DNA of 64,000 bases from a virus: IMG/VR virus record IMGVR_UViG_3300035698_022475, positions 49,459 through 113,458 of that record; one strand, written 5' to 3'. Position 1 is the first letter of the stretch, and each line of letters opens with the position of its first letter. The notes beneath the pieces are model-generated. The model was given only the letters and a program-made list of their open reading frames with translations, had not been told where the DNA came from and did not search any database. Shown piece by piece: positions 1 to 64,000 of this stretch. A program made the position numbers and the translations under genes.

Positions 1-999
1 TCCATGCAAAATAACCAGTGCAGTCGGTGCGCCTCCGCCGCCAGAACCAACCGCGTCGAGGAAGTAGTCTGGGTCGCCGAACATCGCGCTCGGCTGATAA
101 ATACTCACAACGGAGAACCCGGCCGTGGCGTCCATCTTGATAACGGTCTTGGTAGGTGCCGTACTACCCGGGTTCATCTGGAACCTACAGCCGTTGCCTA
201 CAAAAAATGAGTTCTCGAAAATCTCTAAGCCGTAGTCGCCGCCTGCAATTATAGCTGCTCCGGCAAGACACATGCACGAAAGATCGGGAAGGGGTTTCAG
301 CCTAAGTCCTGTACGCCCCGAGCCGTCGCCTCCCATGCCTCCGTCTCCGGTAAGGAACAAGCCGCCGCCCTCGTTGAGCATGTAGTTCCCGCTATCGTAT
401 GCGTCTATAGAACTGGTGTCTAACAGGACAAATGGCTCACGAGGCTCGGCCGGGGGTCCGCCATTTGCGTCTCCAATAATTCGCAAGGCCCACGACCCAA
501 CTCCATCCGACACCAGACGAACACCGCGAATGACGGTCACGCCTAATGCTGGTTCAGGGTCCCCGGCGGTTCCAGTGACAGTAAGCACATCGCCAGAACC
601 AGGACGAATCACGGCTCCCACAGGCGAGTCTATGCAGATATAGTCAGGCATCACGACGTTCTCGGCATACGCAGCTTGCTCAAGACTAAGTGTGGCTGGT
701 CCCCCAATAGTCGCCACGATGTAGTCCACCGCGCCCTGGATAGTTCGGAACGGTTGTGCCGCCGTGCCTGTCTGTGGCGTGTCCGTATCCGTACGACTCC
801 CGTCAACGTGTATGCGCGTGCTTCCCATTAGGGAACCGCTGATGATCGCCCCCACAGGATTTCCCCCACCCATAGCGATGTTGTGGTGATAAGGAATCAG
901 GGCGTGGGTAGGGTTCGACGAGATATGACTCGCAAGATTGGCCTCGGGAATAATCTCCCCGCACGCCAAACAGAAAACAGATCGGTTCATTCCTGACAT
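1..999 (-). CDS. Virion structural / tail-fibre-like protein (runs off the left window edge)
   Basis: Not in the ORF track because it is truncated. AGGAG RBS then ATG at 999; open frame MSGMNRSVFCLACGE...; contains RIHVDG...GTAAQPFRTIQGA, the same motif as the neighbouring 669-aa protein. Confidence 0.7.
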   Translation of the reverse strand, partial: MSGMNRSVFCLACGEIIPEANLASHISSNPTHALIPYHHNIAMGGGNPVGAIISGSLMGSTRIHVDGSRTDTDTPQTGTAAQPFRTIQGAVDYIVATIGGPATLSLEQAAYAENVVMPDYICIDSPVGAVIRPGSGDVLTVTGTAGDPEPALGVTVIRGVRLVSDGVGSWALRIIGDANGGPPAEPREPFVLLDTSSIDAYDSGNYMLNEGGGLFLTGDGGMGGDGSGRTGLRLKPLPDLSCMCLAGAAIIAGGDYGLEIFENSFFVGNGCRFQMNPGSTAPTKTVIKMDATAGFSVVSIYQPSAMFGDPDYFLDAVGSGGGGAPTALVILHG

Positions 1000-1008
1000 T
1001 GTCGTCTC

Positions 1009-3018
1009 CTACTGGTACCGCACGATGCGGAGAGAAAGCCCTGGGACTCCTATTGAAATGGGAAAAACTCCTCCGAAGAAGCCCTTAATCCAAACCTTCA
1101 CTTCGATGTAGTCGTTAGCCAAAAACGGAATATGATACATCTCTGCATCCGCATTAGCACTAACCCCAGCTCCCGGAAAACCAGGAACACAGTTCACGTA
1201 TATCACCTGGTTTGGTGAAACCCCTCCGTTAACATGGAACCCTACTGCCACAACTGCGTCGAACAGGATTTGTTCGTTGGCAACTTGAATAAGCGCACTA
1301 ACGCTGTAATTACCATCGCGCAGAATACAGATACGTTCAGGACGAAGGCGGTCTGGGCCAAAATCAGTATCTTGGACCCCCCAATTCCACGAGGGAACTA
1401 AATATTCATTGGCCGGGATAAACGGCCCCTCAGGGTCATTTACAAGATCCACCGCCACATCATTCATGACATGGCACTGTGACTCCCCCTCCCGCACTAC
1501 TACATCAGCCGACGAAGTTACGTTATCCACTATAAACGCGTTCAGCCCCAAGTCCGTATCGAGCATGGACCGATAGCTCACCTTGTCGAAGGTGGGTCCA
1601 AACGGCTCCCCGAGAGAGCCTGTCGCGCCGTCCCATCCGAAAATGTAGCCCAGGTATGGACCTCCTCCAGCTTGGAACTCACAGTCCCGGAAGACCGGAC
1701 CCTTGTCGTCATTGGAGTCACGGCAGCCAATATATCCTCCCGGAGAAGGATTACGCATACCGTCAAAGGCTTTATTGATAACGGAGAACACACACTGATC
1801 CACGCTCTGGAAAACACACGAGGAAAAAACTCCGATACCAAAACGTGTTTCCCGCGCATAGATAGAGATGCTATTTTTCTCATCAGGTACAAGAGGTTCC
1901 TCTACGGAGCCGACCATCGTATTCCACGTAGGATCCACTTCCATACCCCCGAACACACAGCGATCCGTGTAGAGGCTCAAACTGCCTGTGGCATCAAGGG
2001 GTACTGCACCTCCGCTTGCGTTATTCAAGAGGGAAGATACTGATGCCATGTCCAAGTGAAGGCGTTGTCCTCCACTCCAAGGTCCTGACCCCGGGAACGC
2101 ATTCACGACAGTGATTCCACCTTCAAGACGGAAAGAGGGGCCGTAGGACTCAGGAATAATACTTGGAGAATAATCGAGAGCACGCCACCCTGTGCCTTCT
2201 CCGTTTACGAATAGCTCCGGCGGATACTGCGCAGGACTGAGCCCCACAGCCGCCCAGGCTCCCGGGTTGATGTCCCAGCGAAGCTGGTCTGCAATGATAA
2301 CGTCTCTTCCAGAAAAAGTAACCTTACGGCGGTGCGGTACCCGGATAACCGCGCTCATCGAAGTGTAGTAACCTGGCGCAATGATGAACTCATACGGTGT
2401 GAGGAACTCCGCAGGGTCCACAGTGGGACCGATAGTGCTTGCCGCATACGCTATCGTCGCATAAGGCTTCTCGTGACTTCCCGTACCGGTAACGTCGCTC
2501 CCGTTCAACTGATCGACATGGATGCGACCCCACCCTGTGGGTGTAACTACTCCGCCGCCAATCACGCTATCTACCCACTTGAGGTAGGCGTCGATCTTGG
2601 ATTCCCATCCACGGTAAGCGGGGTCATCCACGGAGTTGTCGAAGATGGTCTCTTCCAACGCCGGGAGAGCGAGACCGCTCACTGCCAAGCGAATGCCCAT
2701 GTACAGTACCAGCACGTCCTCTGTGAGCATTCCTGCATCCACCGTCAGGCGAATGAGACAGCCTCCGGCGTGCCCAAACGTAGCTGCTCCAATCCAGGGA
2801 GTTCCAGGCACAGGAGTAGTAATGACAACCGGAGGTCCTGGAACCATGGACTCCTGGGGCTGTGTGAGTACTTCCCAGTCGTACGTGGAGTGAGTCACAT
2901 CCTGCGCAGTGAAGTCCACATTGATACCAGCTTGAATATCCTGGGTTGCCTTCCCGAAAACACCTACTACGGGCGGCATCGCTCCCGGTTGGTCCATTTT
3001 GAAAAGCGCGGTCATCAC
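1009..3018 (-). CDS. Virion structural / tail-fibre-like protein
   Basis: 669 aa, G/P/V-rich; RIHVDQLNGSDVTGTGSHEKPYATIAYA motif typical of beta-helix/fibre proteins; lies downstream of the tape measure gene. Confidence 0.6.
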   Translation of the reverse strand: MMTALFKMDQPGAMPPVVGVFGKATQDIQAGINVDFTAQDVTHSTYDWEVLTQPQESMVPGPPVVITTPVPGTPWIGAATFGHAGGCLIRLTVDAGMLTEDVLVLYMGIRLAVSGLALPALEETIFDNSVDDPAYRGWESKIDAYLKWVDSVIGGGVVTPTGWGRIHVDQLNGSDVTGTGSHEKPYATIAYAASTIGPTVDPAEFLTPYEFIIAPGYYTSMSAVIRVPHRRKVTFSGRDVIIADQLRWDINPGAWAAVGLSPAQYPPELFVNGEGTGWRALDYSPSIIPESYGPSFRLEGGITVVNAFPGSGPWSGGQRLHLDMASVSSLLNNASGGAVPLDATGSLSLYTDRCVFGGMEVDPTWNTMVGSVEEPLVPDEKNSISIYARETRFGIGVFSSCVFQSVDQCVFSVINKAFDGMRNPSPGGYIGCRDSNDDKGPVFRDCEFQAGGGPYLGYIFGWDGATGSLGEPFGPTFDKVSYRSMLDTDLGLNAFIVDNVTSSADVVVREGESQCHVMNDVAVDLVNDPEGPFIPANEYLVPSWNWGVQDTDFGPDRLRPERICILRDGNYSVSALIQVANEQILFDAVVAVGFHVNGGVSPNQVIYVNCVPGFPGAGVSANADAEMYHIPFLANDYIEVKVWIKGFFGGVFPISIGVPGLSLRIVRYQ

Positions 3019-3034
3019 TTACTCCTTAGCGGAA

Positions 3035-4138
3035 CTAGGGGGTTTCCCCGTTGATATAGTTATCGATCATCTCGGCGGTATCCATACTATCGTAGCCTGA
3101 CTCTTGTGCCGCGGCATAAGCCCACGAATCCGGATCTGCGAGGTAGTCATTAATGTCTACAGGATCGTCTTCAAATTGTTGTGCAGCACTCCCATCAACC
3201 GGATCCCCCGGGCCGCTTGAAGGGGGAGCAGTATCCGATGCCGCGGGCCCTGTAGACCCTGTCTCATTTGTGGGGGTTTCTGCTTGTGCAGTCTCTCCTA
3301 CGTCGCCCTCTGAAACCTCCTCGGGGATATAGGTGCCATTCTGAATCTCGTACATTTTGCGCCGCTGGTCTTGGAGCTGCTTTGCCAAATCGGCATCTGT
3401 CCTACTGAGATCATAAGGGCCATTTGAGTTAAAAGTACTGATGACTCCCTTCTTCACCAAAAAGTTAAAAGAGAAAGCCGCATACGTTTCTTGTCCTGCA
3501 ATGAGGCGCCAATTCAAATTGGTCATGGCGCCAAAAAAAGTAAAAGAATCATAGCGAAGCTGTAGTGCGAGCCCCCGCGACGCTAGTTGCGTACCTCGCC
3601 CCAGGTACTGAAATACTCTGTAGAGGTTTACAAGCCAATTGTCCTGATACGTATTCATCACCGTACCGGTATACGTAAACACAGGAGCTTGTTGTCCGAA
3701 GAAAAACGCTACATAGTTGTCAGACAACACCTCGGAAACCTGCATCTTCTCCTCATAACGGTGGTCTGCCGTATGGAGAAGAAAATCTAAATACCCCAGA
3801 CCTGCCTCGTTTTTACCGTAACCAACGAGGGCATCTACAACACTACCAACACCTCCGTCCGGGTCCCCTCCCTTGGCTCCTTTTATTGCGCTTTTGCGTA
3901 CCTTGTTAAATTGCGCCTTGGTATTGACGTTGATGTACATCCGCGCCATCGTGTCAAGGTACTCATGATTGCGGCCAGGAAGCCAACGCTCATACTGCGC
4001 AGTGCTCTGGCTATGAGCCGCAAGCACACCTCGAGCCTTGGGGTCTCGCCCACTCAACTTATTGAAATATTCAAAACTATCTGCCGTAGCACCCCCGAAA
4101 GGGTTTTTGGAGGGGTCACGCTCTGAGTACTCAACCAT
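3035..4138 (-). CDS. Putative tail-tube-initiator/baseplate protein
   Basis: 367 aa just downstream of the tape measure gene; predicted beta-rich core and acidic low-complexity C-terminus. Function inferred from position. Confidence 0.4.
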   Translation of the reverse strand: MVEYSERDPSKNPFGGATADSFEYFNKLSGRDPKARGVLAAHSQSTAQYERWLPGRNHEYLDTMARMYINVNTKAQFNKVRKSAIKGAKGGDPDGGVGSVVDALVGYGKNEAGLGYLDFLLHTADHRYEEKMQVSEVLSDNYVAFFFGQQAPVFTYTGTVMNTYQDNWLVNLYRVFQYLGRGTQLASRGLALQLRYDSFTFFGAMTNLNWRLIAGQETYAAFSFNFLVKKGVISTFNSNGPYDLSRTDADLAKQLQDQRRKMYEIQNGTYIPEEVSEGDVGETAQAETPTNETGSTGPAASDTAPPSSGPGDPVDGSAAQQFEDDPVDINDYLADPDSWAYAAAQESGYDSMDTAEMIDNYINGETP

Positions 4139-4140
4139 TA

Positions 4141-4350
4141 TTAACGCCTCTTGATTAGCTTCGGCGATGCTTGCAGATTCCGCACAAGAAGATCACCGGT
4201 TTCATACACTACAGTATAGGCGCGGAGGACCAACGGAGGCAAAACCAACCGCGCCACTTTTCCCTCCCGAGCATTCATCAACAGATTCTCGTGCACATAC
4301 CGTAGCAGTGCTTCTCCTCGGGGCGGTATTTTTTTGACTTTCTGATCCAC
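4141..4350 (-). CDS. Small hypothetical protein in tail operon
   Basis: 69 aa, fills the gap between the tape measure gene and the 367-aa gene. Confidence 0.55.
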   Translation of the reverse strand: MDQKVKKIPPRGEALLRYVHENLLMNAREGKVARLVLPPLVLRAYTVVYETGDLLVRNLQASPKLIKRR

Positions 4351-4364
4351 GGTACCGTCCTAAC

Positions 4365-7300
4365 TTAGAGATTATTACTCGCCGCTCTTGCTTCCTCTGC
4401 TTTGGCAAACGCCTGCGCTGCCTTCAAAAGACTGTCAGCGGCTGGTTTGAATTTATTTCGCACAACTTCTCCGAACTCATCCTCTCCTGCCGCGGCTGCT
4501 TTCTTCTCTTGCTTAAGGCGATCTGCTTCCGTGCCGGTTGCCTCATATGCTGACTTCTCCGACAATAACTCTTCAGGAGTAATAGAAATACCGGCCATCA
4601 CATCAGTACTGGCTTCAGCAGTTCCTCCGCCCTTAACGTACTTCAACAAATCCCCTGCCAAAGACTTCTGTTTACCGGTTCCGCTCTTCGACAGTTTCTC
4701 CAAAAACTCCGTAGTAGACTGTGCCGACCCTGACTTCTCCAGGCTTCCTCGTAATGATTCTACAATACCTTCAGCCCCTAGATCCTCGTAGGACTCGAGA
4801 CGTGACTGTAGTCCTTTGCCTGCACCTTCTCCGAGAATACCCGCAACCGTACCTGCCATCGCCCCTGACACCGCACGGCCCTGCACAAGACCCGTCATCT
4901 TACCTATATCCCGAATACCTTGCATTCCTTTAGTGCCTGATTTACGGATGGCTTTCTTTACATCCCCGCTTACGTCAGCCTTGAGCTTCCCTTGCATACG
5001 AGTCATAAACGTAGCGTAATCCGCGTCCTTAACATTACCCGCTGCCTTCTCTTGTTCAAACAGCGCCTCCATATCTGCACTAACATCCGCACCCCCAGCA
5101 ACCGCTGCCATACCTTGCATCTCGATCTTAGAAGTCTTCTGCATAAACTTTTCGAGATCTTCCAGGCCTTCGACATCTCCCCCTTTGTACCAAGAGTTAC
5201 TGAGTCCGAGCTTTCTTTCCACCGCATCAATCTCAGTATCGTAATCCTCCATTCGCGCCTCACGATTATCTTCCCCGGTCTTATTGAGTTCTAAGATCGA
5301 CGCAACCTCAGAATCAGCCTCTACCTCATCAAAGATTTCACTGTCAGCACTCTTCTCTCGGGCCGCATTACTCATATCCCCGAGGAACTTCTGACGAACC
5401 TCAGGATCCATAGCGCGCCACTCCAGCTCAGAAATACCAATAGCAGCCATACCTTGGATAGCTGCCTTCTCGAAGTCTCCGCTTGTGATGCGGTCATTTG
5501 TAAAGGTTCCAGCCCTTGACTGCACCATAGACGAATAGGCTTGAGCTGCCACCGACAAAGCCTGATACCCCTTGCTGCTATCTTTACCCTTGCGCGACGA
5601 CTTGGCCCCTATTTGGGACATCACATCGACTTTTTCTTTGGTAGACGCCTTTGCGCGCTTTTTACCCGCACCAAGCATTCCTACAACTCGCTCACGTTCT
5701 TGTTGCGCAGCAGCCATTACATTCCGTTCTTCGCCCGCCTCTAAGTTAGCGCCTACCATGCCCCCAAACATGAATTGCCCTACAGACTCCCCATACGGAA
5801 GACCTGCAGCAAGACTGAGGACATCTCCTATCCCACCACTCATACCTCCCAGGGCTTCACCCGCACGGGACAGGTCCCTGTTGGATATGTCCGTCGCAAC
5901 TCTGCGCGTCGAGCCTCCAGAGCGGCCTTTTGTAATATTCTCGTAATTTTTGGACAAGAAATCAGCCGCTTTACGTTCTGTTACATCCCGCCCACGGTCC
6001 CGACGCGTGATCATACGGCCCTCTTCCCATGCAGTCTCGTCGTCCATCCACTCACTGACATCGGAAGCTACACCAGAAATTTCTCTACCCGCAGCAGCAA
6101 AGGGGGCCGCGATAGACTCACCAACGCCCTTCACGAAACGGCCAGCACTGGAAGACTTCATCTTATCCCAGAGACCCGGTGCCCGTGCCTTGATGTCCGC
6201 GTACTGCTGACCTCCAAGCTCCTCGAGTCCTCGTTGTGCTTGTTGTTGTTGTGCTTTCCAGTACTCCGGATTCGACCCTTCCAACATCATCTGACGGGCA
6301 ATGTCGGGCCCGTACATGGCCTGCGCTCCAACGGATAGCGCATCAGCGCCCTTCATCCCGAGCATCTTCCCGGTATTCATGGCACCGCGGAAACGCATCA
6401 GGTTCATCTCACCTGGGGTCATAGTCTGTGCCGCCGCGGATGAAATCTCCTTCTGCATCAACCCGAAATTGGCAAGTGCCCCGATTCCGCCTTCCTGTAC
6501 TGCCTGGCCTAGATTCTGAACAGCCCCCATGACCATTCCGCGAGCGCCACCACCCCCGCTGTACTGCTGAGATAGATTCCCAGTGTCGAGTCCCCAATTG
6601 CCGTCTTTATAGCCGCCCACTGAGGCTGCGAAGAGGGGAGTCCCCATGTACGCCGCCTGTGCTTGTGTATTGCGTTGCGCCACCCCATGAACTCCACCCT
6701 GCATGGCGAGCTGCATGGGGGTAAAGGTTCCGGAAGCTACCGCCTGCCGTGCAGACGACATGGCATGCATCCCGTAGCCGAACCCCGCTGCGGGAGACAG
6801 CCCCGCCTGCTGGAACGTCGCAGCACCTGGGAGGCCTCCCTGCGACTGAATACCCCCAATAGAAGTGCCCGCCGCGCGAGCATACGCCTTCATCTGGTAG
6901 GCTGCTGACTCGATCTCAGGCATCTGCATACCCATCCCACGGAGCTGTGCCATCTGGCGGATGACGCTGGTAACATCCGGGTCATTCGTCAACTGCATAA
7001 ACGCACTCACTGTCCGACTGACTTTCTTCAATTGGGACTGAATCTGCGGAACACTCTGCTCCATGTCCATGAGGCCAGATTGCCCCGCCATACTGGTCAT
7101 GCGCGTCAGATCACTCCGATTGAACATTCCCCCAGTCTGTGCTTTGAACTCCTGGCTACCCGCCATCCCGCGAATACCCTGGGCCAGTTCCTGTCCTCCT
7201 TGCGGACTCAGGCCGCGTCCCATAGGATGCAAATCGGGTCCTGACATCACCCAGTTCTGAGACATCCGCTGCGCCGAAGCACCCATCTGCCGAGCGTCGA

Positions 7301-8006
7301 TGTTGGGCTGTACAGGAGCCATGGCCATCGTACCCATTCCCTGGGCCGCACCGCTGGCTCCCGCGAGGGCTGCTCCCCCTATCGCTCCCGCAATCGCTCC
7401 TGCGGGCCCAAACCGGCGTCCTGCTCCTGCACCCATGAGGGCTCCAACACCCAGGCCAGCGGCAGTACCGGCCACACGAGGGGCCTGCATAATATTAGAG
7501 TAGAGCTGATCCGCCCGCTGCTCACGTTGCATAGACTTCTGCTCCCAGGCAGTCCTGAACTGTGGCTGCGGCATCTGGGGAGTAAACGGAGTAGAAAACT
7601 GGGGCATCGTAGGCATCGGAGCCATCGGCGCAAAGGCTGCCGGCGCCGTAGGTGGCCGGAATATTCCTGTCTCTGGCGGCGTCATCATCATCGGAGATGG
7701 GAGCATAGCCGGAGCACCCCCCTGCTGGAGGGACTTCTGAAGCATAGACGCCACGTACGGATTCATGGACTGTGACTGCTGTATCTGGCTGAGTTGCGCT
7801 TGAAACTGTTGTCCAAAACCCGCCGCCTGTGCCGCAGGAGAACCCGCCATGTTCATCTGAGTAGCAATAGAGAGTTGCTGCGCAGCCTGGTTGGACATAT
7901 TTAGGGCGGTCTCAGCAGGAGAAGGAGTACGCATTGAAGGAACAGGAGACCCTCCCGGCCAGAGCCCCATGTTCATCTGCATCGAATTGTACTTACTGTC
8001 GGCCAT
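4365..8006 (-). CDS. Tape measure protein
   Basis: 1213 aa, A/G/M/Q-rich helical composition with glycine-zipper segments; directly downstream of a chaperone pair. Confidence 0.75.
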   Translation of the reverse strand: MADSKYNSMQMNMGLWPGGSPVPSMRTPSPAETALNMSNQAAQQLSIATQMNMAGSPAAQAAGFGQQFQAQLSQIQQSQSMNPYVASMLQKSLQQGGAPAMLPSPMMMTPPETGIFRPPTAPAAFAPMAPMPTMPQFSTPFTPQMPQPQFRTAWEQKSMQREQRADQLYSNIMQAPRVAGTAAGLGVGALMGAGAGRRFGPAGAIAGAIGGAALAGASGAAQGMGTMAMAPVQPNIDARQMGASAQRMSQNWVMSGPDLHPMGRGLSPQGGQELAQGIRGMAGSQEFKAQTGGMFNRSDLTRMTSMAGQSGLMDMEQSVPQIQSQLKKVSRTVSAFMQLTNDPDVTSVIRQMAQLRGMGMQMPEIESAAYQMKAYARAAGTSIGGIQSQGGLPGAATFQQAGLSPAAGFGYGMHAMSSARQAVASGTFTPMQLAMQGGVHGVAQRNTQAQAAYMGTPLFAASVGGYKDGNWGLDTGNLSQQYSGGGGARGMVMGAVQNLGQAVQEGGIGALANFGLMQKEISSAAAQTMTPGEMNLMRFRGAMNTGKMLGMKGADALSVGAQAMYGPDIARQMMLEGSNPEYWKAQQQQAQRGLEELGGQQYADIKARAPGLWDKMKSSSAGRFVKGVGESIAAPFAAAGREISGVASDVSEWMDDETAWEEGRMITRRDRGRDVTERKAADFLSKNYENITKGRSGGSTRRVATDISNRDLSRAGEALGGMSGGIGDVLSLAAGLPYGESVGQFMFGGMVGANLEAGEERNVMAAAQQERERVVGMLGAGKKRAKASTKEKVDVMSQIGAKSSRKGKDSSKGYQALSVAAQAYSSMVQSRAGTFTNDRITSGDFEKAAIQGMAAIGISELEWRAMDPEVRQKFLGDMSNAAREKSADSEIFDEVEADSEVASILELNKTGEDNREARMEDYDTEIDAVERKLGLSNSWYKGGDVEGLEDLEKFMQKTSKIEMQGMAAVAGGADVSADMEALFEQEKAAGNVKDADYATFMTRMQGKLKADVSGDVKKAIRKSGTKGMQGIRDIGKMTGLVQGRAVSGAMAGTVAGILGEGAGKGLQSRLESYEDLGAEGIVESLRGSLEKSGSAQSTTEFLEKLSKSGTGKQKSLAGDLLKYVKGGGTAEASTDVMAGISITPEELLSEKSAYEATGTEADRLKQEKKAAAAGEDEFGEVVRNKFKPAADSLLKAAQAFAKAEEARAASNNL

Positions 8007-8343
8007 CCTCGTCCTTATCTTTGACTGTCATAGCCTCCAGACGCTGCATCAACTTGTCTCTTTCAAATTCTTCCTCTAGTCGACTCTTCAGGCGACGCGC
8101 GTCTACCGATTCATACCTGAAATTATACCGTAGCTGGTAAAGTTCTTCCCTATACTTCTCAAGGAGATGATGCAAAGTAGCGTCAGGAATCCCCAGCCCC
8201 ATAGCAATCAAGCGGGCAAAGAGGGCCACTGATGAGTATTTCTCGTTCTTATCCCGAATGATCGCTTCGGTCAAAATTCGCTCTTGAAAAGAGCCGGGAG
8301 CGGGAAGCGGTGCCCCCCGCAACAGAGCGAAGGACCTCGTCAA
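7993..8343 (-). CDS. Tail assembly chaperone, second (T-like) frame
   Basis: Lies between the 220-aa gene and the tape measure gene; its frame stays open upstream through G GAT TTT at 8361-8367. Confidence 0.6.
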   Translation of the reverse strand: MTRSFALLRGAPLPAPGSFQERILTEAIIRDKNEKYSSVALFARLIAMGLGIPDATLHHLLEKYREELYQLRYNFRYESVDARRLKSRLEEEFERDKLMQRLEAMTVKDKDEDGRQ

Positions 8344-8357
8344 ACCTACTCCCGTAT

Positions 8358-9020
8358 TTAAAAATCCTGGGGAGCCCCCTCAGCAAACACTGAGCCCATT
8401 TTGAGATCAAACCGATACACCAGCTCCATGAGCTTCGCCATGACAATGGCTGGACGCGCCATCACAAACGACAGACGCTGCTTGAACGCGGCTTCCGTTT
8501 TTTGGTCAGTATCGACAGGAAAATCGAAAACGTTGTCGCCATACTTACTCAGAGAAGCCGCAACGTTGTATCGCGCAACAAGATCCTGAACACTCATGTT
8601 GTAGGTCGGATTCTCGACCTCCAAGTGCTGCTGTGCGCGGAGAGTATCACTGTAAGTCCTCGTGCGCAGCTTCACCGGCAGGGGACCAATCATGTATGAC
8701 TCCTCGTAATAGTCATTCACCAGGATCTTCTCCATGATGGCCCGGGCACTCGCCAGATCAAGACCCACCTCTTCGAGGCCCGTCACATAGGCGGTCTCTC
8801 GCTCTTCAGCAGTCAGCGGTCTGATCTCTTTACCCTTATCGGCCTCTCCCTGAAGTTCTGCTTCCAGTTCTTCGAGCTGCTTTTTGAGGTCTACGGGAGC
8901 AGTACCCTCAGTCAGAGGAACCTCTACGGGTTTCTGCTTCTCGCGGGGTTGGCGGGGCTCATTAGGTCCAGAAGGACCCAGGAATTGTCCTGGGATAGGG
9001 GTCGGTGTTTTATCGTCCAT
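8358..9020 (-). CDS. Tail assembly chaperone (G-like)
   Basis: 220 aa, AAGGAG RBS; ends GAT TTT TAA on a slippery heptamer; canonical position upstream of the tape measure gene. Confidence 0.6.
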   Translation of the reverse strand: MDDKTPTPIPGQFLGPSGPNEPRQPREKQKPVEVPLTEGTAPVDLKKQLEELEAELQGEADKGKEIRPLTAEERETAYVTGLEEVGLDLASARAIMEKILVNDYYEESYMIGPLPVKLRTRTYSDTLRAQQHLEVENPTYNMSVQDLVARYNVAASLSKYGDNVFDFPVDTDQKTEAAFKQRLSFVMARPAIVMAKLMELVYRFDLKMGSVFAEGAPQDF

Positions 9021-9069
9021 CGGTATCTCCTTGTTTACAGGCCTTAACGCCGACTATACACAAAAAGTC

Positions 9070-9078
9070 TGGTATAAG
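9070..9078 (+). promoter_or_regulatory. TGGTATAAG extended -10-like promoter element
   Basis: In the divergent intergenic gap about 30 nt upstream of UDG; the same motif recurs upstream of at least 8 other genes. Confidence 0.55.
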
Positions 9079-9109
9079 AAAGCAGCTAAACCCCGTGTGA
9101 GGTTATAAA

Positions 9110-9667
9110 ATGGGATTCAACGAACAAGTTCTAAGTTGTCGTAAGTGTTCCGAATTAGCGGACACTCGTCAAAACGTCGTTCTCGGAGAAGGGGTAATCC
9201 CCTGCGATATTCTTTTCCTCGGAGAAGCCCCTGGGAGTAGGGAAGATAGTACTGGGAAACCTTATCAAGGAGCTTCCGGCCAAATACTCCGTGCTCTTAT
9301 GCACACCACTGGAATCTTTGCTCTCCGCATTCACATCCTCAACGTACTAAAATGCCGCCCTCCCAACAATCGAAATCCTCTTGAAGAGGAACTCAAAAAC
9401 TGCCGTCCATTCCTGGAGCATCAGCTCAAGGTCGTTCGTCCTAAAGTTATTGTCGCCATGGGACGGTACGCCCAAGCTTTCGTGCTTGAACAGGAAGCAG
9501 CCAAAATTCAAGTCCTCAAGAACGCTGGGAAGACCAATACATATCGCGGCATCCCCGTCGTTCTTACTTTTCACCCTTCCTATCTTTCACGCAGCGCTAA
9601 CTCACAAGTAGAAGCTGCATTCAAGATCCACCTCCAACTGGCTAAACGCCTGAGTCAAGGAGATTAG
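9110..9667 (+). CDS. udg: Uracil-DNA glycosylase, family 4 (Fe-S)
   Basis: CRKC, GEAPG, KCRPPNNRNP, C-R-P-F-L and HPSY motifs. Confidence 0.92.
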   Translation: MGFNEQVLSCRKCSELADTRQNVVLGEGVIPCDILFLGEAPGSREDSTGKPYQGASGQILRALMHTTGIFALRIHILNVLKCRPPNNRNPLEEELKNCRPFLEHQLKVVRPKVIVAMGRYAQAFVLEQEAAKIQVLKNAGKTNTYRGIPVVLTFHPSYLSRSANSQVEAAFKIHLQLAKRLSQGD

Positions 9668-11869
9668 ATGAGATGTTCCAAGTGCTCTAATGTCATTCAC
9701 TATGTGGACATGCCGAACAAGGACGACCTGGTCTGTACCGTGTGTAGAAACCCTATGGTTCCTACTGCACAGGACGTGCTCCAGGATGGCATGTTCAAGA
9801 TCGCTCGGGAAATTCGCCCAACTCAAGTGGAGCTGTCCCAAGATGTAGAGCGCATCTTTCGGAAGAGGGACGGCGCAACTCTCCTGGCCGAGGGCGGTAC
9901 TGGAATAGGCAAAAGCTTCGCGTATCTTATTCCTGCGCTCTTGAGTAGCAACTCTGGGCGCATCGTCATTTCGACGGCCAAGAAAGCGCTACAACACCAG
10001 CTCGCCGGAAGCGCCAGCAAGCCGGGCGATATTCCTTTTCTGCTCGAGAAGATGAATGTACGTCGTAAATTCGCCCTCTACAAAGGGAACGGCAACTACG
10101 CTTGTTGGCATCTCGAAGAAGAAGTGCCCAAGGGTATAGAACGAGAATCGTATAAGAACTTCATTCAAATCAGTCGCGGTACTGGTACTCCCGCTGACCT
10201 TGCCAACTGGCCCGGGGCCAAGCCTTTCTGGTGGTATAAAATCACTGTCGAGAACTGTGTGAGGCGCAATAGCTGCCCCGATGCAAGTAAATGCCGCGTA
10301 AGTCCCAAGGACTTCGACATTCTCGTGGTCAACCACCACATCCTATCCATAGACCTCCTCAGCAGTGAGGGACTTCCCGGAAGATTATTAGGCTCCTACG
10401 ATACCCTGATCATAGACGAAGCTCACAATCTCCCTGACGCATTTCGCTCCATTCACACTCAGAGCATCTCTCCGACCTACGTCGAAAAACAGAAGTCCAA
10501 ATTCAAGAAGGACAATGCCACACACAGCGTACTGGCAGACAGCGGCATCACAACAACAAAGAACGTGCTGAACAAGTTCGACGACCTCGAGAGTGCTGTC
10601 AACACGCTGCTACTTGCGGCCCACAAAGCGGCAGAAGACCAGAATGGTACCATCAGTGATACCGCCCCCCTGTTGGCGTCCTTCGTAGCCGTAAACGCAG
10701 CTCTCGTCTCGATCACGCAGACCATGAATTTCATCTTCGAGTACGCGGAGAAAGTCTACGCCAACAATCAAACATTCTCTGACAGCACTACAACCCCTGG
10801 AAAGCTACACGCCGTAATGGCTCGAGTAAAGAGGCACTCGCGCTCACTGGTGCGGGTACAAGCTCTCCTGAAGGAGATCGAACACGAAGCTACATTTGAG
10901 GACCACGTACCGCGTGGGAAGTTTCTGGTCATCTTCAACGAAGAAGGTTTGCACGCCAAACCGCTGATGGTCGGGGAGCTACTGGCACCTCCTATGCAGT
11001 GGATGCGTCACAAAATAATTACATCAGCGACACTCGCACAGGGAGGCAACTTCGAATACACGAAGTCTTTGTTCGGGGTAGACGAGGCTGTAGAGCGAAT
11101 CTACGACAGTCCTTTCGACGCCAAAACACAGTCAGTACTCTACATGCCTACCGACATCATCACACCCCAACATCAGGGCACCGAACAGCGGGATGAGTGG
11201 ATCGAGGCCATCTCAGAAGAGATTTACCGTATCACCACCGAACTCGATGGAAACGTCTTCGTACTATTCTCCGCGCGGGGAGATATGAATGAAGTAGAAG
11301 CGTATGTGGGCGCCCGTATCCGGGCTGCAGGACTCAACCTTGTGGTACAGGAAGATAACGCCGACCACACCGAATCGGAATACCGCAACAATCCTCGAAG
11401 TGTGCTCTTCGGACTGAAGAGTTTCTGGGAGGGAGTAGACATTCCCGGCGACAAGCTGCGGGGGATCATCATTCCCAAACTGCCTTTTCCTTACGTCGGA
11501 GACCCCATCATGCGGGCTCTCGACAAGAAACTGGGAAGAGAGTTCTTCCCCAAGATCTACATCCCTCTCATGATGATTGACCTCAAGCAGGGAATAGGGC
11601 GCCTCCTGCGGTCCAAAGACGACCGCGGACTTCTGGCTATCCTGGATCCTCGTGCCTGGACAGGCTCGTCCAAGAAGCACAAAAGCATCATGATCAAGAT
11701 CAAGGCAGCCCTTGAGGCCGAGTGGGATGGCAAGTACGGAGGAGAAAAGTTTTACGGTTACGGACGTCTCATCTCGACCGACCTTAACCAGGTGAACGTT
11801 ACAAACGACTTTACAACAGCGATCTCGTTTGTTAAACAACTGTTAACAGGCGTTAAACACGTACCGTAA
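9668..11869 (+). CDS. dinG: DinG/YoaA-family ATP-dependent helicase
   Basis: EGGTGIGKS Walker A, VVNHH, IIDEAH, TSATL, FWEGVDIPG, KLPFP and QGIGRLLR motifs; Fe-S cysteines. Confidence 0.92.
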   Translation: MRCSKCSNVIHYVDMPNKDDLVCTVCRNPMVPTAQDVLQDGMFKIAREIRPTQVELSQDVERIFRKRDGATLLAEGGTGIGKSFAYLIPALLSSNSGRIVISTAKKALQHQLAGSASKPGDIPFLLEKMNVRRKFALYKGNGNYACWHLEEEVPKGIERESYKNFIQISRGTGTPADLANWPGAKPFWWYKITVENCVRRNSCPDASKCRVSPKDFDILVVNHHILSIDLLSSEGLPGRLLGSYDTLIIDEAHNLPDAFRSIHTQSISPTYVEKQKSKFKKDNATHSVLADSGITTTKNVLNKFDDLESAVNTLLLAAHKAAEDQNGTISDTAPLLASFVAVNAALVSITQTMNFIFEYAEKVYANNQTFSDSTTTPGKLHAVMARVKRHSRSLVRVQALLKEIEHEATFEDHVPRGKFLVIFNEEGLHAKPLMVGELLAPPMQWMRHKIITSATLAQGGNFEYTKSLFGVDEAVERIYDSPFDAKTQSVLYMPTDIITPQHQGTEQRDEWIEAISEEIYRITTELDGNVFVLFSARGDMNEVEAYVGARIRAAGLNLVVQEDNADHTESEYRNNPRSVLFGLKSFWEGVDIPGDKLRGIIIPKLPFPYVGDPIMRALDKKLGREFFPKIYIPLMMIDLKQGIGRLLRSKDDRGLLAILDPRAWTGSSKKHKSIMIKIKAALEAEWDGKYGGEKFYGYGRLISTDLNQVNVTNDFTTAISFVKQLLTGVKHVP

Positions 11870-11880
11870 AGGAGAAATAA

Positions 11881-12036
11881 ATGCCACGTCGCTCCGGAAG
11901 TAAAGTTGTTCCGTGTCCTACCAAGAAGTGTTCGGGAAAAATCGTTGCGGTCCCCTCCGAGAGCGGGACGTGTAGCCAGTGCGGAGCCAAGCTCCGAGTC
12001 ACTAAGAAACTCCTTCGTGAACTCGGAAAACTGTAG
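11881..12036 (+). CDS. Small Zn-ribbon protein (51 aa)
   Basis: AAGGAG RBS; MPRRSGSKVVPCPTKKC...CSQCGAKL; below the ORF-track cutoff. Confidence 0.7.
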   Translation: MPRRSGSKVVPCPTKKCSGKIVAVPSESGTCSQCGAKLRVTKKLLRELGKL

Positions 12037-12058
12037 CCGCGATTTCCGCGCCTCCGGA

Positions 12059-12092
12059 AAGGGCAGTCTGTAATCGGCTGCCCTTTCTTTTT
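12059..12092 (+). terminator. Intrinsic terminator
   Basis: AAGGGCAGTC-TGTAATC-GGCTGCCCTT stem followed by TCTTTTT. Confidence 0.7.
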
Positions 12093-12129
12093 GTTGACAA
12101 CCCTGTTTAAGTAGCGAAAACATGGATAC

Positions 12130-12558
12130 ATGGCAATCTTCATCGGAATAGCGGTTAAGGAATACGATGAAAAATTCGTCGCAGCGGCTACTGCCTGGTT
12201 TGCCAACACTCCCGTCTTCAATATTACGGGAATGACGCTGGACTACATGCGCGAGAAACTCCTCTCTGTCGTCATTATTGAAAACTCCAACAAACTAAAA
12301 GCAATCAGCGCAGCTACCAATAGAACCCTCGAGAAACTTTTCGTCCGCCGTATTATTCCGTTGCCGCGTACTGACGGGAGTGACGTTATCCTCTTCGTTC
12401 CTCCAAGCCTAAAAAAACAAGAGTTCCCTACCGTATCCCGCGTCGAAACCAAACACTGGCTGGTACGAGGTGCTCGTCGCGCCCTTGCGGAATGGATAGG
12501 AGCAGAGAATGCCCGAAAACAAAAACGTCGCAAGAGAACACCTAAGCGCCCACATTGA
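12130..12558 (+). CDS. Hypothetical protein
   Basis: 142-aa ORF in the plus-strand operon. Confidence 0.6.
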   Translation: MAIFIGIAVKEYDEKFVAAATAWFANTPVFNITGMTLDYMREKLLSVVIIENSNKLKAISAATNRTLEKLFVRRIIPLPRTDGSDVILFVPPSLKKQEFPTVSRVETKHWLVRGARRALAEWIGAENARKQKRRKRTPKRPH

Positions 12559-12748
12559 CTCAACCGTCTGTGGAAAATGCCGCCAACCCTTCTCGAAAGG
12601 GGACCGCGTCACTATCGCACATATCGTAGCGGACATCGGGATCGACGCCGCCACGTTCCGTAAAGGAACCACTATGGCTGGAGAATATGAGGTCGTTCAC
12701 GTTAATTGCCGCGATACACTACTCGTGAAGGGACTGCGCGATGCCTAA
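12509..12748 (+). CDS. Small Zn-binding hypothetical protein
   Basis: CGKC...HVNC; overlaps both neighbours. Confidence 0.6.
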   Translation: MPENKNVAREHLSAHIDSTVCGKCRQPFSKGDRVTIAHIVADIGIDAATFRKGTTMAGEYEVVHVNCRDTLLVKGLRDA

Positions 12749-13193
12749 AGGGATTGTAAACCCTTTCTATGACCCTCCTAAACACGTAGACCCTCATGCG
12801 ATTCCCGTCCAACACGAGGGTGCAACCCAGCGTGAGGCACCTCTCCCTTCTGAGGAGAGTCATACTCACGTAGATCTGGACGGTGACTCGTACGTCGTAC
12901 GATTTCACCGAGTAAGTGACGTTCGTGCCATCGTGCGAAAAATTCTCGATCTAATCTACGGTGTAAAAAAGGAGCACGAATCCGAGCTAGAAACTTATGG
13001 AATTTACTATGAAGAACGCCCTCAGACATGGACACTACAGGACTCCGACGGCCGAGCTTTTTTTGTCGCCGTACCTGAAGAAGCAAGCGAAGTAGACGTT
13101 TACAGACGTTTAGGATATGCTCTCCTCAGGTTAAAAACCAAAATAGAACCTACGCTCAAAAAGATGAGCATTACCGTAATGGAAAGGGGTTAG
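12741..13193 (+). CDS. Hypothetical protein
   Basis: 150 aa, coupled to the upstream gene. Confidence 0.65.
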   Translation: MPKGIVNPFYDPPKHVDPHAIPVQHEGATQREAPLPSEESHTHVDLDGDSYVVRFHRVSDVRAIVRKILDLIYGVKKEHESELETYGIYYEERPQTWTLQDSDGRAFFVAVPEEASEVDVYRRLGYALLRLKTKIEPTLKKMSITVMERG

Positions 13194-13196
13194 AAA

Positions 13197-13460
13197 ATGA
13201 ATCGCACTCCTTGTGGTCAGTGTGAAAAATATTGGGCAATACAAAAAGGATTGCGCGGGGGTGAGACCACTCCCCTCACACGCGGGCACTGCCTCGCACG
13301 CTCGCGCTACCCTAAAAACAAACCCGGTAGCCCTGTATTTCCCCCGGGAGCCAAGATTGTCGATCTTCCCAACAACGTCGCAGACCTCGTCGTAGTTCAT
13401 GAAAAACAGGTAGTCACGACCTGCCAAGACGTCGCACCCAAAGGAGGGAAGAAGAAATGA
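13197..13460 (+). CDS. Small Cys-containing hypothetical protein
   Basis: CGQCEKY...GHC...TCQ. Confidence 0.6.
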   Translation: MNRTPCGQCEKYWAIQKGLRGGETTPLTRGHCLARSRYPKNKPGSPVFPPGAKIVDLPNNVADLVVVHEKQVVTTCQDVAPKGGKKK

Positions 13461-13798
13461 TAACCAAGGAAGTTCGCGTCCCTGACGGTAAGGGAGGATG
13501 GAAAACAACGCAGGCAACTCCAGTAGCAGGACAAACTCAGGATTCTGAGAAGGTTGATAATGCGATGCAGAAGGCCCAGGAGGATGACTTCTATATCCGA
13601 GTAGGCTCCTTCACGGAACACCTGAACCAGCTCATCAAGATCTACGGGCAAGAGTATAACCTGACCGCCGCTGAAGTCGCTGCTAGTGTCTTCCTTGAGA
13701 ATTGCAACATCCGTGAGACTTACCCCGAAGGCCACTCCGAGCACGACAAAGTTTGCGAGGCCGTGGCTGCCTGGTTCGAGCGCAACAAAAACTCCTAG
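13457..13798 (+). CDS. Hypothetical protein
   Basis: 113 aa, ATGA overlap with the upstream gene. Confidence 0.65.
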   Translation: MITKEVRVPDGKGGWKTTQATPVAGQTQDSEKVDNAMQKAQEDDFYIRVGSFTEHLNQLIKIYGQEYNLTAAEVAASVFLENCNIRETYPEGHSEHDKVCEAVAAWFERNKNS

Positions 13799-13942
13799 CT
13801 GCGTGGTAAAAGAAGATCCGAAGTCCTACATGTAGGAGCTTCACTCCCATTCCCCGCAGTAGCTACATCCGGTATAATTTAGCATTCCCCTACAGGTTGA
13901 GTCGTACCCTAGACCCGCGTCTCGACAAGGAGGTTAGAAGTA

Positions 13943-14761
13943 ATGGCTGGTGAGGAAGTAAGTATCTGGAAGACCCTGACGGCACTATTATTGTTGTTCG
14001 TCGTAACGTCTACTAACGGCCTAGTATATGGAAACGAGGTTGCCCCGCCCAATACGGATGGACCACACTCAGTAGGAGTCACGGTAGATCCTCCCATCTA
14101 CCCTCTCAACCCCTACGAATGGGAAGAATTAGCGCGGTACATCTACCGCTACAAGACCAAACGCGATGGGGGAATCTGGAACATCTGTGGCCACTCTCTA
14201 TCTAAGGAGGAGATGAAAGAAGCGGCCCTTCAATACTCTAAAGAACTTCTCATAGCCCATCACACAACCACATACCCCATTAGACGGGGAGGTGTCAGGT
14301 ACGAGGTGAAGGTGCCCTTGAAGGGTGTCCTCGGTACAATGATGTCGGAGTCTCGACTCGACTATTGTGCCTTGGGGCCGAATCCCCGTAAGTGGGCCTA
14401 CAAACACGGACTGCTAGAGAAGAATCCCGAAGGGCAGCGCGGAACCCCGAGCTACTCAAAAGAAAACATCCTGGCAGTTCTGAATCACCCTAAATGGAGA
14501 AAACGCCTCGCAGACCTGGGATTAGGTCAAATGGTGTGGGGCAGAAACAAGAAGGCGATCTACAAAGGAGATCCTGAAGACCTTCTCTCCCTTCGTCCCG
14601 GCGTCAAAAAAGTATTTGAAGAAATGGCTGATCGCGGACGACGAAAGAATTCTCGACGTCCCTGGGAGTACTGGCCCGGTGAGCGGCGCCATATCTGGTA
14701 CGATGTTCGAATAACACGGTTTGAAAGGGCGATCTTTTTTCCGCCTTTGAAAAATTTCTAA
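13943..14761 (+). CDS. Secreted lytic-transglycosylase (SLT)-like protein, putative lysin
   Basis: N-terminal hydrophobic signal/anchor; catalytic-type MMSES and DLGLGQM (GLMQ-like) motifs; AAGGAGG RBS; CGGTATAAT at 13870-13878. Confidence 0.6.
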   Translation: MAGEEVSIWKTLTALLLLFVVTSTNGLVYGNEVAPPNTDGPHSVGVTVDPPIYPLNPYEWEELARYIYRYKTKRDGGIWNICGHSLSKEEMKEAALQYSKELLIAHHTTTYPIRRGGVRYEVKVPLKGVLGTMMSESRLDYCALGPNPRKWAYKHGLLEKNPEGQRGTPSYSKENILAVLNHPKWRKRLADLGLGQMVWGRNKKAIYKGDPEDLLSLRPGVKKVFEEMADRGRRKNSRRPWEYWPGERRHIWYDVRITRFERAIFFPPLKNF

Positions 14762-14765
14762 CAAC

Positions 14766-14890
14766 TCACTAGGACCATAAAGATGGAGCCGTAGTTACTA
14801 CGGTATTAGCGCATCTCACTTCGTGAGATCCGAGGACCGACCCGATCTGATATCTCATCATAATCACACTCCGTAACCCTCAGCTAGTGA
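14766..14890 (+). ncRNA. Structured RNA unit 1 of 4 (retron msr-msd-like)
   Basis: Closing IR TCACTAG/CTAGTGA; GA after the 5' arm; hairpins CCAT-AAAG-ATGG, CCGTAG-TTA-CTACGG and ATCTCAC-TTC-GTGAGAT; CCCTCAG before the 3' arm. Confidence 0.65.
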
Positions 14891-14910
14891 ATGTTGGGGA
14901 GCACCCGCTC

Positions 14911-15050
14911 TCCACTGGGAGCCTTCTTTTCAGGCGCCGTAGTTACTACGGTATACGCTCGCCTGTCTTCGACAGGACCGCGGGGCCTAGGAGTCCTCGA
15001 GCACGCCCGGAGCTGCTCCAGGACTGCAGTCCCATCCCTTAGCCAGTGGA
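14911..15050 (+). ncRNA. Structured RNA unit 2 of 4
   Basis: Closing IR TCCACTGG/CCAGTGGA; GA; GCCT...AGGC; CCGTAG-TTA-CTACGG; CCTGTC-TTC-GACAGG; long AGTCCT...AGGACT hairpin; CCCTTAG before the 3' arm. Confidence 0.68.
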
Positions 15051-15065
15051 CGAGAAAATGCAACA

Positions 15066-15204
15066 GTGTTGGGAAACAAACTAAGTGCGTCCGAAGTTAC
15101 TTCGGAATACCCTCACGTGTCTTCGACACGAGGCAATCGCCGCGGTTCTCGTGGTAATTGCCGGCGCCCGGCCAGGCAGGCCAGGCACCACCCCAAGCCA
15201 ACAC
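15066..15204 (+). ncRNA. Structured RNA unit 3 of 4
   Basis: Closing IR GTGTTGG/CCAACAC; GA; TCCGAAG-TTA-CTTCGGA; CGTGTC-TTC-GACACG; two further hairpins; CCCCAAG before the 3' arm. Confidence 0.68.
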
Positions 15205-15352
15205 AATAAAACTTAATGAGAAACCCGCATGGGTTACCCGAAGCTACTTCGGGGTTCAGCCCTCCGGGGCGCGTTCGAATGGACGTGCGCCCCGAGCTGG
15301 CGGAGGGCCCTCGAGCTGCAAGATGAGCCTCCCTCAGTCATTAAGTTTTATT
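15205..15352 (+). ncRNA. Structured RNA unit 4 of 4
   Basis: 15-bp closing IR AATAAAACTTAATGA/TCATTAAGTTTTATT; GA; AACCC-GCAT-GGGTT; CCCGAAG-CTA-CTTCGGG; GCCCTCCG...CGGAGGGC; CCCTCAG before the 3' arm. Confidence 0.68.
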
Positions 15353-15404
15353 TTGTCTTCAGCGTTAAACTCTGTTAACGTCTATAAAACTCTAAGAGGA
15401 GCAA

Positions 15405-15791
15405 ATGAGCCATACGTTCCAAGAAGGAAAAGAACAACTTGTTGGTCACCTGGAGACAGATACAGGGACCATCCTCCTCACTGACGGCATTTGGAATTCA
15501 GACATCCCGAGTGCCGACCAAAAGAGGGTCTTCCTCAACCTCGGAACCCAGCAGGTACGTATTCCAGTTTACGGCGTAATTCGAAATCGACGGCGCTACC
15601 TTATATTAGACATTGATGCTGCGGTTCCTAATGACCGGGATAAACAACAAGGCCTTGTCGCTGTAGAGGATGTTGTCATCCCCGATGAGGAACCTGGTCC
15701 CTCTTTCGAAAACCAAGAGATTCCATTCTCCATGGTCGATTTCCCTCAGTCCCCCGACGATAAGGACGAAGACGAGGAGCCAGCAGGATGA
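15405..15791 (+). CDS. Hypothetical protein with acidic tail
   Basis: GAGGAG RBS, 128 aa. Confidence 0.7.
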   Translation: MSHTFQEGKEQLVGHLETDTGTILLTDGIWNSDIPSADQKRVFLNLGTQQVRIPVYGVIRNRRRYLILDIDAAVPNDRDKQQGLVAVEDVVIPDEEPGPSFENQEIPFSMVDFPQSPDDKDEDEEPAG

Positions 15792-16381
15792 TTGTAGGAA
15801 TCTGTGGTCCTATCAATTCCGGCAAAGACACTGTTGCAGACATCCTCTGTAATGAGTTCAACTTCTTGCGTGTAGCATTTGCTGATTCACTAAAAGACTT
15901 TTGTTTGAGAATGTTCCCTGACATCTTGGATGAGGAAACTCTGTGGGGGCCGAGCGAAAAACGTACCCCTAAGTGTCGGCACCTACTCCAACAACTTGGA
16001 ACCGACGTAGCACGACAATTCGACCCTGACGTCTGGGTAAAACACACTATGAATCGAATAGGCCTATTACAGCATCAAGGACTTGACGCTTTAGGCAGGC
16101 ACTTACCCACGAAACCAAATAGGTCCATCGTGGTTTCTGACGTACGATTCCTTAATGAGGCTGAAGGAATACGGGCGCAAGGAGGGTTTCTTCTCTCTAT
16201 CACACGCCCTGACAACTACGACTTAGTGAACACCGAACAAGCCGCGCGCACCCACAAATCCGAGACATCCATTTTTGAAATTCCTCCAGAACTCTTTACC
16301 GACCACATCGTAAACAATAAAACACTTGAAGACTTACGGATTCAAACCCAAGAAGTCCTGCTGGGGTTACTAAAGCCATGA
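15788..16381 (+). CDS. Deoxynucleoside monophosphate kinase
   Basis: IVGICGPINSGKDT P-loop, AFADSLK, LLQQLGTD, VVSDVRFLNE and HKSE motifs. Confidence 0.9.
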   Translation: MIVGICGPINSGKDTVADILCNEFNFLRVAFADSLKDFCLRMFPDILDEETLWGPSEKRTPKCRHLLQQLGTDVARQFDPDVWVKHTMNRIGLLQHQGLDALGRHLPTKPNRSIVVSDVRFLNEAEGIRAQGGFLLSITRPDNYDLVNTEQAARTHKSETSIFEIPPELFTDHIVNNKTLEDLRIQTQEVLLGLLKP

Positions 16382-16800
16382 CAGACTACGAACTACCTGA
16401 AGACCCTGACAATGGTCAGATTTACGAACTCCCAGAGGGGAATACCGACAACTACTCTGGAATCATTGCTCTCTACTACGAGGGCGCCTGTATTGGGTAC
16501 ACCGAGAAAATAGAAACCGTTCCGAACATTAGTGGGATGACCGAACTGGGTCGTACAGTGCTTTCTACACGCCTGTTGAAAGACGCGTATATTACGGCCC
16601 AGTTCGAGGTCATCCCCATTCGTTCCTTGATCTTTGTCAATTTTTTTGGTTGGCAAGCATGTAAATATGCTGAAGAAGTACGTATTGACTGGCGTAAGAA
16701 TTTCAAGGTACTACACGCAGTAGAAATCCCCAACCGACCAGGTACGCAGATAATCTGTGAAAAGATTTGCGTTAAAAAAACCAAGGAGATCCTACAATGA
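16378..16800 (+). CDS. Hypothetical protein
   Basis: 140 aa, coupled; short internal repeat YELPE x2. Confidence 0.6.
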   Translation: MTDYELPEDPDNGQIYELPEGNTDNYSGIIALYYEGACIGYTEKIETVPNISGMTELGRTVLSTRLLKDAYITAQFEVIPIRSLIFVNFFGWQACKYAEEVRIDWRKNFKVLHAVEIPNRPGTQIICEKICVKKTKEILQ

Positions 16801-17615
16801 CTCAGGGCAGACTACCCCCCGGCATGATGCGACAAGGCACCCCCATTCTCGGCGGACCACCGCCCCAGCAGCAACAGGCTCCTCCCACGAAGCCGTCCTT
16901 CGCCGAGGCCAACCCCATTCCTCACGGACCCAAAGGGATGCAGACTCTTCGTGCGGTTTCCGATTGTGAAATTGTCAAGGAAGCTGAGGCTTTCAAGAAC
17001 GTTATTCCCAAGCTCCAGTACCTCAATGCGGATATCGAGGATCTTCTGGAACTCTACGGCCAGGGAGTTTCAACTATCGTCGGCGCAGACCACTACTGCA
17101 ATCGCCACACCAGTACCCGTACCGCCGTCACGTTTTCCGAAGACCCCACACTCGACCAGATCCACAAGGACTTGCAGAGCACCGTACAAGAACTGCAGGA
17201 ACTGATGCAAAAAATGGGGGAACTGCGACAGAAGGCCGGAGTACTCAACGAGAAGAGATGGGAACACTCGGTCAAAGTCATGGGGCTCAATCCCGAGGAA
17301 CGCTTCTACCGCATAGACGAAGAGAAGGGTATCATTGAGCAAGTGGATCTCAAGTGCCGCGAGTGCAAGGGTGCTACCCGAGCCCGGAAGCTGCGCCAAG
17401 AGCTGACGGACAAACTCATGCGCTTAGAATACGTCAAAGAGGAGGAACCCAAAGATGACGGACCAGGAACAAGAAGTGATGAGCCAGAGCCACAGAGCGA
17501 AGGTTCTGGAGAAGACGGAGAAGCCAGCGTTCAAGAGCAAGAAGTTTCTGGCATGGCTGCTCCAGCAGATCATGATGACGGCGATGGCGATAACGGCTCT
17601 GGTGAAACAGCCTGA
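16797..17615 (+). CDS. Coiled-coil hypothetical protein
   Basis: 272 aa with P/Q-rich N-terminus, coiled coil, CREC and acidic tail. Confidence 0.65.
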   Translation: MTQGRLPPGMMRQGTPILGGPPPQQQQAPPTKPSFAEANPIPHGPKGMQTLRAVSDCEIVKEAEAFKNVIPKLQYLNADIEDLLELYGQGVSTIVGADHYCNRHTSTRTAVTFSEDPTLDQIHKDLQSTVQELQELMQKMGELRQKAGVLNEKRWEHSVKVMGLNPEERFYRIDEEKGIIEQVDLKCRECKGATRARKLRQELTDKLMRLEYVKEEEPKDDGPGTRSDEPEPQSEGSGEDGEASVQEQEVSGMAAPADHDDGDGDNGSGETA

Positions 17616-17826
17616 GCTGGGATGGCCTCTTGCCGCGTTCATGTGCGGCATCGTCTTCATGATGGGTATCAGTACCATGTGGTACCTGGGCAAGCAGGCC
17701 GCCGCCGACATCGCGGTCAGAGGCTACGCGATGGTGGGGAAGGTCGCGGGACTCGCAGGTACCGCAGTAGAGGCCCTCAAACCAAAAGAAGACGAGGGGG
17801 ATATAGGCCCCCCGCCTTCTGAGTAG
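17455..17826 (+). CDS. Holin-like two-TM membrane protein
   Basis: GAGGAGG RBS; FKSKKF motif before two hydrophobic helices, then YLGKQAAAD, a pattern typical of KSRKF-type phage holins. Confidence 0.55.
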   Translation: MTDQEQEVMSQSHRAKVLEKTEKPAFKSKKFLAWLLQQIMMTAMAITALVKQPELGWPLAAFMCGIVFMMGISTMWYLGKQAAADIAVRGYAMVGKVAGLAGTAVEALKPKEDEGDIGPPPSE

Positions 17827-18981
17827 CTACTCCGCGATGCCGTTCAAGGCCTCGTAGACTCCATCCAGTTCTTCTTCTGCATCTGAGTACGAAGCAACCA
17901 GGGCCTCATCATGGCCCCGGCAGTCGTCCCTCTTGGTCCGGAGGCTGAGAACTACCAGTCCCAGGTGGTCTCGAAGCTCCTGGAGGCTCCAGGACTCCGC
18001 CTGGGCCTTCCTGTCGAGCGCCAGGGGCCCTTCCTCCGTCTCGATGTAGCTCGAGAGGTGTTCCCAGTCCGTCTGGAAGCCTGCGGCCCCCCTGTGGCCT
18101 CCTCCGGACTTGCTGGGGCCCTCATAGCCGAGTTGCTTGGCCAGCGCGCTACAATCGATCTTGGGGTTCTCTGTAAAGAGCGTAACACGCCAGAATTTTC
18201 CTTTGACGTGAGTGTACGCAACCATCAAATCAATGCCCGACAGATCATGGACCCGCGCAAACATCAGGCTGTTGGCGTGGCTCAGATTGGCGATGACCGC
18301 CGAATGGCCGGCGAACTTCCCTCGGTAGGAGGTAACCCCCAACATGGAGTCTTCCTTCCGGGTTTGATACCGGCGCATCACCGAACCCTGCCCGATCAGG
18401 TTCCCGAGTTGTCCCCGAGTCTGCACTCCAGTAGAATCCTGCAGCGCCGTCTCCAGGAGATTGAACCAGAATGTAATATTCTTGTGAGGTCGAGTATCTA
18501 AGGAGAAGAGGTACGTCTGAAGCGGCAACACCTCGTGCTCCCACTTTGCTTCGTCGTCTCGTCGGAACGTATCCCAGGTGCCAATAAGGTCCAGGAGCTG
18601 CGGCATCTTCTCCTTCGGGAAGAAATACTTCCATGTCAGTTCACACCCGGACAAGGAGATGGAGCGCTTCCCTGAGATCTCCTCGAGTCCAAAGTCTTTC
18701 TCACAGTCGATACTGGTCTGGTGGTGGTCTATCCAGACCATGCGCTCGCCTACCTGACGACACATTTCTGCCATCTGCTCGTACGGTTGCAGGCAGAAGT
18801 CCACGACGTACACCATGTCCTCATCGTAGTTGACGTTCTGGTCAGTCAGCTTCAGCCCGTTATTGATTCGCAAGAAGTGAATATCCGAGGAGGGTACCCC
18901 GCGCTTAACGAGGGCCAGGTAAACCACGGCTGCAGCCGCGTGTCCGTCGGAGTCCACGTGGTGAATGATGTGATGTTGCAT
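17827..18981 (-). CDS. DHH/DHHA1 phosphoesterase
   Basis: HVDSDG, VVDF, WIDHH and GGGHRGAAGF motifs. Confidence 0.9.
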   Translation of the reverse strand: MQHHIIHHVDSDGHAAAAVVYLALVKRGVPSSDIHFLRINNGLKLTDQNVNYDEDMVYVVDFCLQPYEQMAEMCRQVGERMVWIDHHQTSIDCEKDFGLEEISGKRSISLSGCELTWKYFFPKEKMPQLLDLIGTWDTFRRDDEAKWEHEVLPLQTYLFSLDTRPHKNITFWFNLLETALQDSTGVQTRGQLGNLIGQGSVMRRYQTRKEDSMLGVTSYRGKFAGHSAVIANLSHANSLMFARVHDLSGIDLMVAYTHVKGKFWRVTLFTENPKIDCSALAKQLGYEGPSKSGGGHRGAAGFQTDWEHLSSYIETEEGPLALDRKAQAESWSLQELRDHLGLVVLSLRTKRDDCRGHDEALVASYSDAEEELDGVYEALNGIAE

Positions 18982-18982
18982 G

Positions 18983-20326
18983 CTATTTCAACTTCCTTGT
19001 TCTCTCTGTGACTGGCGCCATCTCGGGACCACGCCAATGGGGTTTGATCCAAGTAGGTTTCCGGAGTTTGCGGTCCTTTCCGTACGCCTGAGAACGCCAA
19101 TGGCCTGAGACCATATAGCGCACCTTTTGCTTGCTTCCAGTTCCGTGCTCGTCTCCTTCTTCGGACTCTTTCTTCCTGTCGATGGTGAACGAGCCTCCCA
19201 AGTAAATATGCTGCTCGTTGTCGGGGCGCTCTCGTAGTCGCCCAAACAGTTTCTGTCGCTTCTTGCCCTTCGCCCGCATCGCGCGCTCGTGCAGAGTTCT
19301 GTAGTCTTTAGATGCGTGCCGGAATACCTGGTCCGACTCGGATGACGTCACGTAGAGTACTACGTTCATGATGTAACGAAACGCTTCCACAGTGTGGCTG
19401 TACATCATATTCCAGATGTCTCGGTGTACCTCAGCAACCTCAGACGCTATCTCTATGTCGCCAGCATCGGTCACTAGGATTTGGTCAGACTTCTCTCCCA
19501 AGGCGTGAGCTGCCGTGTGCTTCAAGCACGTATCTACAGTCTCTCCCTCCTTGAGAAGCACTGTGAAGTGGTAGATGGCGTCATCATAGGGAAGTCCCTC
19601 TCCATTCTCGTTCTTGCCAGCAACCATCACAATACGCCATGCTCTCGGAGACCGCAGACAGTCCTCCGATATGTACGCTCCTGCTGCTGAATGCCAAGAA
19701 GTCAACTCGTTGTAGATGCGGAACTTGGAAGGCAGCTCTATGTAGATGGCCGGGAACGGCAATCGCAAGTAGTCTGCGGGATAGTTCTTGATTGCTGTAT
19801 GTTCCGGAAGAAGAGCCCACTCCAGTTCTGGGGCTACCTCGTAAATCTTTTTTCCGTAGTGTTCAAGTGCTTTGAAGTGGAACTTTGAAATCAAGGAAGC
19901 GAATACCGTCATCCGCAACTGCTCCTGAAGGAGGGGGGTAGCGTCCGGACCCCCCATGATCTGCACCATAGTGTGAATCAGAAACGCGAAAGGTGTAGCA
20001 TGAGAAAACGTGGCGAAAGACGCTGCAACCTCCGTATTTCCCCGCGCTAAGAAGCGCTCGTACAAGTCATCAAAGACAACCCACGGAACGACGGACATCA
20101 TGTAGCTCGTCTGTAGTGGGCTCCGCGAAACATCTTTCTCGTGTTCGCGCAGATCGAACAATAGGAAAGACCGCAGCGCGGTCTCGAATTTCTTCTCGAA
20201 GTCTGCTTTCCCGTCCGTGAGCGGATTGAGATCAGTTTCTTTTTTGGTCTTAGCCCAGACCTGTGAAATTTGATTCACGTAGGGTTCGAAGAATCGGTTG
20301 AGAACTTCGAAGTGTGCTTCAGCCAT
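18983..20326 (-). CDS. Conserved phage hypothetical protein
   Basis: 447 aa; C-terminal VSGHWRSQAYG...WIKPHWRGP motif that I recognise from phage proteins of unknown function. Confidence 0.65.
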   Translation of the reverse strand: MAEAHFEVLNRFFEPYVNQISQVWAKTKKETDLNPLTDGKADFEKKFETALRSFLLFDLREHEKDVSRSPLQTSYMMSVVPWVVFDDLYERFLARGNTEVAASFATFSHATPFAFLIHTMVQIMGGPDATPLLQEQLRMTVFASLISKFHFKALEHYGKKIYEVAPELEWALLPEHTAIKNYPADYLRLPFPAIYIELPSKFRIYNELTSWHSAAGAYISEDCLRSPRAWRIVMVAGKNENGEGLPYDDAIYHFTVLLKEGETVDTCLKHTAAHALGEKSDQILVTDAGDIEIASEVAEVHRDIWNMMYSHTVEAFRYIMNVVLYVTSSESDQVFRHASKDYRTLHERAMRAKGKKRQKLFGRLRERPDNEQHIYLGGSFTIDRKKESEEGDEHGTGSKQKVRYMVSGHWRSQAYGKDRKLRKPTWIKPHWRGPEMAPVTERTRKLK

Positions 20327-20385
20327 ATTGTTTACCTCCTATATACGTATACCAAAATACCCTACAATTTGAGTGGAGGTACCGA

Positions 20386-20964
20386 ATGCCATATTTTCCT
20401 AACGAGTTGGACACCCTCTCCCCTTCGGAGAAGTTTAAGAAGATCTACTACCAAGAAGCGCGCATGTTCGACGTAGCTGAAGTACACGCCAAGGACAAGA
20501 AGTGGAAGCCCCTCTGGGCGGTCCTGGGCTTCTTCATGCGTATTCTAAGCCGTGGGAAAGTAAAAGATCAGCAGCACGCCTACATCACAACACTGGGCAA
20601 CAAGATCTTCTATCCCGCGGGTTGGCAGATAGATAAGGCTTCCGAACATGACTGCGCAGCCCTACGCCACGAACTTTGTCACGTCGGACAATACCGGAAA
20701 CTCGGATTCGGTAGGGTGTGGCTGGGCTTCATTGTCTTCTTGTTCTTGTACCTGTTCGTCTTCTTTCCTATTGGTGTCGCTTGGTTCCGTTGGAGATTCG
20801 AAAGAGTAGCCTACAAAGCAGGCTGGGAGGCTGCGAAAGAATTCAATCTCGAGTGGCGACCTAACCTCAACGACTACTGTGAGGCTATGACTGGGCCCCG
20901 CTACATTTGGGCATGGCCCTTCAAGTACCAGGTGTGTCGGTGGTTTAGGAAGAACTGTAAATAA
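20386..20964 (+). CDS. Membrane-associated HExxH metallopeptidase-like protein
   Basis: GGAGG RBS before MPYFP; LRHELCHVGQY, a TM helix and FERVAY. Confidence 0.65.
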   Translation: MPYFPNELDTLSPSEKFKKIYYQEARMFDVAEVHAKDKKWKPLWAVLGFFMRILSRGKVKDQQHAYITTLGNKIFYPAGWQIDKASEHDCAALRHELCHVGQYRKLGFGRVWLGFIVFLFLYLFVFFPIGVAWFRWRFERVAYKAGWEAAKEFNLEWRPNLNDYCEAMTGPRYIWAWPFKYQVCRWFRKNCK

Positions 20965-21004
20965 AAAAAAGATCACGCGGTGCACGGGAGCATGCGTGAT
21001 CTTT
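20964..21004. terminator. Bidirectional terminator between convergent genes
   Basis: A-tract, AAAGATCACGC...GCGTGATCTTT stem. Confidence 0.6.
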
Positions 21005-21072
21005 ATGAGAATGACTAGCAACTAAAAACTACAATAACTATGATGTTTTTTCAAGAGTTTACGACGTAAAAC

Positions 21073-21444
21073 TTAAGGGGGAGCTTCGGCCTCATTCTTG
21101 ATTCTCTCAAGCTCCTCCCGCACATCGAACAGCATTGTGTACTTACAGTGGTCGCATTTCACCGCAACGAAGATGTCCTTTGTAGGGAAATTTCCCATCG
21201 GACCAGCCCCCCGCAGGCTGATCAGAAGCCCTAAGAATGGAGATACTACCCATCCCGCGTGGCTACAAACAGGGCACTGGATATGTTTTCCGGGAGCGAA
21301 TCGCTGCCGGTACACCTTGAAGAATTTATCATCCACATCAGGCAGAGTAGACGCAGCGTACTCCAAAGCCTCCTTTGGAACTGCTCCGTCCATCATCTGC
21401 GAAAACTTATTGACGTCAAAACCTCCAAACTCATCAGCCCCCAT
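21073..21444 (-). CDS. Zn-ribbon hypothetical protein
   Basis: CPVC...CDHC. Confidence 0.65.
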   Translation of the reverse strand: MGADEFGGFDVNKFSQMMDGAVPKEALEYAASTLPDVDDKFFKVYRQRFAPGKHIQCPVCSHAGWVVSPFLGLLISLRGAGPMGNFPTKDIFVAVKCDHCKYTMLFDVREELERIKNEAEAPP

Positions 21445-21661
21445 CGTCGACTCCCTCCTCTGTGACGTCCGTAACCGTAATGGTCTGCTCCTCTAGAATG
21501 GCCTCAAGGACTCCGCTAATCATCCCGTTATCAATAAGATGGTCAACGCCCTCGTTCACAACGCCCTCGAAGTCGTAGAGGGTATGCCCCCCGTAGTTGT
21601 CGTACTCCAGGTCCAGCACGACTCGTATCTTCGTCTTTGCCATGAGTATTCCTCCTCTCAT
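21434..21661 (-). CDS. Hypothetical protein
   Basis: Acidic small ORF, coupled to neighbours. Confidence 0.55.
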   Translation of the reverse strand: MRGGILMAKTKIRVVLDLEYDNYGGHTLYDFEGVVNEGVDHLIDNGMISGVLEAILEEQTITVTDVTEEGVDDGG

Positions 21662-21672
21662 TTAGTAGCTAA

Positions 21673-22392
21673 TCATAGGCCAACTCGAGACAGATAGATG
21701 TGTAAAAACGCCTGCTCTTCCGAAGGCACCACATCCCAATCTCCTTTGTGTTTGTGGATCTTCTTGGCTATGTGGAGAGCGCGAGACTCTTCCGCCTCCA
21801 TCCAGCGGCACGTTTCTTCTCTCCAAGAACCACACCAGCCCGAGATAGGCTCGTAGCGCCGATGGAGGCGCTGCATATCCACCAAGTTGTCAGGGGAAAC
21901 AGTATCCCAGATGTCGTTCCACACGGCTCCATAGTGCACCCCTTGTGGGGGCTGATACTGGAGCGCATTTCCTTGAATGATTTCGACACGTCCGGGGAAC
22001 TTCTTCTTGTAGTGTTTTCCTACAAGCGCAATGACTTCTGGAGCAAACTCGATAACTGTGACCTTCGTTACGTCAGCAGATAAGCACAGTGCATTAAGTA
22101 CGACTCCCAAGCCAAGGCCGTTCACGAGAACGTGTCCCCGGCCTTTCTTGGCGATTTCCAAATGATCTCTGAGTTCACTGGGGGTATCGGACATCACCGT
22201 AATGTCTTTCTCGCCCGACCCCCGCAAGAGAGCTGTGTAGTCTCCAGCCTCAACACGCATGTCTTCGGTTCCGCGCAGGGAAGACTTTAGGTTATAGACC
22301 GCTGCTTGCTCGTGGGAAACTGTGAATTTGTGAATACGGTAGTTACCGACTTGCTTTTCAGGAAGATCCTTTACCTTCGGCAGTAGTTTCAT
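21673..22392 (-). CDS. Class I SAM-dependent methyltransferase (spermidine-synthase-like fold)
   Basis: VMSDTPSE, GHVLVNGLGLG, VTVIE, IIQGNA and WNDIWD motifs. Confidence 0.8.
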   Translation of the reverse strand: MKLLPKVKDLPEKQVGNYRIHKFTVSHEQAAVYNLKSSLRGTEDMRVEAGDYTALLRGSGEKDITVMSDTPSELRDHLEIAKKGRGHVLVNGLGLGVVLNALCLSADVTKVTVIEFAPEVIALVGKHYKKKFPGRVEIIQGNALQYQPPQGVHYGAVWNDIWDTVSPDNLVDMQRLHRRYEPISGWCGSWREETCRWMEAEESRALHIAKKIHKHKGDWDVVPSEEQAFLHIYLSRVGL

Positions 22393-22978
22393 CTTTCTTG
22401 CTCCAGAGTTTATCAAGATACTTTTTCCTTTCCTCCATGTAGGCGGTTATTGCTGAGAACGTGACTAAGTTCCCCGCATGAGCATCGACGCCTACGTCCA
22501 TACTCATCCCCCACGGTTCCAACTTCTTGTGTACATGCCCGTAGAGGTGCCAAGACCCGTGGTACGAAGCATTCCAGGACCGCATAGGATAATGACAAAG
22601 AACAATGCGCTTACCCTCAACGGTAACCTCTTGTATTTGGTTCCACCTAATTTCGAGCGGATGCTCACTCAGGGAGCGCAGCTCAAATTTTGGGTCGTTC
22701 TCTTTGGCGCCATCATACTCCCGCAGCCAGCGGTCATGATTACCGGGAATCAGAATAATGCGCCCGCGCAGTAGTTCGATGATTTCCTGCACCTGGTAAA
22801 GATTACCAAAGCACAAGTCTCCCAGATGATAAACAGTATCGTCGTCTCCCGCAGTTTCATTCCAGGCGTTGATGTACGCGGCGTTCATCTCAAAGATGTT
22901 ATTGTAGGGCCGCGTCTCTGTCTGGTATTGCAGGATATTACGATGTCGAAAATGTTGGTCAGAAGTAAACAGTTCCAT
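22358..22978 (-). CDS. Calcineurin-like metallophosphoesterase
   Basis: FTSDQHFRH, YHLGD, GNHD, CHYP and GHVH motifs. Confidence 0.9.
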   Translation of the reverse strand: MELFTSDQHFRHRNILQYQTETRPYNNIFEMNAAYINAWNETAGDDDTVYHLGDLCFGNLYQVQEIIELLRGRIILIPGNHDRWLREYDGAKENDPKFELRSLSEHPLEIRWNQIQEVTVEGKRIVLCHYPMRSWNASYHGSWHLYGHVHKKLEPWGMSMDVGVDAHAGNLVTFSAITAYMEERKKYLDKLWSKKDETTAEGKGSS

Positions 22979-22985
22979 TGTTCTA

Positions 22986-23492
22986 CTATCCCATCAGTTC
23001 GGGGTAATCGAATTTCTTTCCGAGTGCTTCCGTAATATAGATCTTCTTGTCAGACATTCCAGTACACTCCCGGCCTATGTCGTTACGCAAATGTGCGTGT
23101 GACGGAACACGGAGTCTCTGGTAAACAAAATCAATCCCTTCAATGGTTGGCCTATAAAGACCACAAGCAGCATTCCCCCGGTTGGTGTCGTCGGAACGCT
23201 CAATTAAATCCCAATAGATAAGCAGAGAACCATTTGTACCACCTACCTTCAAGTGGTTGTTCTCACGCAGAATCTCCTCCGTCGAGTACCACTTCGGATG
23301 CTGCTGATACTTCTTCACCAGCTTGATCAGGAAGAGTGCCATCTCCGCGTGCAGGGGGCGCGCATAGATCTTCACCAGGCGATTGCAGTTTGGGCAAACA
23401 CACCCCTCGTCCGCTAGACTCATTGTCAGTTCGCGCACCTTCTTCAGCGAGGCCTCCTCGCTGATCACTACTCTCTTTACTTTTTTTGTCAT
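22986..23492 (-). CDS. Hypothetical, probable Zn-finger/winged-helix DNA-binding protein
   Basis: CPNC; LIYWDLIE...GLYRPTIEG resembles a wHTH wing. Confidence 0.5.
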   Translation of the reverse strand: MTKKVKRVVISEEASLKKVRELTMSLADEGCVCPNCNRLVKIYARPLHAEMALFLIKLVKKYQQHPKWYSTEEILRENNHLKVGGTNGSLLIYWDLIERSDDTNRGNAACGLYRPTIEGIDFVYQRLRVPSHAHLRNDIGRECTGMSDKKIYITEALGKKFDYPELMG

Positions 23493-23736
23493 GTTGTATT
23501 CCTACCTCTTGCTCGAGCGTTTCGATCCTCTTGTCGTGTTCTTCTAAAACCTCTGAGATTGCTCGTTCCCTCTCGGCTCCGGCCTTCAAGAGGTGCTGGT
23601 TGAGCTTTGTGGTTTCGTTAAGCATACCAAGGAGCTTCGTTACGTCGATTCGTTTGGTGTTTTTCCGTTCTTCACGTTGGGCTTTATTGTGGGTCTTCCG
23701 CTTGTTTCTGTCTGTTGTAGTTTTAGTTCTACTCAT
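23263..23736 (-). CDS. Basic coiled-coil hypothetical protein
   Basis: ATGA-coupled start; the 3' part overlaps the next gene. Confidence 0.45.
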   Translation of the reverse strand: MSRTKTTTDRNKRKTHNKAQREERKNTKRIDVTKLLGMLNETTKLNQHLLKAGAERERAISEVLEEHDKRIETLEQEVGIQHDKKSKESSDQRGGLAEEGARTDNESSGRGVCLPKLQSPGEDLCAPPARGDGTLPDQAGEEVSAASEVVLDGGDSA

Positions 23737-24197
23737 TCGGTGTCTCGCTTTCGACCCACACTGCGTTCGATGTAGGCCATCATGTCTTCAAGGTCGAGGT
23801 TGTTCAGCCTGCTCAGAAATACTGGGAGGGGCACTTGGGTTTCCTGGGGTTTGAACAGGGTGTTCTTCAGCGACCAGTGAGGAGAGATGAAAATACTGAG
23901 GCGTTCATGTCCGTCGATGATGTCAATAGTGTAACGGTAAAAGCTGTGGCGTTTAGATTGGAATTGGGTTTGAAACCATTCAATGACCTCAAAGCAATCC
24001 GTGAGGCTTATGGAATTTACCACAAAGCCTAATGTTCCCCTCCGTCGGTACTCCCCGCGAATGAGTACTGCATTGTAATTAGTGAGGTGCTCGAACTTTT
24101 CAAAAAGAAAGAGACACGCTTTGCGCATATTAGTGATGTAGTTGCACGTCTGGTGAAACGCTCGTTGCGCTGGATCCAAGTAGGTCTCCTTGCCCAC
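23733..24197 (-). CDS. Hypothetical protein
   Basis: 154 aa; preceded by TGGTACAAG at 24225-24233. Confidence 0.55.
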   Translation of the reverse strand: MGKETYLDPAQRAFHQTCNYITNMRKACLFLFEKFEHLTNYNAVLIRGEYRRRGTLGFVVNSISLTDCFEVIEWFQTQFQSKRHSFYRYTIDIIDGHERLSIFISPHWSLKNTLFKPQETQVPLPVFLSRLNNLDLEDMMAYIERSVGRKRDTE

Positions 24198-24247
24198 GTA
24201 AACTGGGCGGTTCGGATTCGTCCTCTTGTACCAGGGAAAGGTACGTT

Positions 24248-24628
24248 TTAATCGAGGTAGAACACGGCGAGGTGGAGAAGGCCATTGCCTCCATCTGCTA
24301 CGCGGCGCTCGCAGATACTGCCGCCACTCTTGGCGAACTCCTTCTCTTCAGTCCACTCTGCATATGCTCTTTCGAGCGATGCCGCGTCCCTGTGCTGGAA
24401 GAGCTTCAGCTTCTCATGCACATCTTTGACCGGAACGGGGGGCTCAGCTTCCGGAGCAACGGGAGGAGGTCCTAGCTCCGACGTCTCCGACGTCTCCTCT
24501 TCCGTGGGAAGCTCCTGCACGTCCTCAGCGGGAGGTGGGGTACCTCCGTCTACGCTCTCAGGCTCGGGAGTAGGTTCTTCAGTCTTGGGCTCCGCGGGGA
24601 GCGTTACGTCATCTTTTTTCTTACCCAT
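24248..24628 (-). CDS. Hypothetical protein, P/E-rich N-terminus
   Basis: AGGAGG RBS. Confidence 0.65.
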   Translation of the reverse strand: MGKKKDDVTLPAEPKTEEPTPEPESVDGGTPPPAEDVQELPTEEETSETSELGPPPVAPEAEPPVPVKDVHEKLKLFQHRDAASLERAYAEWTEEKEFAKSGGSICERRVADGGNGLLHLAVFYLD

Positions 24629-24893
24629 CAGACAGTCCTCCTGTGTTTTGTAGGTTTACGGACGTTAACACATTTTTTATGACGTCGGAAGTCTGAGGGC
24701 AAGGAAAGTTATGGTAATATATGGAGTGTCCACGTCCGCAGGACGCGTGGGTCCGTAAACTGTGACCACGTCGGTATTCTGAGACATACTCTGAATTAGA
24801 TACCCTGAAGAATCCATGAGGGTCAACCACATGGTAACCTCGGCTTGCAGAACATCCGCGTTCGCAGCCGGTCGCCGAAAGATCTGGACTATC

Positions 24894-25829
24894 TTACCTG
24901 CCGGCACGACGCATCCTATCAGCATGCCTCTCGAGGAGGCGCTCTGCTATCTTCTGGGCCATGCTGGTCTTCGTGACTCCCTCGAACGCTCCGGGCTCTG
25001 TGCCGTCCGAGATGGGCTTCGTCTGGGGCAACGACGACTCCGTAGTAGACCGGGTCTGCGTAAACAAGGTACTACGCTCCGCGGGCCGAGTCGTGGTCAG
25101 GGTGTTCGAAGGATTCGCGGAATCATCCAAGCTCTTCTTTTCCATGATGTCGATTACTTTCTGGGCCCACTTTCGGTCCTGGTCCTTCACTTTCGCAGGG
25201 AGCTTCACATAAGGCACGAAGTGCTTCTTCCAACGGGCTTTTCGTTCCGGCTTTATCTTCTCGGTCTTGGCTACGTCCTTCGCCCATGCTGCCCATTGGT
25301 CATGCTCCAACGCTGCGAGCTGCTCTATCTTGGTGCTCATGCGTGTTTTGAGAGCTTCCCGGAGAGCCTTCAGGCGCTTTTCTCCGAGACCCTTGTGTCC
25401 TGGCTTTGCTTTTGTGATGGCTCGCTCTTGTAGTTCGATGGCGTCTTCGAGCGGCCGGAACTTGATGTTCTTGATATGGTCGGATGGTTCAGACTTCTTG
25501 CCGACCGTCCCCTGAGACATACTTCCGATGGCAAAATACGTCCGAGACCCTCGGTACTTCTTCAGGCGATCTGTCTTCCCTGACTTGCGCCACCCCTCAC
25601 GAACAACCTCGGATTCAGTGAACGGAGAGATACTCAGCCGCTGCACACTCTTGAGCTTGCGTCCCGACTCCTCTTTGAACTCACGTTTAGCAGCCTGAAG
25701 GACCGTCTCACCGCTATCGATTCCTCCGCCGAAAAGGCCGATGCTGTTATCCGGATAAAGGCCCGAGAACACCCTGCCTTTCTCATCCAGCGCAACAACG
25801 TCGACCCGGTTTCGGTAGGGCTTGCCCAT
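24894..25829 (-). CDS. NUDIX hydrolase fused to a RyR-like domain
   Basis: Nudix box GGGIDSGETVLQAAKREFKEESG; EQLAALEHDQW...VPYVKLPAKVKDQDR RyR-like segment. Confidence 0.8.
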   Translation of the reverse strand: MGKPYRNRVDVVALDEKGRVFSGLYPDNSIGLFGGGIDSGETVLQAAKREFKEESGRKLKSVQRLSISPFTESEVVREGWRKSGKTDRLKKYRGSRTYFAIGSMSQGTVGKKSEPSDHIKNIKFRPLEDAIELQERAITKAKPGHKGLGEKRLKALREALKTRMSTKIEQLAALEHDQWAAWAKDVAKTEKIKPERKARWKKHFVPYVKLPAKVKDQDRKWAQKVIDIMEKKSLDDSANPSNTLTTTRPAERSTLFTQTRSTTESSLPQTKPISDGTEPGAFEGVTKTSMAQKIAERLLERHADRMRRAGR

Positions 25830-25960
25830 CAGCGTTCCAGGAGTTCCCGCACCGTCACTGAACCCTTCTTTATATCGGGAGTATGATCAGCCCACCGCTT
25901 GGCGATTCGCGGATGCTTGGCGAACATGAAGCGCTGTTGTGCTTTTGATTCAAAGGGCAT
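25829..25960 (-). CDS. Small basic phage peptide (43 aa)
   Basis: MPFESKAQQRFMFAKHPRIAKRWADHTP...; TGATG-coupled to the NUDIX gene; below the ORF cutoff. Confidence 0.65.
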   Translation of the reverse strand: MPFESKAQQRFMFAKHPRIAKRWADHTPDIKKGSVTVRELLER

Positions 25961-25965
25961 CAGAT

Positions 25966-26697
25966 CTAACCTCCTGGCCTAGCCGTAGGAGCATAAGCCC
26001 TTCCTGGCCGTACTGTATGCGCACCCCCGATAGCAGCCCTCTCTGCTTGAGCCGCCTGACGAGCCAAAACCTGCTGCCGTACGGCCTCGAAACGAGGCTG
26101 AAGCGCCGGAGGCGCACTCCGCATCAGGGTATTAAACGCCGCGGTCTGGCCGGGAGCAGGTACCATGTGAGCGGGAACCGCGCGCATGTACGCTTGCTGG
26201 GAATTCGCCAAAGTGGGGAACGGAAGCGGCTTCGAGGCGATTCCTGCAGCGCTACGAACAGCCTGCGGCTTACTCATTTGGAGAGGGCCCGACATATGCT
26301 GCTGGACTCTCGGGAGGCGAGTCTCGGGCCTACTCTTGATGAGAGGGTCAATCCACTCGCTTTTCTGCGTTAGAAGCTGCTTATGGCGTGGATCTGGAAT
26401 CTTACCCAGGGTCTTGCGCACACCTTCGAGTTGCCTGTCAGCCTCGCGTCCAAACACGCGCTCTTGAGACTTCAACCGAGGGTCAGCTCCTCCTGTATTG
26501 AAGGCGCGAACGTCTCCCCGTCCCGAAAGGGCTTTCCCGGCAGCGTGTTGATGAGCCCGCACCTGGCCGGCTCTTCGCGCTTCTCCGGTCCATGCAGTCC
26601 ACGGCTTGCCCTTGATGAATCCCTTCATCTTGCGCAGCCACACCGGCACTGCCAGCTTCTCCAGCACAAATCGCATTACCTCAGGCTTGGCACTCAT
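25966..26697 (-). CDS. Basic low-complexity protein, possible virion-internal protein
   Basis: N-terminal VLEKLA motif; R/A/P-rich. Confidence 0.55.
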   Translation of the reverse strand: MSAKPEVMRFVLEKLAVPVWLRKMKGFIKGKPWTAWTGEARRAGQVRAHQHAAGKALSGRGDVRAFNTGGADPRLKSQERVFGREADRQLEGVRKTLGKIPDPRHKQLLTQKSEWIDPLIKSRPETRLPRVQQHMSGPLQMSKPQAVRSAAGIASKPLPFPTLANSQQAYMRAVPAHMVPAPGQTAAFNTLMRSAPPALQPRFEAVRQQVLARQAAQAERAAIGGAHTVRPGRAYAPTARPGG

Positions 26698-26927
26698 TTC
26701 TTCCGGACTTTCTCAGTAACAGGTTCCTTACCAGGACACTCCACTAGAATTATAGCTGTTTTGGCTGTTTCTTCCAAAGAGGAAGTCCTGCATTCAGGAG
26801 GATACTGAGAACGAACGTACTTATGGGCCCCCGATACGCAACCACAAAACGACGTTATATACCCGAAAAGAAAGAGCACCCCCAGAACGAAGGCTACTAG
26901 AACAGTGGCTTTGTAGAGGGGGTTCAC
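26694..26927 (-). CDS. Small membrane protein
   Basis: N-terminal TM helix. Confidence 0.55.
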   Translation of the reverse strand: MNPLYKATVLVAFVLGVLFLFGYITSFCGCVSGAHKYVRSQYPPECRTSSLEETAKTAIILVECPGKEPVTEKVRKK

Positions 26928-26946
26928 GTTGTCAACCGCAGGCGGC

Positions 26947-27255
26947 CTATTTGAAGACCGAGCGTGGTGTTGGCGCGGGTATAGAGGCAGCCGTCCCCTT
27001 GGCCTTCTGTACTTGGGACTTGAAGGTCGGCTGCATCTTCTTCTTCTGGGCGCCTACCAGCGCTTGACGCTTAGCCGGATCCATGGCGGCCATCCCCTTG
27101 CGAGTATAGTCCGCAGCACCCTTGATCTCATAGCCGAGCTTCGACATGGCATCCATGTAGCCCTGCTGCATCGGAGTCAGGTTCTGCTGACCGCCGTTCT
27201 CCGCCGCGAATTTCTCCTGCTCCAATTGAAGAGCGTGCTCGAGTGCCGTAGTCAT
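26947..27255 (-). CDS. Small basic protein, possible virion-internal protein
   Basis: GGAGGAG RBS; EKFAA and SKLG...IKGAA motifs. Confidence 0.55.
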   Translation of the reverse strand: MTTALEHALQLEQEKFAAENGGQQNLTPMQQGYMDAMSKLGYEIKGAADYTRKGMAAMDPAKRQALVGAQKKKMQPTFKSQVQKAKGTAASIPAPTPRSVFK

Positions 27256-27266
27256 GTTCTCCTCCT

Positions 27267-27479
27267 TCAACCCACCTTAACCGCATTAATATTGGTCACT
27301 GATGGGGGCTTCAGACGTGTTCCAGTTCTGGCAGGATCCTGCCACTTATTCTTCTTATCTCTTGAAGTTGCCGGGCCAAATCCCTTTTTAGGAGCGACGA
27401 AAGAGGAAGATGCCTTGGGGGCATCGGCTGCCACCTTACGCAGAACCTCGTCAGCAATTTGCGATACCGTCTTCTTCAT
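27267..27479 (-). CDS. Small basic protein with KVAA leader (paralog of 50448-50771)
   Basis: MKKTVSQIADEVLRKVAA N-terminus. Confidence 0.65.
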   Translation of the reverse strand: MKKTVSQIADEVLRKVAADAPKASSSFVAPKKGFGPATSRDKKNKWQDPARTGTRLKPPSVTNINAVKVG

Positions 27480-27514
27480 TGCGTAGTAATTATATGAGGA
27501 ACATCCTCAAATAC

Positions 27515-27859
27515 CTAGTGTAAGTTCGTCACTCCTGTAATGTGGCTGTGAGGCCTACTATCCATTCCTGGAAGCTCCACGAGAAGCTCTTGTACCCGGG
27601 CCTTGAAATGGTCGACCATCAAATCAGCCGCATGCTCACAAAGAACAGGATCAACGAGAGCGTCACGCAGAGTAAGGGCCGCCCCCTCCATCATGACCTC
27701 GAGACAGTCACGCCACTGGGGCGTCCCGTCAGGCACCGCCGCCACCCCATGCTCTCGCGCATACAGGACCTGGACGCAGGTGTCGCCCTCCTCGTCATTG
27801 GCTTCAGGAGTGAGAAATTCATCTGTAATCTGTATCGTTACTTGTCTGTCCATAGACAC
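27515..27859 (-). CDS. Hypothetical protein
   Basis: 114-aa acidic ORF. Confidence 0.55.
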   Translation of the reverse strand: MSMDRQVTIQITDEFLTPEANDEEGDTCVQVLYAREHGVAAVPDGTPQWRDCLEVMMEGAALTLRDALVDPVLCEHAADLMVDHFKARVQELLVELPGMDSRPHSHITGVTNLH

Positions 27860-27920
27860 AGCATAAAGGATTCACCCAAAAAAAGAAAAGGACTTTTGTA
27901 GCCCTTTTCTCTTGAAGCAC

Positions 27921-28892
27921 TCAGATATCATAGGCCCGAACACTGTAATCTCCCGCGGCAGGCGCAAAAACCATCTGCTGGACCGTCAGATCATTCCGGC
28001 AAATTCTACCGCTTAAAATCTTGAATAAATCCTCGAAACTTTTTCCCTTGTAGCGTTTCGCAGCCCGAAGAGCACTTTCATACCGCCCGTCGCTATCGCC
28101 AATAAAGTCATCGTCATTCAGATGTCCGAGTTCCTCGGTTAAATAGTGGTTGGTCACAACCAGAGGCTTATCATCAAACCAACGAATCGCGCTTTCACGA
28201 CACGTACGTTCAATAACACAGGCATTGTCGACCCCGCACACGGTGAAGAACACAGGGCTGCTGAGAGCAGTATTAGCCAATTGAGAAACGGCATCATCGA
28301 AATCGGTCGCGTTCTCGAGCACCCAGCGCAGTAGAAAAACGGGACCGAAGTCAAACCGCGGTCGTTCAGTGGGGGGCGCCCAATTGAGGGTGACGGAGAA
28401 CTTTTCTGGAACCATCCCAGACAGAATCCCGACAAACCCCGGGTTCGTGACTGCCACCACATCTCGGTCTTCGGTCTCAAGAATACGGACTATAGTCGTA
28501 TACCCCATTTCCAAGAGGTCCCAATCAAGATTGCGAACATGTACAAACCCATTCTTCGCAGTCTTCAAGACCACGGAAGTACAGCCTACTGCAGGAAAAA
28601 ATCTCTCCGACAAATACTGCGCAGCCTGAGCCAGCTCGTAGCTCACATTGGCTGTGATTATGTTGCCTTTACTTACCTGAAGGACTTTTGCCCACCGGCC
28701 GATCTCTTCCCGATACAAACCTCCGGACAAACTGTAGGCATTCGAAAGTACCCACTTAATGAGCGATGAGGCCTTCCCCACATACTCCTCGAGGGGCGCA
28801 AGAGCATTTTCCAAAAGTTCTCGGGCATCTTCAGTATGCTTTTCAATAATGTCGTCAAGGGAAGTGTAGACAGGCGGATCCAATATCATCAT
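27921..28892 (-). CDS. Ntn hydrolase, acid-ceramidase/NAAA/peptidase C45-like
   Basis: GCTSVV self-cleavage nucleophile site, HVRNLDW, PGFVGILSG, FSVTLN and VVTNH motifs. Confidence 0.85.
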   Translation of the reverse strand: MMILDPPVYTSLDDIIEKHTEDARELLENALAPLEEYVGKASSLIKWVLSNAYSLSGGLYREEIGRWAKVLQVSKGNIITANVSYELAQAAQYLSERFFPAVGCTSVVLKTAKNGFVHVRNLDWDLLEMGYTTIVRILETEDRDVVAVTNPGFVGILSGMVPEKFSVTLNWAPPTERPRFDFGPVFLLRWVLENATDFDDAVSQLANTALSSPVFFTVCGVDNACVIERTCRESAIRWFDDKPLVVTNHYLTEELGHLNDDDFIGDSDGRYESALRAAKRYKGKSFEDLFKILSGRICRNDLTVQQMVFAPAAGDYSVRAYDI

Positions 28893-28962
28893 AAGCCTCC
28901 TCTTTGGTGTTTAACACTTTTACCTTTTTTCGTATACTATTTGGAGCAAAGGAAAAACTTGA

Positions 28963-30204
28963 ATGCCTACTACAGATCAAAATAACGACCTGACTCCGCT
29001 GCTGATGGCAGGAGGACTCGGGGCTGCCCCGTTCGCTGGCCTCATTGGAGAGCGGGCTATCACCAAAGACCCATTTCACAACAAAAATATCAAACGCATG
29101 TCCCCGGAGAAACTAGAGCAATTGGCTCGCGCAGGAGACGTTATACTAGCGTCCCGGCGGCAGGGAAGTTCGGTACGCTACAAACTGCCACAGCTCTTGG
29201 CCACAGGAAGCGAATTCTACCACACTGAACCTATAGCGGGGACCTACCAGCCTCGCGATAGTAATATCGATACAGGCAAAACAGAATATGGCAAACGGAC
29301 AGGGAGAGCCCTCGATTCCGGTAGAATGGAATACTCCGGAAAAAAGGTAAACCCCGCAGAGATCCTCAAAAAAGGTCCCGGCGAATTCGCACATCGCATC
29401 CCATTAGCAGACTACGAAGACACCCTCCTCATGCGCCCCAACAAGAAACTGTCCCCGGCCGACCTTAAGAAACTACAGCTCTCCCTTATTGAACAAAGTG
29501 CAAAGAAATACAGCAAACCAATGGGCACTCGTAGCCTGTTGCGCGACATCTTTCTCCCCAAAATACCGGGGGTCACTGGAAGAGTAGGTCCCAGGGTACT
29601 CTGTGAAGGAAATATGTGTTCCTCGCTCCCCGCAACTTCCTGGAAAGAAGTGGCAGGAGAACAAATCGCCAGAGGAAAACACCCCAAACATGTACTCCCT
29701 GCAGACTTCCTGAGAGAAGGATCCCCCTTCAAACCTGTCGCCGCATCTCTGGCAAATCCAGAAGCCCTAAAGAATACCACTGCCAACCGTATGGCGTTTC
29801 GGGGTGGTCTGGGGACGGCTATGGCAGGAACCGGTCTAGCAGCATACTACGAGCCTGAAATACTTCCCGGCATCGCCGCAGCGGCCGGAGTCCCGATGGC
29901 CTCTCGCACAGTTCTGGACTACCTACACAACAAAAACCCTAAAACAGTCAAAAACTTAAAGCTCCGCGCACTCCTCCAAAAGCTCAAACCTAAAAAATCC
30001 GGAGGCTACCTTCTTCCGCCAGGTATGGACATGGTTGAGAACACCGGGGAATGGACCAAGGCCCTCCGAAATATTCGCAAGCCAGGTAAGCCGCTTCCCA
30101 AAGCCATGATGAGTCTCCTCAAGCGCTTCGGAAAACGAACAGCGCCTTTGGCCGTCGGATCAGGCCTCGCCGCATACCTGGGTACCAAGGCTCTCACCGA
30201 CTAA
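28963..30204 (+). CDS. Permuted papain-like amidase (YiiX/YaeF, NlpC/P60 superfamily) with hydrophobic flanks
   Basis: RAGDVIL...SEFYHTE...KKYS...MCSSLPA...VLPADF, i.e. His-before-Cys order. Confidence 0.65.
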   Translation: MPTTDQNNDLTPLLMAGGLGAAPFAGLIGERAITKDPFHNKNIKRMSPEKLEQLARAGDVILASRRQGSSVRYKLPQLLATGSEFYHTEPIAGTYQPRDSNIDTGKTEYGKRTGRALDSGRMEYSGKKVNPAEILKKGPGEFAHRIPLADYEDTLLMRPNKKLSPADLKKLQLSLIEQSAKKYSKPMGTRSLLRDIFLPKIPGVTGRVGPRVLCEGNMCSSLPATSWKEVAGEQIARGKHPKHVLPADFLREGSPFKPVAASLANPEALKNTTANRMAFRGGLGTAMAGTGLAAYYEPEILPGIAAAAGVPMASRTVLDYLHNKNPKTVKNLKLRALLQKLKPKKSGGYLLPPGMDMVENTGEWTKALRNIRKPGKPLPKAMMSLLKRFGKRTAPLAVGSGLAAYLGTKALTD

Positions 30205-30494
30205 TCACAGCATGTTCCTCTTTTGCTCCCGCGAACCGTTTGCGCTTGAGCAACCCCTCGACCTCGAACCTGAATCAACTCGTGCATCACACCATCAATA
30301 TCTACGGACACTCTAAACTGTCCTGGGTTATTCCGTGCGAGAGCACCCAGGGCTTTCGTGGCAGGACATGAGTCAGAGAACTCAGCCGACGGGGGAGTAG
30401 GGACATCCCACATATAACGGTACGGAGTTATCGTTACCCAGGACCGCTGGGCAGCATTGTAAACCTGTAAATAGAAAATGTTTTCTTCATCCAT
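30201..30494 (-). CDS. Hypothetical protein
   Basis: 97 aa, convergent with the YiiX-like gene. Confidence 0.45.
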   Translation of the reverse strand: MDEENIFYLQVYNAAQRSWVTITPYRYMWDVPTPPSAEFSDSCPATKALGALARNNPGQFRVSVDIDGVMHELIQVRGRGVAQAQTVRGSKRGTCCD

Positions 30495-30540
30495 AACGTA
30501 ATGATAGCAAAAAAAGAGCGACGGCCGCTCTTTTGATGTT

Positions 30541-31182
30541 TCACTTCAGTTGGTCTTCCCGAAGAATAATCACCGGGCCTACCATGTCCTGGCCAACGAG
30601 TTGAGATGCTGCATTGTTGTACGGCATGTTCTGGAGGAGTCCCTCCTCGTTCACGATGGCGATGCGCTTCTCCTCATTGGGGAATTGCACAACTTCGATC
30701 ATGCCACCTACGTAACTTTGGAGTTGCTTGAGTGTGTACCCCATCTCGGGGTCCTCGGGAGGAGGAATGTTCGCCACGGAGCCATCAGGAGCAATAACGA
30801 TGTTCGGCTGCTCCAGTGGGGGGAGACCTCCCGTCTTCTGGACATAGTCCTCGATTATTTCGAGATCAATCTTCCCCTCGTCCGCACGTTCCCGCGCACG
30901 CTCCAGTACCCCAGGACCGCTGGTAACGAGAGCTTGGAGAGCTACTCCTGCCTCGACGCTACCTCCTGTGGCTTGGGCAATCATGTTCACATGCGATTCC
31001 ATGATGCCCGCCATAAGGTAGGTAAGCTGGAGCAGCGTCGCAGGGGACACCAGTTCCTCGCCGGGCTTCTTCCCATCTTCATGAATGACAACTTCGACAT
31101 TGGGATCCTTCTCGTCCACAAGAGTGGAGAGGGGATCGACGTTGAACTTCAAACTAATACGGGCACGCACTGACTTGGACAT
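30541..31182 (-). CDS. DUF3846-domain protein
   Basis: C-terminal YTLKQLQSYVGGMIEVV...VNEEGLLQNMPYN...MVGPVII. Confidence 0.7.
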   Translation of the reverse strand: MSKSVRARISLKFNVDPLSTLVDEKDPNVEVVIHEDGKKPGEELVSPATLLQLTYLMAGIMESHVNMIAQATGGSVEAGVALQALVTSGPGVLERARERADEGKIDLEIIEDYVQKTGGLPPLEQPNIVIAPDGSVANIPPPEDPEMGYTLKQLQSYVGGMIEVVQFPNEEKRIAIVNEEGLLQNMPYNNAASQLVGQDMVGPVIILREDQLK

Positions 31183-31212
31183 AAATCCTCCTTTACGTCG
31201 TAAACTAGCGTT

Positions 31213-31617
31213 CTAGTCACTTAGAATACACCCACTCTCCCGAATAGACTTGATCATCCACTCGTAACCACAGAAACCTCGGGTCTCACGGCGCAGGCGT
31301 CGTGCTTCTTGCGGGGTAACCGCTCGTGCACGGATACTCGCTGCCCATCCATCTCCGAAGTCATAACGGTAAGGGGACTCTGCGATGATCTTCTCTGCGA
31401 GTTTCTTTGCTTTTTGAGCAGGACCGAACTTAGTGAGATGTGCGTAACAGTTACCCTCTCCAGTCCCCTTACCGTCCCAGGCATTGTTACTGGGCATCGA
31501 CAGTTCGAACGCGACCGTGAGGGACTTGGGTTGTTTCGATTTGTAGAAAGTGCCTAAACACTTAATGCATAGACCTTCTTGAAGTACTGCATCTGTATTG
31601 CATTCGTTACACTTCAT
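31213..31617 (-). CDS. Hypothetical protein with N-terminal Zn finger
   Basis: MKCNEC...LCIKC. Confidence 0.55.
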   Translation of the reverse strand: MKCNECNTDAVLQEGLCIKCLGTFYKSKQPKSLTVAFELSMPSNNAWDGKGTGEGNCYAHLTKFGPAQKAKKLAEKIIAESPYRYDFGDGWAASIRARAVTPQEARRLRRETRGFCGYEWMIKSIRESGCILSD

Positions 31618-32008
31618 TGGCCGCGCACGCTTCCCTGAGGCCGAGGCGTTCCCAGGCGTCATCGGGGATGAACGCCACGCGCTGCTCCAGAATGGTATCC
31701 TGTAACTCCGAAGACGTAACGACACGCTTGACGAAGTCGTCAGAGACAACACACCAACCGCCCGTGCGATAAGGATTCTTCATGTCAGAGGCACTCTTGG
31801 CTTCGTCGACGCTGATGAAGATGACGCCCTGCTTCATGTACTTTTGGCACTTGTCACAAGGCTCCTGATCGAAGGCGACTCCTTTAGGCGCCTCAGCATC
31901 CCCCTTGATCCTGCCCATGAGGACGATTTCGTTCTTATCCTCTCCACAGAGGAAACACTTCGGGATAGTGGGATTGAGTCCATGCTTTTCGGACAGCTTG
32001 ATGTTCAT
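31607..32008 (-). CDS. Conserved phage Zn-binding protein
   Basis: SEKHGLNPTIPKCFLCG...EPCDKC. Confidence 0.65.
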   Translation of the reverse strand: MNIKLSEKHGLNPTIPKCFLCGEDKNEIVLMGRIKGDAEAPKGVAFDQEPCDKCQKYMKQGVIFISVDEAKSASDMKNPYRTGGWCVVSDDFVKRVVTSSELQDTILEQRVAFIPDDAWERLGLREACAANEV

Positions 32009-32211
32009 TTGATTTTAAACTCCTTTGCTTTTCCGCTGTGACCACACTTGAGACAGTGAAACGGTGATTCGTTATTCCACTCAAGGTCCGTGAAGTCTGA
32101 GACACCGTCATCACTTACATTGCGGAAAAGCGCTTCGCCGAAGACGTCAAAAGGGCCCTCGGATTTGCACTCAGGACATTGGATGCCTTGTAGCACGTTT
32201 TTGTTTGTCAT
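32005..32211 (-). CDS. Zn-ribbon protein
   Basis: CPEC...CLKC. Confidence 0.65.
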   Translation of the reverse strand: MTNKNVLQGIQCPECKSEGPFDVFGEALFRNVSDDGVSDFTDLEWNNESPFHCLKCGHSGKAKEFKIK

Positions 32212-32541
32212 CTATTTCCTCTCGTACTCGACGCCCACCACTTTGCCGACGGACTCGAGAAGCTTCTTCAGCTCGGGGTTGCGTCCACCCCAGCACAGAA
32301 ACGTATACGTTCCTTTAGGAAGGTTGTGCTTGTTGGCTGCGATGTACGTGTTGGCCGCCTTCTCGGTGAAGAAGACGCTTTGGCCATACTCGACGCTACG
32401 CTCTACGCGGTCACCCTCCTCATTGAGATCCTGATAACGTAAATCGTAGTAGTACGGCGTCGAAGTTGATCGGTTGTCTTGGGTATTGAGTTCGGTCATG
32501 AATTCTTTGAGCCATCGAATGGCTGCGAAGTCGTCAGTCAT
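32212..32541 (-). CDS. Hypothetical protein
   Basis: TQDNRST...FFTEKAA...RNPEL. Confidence 0.65.
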   Translation of the reverse strand: MTDDFAAIRWLKEFMTELNTQDNRSTSTPYYYDLRYQDLNEEGDRVERSVEYGQSVFFTEKAANTYIAANKHNLPKGTYTFLCWGGRNPELKKLLESVGKVVGVEYERK

Positions 32542-32543
32542 AC

Positions 32544-32894
32544 TTAATCGCCTTTCAACATGGAGAAGAACTCTTTGTAGGGCATCATAGTAGCCTGCGC
32601 ACAGTCCTCCTTGCCTTTCTTTATTTGTTCCTTCAGCACATCCATATCCCCGGTAGCAATGTCTTTCTTGGCCTGGGATATTGCTCCGTCTTTAGTACGG
32701 GCATGCTGGACTAAAGCACCGCAGTCCTCGGACGCTACGTGCCATTGCTTGAGTTTGGGGTGCCGGAAGACGAGACCGTAGACGCCCTCTGCGAGCTTGA
32801 CTCGGGAGTATTCCTCAATCTCGGTCTTCACAAATCGCCCAACCCCTCCGTGCATGAAGGGCTCCGGCTTCCAGGTATAAATCTCAGGCATCAC
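32544..32894 (-). CDS. Hypothetical protein
   Basis: 116 aa, coupled. Confidence 0.6.
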   Translation of the reverse strand: MMPEIYTWKPEPFMHGGVGRFVKTEIEEYSRVKLAEGVYGLVFRHPKLKQWHVASEDCGALVQHARTKDGAISQAKKDIATGDMDVLKEQIKKGKEDCAQATMMPYKEFFSMLKGD

Positions 32895-33184
32895 TCGTCC
32901 TCCTTGTCTCGCCTCAGGACCATTCCGACGGTCTTCAGCGGGTATTTGAATTCAGCATCTACCGTGATGGAGTCCTGTACCTGGGCGAGGTTGGAAAGCT
33001 TCACAGCAGGGGACTCATCGCCATCTTCAGGCGCAAATATCCAGACTTCCCCCGGGGGAATATCTTTCGATACGTGAATAGTGAGTCCGAAGAGTCGTCC
33101 GTCCTCCTGAAGATAGGAGACGGCGAGGCTGGCTAGGTTTGGGGGGACGTCTTGTGCGGACATTATCTTGAAGTCATCGGTCAT
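32891..33184 (-). CDS. Hypothetical protein
   Basis: AAGGAG RBS. Confidence 0.6.
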   Translation of the reverse strand: MTDDFKIMSAQDVPPNLASLAVSYLQEDGRLFGLTIHVSKDIPPGEVWIFAPEDGDESPAVKLSNLAQVQDSITVDAEFKYPLKTVGMVLRRDKEDE

Positions 33185-33197
33185 GTGGAGTCTCCTT

Positions 33198-33743
33198 TCA
33201 GTCCTCTCCCAAAAGCTTCATGAGCTTCTCTGCGAGCCTTTGATTCCATCTCTTCTCCTCCGGCTCCAGATCCGCATACTTGGTGGTCATCTCACGTTTC
33301 CAGCGTTCCGCATCTTCTCTCTGGATAAGGTGCTGCCCGTACGCAAAGCACTCATCTTCATCCATGTACGTAGAACGCTCTTCGAGGAGATCCTTCATCC
33401 ATTGAGACCACGATTCTTCGTGAAGAAAAGCAGCAAGCTTCTCGCGCTTCTGGTCTACCGCGGTTCCTTGGTCCCCTGAGTAGATTGCTTCTGTCCCGTC
33501 CATATCCCAACTCAACAACATGTCGGCCTGTGCATCTTCGTAAGACAACTCAAATGCGGTATCCGGAGCGGGCATCAAGTCGATGAATTCTCTGCCGTCG
33601 TCTTCGGTAGTGATACTGGGAGTAACAAGCATATCTATATCCGGTTGCAGAGGATCGTCGTAGCGCATGACATATCTCACTACTCCGCCATTAACTATGA
33701 TCTTTAAAAGATGTTTCCCTCTTAACGGTTTTTGTTTATCCAT
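33198..33743 (-). CDS. Hypothetical protein with C-terminal RyR-like domain
   Basis: EKLAAFLHEESWSQWM...RWKREMTTKYADLEPEEK. Confidence 0.6.
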   Translation of the reverse strand: MDKQKPLRGKHLLKIIVNGGVVRYVMRYDDPLQPDIDMLVTPSITTEDDGREFIDLMPAPDTAFELSYEDAQADMLLSWDMDGTEAIYSGDQGTAVDQKREKLAAFLHEESWSQWMKDLLEERSTYMDEDECFAYGQHLIQREDAERWKREMTTKYADLEPEEKRWNQRLAEKLMKLLGED

Positions 33744-34161
33744 TCTCGTATTTCTCCTTCCATAGAGCGTCGAGACGCTCCACTTCGTCATAGGCAAAGT
33801 TGATGGCCTTCCGTATGTCGCCCTGTGCAGACTTCGAGATGTACATCTCATAGGCCTTCTCGCGCGTGAGGGGAGGGTCAGTCAGCAGTTCGTTGTCATA
33901 GTAGTATCCGGGGCACCCAAGAGTATCGGCCATCCACTCTAAGACACGATGGATGTAGATGCGCTCGGTGATGTCTATCCACGAGCTGTAATCGAAACCC
34001 ATTGGATGCCTGATGTCGTCAGGGCAATAAGAAAGCAGTGTATCGAGCCGGGCTGCCACGGGATCCGTGTCAGGACACGGCTTCAGATTCCTCCTCAGGA
34101 AGTTGAACATCTTGTTCTGTAGGTCAGCAGTAGGTGCTGACACGGAAAGCGTGTAGCCCAT
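33736..34161 (-). CDS. Hypothetical protein
   Basis: 141 aa. Confidence 0.6.
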   Translation of the reverse strand: MGYTLSVSAPTADLQNKMFNFLRRNLKPCPDTDPVAARLDTLLSYCPDDIRHPMGFDYSSWIDITERIYIHRVLEWMADTLGCPGYYYDNELLTDPPLTREKAYEMYISKSAQGDIRKAINFAYDEVERLDALWKEKYENG

Positions 34162-34162
34162 C

Positions 34163-34654
34163 TCAGTTCTCCAATTCAGTAATAGCCAGGGGTTCGGTCT
34201 GCACTTCGATAGAAGTGTGTTTGATTGCCCCCACCCACTGGAACTCCTTGTCCGTCACGCGGAGACGTTGGACTTCAATACGGCGCTCGTACGCGTTCCA
34301 CTTCTCCGGCGGATCATCCACATCCTCGCACTCCCGGTAATCCGGAGTACAATCCCAAACTTCCGCGCAATAGAGGTTACCGTCAATGACTGCCTTGCGC
34401 ATGTCAAGAATACGGTTAGCCAGTTCTTCGCGGACTTCGATGATGGCCTTGGTAGGCACTTCGTCGTAGAGCTGAGATCCTTTACTGACGTCCACATTGA
34501 ATATCCAACACTTCTCGGGCTCTCCGCCTACCTCCAGATAGGCGTCCAGGTCGCCATGTGTTCGCAGCGTGAGCCCTCCTTCGTCGATGTACACATCACT
34601 CTCGGAGTCCAATGTCCCAAGCCAGCGCGTAAGTTCTAAAACACGTATACTCAT
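34163..34654 (-). CDS. Hypothetical protein
   Basis: 163 aa, coupled. Confidence 0.6.
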   Translation of the reverse strand: MSIRVLELTRWLGTLDSESDVYIDEGGLTLRTHGDLDAYLEVGGEPEKCWIFNVDVSKGSQLYDEVPTKAIIEVREELANRILDMRKAVIDGNLYCAEVWDCTPDYRECEDVDDPPEKWNAYERRIEVQRLRVTDKEFQWVGAIKHTSIEVQTEPLAITELEN

Positions 34655-34896
34655 ACCAGCCCTCCCAGCTCTGACATCACAGAGTCCAACTCTGCGCGGG
34701 CTCTGCGCATCTGGTGAACGGCGGCAAGAACTTGCTCTTCATCCGTCGCATCTTCGTCAAATGTTTCCGACAACTCTACCATGATGAATTTCGCCAGAGA
34801 ATCCCCGTGGCTCGTCTCAGGCTCGTTGTAGTACTGCTCGATGAGGCCGTCGGGGTATCCCGAACTGGCCGCCTCAATCAGCTTTTTCAATTTCAT
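34651..34896 (-). CDS. Hypothetical protein
   Basis: AAGGAGG RBS; promoter motif at 34946-34954. Confidence 0.65.
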   Translation of the reverse strand: MKLKKLIEAASSGYPDGLIEQYYNEPETSHGDSLAKFIMVELSETFDEDATDEEQVLAAVHQMRRARAELDSVMSELGGLV

Positions 34897-34987
34897 TTAT
34901 CCTCCTTACTGTCGCACAAACTACGACATAATGATGACTCCTTCTCTCATACCAAAAAGAAGAGACAAATCGTCTCTCCTTATATGT

Positions 34988-35263
34988 TTAATCGTCTTTG
35001 GAAACCCAGACCCAGGCAGATATGTAGGCGCCGTCAGCATTGTCTTCATCAGGCAGCGAGACCGGAGCGTTGTCGTCTATCTCCAGTTCTCCCTCCACGC
35101 CAAACGCCTCCTTGGCCTTTACGACGTAATTTAATTCTTCCTGAGTGCGGTGCTTGGCGAAGAATGAAATGCAGTCAGCGAGGGTAAGACCCGAGCGAGC
35201 CAGACCTTCCAGCGCGTACTGTTTGACAGGAGCGGGCAAATCGGGAAGGTCTTTCTTAATCAT
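34988..35263 (-). CDS. Hypothetical protein
   Basis: GELEIDDNA...GAYISAWVWV. Confidence 0.65.
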   Translation of the reverse strand: MIKKDLPDLPAPVKQYALEGLARSGLTLADCISFFAKHRTQEELNYVVKAKEAFGVEGELEIDDNAPVSLPDEDNADGAYISAWVWVSKDD

Positions 35264-35922
35264 GACAAGTACTCCTCTGCCTGATCCTCATAGAGGGATG
35301 GCATCTTCGCGTTGAACTGCTCGAGGACCTGTAGCATCACGCCACGGATAATCGGATGGGCAGGAGTATCGCAGCGCATCTTGAAGATGTGCCGCCACTC
35401 CCTGAGGTTGGCGCCGATGACGATCTCGGACTTCAGGCCGATGGGAAGCCACATCCTAGCAATCTGTGCTGGCTTAGCGATCCCGGCTTTCTTGGCCAGC
35501 TTCTCTGCTATGAAGTAATCCTGCTCCATACGCGCAGCACTGGCGTGCCAATGATCCCTCAACTCTTGAGTCATGTGAGGTACATCCGGAAGCTCGATCA
35601 CCGTTATCGAACTCTTAAACTTTCCCTTGCTGTAGTTACAGTAGCGAGTGCTCTCCTGCGCAAAGCTACAAAGCCTGTGCCGAACCAACTCGTGCGTGAG
35701 GCCGCGGTCCGCAACAATGCGGGCCGTCGCATAACCGAACTCCAGCATGGCGTGATGTTCTTGATTACGCACCATACGTACAAACGTAGGCGCCGACTCC
35801 TCAGTAATTCTGTCTTCTGATTTGTAGCAAGTACGTCCCGCTGCCTCTATGGCCTGCTCCGGGGTCTTGCCATCTTCTGGAGTGTAGAACGTTACTTCAA
35901 CTTGGGGCTGGACTACCTTCAT
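35260..35922 (-). CDS. thyX: FAD-dependent thymidylate synthase
   Basis: AGRTCYKSE, HHAMLE, THELVRHRLCSFAQESTRY (RHRX7S), NLREWRH and AHPIIR motifs. Confidence 0.95.
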   Translation of the reverse strand: MKVVQPQVEVTFYTPEDGKTPEQAIEAAGRTCYKSEDRITEESAPTFVRMVRNQEHHAMLEFGYATARIVADRGLTHELVRHRLCSFAQESTRYCNYSKGKFKSSITVIELPDVPHMTQELRDHWHASAARMEQDYFIAEKLAKKAGIAKPAQIARMWLPIGLKSEIVIGANLREWRHIFKMRCDTPAHPIIRGVMLQVLEQFNAKMPSLYEDQAEEYLS

Positions 35923-36038
35923 TCTTTTCCTTCTCCTTTTGTTTTGAAAGCTCCTTGTAGTGGCGCCTCACCCCCTCGTGGGAAAGACACGCCGCTCCGA
36001 AAGAGCCGTGGAAGACGGCCTTTGTCTCGTCCTCGAGA

Positions 36039-36293
36039 TCAGTCTTTGTCAGGTCCCCCAATTGGAGTTCTCTCTTGCAGATTCGACACATCATTTTTCA
36101 CCTCGTTGTACTGTTTGCCGCCTCCCTCCCAACCACAATCCTCACAGATCAGGGTCCCCATGGGGTGCGGGATATCATCCTTCGTTTCGCCCACATCGAT
36201 GTTACCACCTTTATGGATTGCATCAACATACGCAAAGGACGTGTACTCCTGGCGAAAGTAGAAGCGTGGGGAGTCGCACTTGGGGCAATTCAT
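36039..36293 (-). CDS. Zn-ribbon protein
   Basis: MNCPKC...CEDCG. Confidence 0.6.
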   Translation of the reverse strand: MNCPKCDSPRFYFRQEYTSFAYVDAIHKGGNIDVGETKDDIPHPMGTLICEDCGWEGGGKQYNEVKNDVSNLQERTPIGGPDKD

Positions 36294-37319
36294 CTTTTTT
36301 CCTTTCTTAGATCTCCAACCTCTTTGTAAGAGCCGTCTTTCATGAGTATAAAGTAACCAATTATTTCCACGCAAATACCTGACTCGTGAGCATAAAGGTA
36401 ATAGTGGCCTTTAGGCCACGCGTTACAGTAGATGTGCGTCATCGGCTACGCTCGCGAGGATAGTAGTAACCCGGATTTCCGATACATACGAAAACCCACC
36501 TGCCTGTGGCGGTTATGGTGTAATCGTAAGCGAGGATCATGTTCAGAGAGATCGCGTACTTGGGCCACGCAACAAGAGGGATAAGCCGTAAGGATATGCT
36601 GTGCGTAGTTACGTTCTCGGGCTCTATGTGTACCATTAGTGCCCCAGCACCCCAACCAATTGCCACCCGCACCCGCGATACGACTTACGGTAGTAGAGAG
36701 TTTTTCCTTTGCGGCGGCCATCTCTCGGCATTCTCGCCGGATAAAGGTAAACAGGAGTAACCAGCATTTCCCAGATCTCACGGGAGGGGTGCTTCCGCGT
36801 TATATCTATGTTGACGTGAGTCAAAATGGCACCTCCTTCCAGGTGAAGTCGTCGTCGAGAATGAAAGTGTACTTCTCTCTGAAGAAGTAATTGTCCGCGG
36901 TTGTCACCCACATCGAGATGTGCAGTAGTCCCCGGGAATTGTTTTCGACAGTAGCGTAGCGCGCATTGATGTGGGTCATCGCAGCCTCCACTCCTCGTCC
37001 AAGAACCAGTAGACCGTCATCTGACTCAGGTGAATTGTATACTTGGTGAAGCACTCTCCCCAGAACGTGACGGGCACTACAGTTATTAGGGCGCATCCTC
37101 TCCCCGCGGAGAGCTGCGGGTAATAGCTGACATCTATGTGGGTCATCCCCAATCGTCCCAGGGTCTCCAGTACCCCCCGATAAGCGCATAACAGCCCGTA
37201 CCGCAGGCTGGAGCTACGTAGTAGGACCTCCCCCAGTGAGTGTTGTAATGCGTTATGTCCATGCAGAGAAATTCCCCGCCCATCTTGGAGCGGCGTTGCT
37301 TGATGTCCACGTGTATCAA
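36290..37319 (-). CDS. Six coupled MxH micro-genes (starts 37319 IHVD, 37146 THID, 36979 THIN, 36824 THVN, 36636 VHIE, 36442 THIY)
   Basis: Each is 50-65 aa; every start overlaps the previous stop (TTGA, ATGA, TAATG). Confidence 0.7.
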
Positions 37320-37738
37320 TGCGACCCGTCCTTGACCTTGAGGATGTCCGCCACGATGCACTCCAGGCTGTCACGCCGTAACTTCTCGTATTCTCGACGA
37401 GCCCTGGCGAGAGAGTCTTCGCAGGTCTGGAGATCCCTGTCGACGTACTCGTAGCGGCGCATTTCCTTGTCGGCCTGCTCCTGCCAGTCCACCAGCGTGT
37501 CCCAACAGACGATCTCCCGGGAATCCTCGACGTACCGGTGTATGTCCTCCTGACATTCGGCCCAGGCAAGTTTGAACTCCATGGCTCGTGCGGTCTCTTC
37601 CTCTCCGCAGGAGGGCGGCGTAGCCTTTTCTAGTTGGTAGTACTGATACGCCAGCCCTCCCCACCCCGCCGTGAGAACCGAGAAGGCAATTATCATGATA
37701 GTAAAGCGTCTCTTGTAGTAGCTCATGATCTCAGACAT
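37316..37738 (-). CDS. Membrane-anchored coiled-coil protein
   Basis: AGGAGG RBS, N-terminal TM helix. Confidence 0.65.
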   Translation of the reverse strand: MSEIMSYYKRRFTIMIIAFSVLTAGWGGLAYQYYQLEKATPPSCGEEETARAMEFKLAWAECQEDIHRYVEDSREIVCWDTLVDWQEQADKEMRRYEYVDRDLQTCEDSLARARREYEKLRRDSLECIVADILKVKDGSH

Positions 37739-37791
37739 TGGTCCTCCTGTACTTCTCCCATCTCACTCATCATTATTTATCTCCTTGTGCA

Positions 37792-39158
37792 TCATCCCAA
37801 CACCTTTAGAAAGTCTGCGAAGGCCTCCTCAGTTATCAGGATCTTGTCCACCGGCAAAGGCTGGTTCAAGAAGGACTGTCCTGGACGTATTCCTCCGGTG
37901 GGAGGCGCATCATGGAATTCCCGACTGAAGCCGTCTCTACTGGACACCCAGCGGTATCCACCAACCCACGTTGATTTGCCATTGTAATGTCTCACGCTGA
38001 CTCTCTTCTGTATGAAAAAGCCACGACACCCTCGCGCGTATCGAAGCGCCACGCTGTACGCCCGGGGGTTTCCACAGACCAAACATGAGTGCTCCGCTGT
38101 TCATTCCGGAGAATGCCTCCCCCTGTATGTGGGCGTCGTGTTACGGCATGCGCGTTGAGATGCCATATAGTGGTCATTCCTATTTGCTTTTCGAAGTGTT
38201 GCATATTTTACTTAATTCCTCCTCTCGAATGTATCGAATGCTTCTGGGAGCGCGAGTAGGGTAGTGTTCAACCACAATTTCCCAATCAAGGCCCGGAGAC
38301 TTTGTAAACCATCGATTTCGAGTAACCCCAAGGCCCACATCATAATGCCGCATCAGCCTCCTCCCCTCTCTACGCTCGCTTGGAGGTCTAGTAGAATCTC
38401 AGCTAGATCCTGGTCAGAGGACCTCTTGCTGCCAAAAGCGATGTCGCTCCAAAAGGAGAACGGCATTTGCCGAGAATAAACCTCGAGGACGAAACAGTTC
38501 CCGCCAACAACCGGGTCGAACCACACAACATCTCCTACGTCGTTGCCGTCATTGAAGTGTCTCAATGTTCCGGCCTTCCCTGGGCGAAGTAGAAGGGGCC
38601 TATTCCGGGACCGCGAGGGTGCTGCTCGTACACGTGCTCAGAAAAGGCTCCCAGGTAAGTAGAGCCGTCGTACTCGACGTAGGGCTTCCAGCGACGATCC
38701 CCTACTACGGGAACACACCAGACGTACACAGGAGGTATGTCGTAATTAACGATTTTTCGGTCGAAGTGTCGCACTAATATCCTCCTGTGGGCCAAAAGCG
38801 GCGGCCCAACCATCGGGGTCGTTGAAGTTTAGGTGAACCATGTCCTGTACGGTAAATCGACATACCCTGCCCGTTACAGCCTTCATTTACTTGATCCCAC
38901 CCCCCCGAAGTAGTCTCCATCCAGATTAAGTAATAGTCACCGTTTCGGTCGAAGTGTCTCATCGTATTTCCTGTACTGCTCAATTATCGCTTCGGCCTGA
39001 GCCTGTCCGGCCTGCTGTGCGTGCATTAACCCTAGGGTCATATCCGCACGGAGGTCTACAACCCTCCCGTAGTGGTCGAAGAACACCTGGTCGAACCCGT
39101 CGCACGAATCCAGCCAGCCGGGACTACCCATTATGTTGTTTCCATCGAAGTGTCTCAT
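37792..39158 (-). CDS. Seven coupled M-[RQ]-H-[FY]-[DNE] micro-genes (starts 39158, 38962, 38774, 38565, 38353, 38204, 37995)
   Basis: 57-73 aa each; conserved first five residues with synonymous codon variation; overlapping stop/start junctions. Confidence 0.75.
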
Positions 39159-39613
39159 CGGGGACGCCGAGTAACGAACTCGATGATCTCTGCCAGCAGC
39201 CGGCGCCTTCCTACTGTCGAGGACGTCCAATACGCCTTCCTGACAGGCTCCAGCAGCTCGAGGATGTGATTGGTAGCCTTGTCCCTCTTCTCCCGATTAT
39301 GGTCCTCCATGACGGCCTCGGCATTGATGTCTTTGGCGCGCCACTCGGCGAGCTGCTCTGAAGTATCCTCCTGGCCCTGGTATCTCCAGTTACCATAAGC
39401 ATTACAGCCCCCATCGTCATCACGGGAAACATTACCTTCGTAGACCCCACCAATCACGTCGTGACTCCGCTTACCCGCGGGACCAAGCGGTGCTGTAAAA
39501 GACATAACCTCCCCGCCCGGGTCTACATACTGATGTCCGAACACACACTTACTTCCCGTATTTTGGACCTTGCGCCCGATGAACTTCCATTTTTCTATTT
39601 TCTTTTCGGTCAT
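39155..39613 (-). CDS. Hypothetical protein
   Basis: 152 aa, GAGGAG RBS. Confidence 0.65.
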   Translation of the reverse strand: MTEKKIEKWKFIGRKVQNTGSKCVFGHQYVDPGGEVMSFTAPLGPAGKRSHDVIGGVYEGNVSRDDDGGCNAYGNWRYQGQEDTSEQLAEWRAKDINAEAVMEDHNREKRDKATNHILELLEPVRKAYWTSSTVGRRRLLAEIIEFVTRRPR

Positions 39614-39776
39614 TTTCTCGCTCCTCGCAATCGTTGTGGAGGTATACCCTGTTGTTGATTACCATTAAACGTAACGCAATGGCGCCCATCACTCGTGAGG
39701 TACCGCCGCAGTAGTGACACACAACAACGACATCGTCGCGGTAACATAGCGGACATTAGATTTCTACGTGAATCAT
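39549..39776 (-). pseudogene. MxH/Zn-finger micro-gene with in-frame TAA at codon 7
   Basis: MIHVEI*CPLCYRDDVVVVCHYCGG aligns with the neighbour MTHFEVICPLC...CHFECTGG. Confidence 0.65.
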
Positions 39777-39777
39777 G

Positions 39778-39996
39778 TTACTTCAGCGCCAGGCAGTCGC
39801 CGTCGATGTTGTAGAGGTCCCAGGCGAACTCACACTCGGAAGCCGTCCCGCATCCAAGACACGTCATCGCGTAATAAAGCTTCAGGCGGCCCCCCTTCTG
39901 GATGCGCGGCTGCACACCGCCCGTACACTCGAAATGACAATCAGAATCAGTTAGACCTCCCGCACAGAGAGGACAGATCACCTCGAAGTGAGTCAT
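39778..39996 (-). CDS. MxH micro-gene with Zn finger
   Basis: AAGGAG RBS; MTHFEVICPLC...CLGC. Confidence 0.7.
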   Translation of the reverse strand: MTHFEVICPLCAGGLTDSDCHFECTGGVQPRIQKGGRLKLYYAMTCLGCGTASECEFAWDLYNIDGDCLALK

Positions 39997-40089
39997 ATAA
40001 GCTCCTTTCTGTTTAGTGCTTCTACCAAAATAGGAAGGGGAATTAGCCCACTCCCCCAGAACGGGGGAGGGGCTCACGGTTTGAGGTTG

Positions 40090-40959
40090 TTACTTGCCGA
40101 CCATTGGGATGGCACTACCCTCCCCGGTGACAATGACTTTATCGCCTGGACCTACCTTGCTGTACAGCAGCTTGTCGGCCTCGATACGCATACGATCCAG
40201 GTAGGCACGGGTGATAGCTTTCCCGACGATGGCGATGTACGCCGCCTCGGCTTCAGCCTCCGTCGCCCTCACCTGTTTCTCCTTCTCGGCAATCTCCTGC
40301 CGGTTCTTGGCCTGCAGCAACTTCATCGCTTGCTTGGCCGTCTCCTCGTCGATCTCGATTTCCTTTTTGCGCTTTTTCTCCACGGCGAGGGTTATGACTT
40401 CCGGGTAGTCAAAGTTCGACGTGTACGCAGCGATCAGCTCCATCGGCGTTCCTTTGAGAGCCTTCGCCAATTGTACGTTAATCGACTTCTGGATGGACTC
40501 GCGCTCTTGGCGGATACCTGTGGTGTCGTACTTGGACACCGTGTCACGTGCGATGGAACGTGCCGCGGGTTTTACGTACGTGTTGTAAATGGGAGTGAGC
40601 GTCAACAGCTTCCCCCCGCGCTCAGCAGCTACCATATTGGCGCCCTGCCGATTCAACAGTTCCTTGATGGCGGACCCGTCGGTTCCCCTCAAACGCACCT
40701 TAACAATCAAGTCAAACTTGAAGTTCAGGTCATCCTTGCACAGGATTGACAGCTCCTCCTCAGCGGCGATCTCTTTCGTCTCGATGAGCACCAGCTCATC
40801 ACGTCCCCAGCAGGAGTGGCGCCCAGGTTGGAGCGCCGACCCCGTGAGTCCCGCCGGTTGCATCACCATACCTACGTAACCGGGGGGTACCGTTTCGGTA
40901 CACCCTGCCAACAACATCACCACTAACGCCAGTAGCATAATTCCATAAAACTTCTTCAC
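40090..40959 (-). CDS. SPFH/band-7 (prohibitin-like) lipoprotein
   Basis: LLAGC lipobox; ETVPPGYVG...LQPGRH; C-terminal coiled coil AEAEAAY. Confidence 0.85.
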   Translation of the reverse strand: MKKFYGIMLLALVVMLLAGCTETVPPGYVGMVMQPAGLTGSALQPGRHSCWGRDELVLIETKEIAAEEELSILCKDDLNFKFDLIVKVRLRGTDGSAIKELLNRQGANMVAAERGGKLLTLTPIYNTYVKPAARSIARDTVSKYDTTGIRQERESIQKSINVQLAKALKGTPMELIAAYTSNFDYPEVITLAVEKKRKKEIEIDEETAKQAMKLLQAKNRQEIAEKEKQVRATEAEAEAAYIAIVGKAITRAYLDRMRIEADKLLYSKVGPGDKVIVTGEGSAIPMVGK

Positions 40960-41411
40960 TTGTTACCTCCTTGCATTTTGTTCGCTCGTTCGATTGCCTT
41001 CTTGATGTAATCGTCCTCCGTCCCTCCGTCTTGGGCAGCCTTTCTCCGCACCTCCTTGAGAACGTCAGGTAGTTTCTCTTCTCCGAGTTTCTCTTTCTCC
41101 TTGTCGCTGATCTCGTCTGGCGCCTCCTGCACAATCTGCTGGAAACCATCCGCGGATGGTGGTGGCAAATTGACGGGCTCTCCAGCACCATAAGCGCCGA
41201 AGACGAACCAGAGGCTTGTGGCGAAGAGGCCTACCGTGATGAGAGCGCTCACGAATACCTTGAGGAGTTCCTCACCCTCCGCCAGCTTCTTCCACTTGGA
41301 GAAGAGACGCAGAGTAATAAACAAGGCAATAGCGCAAAGAACCCAGGCGACAGCGGCACTGATCCAGACCCCTATGTCGGTGCCTGTGTTCGTTACTATG
41401 TTGGGGTCCAT
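40956..41411 (-). CDS. Two-TM membrane protein
   Basis: Two hydrophobic helices; coupled to the SPFH gene. Confidence 0.65.
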   Translation of the reverse strand: MDPNIVTNTGTDIGVWISAAVAWVLCAIALFITLRLFSKWKKLAEGEELLKVFVSALITVGLFATSLWFVFGAYGAGEPVNLPPPSADGFQQIVQEAPDEISDKEKEKLGEEKLPDVLKEVRRKAAQDGGTEDDYIKKAIERANKMQGGNK

Positions 41412-41412
41412 T

Positions 41413-42534
41413 CTATTCAACCTTTCTGATGTCATTCGCTGTGGGGCCATCGCTTACGTAAACCGCCGTAGCTCCGACCGCGGTACGAATCCGTTTCAAG
41501 AAGTCCTCTTTCGACGCACATACAAGGGCCTTTCCATCCTCGTACAGACGATAGGGCTCCTCCAGAAGGTCCATACACGTGACGACCATATTAGCACCGT
41601 CCACGTAAGGGTCCTTCATTCCTGCGTACCTGAGTAGATCGAGGTCGAGCAGTCCCCGCCGAAACACTCCTTGCGGACCGTCGTCTCTGTTGTTCTCGTA
41701 GGGATTGATACGGATACCCTCGTCCAGAGTATTAGTCATCGGGCCCGCGCCATGGCGCGTCTGGTAGGTACGAGTAACAAGCCATACCTGCGCAGGAGGT
41801 GCTCCGTAGTTGAGCTTGAGAATGTTCTTCGTACCTGTGTTCGAGGGTGTTACGTGAGGAAAGAACCCATAGTCCTGGTCAAGGAGCAGTCCTTGCGAAC
41901 CTTCGAAGATGGTGGGCTGCAGTGTGGAAATACAAGTCGGAGTTCCATCAATCCCGTCCGCCTTCACCGCCTCCTCACAGGACCAGTAAAAATCATCCAA
42001 ACTGATGGCCTCCTCGGAATACCCATAGACCTTGTGCAACTGCTCCATCTTAATCTTCAGCGCTGCGGGGTGGAACAGATCTTCGAACCAGATATGATAG
42101 TTCTCACGCTCTCGGCGCACTGTGGCGAAAATTCCTCCACCACAGCTCCCGTGGCGGTTGTCCACCTCGTCGTGTTTGTTCGTCGCTATCTCATACGGAG
42201 TAATGACGGGACTTCGAGCAGCGATGTTAAGTACGGGAGAGAACCCTTTGGACACCAGGTCTGCGTACTCGTTGATCAGAGAGATAGGGTTCGTGGCGCA
42301 GAACTCAGACCAGTAGGTGGGCGCCCCCCGCAGGGTGCCGCTCCCGAAGTGCGAAGAGACGTGGTCCCTCCCGTCGGGAAGGACGACGTGATGTGCAGCC
42401 TGCGGACCGCCTGAAAAGCGGCAGACGACGGGGGCGGTAGCGTGTGCGCAGAGCCAGTCTACGACATGCCCCTTACCCTCATCGCCGAACCCCAGTCCGA
42501 TCACTGCATGGTCGCCAGTGATCCTCTTCATCAC
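41413..42534 (-). CDS. Adenylosuccinate-synthetase (PurA)-family protein, divergent
   Basis: GLGFGDEGKG, RFSGG, FEGSQGLLLD, PHVTPS, RTYQTRHGAGP and RRGLLD motifs. Confidence 0.85.
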   Translation of the reverse strand: MMKRITGDHAVIGLGFGDEGKGHVVDWLCAHATAPVVCRFSGGPQAAHHVVLPDGRDHVSSHFGSGTLRGAPTYWSEFCATNPISLINEYADLVSKGFSPVLNIAARSPVITPYEIATNKHDEVDNRHGSCGGGIFATVRRERENYHIWFEDLFHPAALKIKMEQLHKVYGYSEEAISLDDFYWSCEEAVKADGIDGTPTCISTLQPTIFEGSQGLLLDQDYGFFPHVTPSNTGTKNILKLNYGAPPAQVWLVTRTYQTRHGAGPMTNTLDEGIRINPYENNRDDGPQGVFRRGLLDLDLLRYAGMKDPYVDGANMVVTCMDLLEEPYRLYEDGKALVCASKEDFLKRIRTAVGATAVYVSDGPTANDIRKVE

Positions 42535-43478
42535 ATCATCTCGATGTCTTCTTCGTTCACCCCATCGTCGTTCTTATGCACGCCTTTGCCCTCCTTAGGC
42601 TTTACGCCGGGCAACGGCCTCTTCCCCTGCACTTCGAGGATCTTGTCGGCGATGATGCCGGCGACATCGTCATGGTGCTGGGACGCGAGGACGTTGGGGC
42701 CCAGGAGGTCGCCCCACTGCTCCAGGCTGTCGGGCTGGCGACCGCGGTGCGTCTCCTGGATGTGGATGTGGTAGACCTCGTAGGTCTCCTGGACGCGCTC
42801 GAGGAGCTTCTTGGCCGTCTCATCGGACGCCTGGCTCCCCGCGCCCATGATGCGCTGCAGCGCGTGAGCCGGGAAGTGCGAGAGGGGCGGCTCGTCACCG
42901 ATGGTGAAGAGGATGCCCTTCTTCTTTCGCTTCTCCCAGCGGTCATGGGCCGTGTGGTTGGCGCCGAAATACCAGGCGAGCGGGTAGCTTTCTCCCGCGT
43001 TTCCACCGCCACCGCCTTCCAACCAGATGGCCTCGAGCCACTTCTCAAGCAGCTCATCGCTGGACTCAAACTGTCCCACTTGAAGCGGTGCCTGGTCCCC
43101 ACACTCGTGGTCTCCGATGGCCAGGAACATCACCTGAGGATCCTCGACCCCGGCCTGGAGGATCTTGTCCATCAGCTTGGGGAATCCCTCAGCCACGAGC
43201 TGATGGGGAACCCGACTCATGGAGGCCGTGACATCGAGGGCGATGATGATAGGGAGCGAGTTGGGATGCTCCTCGGAGTCCCGGGACTCACGCATCTGGA
43301 CGCCCACGGAGCGCATCTCATGATGCACCCGACGCTGTAGGAAGATGTCCGGGGCACTCTTGGGCGTGTAGCTATCGTTCACGAGACCGGTGTCCATCGC
43401 AAATCGCTTGTTGAGTTTGCCGCTGGTCACACCCCGGGACACGGCGTCGCTGTAGCTGTAGGTACCTCCACCCATCAC
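42531..43478 (-). CDS. von Willebrand factor A domain protein
   Basis: LDVTASM MIDAS, AIGD, QVGQFES, EGGGGGN..ESY and FTIGDE motifs. Confidence 0.85.
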   Translation of the reverse strand: MMGGGTYSYSDAVSRGVTSGKLNKRFAMDTGLVNDSYTPKSAPDIFLQRRVHHEMRSVGVQMRESRDSEEHPNSLPIIIALDVTASMSRVPHQLVAEGFPKLMDKILQAGVEDPQVMFLAIGDHECGDQAPLQVGQFESSDELLEKWLEAIWLEGGGGGNAGESYPLAWYFGANHTAHDRWEKRKKKGILFTIGDEPPLSHFPAHALQRIMGAGSQASDETAKKLLERVQETYEVYHIHIQETHRGRQPDSLEQWGDLLGPNVLASQHHDDVAGIIADKILEVQGKRPLPGVKPKEGKGVHKNDDGVNEEDIEMM

Positions 43479-43846
43479 TCACCTCCCGTGAAGAGGCGGT
43501 CATAGCGCCTGCGTGCGATGTCGAGCTTGATCTGCAAGTTGTGCATCTCGGTGCCGTACTTGAGGTCCAGCTCAACGAACTTGTCCGCGTCGAAGTCCTT
43601 ACCCAGCATCAGACTCTGGGCATTCTCCGGCGAGAGGTCGAGCATGTACTCGCGCTCCCTCTTCATCCGCTTCATGTCACGCTCCATGTCTTCGATGGTG
43701 CGCTTGAAGGTCATCTCCGCGTCTTCGGCGATGGCCTCGGCTCTGTCCCTCCGGATCTTTTTGTTGGTCCGGGTAAGGGAGTCCATGAAGGCACCCGACA
43801 ACTCGTCGGTGCCCTCCTCCTCTGGTCGTGTCTTCTCTTCAGTCAT
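43475..43846 (-). CDS. Coiled-coil hypothetical protein
   Basis: AAGGAGG RBS; coupled to the vWA gene. Confidence 0.7.
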   Translation of the reverse strand: MTEEKTRPEEEGTDELSGAFMDSLTRTNKKIRRDRAEAIAEDAEMTFKRTIEDMERDMKRMKREREYMLDLSPENAQSLMLGKDFDADKFVELDLKYGTEMHNLQIKLDIARRRYDRLFTGGE

Positions 43847-43914
43847 TTCGTTCCTCCTTGTTGTTGTTGAACGTTCAAACTACCGCACACGTGTTGAAAC
43901 CTTATCCCCTACGT

Positions 43915-44466
43915 CTAGATGACACCGTGGAATACGTACTTCTTGCAGTTAAGTTCAAACGGCTTTTTTGGAAACCCGCCGTAAAGCTTCGACGCTCTGA
44001 GTAGTGTGTCCCACACCTTCGCGGGAATCTTCCCACTGTTGGAACAACGAAAGCACTCCCGGATACGCTTATACGCAATCCAATACACTTTGTTCTGGCC
44101 CGAGGAATAGAACACAAAGACCGTGTCGTTCCCTGCCGCATCCAACGACCCTCTCCAAACAAGGTCCGGCATGTCGTCGTCGTCGTAGTCCGAACACATC
44201 TGGTGCCCAATCACCATCACATTATAGTGTGGAAGGTGCTTGAGCCCGGAACTACGCCAGACCTCTTTGCCGAGCCTCCTAATTATGACGTCCTTATTCC
44301 CTACTCCCCACTCCTTATCAACGGGAATATTCCGGGCATAGTCATCGTAATTTTGATCGAACTTTTCATCCCTTTCAACTATCCAGTCCCACTCAAACAT
44401 CCCAAACGCCTGGGCGAGACCAGACCACAAGAACAGAACTACCAATGTCGTGATAAATCGTTTCAT
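43915..44466 (-). CDS. Secreted hypothetical protein
   Basis: Signal peptide ending AQA; DYDDDDMPDL Ca-binding-like loop. Confidence 0.65.
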   Translation of the reverse strand: MKRFITTLVVLFLWSGLAQAFGMFEWDWIVERDEKFDQNYDDYARNIPVDKEWGVGNKDVIIRRLGKEVWRSSGLKHLPHYNVMVIGHQMCSDYDDDDMPDLVWRGSLDAAGNDTVFVFYSSGQNKVYWIAYKRIRECFRCSNSGKIPAKVWDTLLRASKLYGGFPKKPFELNCKKYVFHGVI

Positions 44467-44482
44467 TAGAACACCTCCTTGG

Positions 44483-45755
44483 TTACATACTTGTACCCAA
44501 AAAAGAGGAGGGCATTGGAGGGGCTATTTGTCGGGGCTCAGAAAGTAACACGCCTAGTTTAGTCAATTCGACGGTGAGGATCTTTTCGGTGCGGTCGAAG
44601 TCTTTGTAGGAGATGCGGATCAGATGGATGCCGTTGTCTTTGCAGTATTTGTCTTTGATGGCGTCACGCTCAATAATCTCAGCATATGCCCGCGCTCCTC
44701 CCCATGCCGAAATGGGCTCGAAATGTTGACGGCCATCAAACTCAATACATAAATTAATATCCTGTATATAGAAATCAAATGGTAATACATACTTAAAAGA
44801 ACATCCCCTGAATCTTTTTTCTCTGGTAAAAACTATGTGCCACTTAGACAACAACTCGGATATCTTGTTCTCTCCGAGAGAACGGCCTTTTCCATCACAA
44901 GATCGACAACCATACCCCATCAAGAAAGTAGCTGGAATTTTAGTAATAATCTCTCCGCAGCGATTACACAGGACAGTCACGCTCTTTAAGTTTCCTTCGT
45001 ACTCCCCTAATAAACTTAAAGAATTATACCCAAACAACTGGTCTAGTTCATTCTCAAAGACCTCTGGCTTTTTACGTGATTTCTTCCCGTTTTTTATGTA
45101 TGCACAGTGCCGACACTCGTGTCCCCTAAGAAGTTGATCAACTGTGGTAGTAAACACCCCCCCCACACTGCTTACAAGTTAAAGTAACCTTAGACATCCT
45201 GTCGGTATATCCGTCAAAATTGTAAGTGTATTTTCCAGGGTACTTAGCTTCAAGTTCTCTACCTCGCTCCTGCGGAGTAATAGCTCTAAGACCTCCTTTA
45301 CGTCTTCCTTCCACGTCTATCATGCGCTTCCACACACTAGCTTCCTCTTCGCAAAAGGTACATTCACGCCTCTTCTGCAAGGCCGTCGGAGTCATACTAC
45401 TTATTACACCGCAAGTTAAACACCGAATCTTAATTGGAGTTAGGTAGTCAATATAACTAGACAGACACTCAAAAGAAGCCCCAGAACTAATAGACAACAA
45501 CCCCGCAAACTCCATGAATCTCTGGGCACTTCTTACCCGTGCTTTTTCGCTCACAGCCGCGTCACTACATTTGGGACACACATATTTAGCTTTCAATTGC
45601 TCGCGGTATGTTCTAAAGAATTCTCCGTGAACAGAGCATACTATCCTCATAGGTACCGTAGCTCCCCTAAATTCATAATCTGGATATGTACATAAGTCGC
45701 CCCACTTTGCAAAAAGTCGTTCCAACACGTCTTTAGTTGTTATTATTTTTGGCAT
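44483..45755 (-). pseudogene. Free-standing homing-endonuclease-like gene (CxxC repeats plus Vsr/PD-(D/E)xK C-terminus), split by a frameshift
   Basis: Repeated CxxC units; FDFYI...IEFDGRQH...DAIKDKYC..NGIHLIRI; the two ORFs join in frame if the G8 tract at 45157-45164 is G7; AT-rich relative to flanks. Confidence 0.75.
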
Positions 45756-45780
45756 AACCAAAACGTTAACACGCGTTAAC

Positions 45781-45814
45781 AAAAAAAAGAAGGACAACTG
45801 GTGTTGTCCCTCTT
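45781..45814 (-). terminator. Intrinsic terminator
   Basis: GGACAAC-ACCA-GTTGTCC stem followed by a T-tract on the minus strand. Confidence 0.6.
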
Positions 45815-45819
45815 GCAAG

Positions 45820-46416
45820 CTACTTCGATTTTTTGGTACGAAACGCCAGCAACTCTTCGAGCCAGTGCTTGGGAACGAGTATCCACGTTCCGCCGTTATG
45901 GTCTTGCTCCACCCAACCACTTCTGATGCCTCCGCCCAAAGTGCAGGCGGTATCGACGAGTACTTGGATGTCCTTGACGCGCCGACGCAGTCGATTGACG
46001 TAGGTCTGCCCCTTGTCGAGAACTGCCACAGCTTCGGTCTCGTTCACGGGGAAGCCCGCCTTCGCTGAGGAAGCGAGGATGCGCATAATTGTTGATGTCA
46101 CCTGGGCCCATTCGAATTCGGGCAACAGGTAGATGCGAGCCAGTTCGGCCCTGGCCTCTTTGAGCTGCTTGCGCATGGTGGCTACCATACCCGGCACGTC
46201 CTCCCAGTCAGCCATCCCAGGCTTCCCTTCTTGGATAACCCGACGGACAGTCCGAGCTTCCTGCGCGTGAATCTGAGCCTCGAGCTTTACCTTCTCGAAC
46301 AGCTCATACAGCTCGATGACGCCCTCAGCCAGCGCCATAATGGATGTCATCGGCGGCTTACCGACGAGACAACAATCTCGTAGCCCTACGGCTATCTCGT
46401 AAGCTTCATGCTGCAC
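45820..46416 (-). CDS. Hypothetical helical protein
   Basis: About 198 aa; start uncertain. Confidence 0.55.
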   Translation of the reverse strand: MQHEAYEIAVGLRDCCLVGKPPMTSIMALAEGVIELYELFEKVKLEAQIHAQEARTVRRVIQEGKPGMADWEDVPGMVATMRKQLKEARAELARIYLLPEFEWAQVTSTIMRILASSAKAGFPVNETEAVAVLDKGQTYVNRLRRRVKDIQVLVDTACTLGGGIRSGWVEQDHNGGTWILVPKHWLEELLAFRTKKSK

Positions 46417-47032
46417 TGTGTTCCTTCCCGAATTCGCGCTCAGCCCGCCTCGAATTGTCGAAGGGAATAAGCCCGCCACAGTTCGCCTTCTCGAGTGCCG
46501 CGTATACGGCCCCCACATGCTCCCCGTGCGCTTCGTAGGGCATATTGGCGAGGTAGAAAATCTGGCTTAAAGAGTAGACCTTGGACCTCTCCTCGTTGGG
46601 GTGGAAAAGCGCACGGATGAACGGAAGCGCGTCCTTGAAGTCTACTGACACCTGTTGCTCGTCCGGGTCGTACTTAGGTATCGGCCGGGTGAGATACAGC
46701 GACGCGCGGAACTTGTTACCCCCTTCGTCGTACTCGTCTCCAATCTCCCCGAAGAACAGGTAAGGCCCCTTGACCTCGAACTGCCACCGAGTAGGGTCGA
46801 ACACCGTACCGTCCGAGAGCAAGACCCACCCGTGCTGTACGAGCATCCGGTTGTTACCCCTTCCTATCCACGGAGAACCGTCCTCAATCGTTCCCAAGAA
46901 ATGGCCGTACACAGGTGTACCTTCTACAACCCCCGCCTCTACGCACGCGCAGGCGATGGCGTAGCAGTTCGCTATCCATCCGTCGACCTCGATGCCAATC
47001 TGCTCGGCTACCTTGTTGATGTTCAGCGTCAT
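46406..47032 (-). CDS. Hypothetical protein (possible transglutaminase-like C/H/D core)
   Basis: NCYAIA...QHGWV...VFDPT. Confidence 0.5.
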   Translation of the reverse strand: MTLNINKVAEQIGIEVDGWIANCYAIACACVEAGVVEGTPVYGHFLGTIEDGSPWIGRGNNRMLVQHGWVLLSDGTVFDPTRWQFEVKGPYLFFGEIGDEYDEGGNKFRASLYLTRPIPKYDPDEQQVSVDFKDALPFIRALFHPNEERSKVYSLSQIFYLANMPYEAHGEHVGAVYAALEKANCGGLIPFDNSRRAEREFGKEHSAA

Positions 47033-47322
47033 CCCAGCACCTCCAGCAGATCCGTGGACTGGTTAACTTCCCGTTGCATCTCGAGGATCTGGCGTTTCTC
47101 GGTTTCTACTTTGTCCAGGTCGATGTCGTAGTACTCGGCGAGGAGTTTCTCGGTGGATGTGAGCACAGTAAACAATTCGTGCTGCCCACAAATCTCAGGC
47201 TCCCCCAAGAACTCAGCAAGAATGATGTGGCGGTCATTACGCAACCAGTTTAAGAACTCCCCGATAGTTTGCGATTCATCTTGAATAGCAGAAAGTTTGT
47301 CACACTCTGGATAGTCATCCAC
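47029..47322 (-). CDS. Conserved phage hypothetical protein
   Basis: YPECDKL...SQTIGEFLNWL...LLAEYYDID. Confidence 0.65.
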   Translation of the reverse strand: MDDYPECDKLSAIQDESQTIGEFLNWLRNDRHIILAEFLGEPEICGQHELFTVLTSTEKLLAEYYDIDLDKVETEKRQILEMQREVNQSTDLLEVLG

Positions 47323-47906
47323 TAATCACCCCTTTTGGTTATTTCGTTAATGCGGTTTTCAAGCTCATTGTCCCTTGGTGTACCTGCCGTAATCGTCAGG
47401 CTAATCATATCGGTGCCCCCCGGTTGCCCCTCAAGAAGCTCATCGCAGCGGTACGCATAGGCCGTATCGAACTCTGTAGCAACACAGACGACCCAGTGGA
47501 TTTCCGGGTGCTTTTTCGAGAGCTGCAGATGCCTGATTTGAAACGTCGATTGACCATATCGATTTCTAGTCAAAGCCACGTACGCCCGAACGTTTACCGG
47601 TGTCCCATCTTGCCGTTGGAACTTCAGCAGTGCGCCCCTCGCGAGAGCATGTCCCCTGTAGACGAGGTCACCACTAGACAACAAACGTTTGCGCAGCTTC
47701 TCACGCGCGACCTTAATACTCACTGACCTAAACGACTTCGAACCAGCGACCACCGTCTCGAGTATTGGGATCTCGAGTAATTGTTTGGAATCAAACATTC
47801 CTGTAACCGAATCCACGCGAACATTATGCTGTTCTAGCCAGAGGACTGCTCGCCAAGTATCAATAGAGAGCAAATTAGCAAATACCGTGATGGCTACCTG
47901 CTTCAT
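47322..47906 (-). CDS. Hypothetical protein
   Basis: ATGA-coupled to the SGNH gene. Confidence 0.6.
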   Translation of the reverse strand: MKQVAITVFANLLSIDTWRAVLWLEQHNVRVDSVTGMFDSKQLLEIPILETVVAGSKSFRSVSIKVAREKLRKRLLSSGDLVYRGHALARGALLKFQRQDGTPVNVRAYVALTRNRYGQSTFQIRHLQLSKKHPEIHWVVCVATEFDTAYAYRCDELLEGQPGGTDMISLTITAGTPRDNELENRINEITKRGD

Positions 47907-48490
47907 GAAATAGTCCTCGACGTGGGAACCTGGGTGTAGACCCAATTGAAGAACTTCATCGCCCACCTCTTACTCTTCCAGCGTTTGACATGAAAGCCGG
48001 TTACGCTCTTGGGTGGAAACTTGAGTTCTTTCGCTGTGTCGAAGTAATGACAGCGAGAAGTAACAAAGCCTGGATAACTACGGAGCAACTTCCCCGCGCC
48101 CTCTATTAGAGGCGGCGGACCAATCCAGAAGCACTCACGATCTCCTACCTGGTCAAGCAAACGCCGAACAGGCCCACGCACACAAGAAGCGGGGGTTCTG
48201 AGGGTGTTCATTCCCAGGACGATGATGACAGTGTCTGGTTTAAACTCGTTGACCAGCTCTGCCATTTGGTTGTTTCGAGCGAAGGTGCTGGGACGCGCTC
48301 CGATACGCGAATCAATTTTGAGCGTAGAGGGCGCCGCTTCGAACGTCTCCTCTATATACAGCCCCAACCCTGAGCCCTCTCCGATGAGAGAATCCCCGAT
48401 CACGAGTATCTTTCGATACCGCCACACAGGATTCGTGTCTGCGGAGGCTGTTGCCGCGACGAGCAGAACAGCCATGATAAGGTATCTCAT
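47903..48490 (-). CDS. Secreted SGNH/GDSL hydrolase-family protein
   Basis: Signal peptide; LVIGDSL, IVLGMN, WIGPPP and TGFH motifs. Confidence 0.8.
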   Translation of the reverse strand: MRYLIMAVLLVAATASADTNPVWRYRKILVIGDSLIGEGSGLGLYIEETFEAAPSTLKIDSRIGARPSTFARNNQMAELVNEFKPDTVIIVLGMNTLRTPASCVRGPVRRLLDQVGDRECFWIGPPPLIEGAGKLLRSYPGFVTSRCHYFDTAKELKFPPKSVTGFHVKRWKSKRWAMKFFNWVYTQVPTSRTIS

Positions 48491-48873
48491 TTATTTTTCT
48501 CCAGTATCTCGCGTTCCTTGTCCAGGTCACGGTTGAGGGCTCCGTCTTCGTTGAACTTGTCACCGAAGCGGGCCTTGAGTTTGGCGATGTTCTTCTCCCA
48601 CACCTCTTCGAAAGAGATACCGAGAGCATCGCACAGAAGCGCCAAGTACCAGAAGGTGTCGCCGGCTTCTTCAGCCAGGTTAACCTCGTCGAGCGCGCCA
48701 CCGTAGTAGATGTGCTTCTTCACAGCATCGAGCATCTCTCCACCTTCTGTGGAAATGCCAATAGCCGCATGGAGCAGCCGTTGAGTTTTAGGAGACTCCA
48801 GACGATGAGCGATCTGCTCGTGGTCTCGGCTCTCGGTCTTGACGGCATTGCTTACGTATTCTTTTGGATTCAC
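48487..48873 (-). CDS. MazG-like nucleotide pyrophosphohydrolase
   Basis: LHAAIGISTEGGEMLDAVKK...EEAGDTFWY...NIAKLKARF. Confidence 0.88.
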   Translation of the reverse strand: MNPKEYVSNAVKTESRDHEQIAHRLESPKTQRLLHAAIGISTEGGEMLDAVKKHIYYGGALDEVNLAEEAGDTFWYLALLCDALGISFEEVWEKNIAKLKARFGDKFNEDGALNRDLDKEREILEKNK

Positions 48874-48886
48874 TTGTTCCTCCTAA

Positions 48887-50404
48887 TCAGTAGTCCTGAC
48901 GTCGCATGTTCCACACGTCATGGAGCATACGAAGACAGGTGTTCTCGGGGACATCTTCAAAATGAGTTCCTGTCTTGATACCATACTCCCCGCAAAGGGG
49001 GACAGTCGTATGAAGACTATAACGCCGGCTAAGGACGTTTTCACTCGGATAATGCGTAGCTTCTACAATAAGTGTGAATACCGGGGCGGCAATACCGTTA
49101 TTGAACTGCCGCTCCAGAGTCTTCCCAGTAACGTGATACACGCGCCCTCCTATTCGTAAAACGGTTGTGGTTTATCGTGATGGATATTGACTCCGTATTT
49201 AGGGCAAAGGTTATGTTTTGAAACGACGATAGAAAGGGGATTACGCTCTGTGTTGTACTCAACCATCCGGTCATTGCCGCGGTCAAACCAGTCGGAATGG
49301 TCTCGCCACCAAGTACAGTACACGAAACCCTCCCGGTGTCGGGACAGAGGTGCTTCGTTCACTACGACCGAATACTCGCAAAAGCTTTTCTCATAAGGGC
49401 CTCCCCTATCATGCCATGATATTTGACGTCGAAATGTTATCCGGCTTACGTGGACCATTAGAATACTCTCCCTACCAACACACTGTGTTCGCGAGGCAAG
49501 ATAGGCCCATACTCCCAGAGAGTCCGGGGGTTCTCACGAAGAACATGATACAAGGCCGCAATCCCATTAACCGCGTAGTACGAATACTGCGTGGTGTGAG
49601 TTGCGTAGTCTTTCAGGTATACAGTATTTTTAAAGACTCGCCGAAGTGCGACTCTCACATAGAAGAACAGATTGTCGTCCACCCCTCTAGTTTGAAGCTC
49701 TAAAATAACACGGTCAACGTGGTGCATTATACCACTCGTATATCCCTCGGAGACGTGAGGAGTGGGGCACCTGGTGGTGCAAAAAGAGAAAGGATTCATA
49801 GCACCTCAGTGTGGGCATCCAGTAGTAAAATCTAAACTCAACGCAGTAGGTGCTGGTGATATGTGGGTGTCTTACAGTTAGCACCTCAACACTAGAGAAG
49901 TGGACCATCAGAAAATCCTCCCCCAAGTCAACGACTCGTACCACCGGTATATCCAACGAAGACACGGGCCGTGGAGTACCTCGTTGTACCGATAGAGAAA
50001 GGACTCGGCAATACGTAACTTCCCAATGCGCGAGAGGTCTATGTAGAAAAATCTGAAGTCGATGGCGTAAGGACGTTTTAGCCTTACCAGCTCGAGCCCT
50101 GAGAAATGCTCCATCTTTACGTCGTAAACCCAAAGGCGGCGATTACACAGCCCAGTGGTTTTACGTTTGGGGGAATAGAGTGCCGGGTGAGTCTACCCTC
50201 ATAAGACCCATCCGGACGAGGATACGGCTTAGCAATAGTCTTGTGCACTGGGACGGGGCAGATAAACTGGGGAGCCTCTTCTAGAAGGCCTATGCTGCTT
50301 GTGACGCTTGTACCAGCCCCTTCGTGAGTATAGAGAGCCACAACCTGGATGACGTTGTCGAGATCCCTGTCCAAAGGACGCTGAGACATTAGGATAAAAT
50401 GCAT
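48887..50404 (-). CDS. MxH micro-gene cluster (starts 50404 MHFI, 50114 MEHF, 49908 MVHF, 49727 MHHV, 49458 MVHV, 49141 MYHV)
   Basis: 64-102 aa each, abutting or overlapping; preceded by TGGTATAAA at 50428-50436. Confidence 0.7.
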
Positions 50405-50447
50405 CCTAAACCTCCTTTCGTTATTGATTTATACCAAAAGAAGGTCG

Positions 50448-50771
50448 CTACTTGAGGCCAGAGGCCTTTCCTGCTGTAGGCATCGGCAGCTTGGGTGGTG
50501 TGGCCGCTTTCACGGGCCCCATCTTATTCGCGATAGTCGTGGACGGGAGAGTAACCTGTTGTGCCGACATAGGCGGAGTCAGCTTCGGTCTCTGCCCCGT
50601 ATTACTCGGCATTGTAGTTTTCGGAGTTGTGAAGTTTGCCTTGAGAGGCGACGGTGCACGAGTGACACTCCTCCCCAATCCTGCTGGAGTTCCGGTGCCG
50701 GTTCCGAAGCTCATGCCGGCAGCGACCTTGGCTATGACTTCGTCGGCTATTTGTGATGCTGTTTTTTTCAT
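50448..50771 (-). CDS. Small basic P/T-rich protein with KVAA leader
   Basis: MKKTASQIADEVIAKVAA N-terminus is nearly identical to that of 27267-27479. Confidence 0.65.
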   Translation of the reverse strand: MKKTASQIADEVIAKVAAGMSFGTGTGTPAGLGRSVTRAPSPLKANFTTPKTTMPSNTGQRPKLTPPMSAQQVTLPSTTIANKMGPVKAATPPKLPMPTAGKASGLK

Positions 50772-51001
50772 CGTAACCCCATAATCTCGTAATACGTAAA
50801 CATCCAGGCACCCGCACAGAGCAGGTAGATCACGGGAGGCTTGATATCTCCACCCTCCCACGTCAGCAACAAGAGAAGGGACGCTACAACAGCGCCAAAC
50901 ACGGAGCCCCAGAAAAGTCGTTTGTTTCTCTTCTTCATGTCTCAAAGTATAGGCAGAAACCAAAAGAAACGGAAGGGCTAAGCCCCTCCCGCTCCTACGG
51001 G

Positions 51002-51388
51002 CTAGAGCCGCATGAAGGCTCTCTCAATGTCGCAGGTCTGCTCGTGTGTGAGGCCGGGACGCTGTTGTGCTTCGTACAATTGCTGGCCGTCGACGCGCTC
51101 GAGGCCCAGCCGAAAGGACTCCTCGATGGTGAGCAGCCTCAGCTTGGTACCAGACCAGTAGTAGGCCCGTAAGGGTTTGTCCTTCTTCCAGACGGATACG
51201 ACGCCATCTTCATTCCTGGCCACCCTGAGTATTATACCCGACTCACTCTCCTGCATTACCGACCCCAGAGTCTCAGGGCTGCACTGCGCAGGCTTGACCC
51301 TCTTGTAGGTCCGCTCCTTCGAATTGACCGTAAGAAAGCCGTTCTCCTTCATCTCGGCACGTACAAAGCGTGCTTCCTTGGATGCCAT
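51002..51388 (-). CDS. Hypothetical protein
   Basis: AAGGAGG RBS; TGGTACAAG at 51417-51425. Confidence 0.7.
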   Translation of the reverse strand: MASKEARFVRAEMKENGFLTVNSKERTYKRVKPAQCSPETLGSVMQESESGIILRVARNEDGVVSVWKKDKPLRAYYWSGTKLRLLTIEESFRLGLERVDGQQLYEAQQRPGLTHEQTCDIERAFMRL

Positions 51389-51430
51389 GTCACACCTCCT
51401 TTTAGGTTGTCATGTTCTTGTACCACAACG

Positions 51431-51757
51431 TCAGGGGCGATACCCAGCCTTGCGGTTCGTCACATTATGTTCTTGCTCAAGCATCTCGTACTGGCCATTA
51501 GGCCAACGACGCCTCACGTGAACCACAACAGTAAACGTACGTGGGCACAGAAACGCTAACGCCGCCAACCGCAAGTCCGATAGGCTCCGAAGTTTTTGGA
51601 TAAGCATCTGGGTCGGAGGAAAGCCTCCAAAGTACTCATACCGCGAGTGGTTATTACTCGGAGTAACGTAATTAATATGTCCTTCACACAGCGACGTACG
51701 ATTACGGTCTTTGGCGTCGAAGCTGTACGCCACACGGATAGTATCAAACTGTAGCAT
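51431..51757 (-). CDS. Hypothetical protein
   Basis: 108 aa. Confidence 0.5.
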   Translation of the reverse strand: MLQFDTIRVAYSFDAKDRNRTSLCEGHINYVTPSNNHSRYEYFGGFPPTQMLIQKLRSLSDLRLAALAFLCPRTFTVVVHVRRRWPNGQYEMLEQEHNVTNRKAGYRP

Positions 51758-52082
51758 CGAAGGGATACGACCTTTCCGGCTGCAACTCGAAGATATGTAC
51801 GGTTTGGGTGCCGTTGTCGATAACTGCTCCGCCGAGGTATCTGAAACGCTGGGGATTAAGCACCTCGCCGTAAACCGGCCTCAAGCAATAACCCTGAGTG
51901 GCCAAGTATAGATCTACGGGTACCGCCCCCACTTCGTCAACCGGCGCCCAGTACACAACTGCGGGAGTGTTCCCTTCTGTGCAAACCCCGACAAGAATTG
52001 AACCTTTGGGGAATTGCTCTGTGACGGGGCCGTTGCTAGTGTAGAGAGGAAGTACCGAGAGGGTGTACTCAGTCTGTGACAT
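51744..52082 (-). CDS. Hypothetical protein
   Basis: FPKGSILVGV...RYLGG...VHIFE. Confidence 0.55.
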   Translation of the reverse strand: MSQTEYTLSVLPLYTSNGPVTEQFPKGSILVGVCTEGNTPAVVYWAPVDEVGAVPVDLYLATQGYCLRPVYGEVLNPQRFRYLGGAVIDNGTQTVHIFELQPERSYPFDATV

Positions 52083-52704
52083 CCACGAGGCCGGTGCTGG
52101 TCAGGAGCCGTCCCTGGGGATCGGTCTGATAGAAATTGTTCTCACAGGCACCGTACTCCACCTTCCATGTGCCGGCATCAACGTCCCACTCGGCGTGCGC
52201 TGTGCACAGCATGTCGGTAGCACCTTCGCCCTCGGTAAGCAGCTCACCGGAGAGGGGGTCACGGCGTCGGAACCTGGTGCCCTCTTTGAGTTGACTCCAG
52301 TACCCCGACTTCCACTCGTGTGACCCTGCATTCCACACCTCGAGCATGACAGGAGGATTCACCTTCACGTCGGGATCCTCATGGGGCGGCAGGCCCTGGG
52401 CGTAGGCTGTTGCCAAACGCTGCAGCGCTTCGCTCTGCTCTTTGGAGTCATGCAGCTCCTTGTGGAGACGCTGTGACTCGATGTAGTCGTGGTTGAAGAG
52501 AAGCGCGTGATGTACGCCCTCGTTGACCCGCGGACTTGAATGCGGGACTTCCCGAAGACGATACTCCGGCGGGAGCACGAGGTGCAGAAGGCCGGGTGTG
52601 GCCTTGAGGTCAAGAGTAAGTACGAGCTTGCTGTCCACGATGACCTTGACAGGCCCCTCGACAGACTCGGTTTTGAATTCAACAATTGTGGGATCAATGT
52701 CCAT
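52069..52704 (-). CDS. Hypothetical protein
   Basis: AGGAGG RBS before MDIDP. Confidence 0.65.
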   Translation of the reverse strand: MDIDPTIVEFKTESVEGPVKVIVDSKLVLTLDLKATPGLLHLVLPPEYRLREVPHSSPRVNEGVHHALLFNHDYIESQRLHKELHDSKEQSEALQRLATAYAQGLPPHEDPDVKVNPPVMLEVWNAGSHEWKSGYWSQLKEGTRFRRRDPLSGELLTEGEGATDMLCTAHAEWDVDAGTWKVEYGACENNFYQTDPQGRLLTSTGLVDVTD

Positions 52705-54898
52705 TGTTTTCCTCCTGGTTTGGCTTAACGTGTCTAAACGTATACACACGTTCTTTGAAAGTAAAGGAGCGTCGAAACATAATATTAGAGTACATGTGGG
52801 TCGTCGCTGACGAGTAGATGTCTCGGGGCATGAGGACATGTAAGTGAAGAGACCGGGGAAGCTGGCTATTACGAATAATAGTGTACTCTCCTTCCCTTGA
52901 TCCGGGGACGTCGTAAGTCAGAAGTACGTGGATACCTTCACCCCCGAGAATGCCTACGTGCCGCATCGGCTTGCTATGCCCCGGGCAAGCGCGGCCACCC
53001 TCTTGGCTCCTGTGTCACCAAAGCGGTCAACGTAAGCAAGATATGGGCTACAAGGGTTAAAGGGAAGCTTAATAATGTTGTAGATACGAGGGCCTATCAG
53101 GAGGGAATAGAAGCCAGGGGCTTCACTAGTATCCCACATCCACACATAAAGCTCGCCGAAAGAGTTCAGTTTAGCTTGTTCAAAGTGCATCATCAAAGCC
53201 CCCGCGGCATCGGAATTAAGCCTGTGTGGATAAGCTTCTCCAATACTTCTTTTGTGAGAGTATCTTCCGGATTATCGAGGAAGATCGATTGAAAGCTCCA
53301 ACCCGATCTTGAGTCTCTGAACCGGTAGGCGACCCCGCCTGGAGCGGAGACAGTGCCTTCGTAATGTTTCAAAATACCCTCGGGCGACCTAGTTGCGCCC
53401 GGATGAAGTTCGACATCTCTTCTCCCATCGCAGCCTCCATAGCGGTTTGGGTGCGGGTGACGTAGGGACCTTCTGTGATTTGTCCAGCTCCGTGCTTGTG
53501 AGTTATCTCAACCCACGAGTACTTGGACCTTGTAGGAATAAGGGGATGCTGGAGGTATTTGCAGTCGAAGTGTCTCATTCGTCAAACCGCCCATGAACCA
53601 GGATCGAGATAGTGCTCTGTAACCCTGGACCCACCTACCGCCCCCCCGGCACGCCAAGAGAGCACCCACAAATACTTAAAGAAAGGGCGTCGCCCATCAA
53701 AGTGTCTCATTGGATTCCTCCTCTCTTCGCCGCAGGCGAGCAGCGCACACAGGACTGAGACCATATTTTCCGATTGAGTGAGGATAATACATTGAGTAAA
53801 TGAGTCGCCAATTCCGCGGCCCGCGCCTGGTCCAGCGTACAGCCCAATTAGCGCCGCCGCCGTCAGGGTCTAATGAATCAAAATGCCTCATGGTCCCTCC
53901 TTTCTACCTTTTGGATACTACCATTAAAGTGGTCTCGGACAACATCATCTCCCACATGGACACTGCCGCCCGCAACCGCCCAGTAGGTTTGTATGGATCT
54001 GACACAGTCAGGAAACAGAGGAGCTATCAGCGCTTCCGATATCTCGGCCTGGTCCCAGCCTTCTAACGAGGGGTCGTTAGCCTGAAAGCTACACTCGGCG
54101 ATAAAGTCACACCCTCGGGAGCCGCTGTAGTAGATCTCGACGAGTCCGCGAGCATTCGCTCCCCAGTTTCCCTCGCAGAAGCATTCTTGCAGATGAACTT
54201 GAAACATTAGTAATCTCCTAAAGAGTGAATCATATTCTCACCACCCAAGCATATCGTCAGGCTGCCAGTGAAAAGGGTGTACACGCAGAACGCTACCTGT
54301 AGTCATCACTCCGGTTACTACTTGAGGCGCTCTGATACTGTACAGCTCTCCAATCACTCGTCCACGGGAAATATTTCTGTATAAGATTACGACGGAATAC
54401 TTGGTGTAGGCCGCCATCTCCCCTGCGATGCTGGGCTCGGCGTGGTAAACGTGAATCATGTCCTTACCCCCTTGTGAATAGTTAAGGGTACGCAGTTCCA
54501 GCGCCGGCTGGGTTGTCGGAGGACGCTACCCGTAGCGCGCACCTCGTAGCGCCGCAGCTCCATTCCAATCGTTGTTACAACCGGATGCCATGTTACTATG
54601 AATGTATATATAGCTCCGGTGGAATATGTCATTATCGGAATAGCTTTAGTGTGTTCAATGTGAATCATCTCGACCACGCCGCTACTGAGGATACCAAAAT
54701 CCAGTGCTTGGGGGCTATTCGAAGAATACTCCCCGCCCTCCTCCCACTACCCGCACCCAAAGGAGCACAAATGGTCCAATTATCGATGCGCCTTGGCGCA
54801 GGATCTGCGGAGTTATAGTACTCAAGACGAAGAGCGTATATTGACGAAAAGCTATTATGTCGAAGAGTAGTAAGACCGCGGGGGCTTACGTGAATCAC
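52694..54898 (-). CDS. MxH micro-gene cluster (starts 54898 IHV, 54668 IHI, 54459 IHV, 53891/53710/53578 RHFD, 53372 KHY, 53193 MHF, 52966 RHV; plus 54207 MFQVH)
   Basis: 42-109 aa each; mostly overlapping stop/start junctions. Confidence 0.7.
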
Positions 54899-55132
54899 GG
54901 TCCCACCAATACGCGATACCAAAGCTCCGTCTTATACCAATTATCCGCGTTGGGAGGGACAACGTAGTCGTAGTATTCTGTATAGACGGCGCCTGGGGAT
55001 AGCCCCCTGAGTCCCCTATAGTGGAACTCGAAAACAACAGTAGCAGGACGAGGAGGTGAAGGGGCCTTAACGCGTTTACCTGTATTAATACTGTGCACCG
55101 CCGGTCGACCTGGCCGTGGGAGCGTACGCTCT

Positions 55133-55867
55133 TTAAGATACGCTGTCACGAACATCGGGGAGCCTCTTGAGCCCACGCACGATACTCTTTGCGTGGAAGG
55201 TCACACGCCGATCACCCGGGTAAACGACTGCGGAGATTGCTTGTATTGTGGTATTCCACTCAGCACGCTCGGCCTCCAACGCCGCGACGCGCTTCTCCAA
55301 CTCCTGCTGGTCATCGCAGGGGGCGCCGGGCTCGTGCACCCACTTACGGGCTATCTCACACAGGGCCACAAACACTGCATCTTTGTCACGCTCCAGATGT
55401 CCCAGCTTGTAGTAGGACACCATGTCAGGATGTGTCTTGGCTTCAGGGTCACGAACCTCCCCGTAAACCCATCCCATCTTTTCGTAGGCTTTCATCCAGT
55501 CCTGATGCAGAGCTGCAGCGTTGCTGCTACGGCCAGGCCCCATCTGTTTCTCGATGACTTTCTCGAACTGCTCACGGAAAGCCAGCTCACGGTCGTCGTA
55601 GGGCTCGGGGACTATGGGAGCCTCCGCGGCTGCCGCAGCAATACGAGTTCCCTCGTAAACGAACTTGGCTCTTCTGTAATTCAGACTCATGACTTTTTCC
55701 TCCCGAACGTGCAGGGGCTCCATCGTACAACCCCGACAGACAGCCCGGCACGCAGGAGGCCAGTCATGGCAACGCGCCTCGTACTCCAACTCTCCGCCTT
55801 CGGGAGCCTCGCCTACTCCGACAGTTTGTCCACAATGAGCACACTCACCTATCTTACTCGTCTCCAT
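55133..55867 (-). CDS. RyR-domain protein
   Basis: LHQDWMKAYEKMGWVYGEVRDPEAKTHPDMVSYYKL...DKD matches the RyR repeat consensus. Confidence 0.8.
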   Translation of the reverse strand: METSKIGECAHCGQTVGVGEAPEGGELEYEARCHDWPPACRAVCRGCTMEPLHVREEKVMSLNYRRAKFVYEGTRIAAAAAEAPIVPEPYDDRELAFREQFEKVIEKQMGPGRSSNAAALHQDWMKAYEKMGWVYGEVRDPEAKTHPDMVSYYKLGHLERDKDAVFVALCEIARKWVHEPGAPCDDQQELEKRVAALEAERAEWNTTIQAISAVVYPGDRRVTFHAKSIVRGLKRLPDVRDSVS

Positions 55868-55868
55868 A

Positions 55869-56141
55869 TTACTTTCTCCTCTTTTTCTTTTGTTTGTTTC
55901 TTGAGCGCTGAGAAGCCGGCCACCATCGTCCACAACCTTTCTTGCTGAAACAAGCCAAGCTGCGCTGCCCGAAGGCTATCCAGATGGACAGCTTCTCACA
56001 CCCACAATAAGGGCATTTCACGTCAACTTCCCCCTCTCCGTGAGGGTCACAGAGGATGTTGAAGACATCCTTCGGCCCGTCCGCTCCGTCAATCAGGTTC
56101 TGCCAAAACTTCCTTGTCTGGAGCTTTTTGAACCATTTCAT
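55869..56141 (-). CDS. Small Zn-ribbon protein
   Basis: CPYCG...CFSKKGC. Confidence 0.55.
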   Translation of the reverse strand: MKWFKKLQTRKFWQNLIDGADGPKDVFNILCDPHGEGEVDVKCPYCGCEKLSIWIAFGQRSLACFSKKGCGRWWPASQRSRNKQKKKRRK

Positions 56142-58092
56142 CTTTTCTTGTTGCCGTACTGTCTTGTAAGGCTCGTTTTGCATTCTTCTTTGTCTCCTTT
56201 GCTTTCAACGCCGACGCTTTGCGGAGACGTTTGAGCATAGCAGGGTTAGCCCGTAAGTGCGGGAGCTTGCTTCGGTCGGTGATACCCTGATCAATCAGTT
56301 CGTAGCACAAGTAGCGGGCTCGGCGACAAATCGCATCCCACGTACGGCCCGGGCATCCTTCCAGGATCCAACGACGCTCACTCGCACCCATCTCAGGGTG
56401 ATAGTGTTTGATGATGATGTTGTCCTCGGTGTGGTGGTACGGCTCCGAAAATACCTTCTTCGAGACCGTATGCGCCTGCTGGTGGCGACGCTCCAAGAAC
56501 CGTGATGACTGCCTATAGACACCCAACTCCCGGGCTGTGAGATTCTTGAACTCTCCGAGCCACTCGTACACGGAGTCATAGTCAAAGTTGCCTCCAAAAT
56601 GAACAGAGCGCAGAAACTCAATAGTGTAGTACTCGTGTTCGATGTCTGCGTGAACGTAGACACCTTTCTTCACCACCTCTATTCCGCGAGTATCCACTCT
56701 GCGCGTGTCACAACGTGGGATTTCCCAGTCCAGGGGGCTGAAGTAGGCGTTGCCAAACCACAGGAGAACACGCACACGAATCTTTCGGCCTCCTGTAACA
56801 TCAAACTCAGGTGATTCAGCAACGAAAGGACGCCTGCCCCAACGCTTGGCCTTCTCGGGGTTACGCACACGCACATCAAGAGTCGCACGAATATTGTACG
56901 CTTTCCGCATATGCTTTCGTATTTCTGCCATTGGAACGATCCAGAGTTCACTCTCTTGAGTAGCCTCCCCGAAGTAGGAGCGGGCCATCCCGATGAACTT
57001 CGAGTAGTCCACAGCGTAATCGAAGTAGGGGTAGCGCAGCCTGAACCAATCAACAAAGACAGCACCACAACTACTCAAAGGCTTCCCGGCCATCTTCTGT
57101 TCTTTCAAGAAGTCAACGAAGGTCTGACAACCAGCCTTGGTGCGTAGCTCTGCGTACTTCCCCATGTGGATGATAGCGTAGGGTATCTTCCGCACCGGAG
57201 TGGGATGGTAGGTGTAGTAGTGGACTCCGTGGTCCTTGGCGTTGGTGGCACTGTAGATGTAGGACAGCTCATAAAAACGACGGTTCTGGGGGTCGGGGAG
57301 GTTGGTGAAGCCCTCTTCTTCCATCTTCGGAGTGATATCGATATCCTTGTAGTCCGGGAACTTCTGCCGGTTGGTGTTGACCACCCTACTGAGACTGAGG
57401 GCACTGAGGCGCTGCTTAAGAGGAGCATCGTACTCTGACTGGTAGTAGAGTTTACGCAGTAAATCATCTGTGTTTTTTCCCAAGAGCCCCGGCGACTTGA
57501 AATAGCCCGAAAAGTTCTTACGAATCGTCCCCTGCAGTGCGTGGAGGATGAGACCGTCACTCAGCACGTAGTTGTTGAACTGCTGCAATATATCGGTTTC
57601 ACGTCGTGTGAGTGCGGGGTAGCGGACAGGGTCAAAGCTGACGCTGTTGAAGGCCAGCCCGAACGCTTGAATCATCTGCCTGGTGAGCAGCTCTGCCGGC
57701 ATGAGGGCCCGGCGCCGCACGAAGTTGCCGTACAGTCCCCACCACAGCAATGCAAGAGCGGGGAGGCTGCTGACGTTGGTAATCATGTCGGGTCCTACCT
57801 TAAAGAGGACACCCCAGTCGATGACAACCCAGAGGGGGCGCCGAATGCTCTCGAGAGGCTTCCGGCGTTGGAACGCCCAATCACTGGTGGTGAAGATGCC
57901 AGCAGGAGGCATCCTACCGTCTTCTGCCAGCTCTTCAAGAGAAGGAACCATGTCGGTGCGGTCAGCACCAAAGACGTGAGCGAGTACACCCCTACGCAGC
58001 TCGTGAAGCACAATACCTGGCCAGTAACGGAAGGCTTCGACAGCCCTCGTCAGCGGCTCAGATTCGAAAATTTGGGACAGCTTTGTATACAT
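56089..58092 (-). CDS. Large hypothetical protein with C-terminal Myb/SANT-like DNA-binding motif
   Basis: GGAGG RBS; YHHTEDNIIIKHY...ILEGCPGRTWDAICRRARYL. Confidence 0.55.
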   Translation of the reverse strand: MYTKLSQIFESEPLTRAVEAFRYWPGIVLHELRRGVLAHVFGADRTDMVPSLEELAEDGRMPPAGIFTTSDWAFQRRKPLESIRRPLWVVIDWGVLFKVGPDMITNVSSLPALALLWWGLYGNFVRRRALMPAELLTRQMIQAFGLAFNSVSFDPVRYPALTRRETDILQQFNNYVLSDGLILHALQGTIRKNFSGYFKSPGLLGKNTDDLLRKLYYQSEYDAPLKQRLSALSLSRVVNTNRQKFPDYKDIDITPKMEEEGFTNLPDPQNRRFYELSYIYSATNAKDHGVHYYTYHPTPVRKIPYAIIHMGKYAELRTKAGCQTFVDFLKEQKMAGKPLSSCGAVFVDWFRLRYPYFDYAVDYSKFIGMARSYFGEATQESELWIVPMAEIRKHMRKAYNIRATLDVRVRNPEKAKRWGRRPFVAESPEFDVTGGRKIRVRVLLWFGNAYFSPLDWEIPRCDTRRVDTRGIEVVKKGVYVHADIEHEYYTIEFLRSVHFGGNFDYDSVYEWLGEFKNLTARELGVYRQSSRFLERRHQQAHTVSKKVFSEPYHHTEDNIIIKHYHPEMGASERRWILEGCPGRTWDAICRRARYLCYELIDQGITDRSKLPHLRANPAMLKRLRKASALKAKETKKNAKRALQDSTATRKDEMVQKAPDKEVLAEPD

Positions 58093-59678
58093 ATTACCTC
58101 CAGTGTATAGCTCCTAAAAAAACGGCCCTCTAACAACATAATATCATTAAACTTTTTTGTGTTGTGTAGAACGCATAGCTTTTGACGTTTATACATCGCG
58201 CTAAGTCATTGAAATTACATAACGCCAAATTCCCCAAAACCGTTGCCTTTCTACGTAAGACCTAAGGGCTTGAAATCATTGAAAACATTAGGGGTCAAAA
58301 TACGATGTATTTTTACCTACCTCGTAATTGAATGATTACAAGAAGTTGCGGGACAGTTGTGTCGTGACGCGTTGCGAACGTACGATGCATTTTCCACCTT
58401 TTTCCCAAAACCACACCCTTTGCCAAACGTCTTTTGTGAATATCATTACGTTTTCTCCTGCCAAGTAGGAAGGTCAATGGGTTGTCATTTGAGTCGGACG
58501 AGAACTGTTTTATCTTGAAGAGCGATACATCCCCGCGGTTGCTGGGCCGGAGAGGCAACTTCCCAAAACCATTACCTTTCTACATAAGAGTTATACCACT
58601 AATGGTCTCGGGAAGTAAACTCCATTATAAGCACCATATAATTATATGTTCGACCCCACACACGGCCCGGGGGTCGAGCATTCAGACCTTTTGAAAACCC
58701 CAACGCGGGAAGCCCAACAACCGTACGGCTCAAAAAAATATACATAGCCTTTTTAGCTTGCCCGTGCGGCGAGCAACGTGGAGAATCACGTACTTTCACA
58801 TAAAAAATACAAAAGGGGTTTTTCCAACTTACCCCACAAACGCGATACAAAAGGGGCTCCTACACTATCCCACTCCACTACACCACCAACCACACAGACT
58901 CACAATGTACTCAATATAAGTAGATAAGCATACATTTCATCACCAACCTTTCCAGCGCTAAGGCCTACCGCTACTGACTTTCAACAGTATTATATCAAGA
59001 GGCGATAGACCAAAAATCTCGCACGCGTAGCTTCGGATACACACACATACTATACATCTACAATGAGTATATAAAAGCCAATAAAACCGCTTTTGTGTAT
59101 ATGTGACTAAATAAGGTGATTCTTCTCATTGCCTTGTTTACGCCCACCCCCCGCCATTCTAATTTACCTTATACTTACACATACTTAACCCTTAAAAACA
59201 ACCCCATGCTCTCGTAAACGCTTGCCCCCACTTCAAGCACGAGGTTTGCACCACCAGCCTTACCCCCTAACCCTATCATACCATTATACTTTCTCTTCTT
59301 AAGTACTGTCAATTGATTGGGACCCCGAACACTTCTTGCCCTACTTAGAGTAGGGCTGGAAGTGCTTTTAGCGATTTACGTCTCTCGTCCTGCTCTGTGC
59401 CAAACCGTACACCTTCCTACATAACACTCGCACAGCCTACTGACAGTAATGAACTCTCCTTACGGGGAGGTCATAACTACATAGGTATGGCGTTGACTAC
59501 CTTCCCCTACATAGTTAGATCGTAAGAGCGATATAGAACCCGTACAGTACCGTAGACCTGTACTGTATCGTGGCTATATCATCCCCCGATATCCACTTAT
59601 ATCAAAAAATAACACAAGCCCCCGGAGCCGGCGTTATTTTTTACATGAGTATACGATTTGTAATTCTACAGTATGTTT
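58093..59678. other. 1.6-kb AT-richer non-coding region (candidate origin/regulatory region)
   Basis: No credible ORFs; imperfect direct repeat CCCAAAACCRTTRCCTTTCTACRTAAGA at ~58233 and ~58562; C-rich plus strand; several hairpins. Confidence 0.55.
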
Positions 59679-59888
59679 TCAATTGGGGGGACGATAGGTG
59701 TGTTCTAATACTTCAGTGAGGGGTGTGTCGTCCGAGAGGAAGAGCCTGTCCCAGGGGGCGATGGGGTCTTTGACCCGCTGTGAGTGGGAATGGGAGACGT
59801 TCCCGGCACTATCTACTACTACGGAAAATACAGACCCTCCAACACCCCCGGGCCACTTCGCTACTCCAATTAAATTTACGTGGTACAT
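59679..59888 (-). CDS. MxH micro-gene (MYHVN)
   Basis: GGAGG RBS; TGGTACAAG at 59988-59996; hairpin with A/T tracts downstream at ~59604-59642. Confidence 0.65.
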   Translation of the reverse strand: MYHVNLIGVAKWPGGVGGSVFSVVVDSAGNVSHSHSQRVKDPIAPWDRLFLSDDTPLTEVLEHTYRPPN

Positions 59889-60028
59889 TTTTCTTCCTCC
59901 AAAAAGAAACTACTCGGTAGCGCTCCGTCGCGTGCAATCTTACTTGTTCCTCGCGGCTTAGCTTGTGGACGTTGTCTTACTCGTATTCTTGTACCAAAAA
60001 AAGAGAAGCAGGTTTTACCCTGCTCCTC

Positions 60029-60468
60029 TACGCCCTCTTACGGGCAAAGTTTCCGGCCACTCCGCGGGATTCGCGTCAGCTATCTTCTACGCCCTCTTAG
60101 GGGCAAAGTTTCCAGCCGGTGGGCTGCTAGCCGTTGCGGAACAAGGGTTCCAGCCTGTGGGTGCGGCTCGTGTCGAATCATGTCGCATTGTTCCACCCGG
60201 ATCCAACACCATCTCTTCGGTGGTCATCCTACCCGTTACGCCCTCTTATGGGCAAAGTTTCCGGCCATTCGGCGGTCCTCCGGTCTCTTACCTCCTGGGC
60301 CGTTCGTTTCCTGTACGCCCTCTTAGGGGCAAAGTTTCCAGCCACTCGGATCCAACACCACCTCTTCCGAGCCGATCCTATCCGTTACGCCCTCTTATGG
60401 GCAAGTTCCTGCCGGCCCGCGCTTTTGGATTCACATCGCTTCGAACGCGCATACGCCCTCTTATGGGC
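60029..60468. repeat. Array of six ~30-bp hairpin repeats TACGCCCTCTTANGGGCAAAGTTTCCRGCC
   Basis: Copies start at 60029, 60088, 60237, 60314, 60386 (3' degenerate) and 60452 (core only). Confidence 0.85.
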
Positions 60469-60944
60469 TAAAGCACTTTGTCGACGGCCTTGTAGACCTC
60501 GTTGAGTTCGGAGATCTGGGTGTACTTCGCCCGCCATCGTTTGAGTTCCAGGAGGGCCTGGGATTTCCATTTTTGGCGCAGCTCCTTGTTGGTCAGGACC
60601 TTGCTTGTATCTCGGTAAGGGGTGTTGTCTGCGTTGATGGAGGTGTAGGCGTGGGTCGTGATCTCTACTTCTTCGAAAGTCCATTCGGCCTCAATAGCGC
60701 GCAAGACGTATCGTGCCTGTTCCAGGCGGTACTCTCGTGCGGCGAGGGTGTCGTCCCACTCGAACTCGTCGTGGAGAGGGCTCTGGGGGTCCTGGGCGTC
60801 CTTCACAACGACAACAGGGGAGATCTCCCCGTCGGGTCCTTGCAGCTTCCGCAGCCGCTTGCCGATTTTGGTGACGTTGCCTTTGACGTGGAATCCCGGG
60901 CGCTTACTATACTTGACGGGTTGGACTTGTTTCCTTTTCGCCAT
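60468..60944 (-). CDS. Conserved phage hypothetical protein
   Basis: PVVVVKDAQDPQSPLHDEFEWDDTLAAREYRLEQAR. Confidence 0.7.
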   Translation of the reverse strand: MAKRKQVQPVKYSKRPGFHVKGNVTKIGKRLRKLQGPDGEISPVVVVKDAQDPQSPLHDEFEWDDTLAAREYRLEQARYVLRAIEAEWTFEEVEITTHAYTSINADNTPYRDTSKVLTNKELRQKWKSQALLELKRWRAKYTQISELNEVYKAVDKVL

Positions 60945-61105
60945 GTAACTAGCCTTTCTTGTAGCGAACTGTAGGGGGCGCGTCTTCAACTATGTGGAAA
61001 GCCCCGCGGGTATTTCCCCGGCCGACACGCCTAGTTCCCACTCCCTCTTGTGCCCCTGTACGGGCGACGAGGTTCAGTACATCTTCCGCAGTGAAGAGGT
61101 CCCCA

Positions 61106-61318
61106 TCAGCTATTCCTATCTATGCTCTTGATCTCCTTGGCGAGTTCCTTCTCCATTGCGTGGAGTGTGGTCATCATGTCGATGAGGTTGTTCTTGTACG
61201 CGTATACGTTCCGCTGCAGTTTCTGCAGAACGTACTTACGTTTTGGGTTGAAGCGGTCCTTCTCGTTCGGGAAGTCCCGGATGGTGTCGTCTATCTGTTG
61301 CAGTAGTTCTTCGTCCAT
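61106..61318 (-). CDS. Hypothetical protein
   Basis: AAGGAG RBS. Confidence 0.65.
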   Translation of the reverse strand: MDEELLQQIDDTIRDFPNEKDRFNPKRKYVLQKLQRNVYAYKNNLIDMMTTLHAMEKELAKEIKSIDRNS

Positions 61319-61528
61319 TTATTTCTCCTTGCTTCGCAGCTCGTTCAGCAGTGTGTCGCTCGGGTCGAGACTGCGGAGGCGTGTCAGACACCCGGTGCAG
61401 TACCCGATGTCTATTTCGCTGTACATGTGAAGGGCTCGATTACACTGACCGCACTTGGGCTTGGGTTTTCTGGCCGGTGTGCGCTTCTTGCTCTTGGAGC
61501 CTGATTTGCGTTGTCGTGGTTTGGACAT
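61319..61528 (-). CDS. Small K/R-rich Zn-finger protein
   Basis: Basic N-terminus; CGQC...CTGC. Confidence 0.6.
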   Translation of the reverse strand: MSKPRQRKSGSKSKKRTPARKPKPKCGQCNRALHMYSEIDIGYCTGCLTRLRSLDPSDTLLNELRSKEK

Positions 61529-61601
61529 TATTCACTCTCCAGACGTTCTTTGTATTTACTCATCTCTCGGGCCGCGTCCTTCCCGGGAAGGCCCCGCACG
61601 T

Positions 61602-61913
61602 TCAAACAGCAATAGCGTTTACCTCCTGAAACTCAGTGCCGCACGGACAGGTGCGTGTGAAGCCTATCGTCTCCGCAATTTCGGCATCTTCTTTCTGCCC
61701 GAAGAGGTGCTTGAAGCGCCCCCAGTCCACTGTAGTGCCGGTAAGACATCCCGAGCGTTTGCACAGCAGTCCGTGTTTACGCCGTAAAAAGTACACGTAC
61801 TTGGGGTTGCACCCCACACGTTTGGCGAACTCCTCATCGGGGATTTTCCCAAGCTTGGGATTTCCTGCGCGGCCCCAGCGCTTCATAACCCCTCCTTGCG
61901 GGTCAGGTGCCAC
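61602..61913 (-). CDS. HTH-repeat protein
   Basis: LGKIPDEEFAKRVG and FGQKEDAEIAETIG repeats. Confidence 0.5.
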   Translation of the reverse strand: MAPDPQGGVMKRWGRAGNPKLGKIPDEEFAKRVGCNPKYVYFLRRKHGLLCKRSGCLTGTTVDWGRFKHLFGQKEDAEIAETIGFTRTCPCGTEFQEVNAIAV

Positions 61914-62290
61914 TTCTTACAGTGGGGACAGTGATACACTCGCTGCCCGGCCTGCCGTGCCCTGTTATCCGCTACGTCTTTCGATGAAAATGCCACTTTC
62001 TTTCCGCAGGATTTGTATTCTCGCACGCTGTTTTTCTGCAACACCTGGAGGTACTTTTGTTCCTGCTCTTTGAGTTTCTTCTCTGCTTTGTGGAGACGGT
62101 TCTGTAGGTCAATTTTTGTTTGGGCGTTCTCTTCCGTAGGTTTCGCGTAACGGGATCCCTGTTTCCATTGGTTACACCAGCCGTGCACGAGGACCGTTCT
62201 GTGCCGGCAGGTCAGTGCGTGTCCGTTATCGGAAGAGTGGGTGCAAGCAATACAGACTTCTCGGATGACGTAGGTTTTGTGGTCCATCAT
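61883..62290 (-). CDS. Zn-finger hypothetical protein
   Basis: CGKKVAF...RVYHCPHCKKWHLT. Confidence 0.6.
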   Translation of the reverse strand: MMDHKTYVIREVCIACTHSSDNGHALTCRHRTVLVHGWCNQWKQGSRYAKPTEENAQTKIDLQNRLHKAEKKLKEQEQKYLQVLQKNSVREYKSCGKKVAFSSKDVADNRARQAGQRVYHCPHCKKWHLTRKEGL

Positions 62291-62664
62291 TCACACTTAG
62301 TTCTGCACTCCTCGAGATCGTCCCGGCAGTCGTAGAGTTCACTACACCGGCCACTCTCCAGGCGGTCCCAACAGGTACGGAACGCTTGTTCCTTGTCGTT
62401 GAAAGTCCCCTCACCGAAGCGGTCGATGATGTAGAGGCACTTGTCACGCGGTGCTGCCTTGTCCAGCTCAGGCGTGAGGACGCCCTTGATGTCCCGGGGA
62501 CACGCAAGGGGCTCGGGCGTCTTCATGATCGAGACCTTGTCGATAAGGTCGATGCGGTCGTGTAGGCACTCTCGGTATTCCTTGCGGAACTGTTCCTCGT
62601 CTTCGATTTGCTGCTGGGTGGGACAGCCCACCAAGAACAGCGCGATCAGTATTGTGTACTTCAT
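62287..62664 (-). CDS. Cys-rich lipoprotein
   Basis: MKYTILIALFLVGC lipobox. Confidence 0.65.
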   Translation of the reverse strand: MKYTILIALFLVGCPTQQQIEDEEQFRKEYRECLHDRIDLIDKVSIMKTPEPLACPRDIKGVLTPELDKAAPRDKCLYIIDRFGEGTFNDKEQAFRTCWDRLESGRCSELYDCRDDLEECRTKCE

Positions 62665-62738
62665 TCGATATCCTTCCCTTTGTGAATTCTTCATCCATCA
62701 AAAACGCCAGGGTTACGTCTCTCAAATCCTGATACGTT

Positions 62739-63059
62739 TCATTTGCTATTAATGTCGCTCGTTCCATCGTTTCTTCCTTTCTGATTAAGATCGAAGGGTA
62801 CGATTTTCTCTTTTTTGAGTGCTTCTTGTACCCATGACACCCAAGCAAAAAGTGAATGGTCAACTACGGGTGTTTCTAAGATAGCCTTGCTAGCTTTTGC
62901 CTCATGCGTAACACCATCTGTGTATGTAAGTTTAATACACCCAGTAGTTGATATTCTAGCATCGGCAATACCACACATGAGGCAGTCTATAGACGGCGCA
63001 TTTAAAATTAAGCACTGTTTTTTATCAAGTTTCTTTAAGGCGTCTTGTGTCGTCTCCAT
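62739..63059 (-). CDS. Hypothetical protein
   Basis: AAGGA RBS, 106 aa. Confidence 0.5.
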   Translation of the reverse strand: METTQDALKKLDKKQCLILNAPSIDCLMCGIADARISTTGCIKLTYTDGVTHEAKASKAILETPVVDHSLFAWVSWVQEALKKEKIVPFDLNQKGRNDGTSDINSK

Positions 63060-63200
63060 CGTTTTTCCTTTCGTGAATTTCCCATCCTTTATCGGTGAAT
63101 ATCAAGTCTGTCTCTATGCCGTTTTGCTCTAAGGCTATCTGAGCGAAGGCTGCGGTAGACTTGAATTCATATATGTATATTGCTTCTTTTTTTGTTTTCA

Positions 63201-63785
63201 TTAAATTAGATTGCCATCCGCGTCGAACAAGTAATCATTCCCGCTTGCCATATCTTCAAAAGCTTCAAGGCTAGTATCAGCTTCATACGACTCTTCCAAG
63301 TCTTTGTATATTTGATCGGCGTAGGATCTAGCCTCACTCAACATAGCCAGCTCTATTTCACGAGGTATACAGAGATCAGGTATAGACATAGTGCCTGAGT
63401 GGGCGTAGTTGCCCTGAGTTTTTATTTCAATGTCCTCACTGAGTTCACCAGATTCGATAAGACTCTCGGCGTTAGGTACGCCATGTACCTCACACCATGC
63501 TCGCGCATCTATATAACCTACCCAAGAAGCGCCGTCACCCTGTGACCCAAAACCAGAGAAGTGAACGTCCTCTATATTGAAATAGGTGGGCGCTTCTTCT
63601 TTTGCGTTGTCAATCACGTACTCCGACCAATACTGCTCTTGTGAAGTGAACCCAACAAAAAGCTGATGTGCGTGCTCTTTTGCTGCAGAACCAAGCTCGC
63701 TCAACGTAAAAGCGCCTTCGTCGGGTGAGAAAGTCTGTGCAAGCTCATTGCAGCTTTTATTTGTTTTTGCGCATCCCATTTTCAA
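63201..63785 (-). CDS. Acidic conserved hypothetical protein
   Basis: HFSGFGSQGDGASW...IYKDLEESYE...NDYLFDADG. Confidence 0.6.
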   Translation of the reverse strand: MKMGCAKTNKSCNELAQTFSPDEGAFTLSELGSAAKEHAHQLFVGFTSQEQYWSEYVIDNAKEEAPTYFNIEDVHFSGFGSQGDGASWVGYIDARAWCEVHGVPNAESLIESGELSEDIEIKTQGNYAHSGTMSIPDLCIPREIELAMLSEARSYADQIYKDLEESYEADTSLEAFEDMASGNDYLFDADGNLI

Positions 63786-63851
63786 TCCCCTTTTTTAATT
63801 CGTGCATCCACCGCAACCCCGGATAACTCCGAGGCTGGGATAGGGCAGGAA

Positions 63852-64000
63852 CTAATCTCCCGGCCATTCAGGAATTTCTTTGTGGATGTCTCTTGCTTGT
63901 TGTTTACATTCTTTTTCTCGTGCGGCGGCGGCGTTGGCGGCGTCGGCGGCGGCGTTGGCGTAGGTGGCGGCGTCGGCGGCGTAGGTGGCGGCGGCGTTGG
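63852..64000 (-). CDS. C-terminus of an Ala-rich repeat protein (5' part outside the window)
   Basis: Frame reads ...AATYAADAATYANAAADAANAAAAREKECKQQARDIHKEIPEWPGD*. Confidence 0.65.
   Translation of the reverse strand, partial: NAAATYAADAATYANAAADAANAAAAREKECKQQARDIHKEIPEWPGD

Follow-up and report, generated by a model that had tools for sequence, protein, structure and literature searches.

Why should some thirty very small phage proteins of otherwise dissimilar sequence all begin with Met, any residue and His? The question is raised by the minus strand of the 64,000-nucleotide stretch of viral DNA analysed here (the window), which contains 30 open reading frames of 42-102 aa with a Met-x-His-[FYVI] start, initiated by ATG, GTG or TTG (Table 1). 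As a share of this partial phage genome, they represent about 20% of the gene count and 5.5% of the sequence. An initial annotation of the DNA had proposed about 30 such micro-genes, and all 30 were recovered at the places given there, with one start corrected. Its observation that the starts usually overlap the previous stop also holds, as 23 of the 30 overlap the end of the upstream gene by 1-26 nt (a 4-nt overlap in 11 cases and a 1-nt overlap in six), while another three are located 1-8 nt past it. The corrected start belongs to a gene that had been called as 'MCHYC' from a GTG at 39722 (39549-39722), the true start being the ATG at 39776 (MIHVE). In the present record a TAA at 39756-39758 interrupts this frame, whereas contigs from two other metagenomes (runs X1 and X2) have a C at 39758 and therefore GAA in place of TAA. 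Thus, the motif is retained, and the gene encodes a 75-aa zinc ribbon.

Table 1. Micro-genes with a Met-x-His start and the embedded 152-aa gene; percentages are amino acid identities (id), L018 is a syntenic metagenome contig and P0009 an orthologous protein.
Feature	Coordinates	Strand	Remarks
micro-gene MTHIY, 50 aa	36290..36442	-	ATG; M-[TIV]-H-[IV] family; 4-nt overlap with upstream stop
micro-gene MVHIE, 65 aa	36439..36636	-	ATG
micro-gene MTHVN, 62 aa	36636..36824	-	TTG; AGGAGG-type SD; weak counterpart L018 3300-3461
micro-gene MTHIN, 52 aa	36821..36979	-	ATG; four-stranded beta-meander model; orthologues L018 3154-3303 and 3458-3625, pN 0.34 < pS 0.63
micro-gene MTHID, 56 aa	36976..37146	-	ATG; orthologue L018 2987-3157, 44% id, pN 0.42 < pS 0.61
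micro-gene MIHVD, 58 aa	37143..37319	-	TTG
micro-gene MRHYN, 67 aa	37792..37995	-	GTG; M-R-H-[FY] family; orthologue L018 2288-2503, 61% id, pN 0.29 < pS 0.75
micro-gene MQHFE, 70 aa	37992..38204	-	ATG
micro-gene MRHYD, 57 aa	38180..38353	-	ATG; orthologue L018 1867-2100, 41% id
micro-gene MRHFN, 70 aa	38353..38565	-	TTG; orthologue L018 1464-1673 (MRHCN), 62% id, pN 0.24 < pS 0.64
micro-gene MRHFD, 70 aa	38562..38774	-	GTG; orthologues L018 1231-1467 (57%), P0009 (73%)
micro-gene MRHFD, 62 aa	38774..38962	-	ATG; no L018 counterpart (gain or loss)
micro-gene MRHFD, 73 aa	38937..39158	-	ATG; orthologue L018 1029-1259, pN 0.46 < pS 0.68
152-aa protein, no known family	39155..39613	-	inside array in both phages; 60% id to L018 556-1029; candidate partner
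zinc-ribbon micro-gene MIHVE, 75 aa	39549..39776	-	ATG; in-frame TAA at codon 7; paralogues L018 239-433 and 405-617
double zinc-ribbon micro-gene MTHFE, 72 aa	39778..39996	-	ATG; nine orthologues, 50-88% id
micro-gene MYHVT, 84 aa	48887..49141	-	GTG; AGGAGG SD
micro-gene MVHVS, 102 aa	49150..49458	-	ATG
micro-gene MHHVD, 89 aa	49458..49727	-	ATG
micro-gene MVHFS, 64 aa	49714..49908	-	ATG; paralogue of 49908..50114, blastp E 2e-13, pN 0.35 < pS 0.62
micro-gene MEHFS, 68 aa	49908..50114	-	ATG; leads array after 333-nt gap
micro-gene MRHVG, 90 aa	52694..52966	-	ATG
micro-gene MMHFE, 79 aa	52954..53193	-	ATG; M-R-H-[FY] family
micro-gene MKHYE, 59 aa	53193..53372	-	TTG
micro-gene MRHFD, 69 aa	53369..53578	-	ATG
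micro-gene MRHFD, 42 aa	53582..53710	-	ATG; GAGGAGG SD
micro-gene MRHFD, 64 aa	53697..53891	-	ATG; AGGAGGG SD
micro-gene MIHVY, 73 aa	54238..54459	-	ATG; one of trio with common G-S-[VI]-L-R motif
micro-gene MIHIE, 70 aa	54456..54668	-	ATG; G-S-[VI]-L-R trio
micro-gene MIHVS, 77 aa	54665..54898	-	GTG; G-S-[VI]-L-R trio; leads array after 234-nt gap
singleton micro-gene MYHVN, 69 aa	59679..59888	-	ATG; GGAGG SD

The micro-genes are real, translationally coupled protein genes. SD-like purine runs upstream of the starts are most frequent at -9 and -8. On contig L018, 14 counterparts, also tiled, likewise begin with Met-x-His, and in every clear orthologue pair pN (0.24-0.46) is lower than pS (0.58-0.96). 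The view that these are not genes, being chance reading frames or a non-coding repeat, could appeal to a codon-usage score below that of long genes (+0.02 versus +0.19) and to a simple codon-usage gene caller, which drops about half of the set. However, the score is well above that of shadow frames (p 2e-11), and the tiling, the selection seen in the orthologues, the Cys and His residues that stay invariant across nine orthologues and the absence of a DNA-level repeat leave this view with practically no probability; for the arrays at 36-40 kb it is already refuted. The losses of the caller, together with two members that have no entry in a collection of 5.8 billion proteins, make it plausible that such genes are missed by routine tracks, as had been suggested. 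For the arrays at 48.9-50.1 and 52.7-54.9 kb, comparative support is limited to one paralogue pair (49714..49908 and 49908..50114).

The orthologues P0009 and P0011 are both encoded on one 181-kb NCBI contig, and P0015 and P0016 on a 32-kb JGI and a 48-kb ENA contig, respectively. Among cultured phages, neither blastn nor tblastn detected the array or the 152-aa protein; P0009, the 152-aa protein and the zinc-ribbon alignment had no matches in viral contigs, nor did P0011 in genome contigs. An origin of paralogues by frameshift was considered and dropped, as every match of blastp in alternative frames came from adjacent genes that physically overlap.

The N-terminal signature is undescribed. 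In its fuller form it reads Met-x-His-(Phe/Tyr/Val/Ile)-(Asp/Glu/Asn), with Ser also accepted at residue 5 ([DENS]). Enrichment of His at position 3, the check proposed with the initial annotation, is far above chance: in the genome, any NTG is followed by x-His in 2.8% of cases, and yet all nine reading frames with a single possible start codon give His3 (P ~1e-14), and for all 30 the probability is ~1e-36, even with a free pick among the candidate starts. None of the 30 + 14 + 9 sequences has an N-terminal extension, and His is always the third residue. It stays there even in genes that begin 13-26 nt before the end of the upstream gene, an indication that the end of the chain is itself important. 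Residue 2 is variable, Pro never being present, and residue 4 in 43 sequences is F (15), V (14), Y (7), I (6) or C (1, in the L018 orthologue MRHCN), so that it is not absolute, with zero Leu, Met or polar residues. According to information content, conservation stops after residue 5, and alignment A1 contains no further shared N-terminal consensus. The tag was seen in one lineage only and there is confined to the array micro-proteins, being absent from the larger proteins of the same phage. No tiled Met-x-His chain was found in the remaining 49 kb of the genome or in 17 PurZ-linked viral loci, and IMG/VR pattern scans for two or three spaced starts of this kind yielded 0 and 62 matches, the latter about the number expected by chance and including no tiled array.

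Could the nucleotides rather than the peptide be conserved? RegA is a translational regulator of many T4 early messages, and AUG-NNN-CAC-(U/G)U-N might by analogy be the operator of a regulator, or an initiation enhancer, with the peptide as a by-product. CAC is indeed used at codon 3 in 38 of 43 sequences (88% versus 64% genome-wide, p 4e-4, a value that ignores relatedness), information is strong at +7 to +14, and A is present at +4 in 28 of 43, the latter because of the ATGA overlaps. Against this, codon 4 varies at all three of its positions, and the column frequencies predict, as an estimate, about four Leu and three polar codons among 43 where zero are seen. In addition, CAT (5 of 43), TTT and GAT are in use beside CAC, TTC and GAC, as are four Arg codons (AGA, AGG, CGA and CGG), which bears out the synonymous variation that had been noticed, and the coupled neighbouring genes 36039-36293, 37316-37738, 39155-39613 and 53878-54207 lack the motif, so that it is not needed for coupling. 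The RNA-level explanation is therefore very improbable, and the beta-forming residue 4 despite a variable codon, the fixed His3 and the free residue 2 support the earlier proposal of selection on the peptide and not on a DNA site. The over-use of CAC leaves room for a minor nucleotide-level component. Two further ideas were dropped: a queuosine-decoded set (His, Tyr, Asp, Asn) as the cause of positions 3-5, as Phe, Val, Ile and Glu are equally common, and a link to a phage tRNA-His, as no tRNA or Rfam family was found within the window.

Behind the common start, the proteins fall into at least five sequence families, with only the first five residues and an excess of Trp in common. They include a beta-hairpin-plus-helix family (M-R-H-[FY]), a four-stranded meander family (M-[TIV]-H-[IV]) and single and double zinc ribbons, and the motif is present on zinc-ribbon and Cys-free members alike. 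Profile-profile comparison of the two largest families (hhalign) revealed no similarity, in agreement with the hypervariable bodies of the initial annotation, and a search of the genome with the M-R-H profile matched its own 12 members only. The array proteins are enriched in Trp (2.15-fold), Tyr and Arg (both 1.6-fold) and Cys (1.7-fold), and their pI values span 4.3 to 11.2. None of the 30 members has a family at or near the cut-off in Pfam, PHROG or NCBIfam, the embedded 152-aa protein likewise lacks Pfam and PHROG matches, the A2 profile had no match among PDB sequences, and the ESM Atlas gave scores of at most 0.80 or poor models, and no lead.

The zinc ribbons, 39549-39776 and 39778-39996, are recognized by paired CxxC knuckles kept among relatives, CPLC and CHYC in the former being common to its L018 paralogues; Pfam matches to rubredoxin and Zn-ribbon families are sub-threshold only. 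In the nine orthologues of 39778..39996, M1, H3, F4, E5, V6 and eight Cys are invariant, whereas T, V, M and E all occur at residue 2. A comparable case is Bacillus phage G, in which a lineage-specific zinc-ribbon expansion has reached about 35 copies (Iyer et al. 2021, PMC7824862). Both cases involve a single large phage with dozens of very small paralogues, and some members of the present set are zinc ribbons with invariant Cys; unlike in phage G, several dissimilar families here have a common His-3 N-terminus, and most lack zinc ligands.

Structure prediction places the pentapeptide at the start of strand 1, a putative edge strand directly at the chain N-terminus, in one family: the AlphaFold (AF2) model of 36821..36979 (pLDDT 83) has strands at residues 2-10, 17-26, 32-41 and 47-50. 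The M-R-H family, from an alignment of 20 rows, gave an unusable model (pLDDT 55, N-terminus below 50). In comparisons with known small beta folds (propeller blade, Pur-alpha/PC4-like), the best Foldseek E was 0.08 (pdb) and 0.015 (viral), the top VIA-align Z of 6.0 is within the range for generic four-stranded meanders, and a two-copy complex prediction for the 52-aa meander scored 0.02, which is evidence neither way. A reading of the constant N-terminal tag of the initial annotation as a free element is partly contradicted, since residues 2-10 belong to strand 1 of the sole confident model. The counter-scenario given there, one ordinary known domain with the His in its first strand, applies as to the strand and fails as to a single known domain.

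The main rival interpretation is pure descent: a single very small ancestral beta-protein, possibly a zinc ribbon whose Cys were lost in most copies, would have given rise to all members, and His3 would be structural, with neither a tag nor a shared partner. Strand 1 would then be the folding nucleus, and His3 probably would pair across the hairpin with a near-invariant Trp. The confinement of the motif to array micro-genes and the local clustering of subtypes, which we confirm, fit this scheme; Trp occurs in 42 of 44 proteins and is near-invariant within each large family (W15 in M-R-H, W24 in the meander), the natural register of the 2-10 and 17-26 hairpin, itself inferred, pairs residues 3 and 24, and the Cys-poor members of the Cys-enriched set retain scattered CxxxC remnants. 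Nevertheless, the families have no profile similarity to each other, the zinc ribbons keep His3 although eight Cys hold the fold, and a structural His needs no fixed two-residue distance from the chain end, yet this distance is kept in more than 50 sequences. On balance, descent without a tag seems rather unlikely, and it should be noted that the limitation of the motif to array micro-proteins fits descent as well as a portable module.

The reading that we favour, with a probability of roughly 0.4, is an edge-strand contact module at the N-terminus that is common to a library of small binders. The micro-proteins, at least 30 in number, would form an arsenal specific to the lineage; one face of the strand would present His3 together with residue 5 (acidic or amide), and the opposite face the hydrophobic residue 4. 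By strand addition via this module, every member might meet the same partner, or a fellow member, and the variable Trp/Tyr/Arg-rich bodies would give different specificities. It is also possible, as a tentative extension, that the Met-x-His-hydrophobic-acid N-terminus is a recognition code read by one phage or host factor, be it as a docking site, a degron or a metal or active site at the chain end, by which the phage would control, assemble or deliver at least 30 binders on at least five unrelated mini-folds.

Two known uses of short N-terminal sequences offer more specific alternatives to such a module. The capsid targeting sequence of T4 has about 10 residues, serves to load proteins into the prohead and is cleaved off by the head protease. 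An N-terminal sequence of this kind is carried by the T-even internal proteins IPI, IPII, IPIII and Alt, and a counter-defence role is known for IPI (PMC3012670). With these proteins the present set shares a constant short N-terminal peptide on diverse, fast-evolving small phage proteins encoded at variable loci, and the pentapeptide might likewise send its carriers into the prohead, into a route of secretion or injection or, as a degron, to a protease. However, the motif has only 4-5 residues, which are modelled within the fold as part of a strand; a T4-type consensus of about 10 residues with a head-protease site was not found; the motif is missing from larger, cargo-like proteins; and the arrays are located among nucleotide-metabolism genes (ThyX, PurZ-like and MazG-like genes, with SPFH and RyR-domain genes as further neighbours) and not among head genes, with no head or protease link found, unlike in T4. 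A sorting or processing signal is thus improbable.

The other precedent is the amino-terminal Cu/Ni motif (ATCUN), H2N-X-X-His (PMC7701195), in which the free amine, two backbone amides and His3 would bind Cu(II) or Ni(II). All 30 members have X-X-His at the gene-encoded N-terminus, and the free choice of residue 2 and the lack of Pro there agree with such a site. Proteins with Thr or Val at residue 2 are Met-excision substrates, and about eight of the 30 are of this type. Orthologues switch between T/V and M/E at this residue, so that Met excision is predicted to vary and the spacing between amine and His would not be conserved. In addition, residues 4-5 are conserved although a metal site would not need them, residues 2-10 are modelled as a strand, and a literature search found no natural phage ATCUN protein. 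The initial suggestion of metal binding is therefore weakened, and we regard it as highly unlikely; a packaging signal and an RNA operator are also less likely.

As to the role of an edge-strand arsenal, the proteins probably are early accessory factors for host takeover or counter-defence, because the arrays are at the promoter-proximal ends of operons that run on into nucleotide-metabolism genes; early timing is suggested by this position, and scans for sigma-70 promoters and terminators gave no clear operon map. The phage itself, whose TerL is less than 30% identical to that of any cultured phage, is an uncultured salt-lake phage of hypersaline habitats, probably with a diaminopurine genome.

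Most host-takeover and counter-defence functions now turn up in small phage proteins, which gene callers regularly overlook or assign a wrong start. A five-residue start on unrelated bodies offers a simple sequence handle for finding such micro-genes, and it raises the question of which factor reads Met-x-His at the chain end. If a common reader exists, the arrays would represent a new viral way to organise a diversified protein arsenal, and the short portable tag might be of use in engineering; if the recognition code is true, viral micro-proteins would carry an N-terminal address of a new class. Even if His3 is merely structural, the locus would still be an unusually clear case of explosive mini-protein diversification under purifying selection.

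The initial annotation had listed micro-genes united by a Met-x-His start, and a mechanical scan for ATG, GTG or TTG followed by any codon and a His codon, with at least 35 codons downstream, recovered all of them, every one on the minus strand. The 30 ORFs form tiled arrays, in which 23 starts overlap the end of the upstream gene by 1-26 nt and three more are at most 8 nt away from it; in nine ORFs, the His3 start is the single possible start. The genome-wide background of NTG followed by x-His is 2.8%; at this rate, a start of this kind would be available in every one of the 30 ORFs with a probability of about 1e-36. No comparable chain was found in the remaining 49 kb of the genome, in pattern scans of IMG/VR, or around the PurZ genes that 17 further viral contigs carry.

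A profile search against 1.84 billion representatives returned, beyond the window's own proteins, a single relative (P0009, 73% identical), and a metagenome scan yielded L018, a syntenic fragment (3.6 kb) from a related phage. Its 14 tiled genes start with M-x-H and, apart from some genes gained or lost, keep the gene order of the window around the shared 152-aa protein. All clear orthologue pairs have a lower pN (0.24-0.46) than pS (0.58-0.96, saturated), and the second half of the set contributes one paralogue pair (pN 0.35, pS 0.62). The tiling, the 14 counterparts and the excess of pS over pN bear out the proposal that the micro-ORFs are genes. Their codon-usage score (+0.02) exceeds that of shadow ORFs (-0.19; p 2e-11) but falls short of the +0.19 of long genes, which explains why half of them were dropped by a simple caller. 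In both phages, some adjoining micro-genes overlap by 25-29 nt, so that the codons for M-R-H-F-D in one gene, read in a different frame, also encode the C-terminus of the gene before it; this arrangement is conserved between the two.

Selection on the peptide, as originally proposed, is supported by the codons. Among 43 starts, codon 3 is CAC in 38 and CAT in five; codon 4 encodes F (15), V (14), Y (7), I (6) or C (1) through at least 12 codons, with Leu, Met and polar residues absent; and codon 5 is mostly D (14), E (10), N (9) or S (4). The ATGA overlaps account for the A at +4 and for the rare Arg codon AGA, and coupled neighbouring genes lack the motif, which is thus not needed for coupling; an RNA operator is a less likely reading of the motif. 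Residue 2 varies among T, V, M and E across nine distinct orthologues of the double zinc ribbon (identity 50-88%), whereas M1, H3, F4, E5 and V6 never change, as is true of the eight Cys. An amino-terminal Cu/Ni motif (ATCUN, H2N-X-X-His) is likewise among the less likely readings.

One start had been misassigned: the frame of the zinc-ribbon gene thought to begin MCHYC extends up to an ATG at 39776 and reads MIHVE-I-stop-CPLC. The in-frame TAA at codon 7 of the present record is GAA in contigs from two other metagenome studies, which carry C at 39758. Therefore, this member conforms to the motif as a zinc ribbon of 75 aa, and the TAA is either a nonsense variant of this strain or an error of assembly.

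Behind the common start, the bodies are diverse, as had been suggested. All-against-all blastp gave few links, and no match to Pfam, PHROG, NCBIfam or PDB sequences was found. Members of the M-R-H family (12 in the window, seven in L018) have in common a Trp some 12 residues further along and a Gly turn, and they often end in a helix, whereas P-V-x-x-W and Y-x-F...D-G-x-W recur in the M-[TIV]-H-[IV] family; hhalign found nothing between the two, and the M-R-H profile matches only its own members. Two zinc-ribbon types, one pair, one trio and singletons make up the remainder. As far as can be seen, the bodies are unrelated.

The model of the M-R-H family was poor, but that of the M-[TIV]-H-[IV] family was usable (pLDDT 83). 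It consists of four strands in antiparallel order (residues 2-10, 17-26, 32-41 and 47-50); the first, opened by the His3 motif, is an edge strand. The natural register of the hairpin would place His3 opposite the near-invariant Trp24. Fold searches with this model retrieved generic meanders only. The motif is part of the fold and confined to the micro-genes of the arrays, which fits common descent; His3 would then be a purely structural, inherited residue. However, zinc-ribbon and Cys-free bodies both keep the motif, and its position at the very N-terminus never shifts, not even in genes that start far within the preceding one; both fit a function of the N-terminus itself.

The IMG/VR virus record is linear and 113,458 bp long (completeness judged 63%), and the window covers its last 64 kb. 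The large terminase of this phage shares less than 30% identity with that of any cultured phage. Salt-lake and marine-sediment metagenomes of several studies contain near-identical DNA; for window 36290-40000, contigs from at least three studies are at least 99% alike, with just two base differences in 3.7 kb, and thus this phage, or a strain very close to it, is widespread in saline habitats. Each array is preceded by an intergenic gap (93, 333 and 234 nt), and ThyX, PurZ-like and MazG-like genes follow downstream, an arrangement that suggests early operons. The PurZ-like gene and the nearby MazG-type gene raise the possibility, from homology, that 2-aminoadenine may replace adenine in the phage DNA (Z-genome). 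Besides one promoter match and one hairpin, no striking transcription signals were seen near the arrays.

Features in and around the micro-gene arrays (window coordinates unless L018 is named)
Feature	Position	Strand	Remark
Small Cys-rich genes	36039-36293; 35897-36094	-	directly downstream of array; no His3 start; one has sub-threshold Lar/zinc-ribbon matches
Long micro-gene overlaps	38180-38204; 38937-38962; L018 405-433, 1231-1259		
152-aa protein, no known family	39155-39613; L018 556-1029	- (window)	60% identity; inside array in both phages
In-frame TAA	39756-39758		
SPFH/Band-7 lipoprotein	40090-40959	-	phrog_200; flanks arrays
Adenylosuccinate-synthetase homologue (PurZ-like)	41413-42534	-	PurZ PHROG phrog_1211, E 2e-55
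MazG-type pyrophosphohydrolase	48487-48873	-	
Hairpin	50996-50965	-	strong, 13 bp, with T-run
RyR-domain protein	55133-55933	-	flanks arrays
Promoter match	59312-59283	-	perfect TTGACA-18-TATAAT

The Met-x-His tag has been found only in this phage lineage. In its logic, the capsid targeting sequence of T4 (PMC3012670) comes closest, and a second precedent is provided by lineage-specific expansions of mini-domains, for example, the zinc ribbon of phage G (PMC7824862). A packaging or degron signal is less likely here and, together with ATCUN and the RNA operator, is ranked below the inherited structural His, which in turn follows the reading that we favour. According to the latter, to which we assign a probability of roughly 0.4, the micro-proteins would be a library of binders that have one contact module in common, an edge strand at the N-terminus; this is supported by their enrichment in W, Y and R and their pI range of 4.3-11.2. 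The 152-aa protein encoded within the array is a candidate for their common partner.
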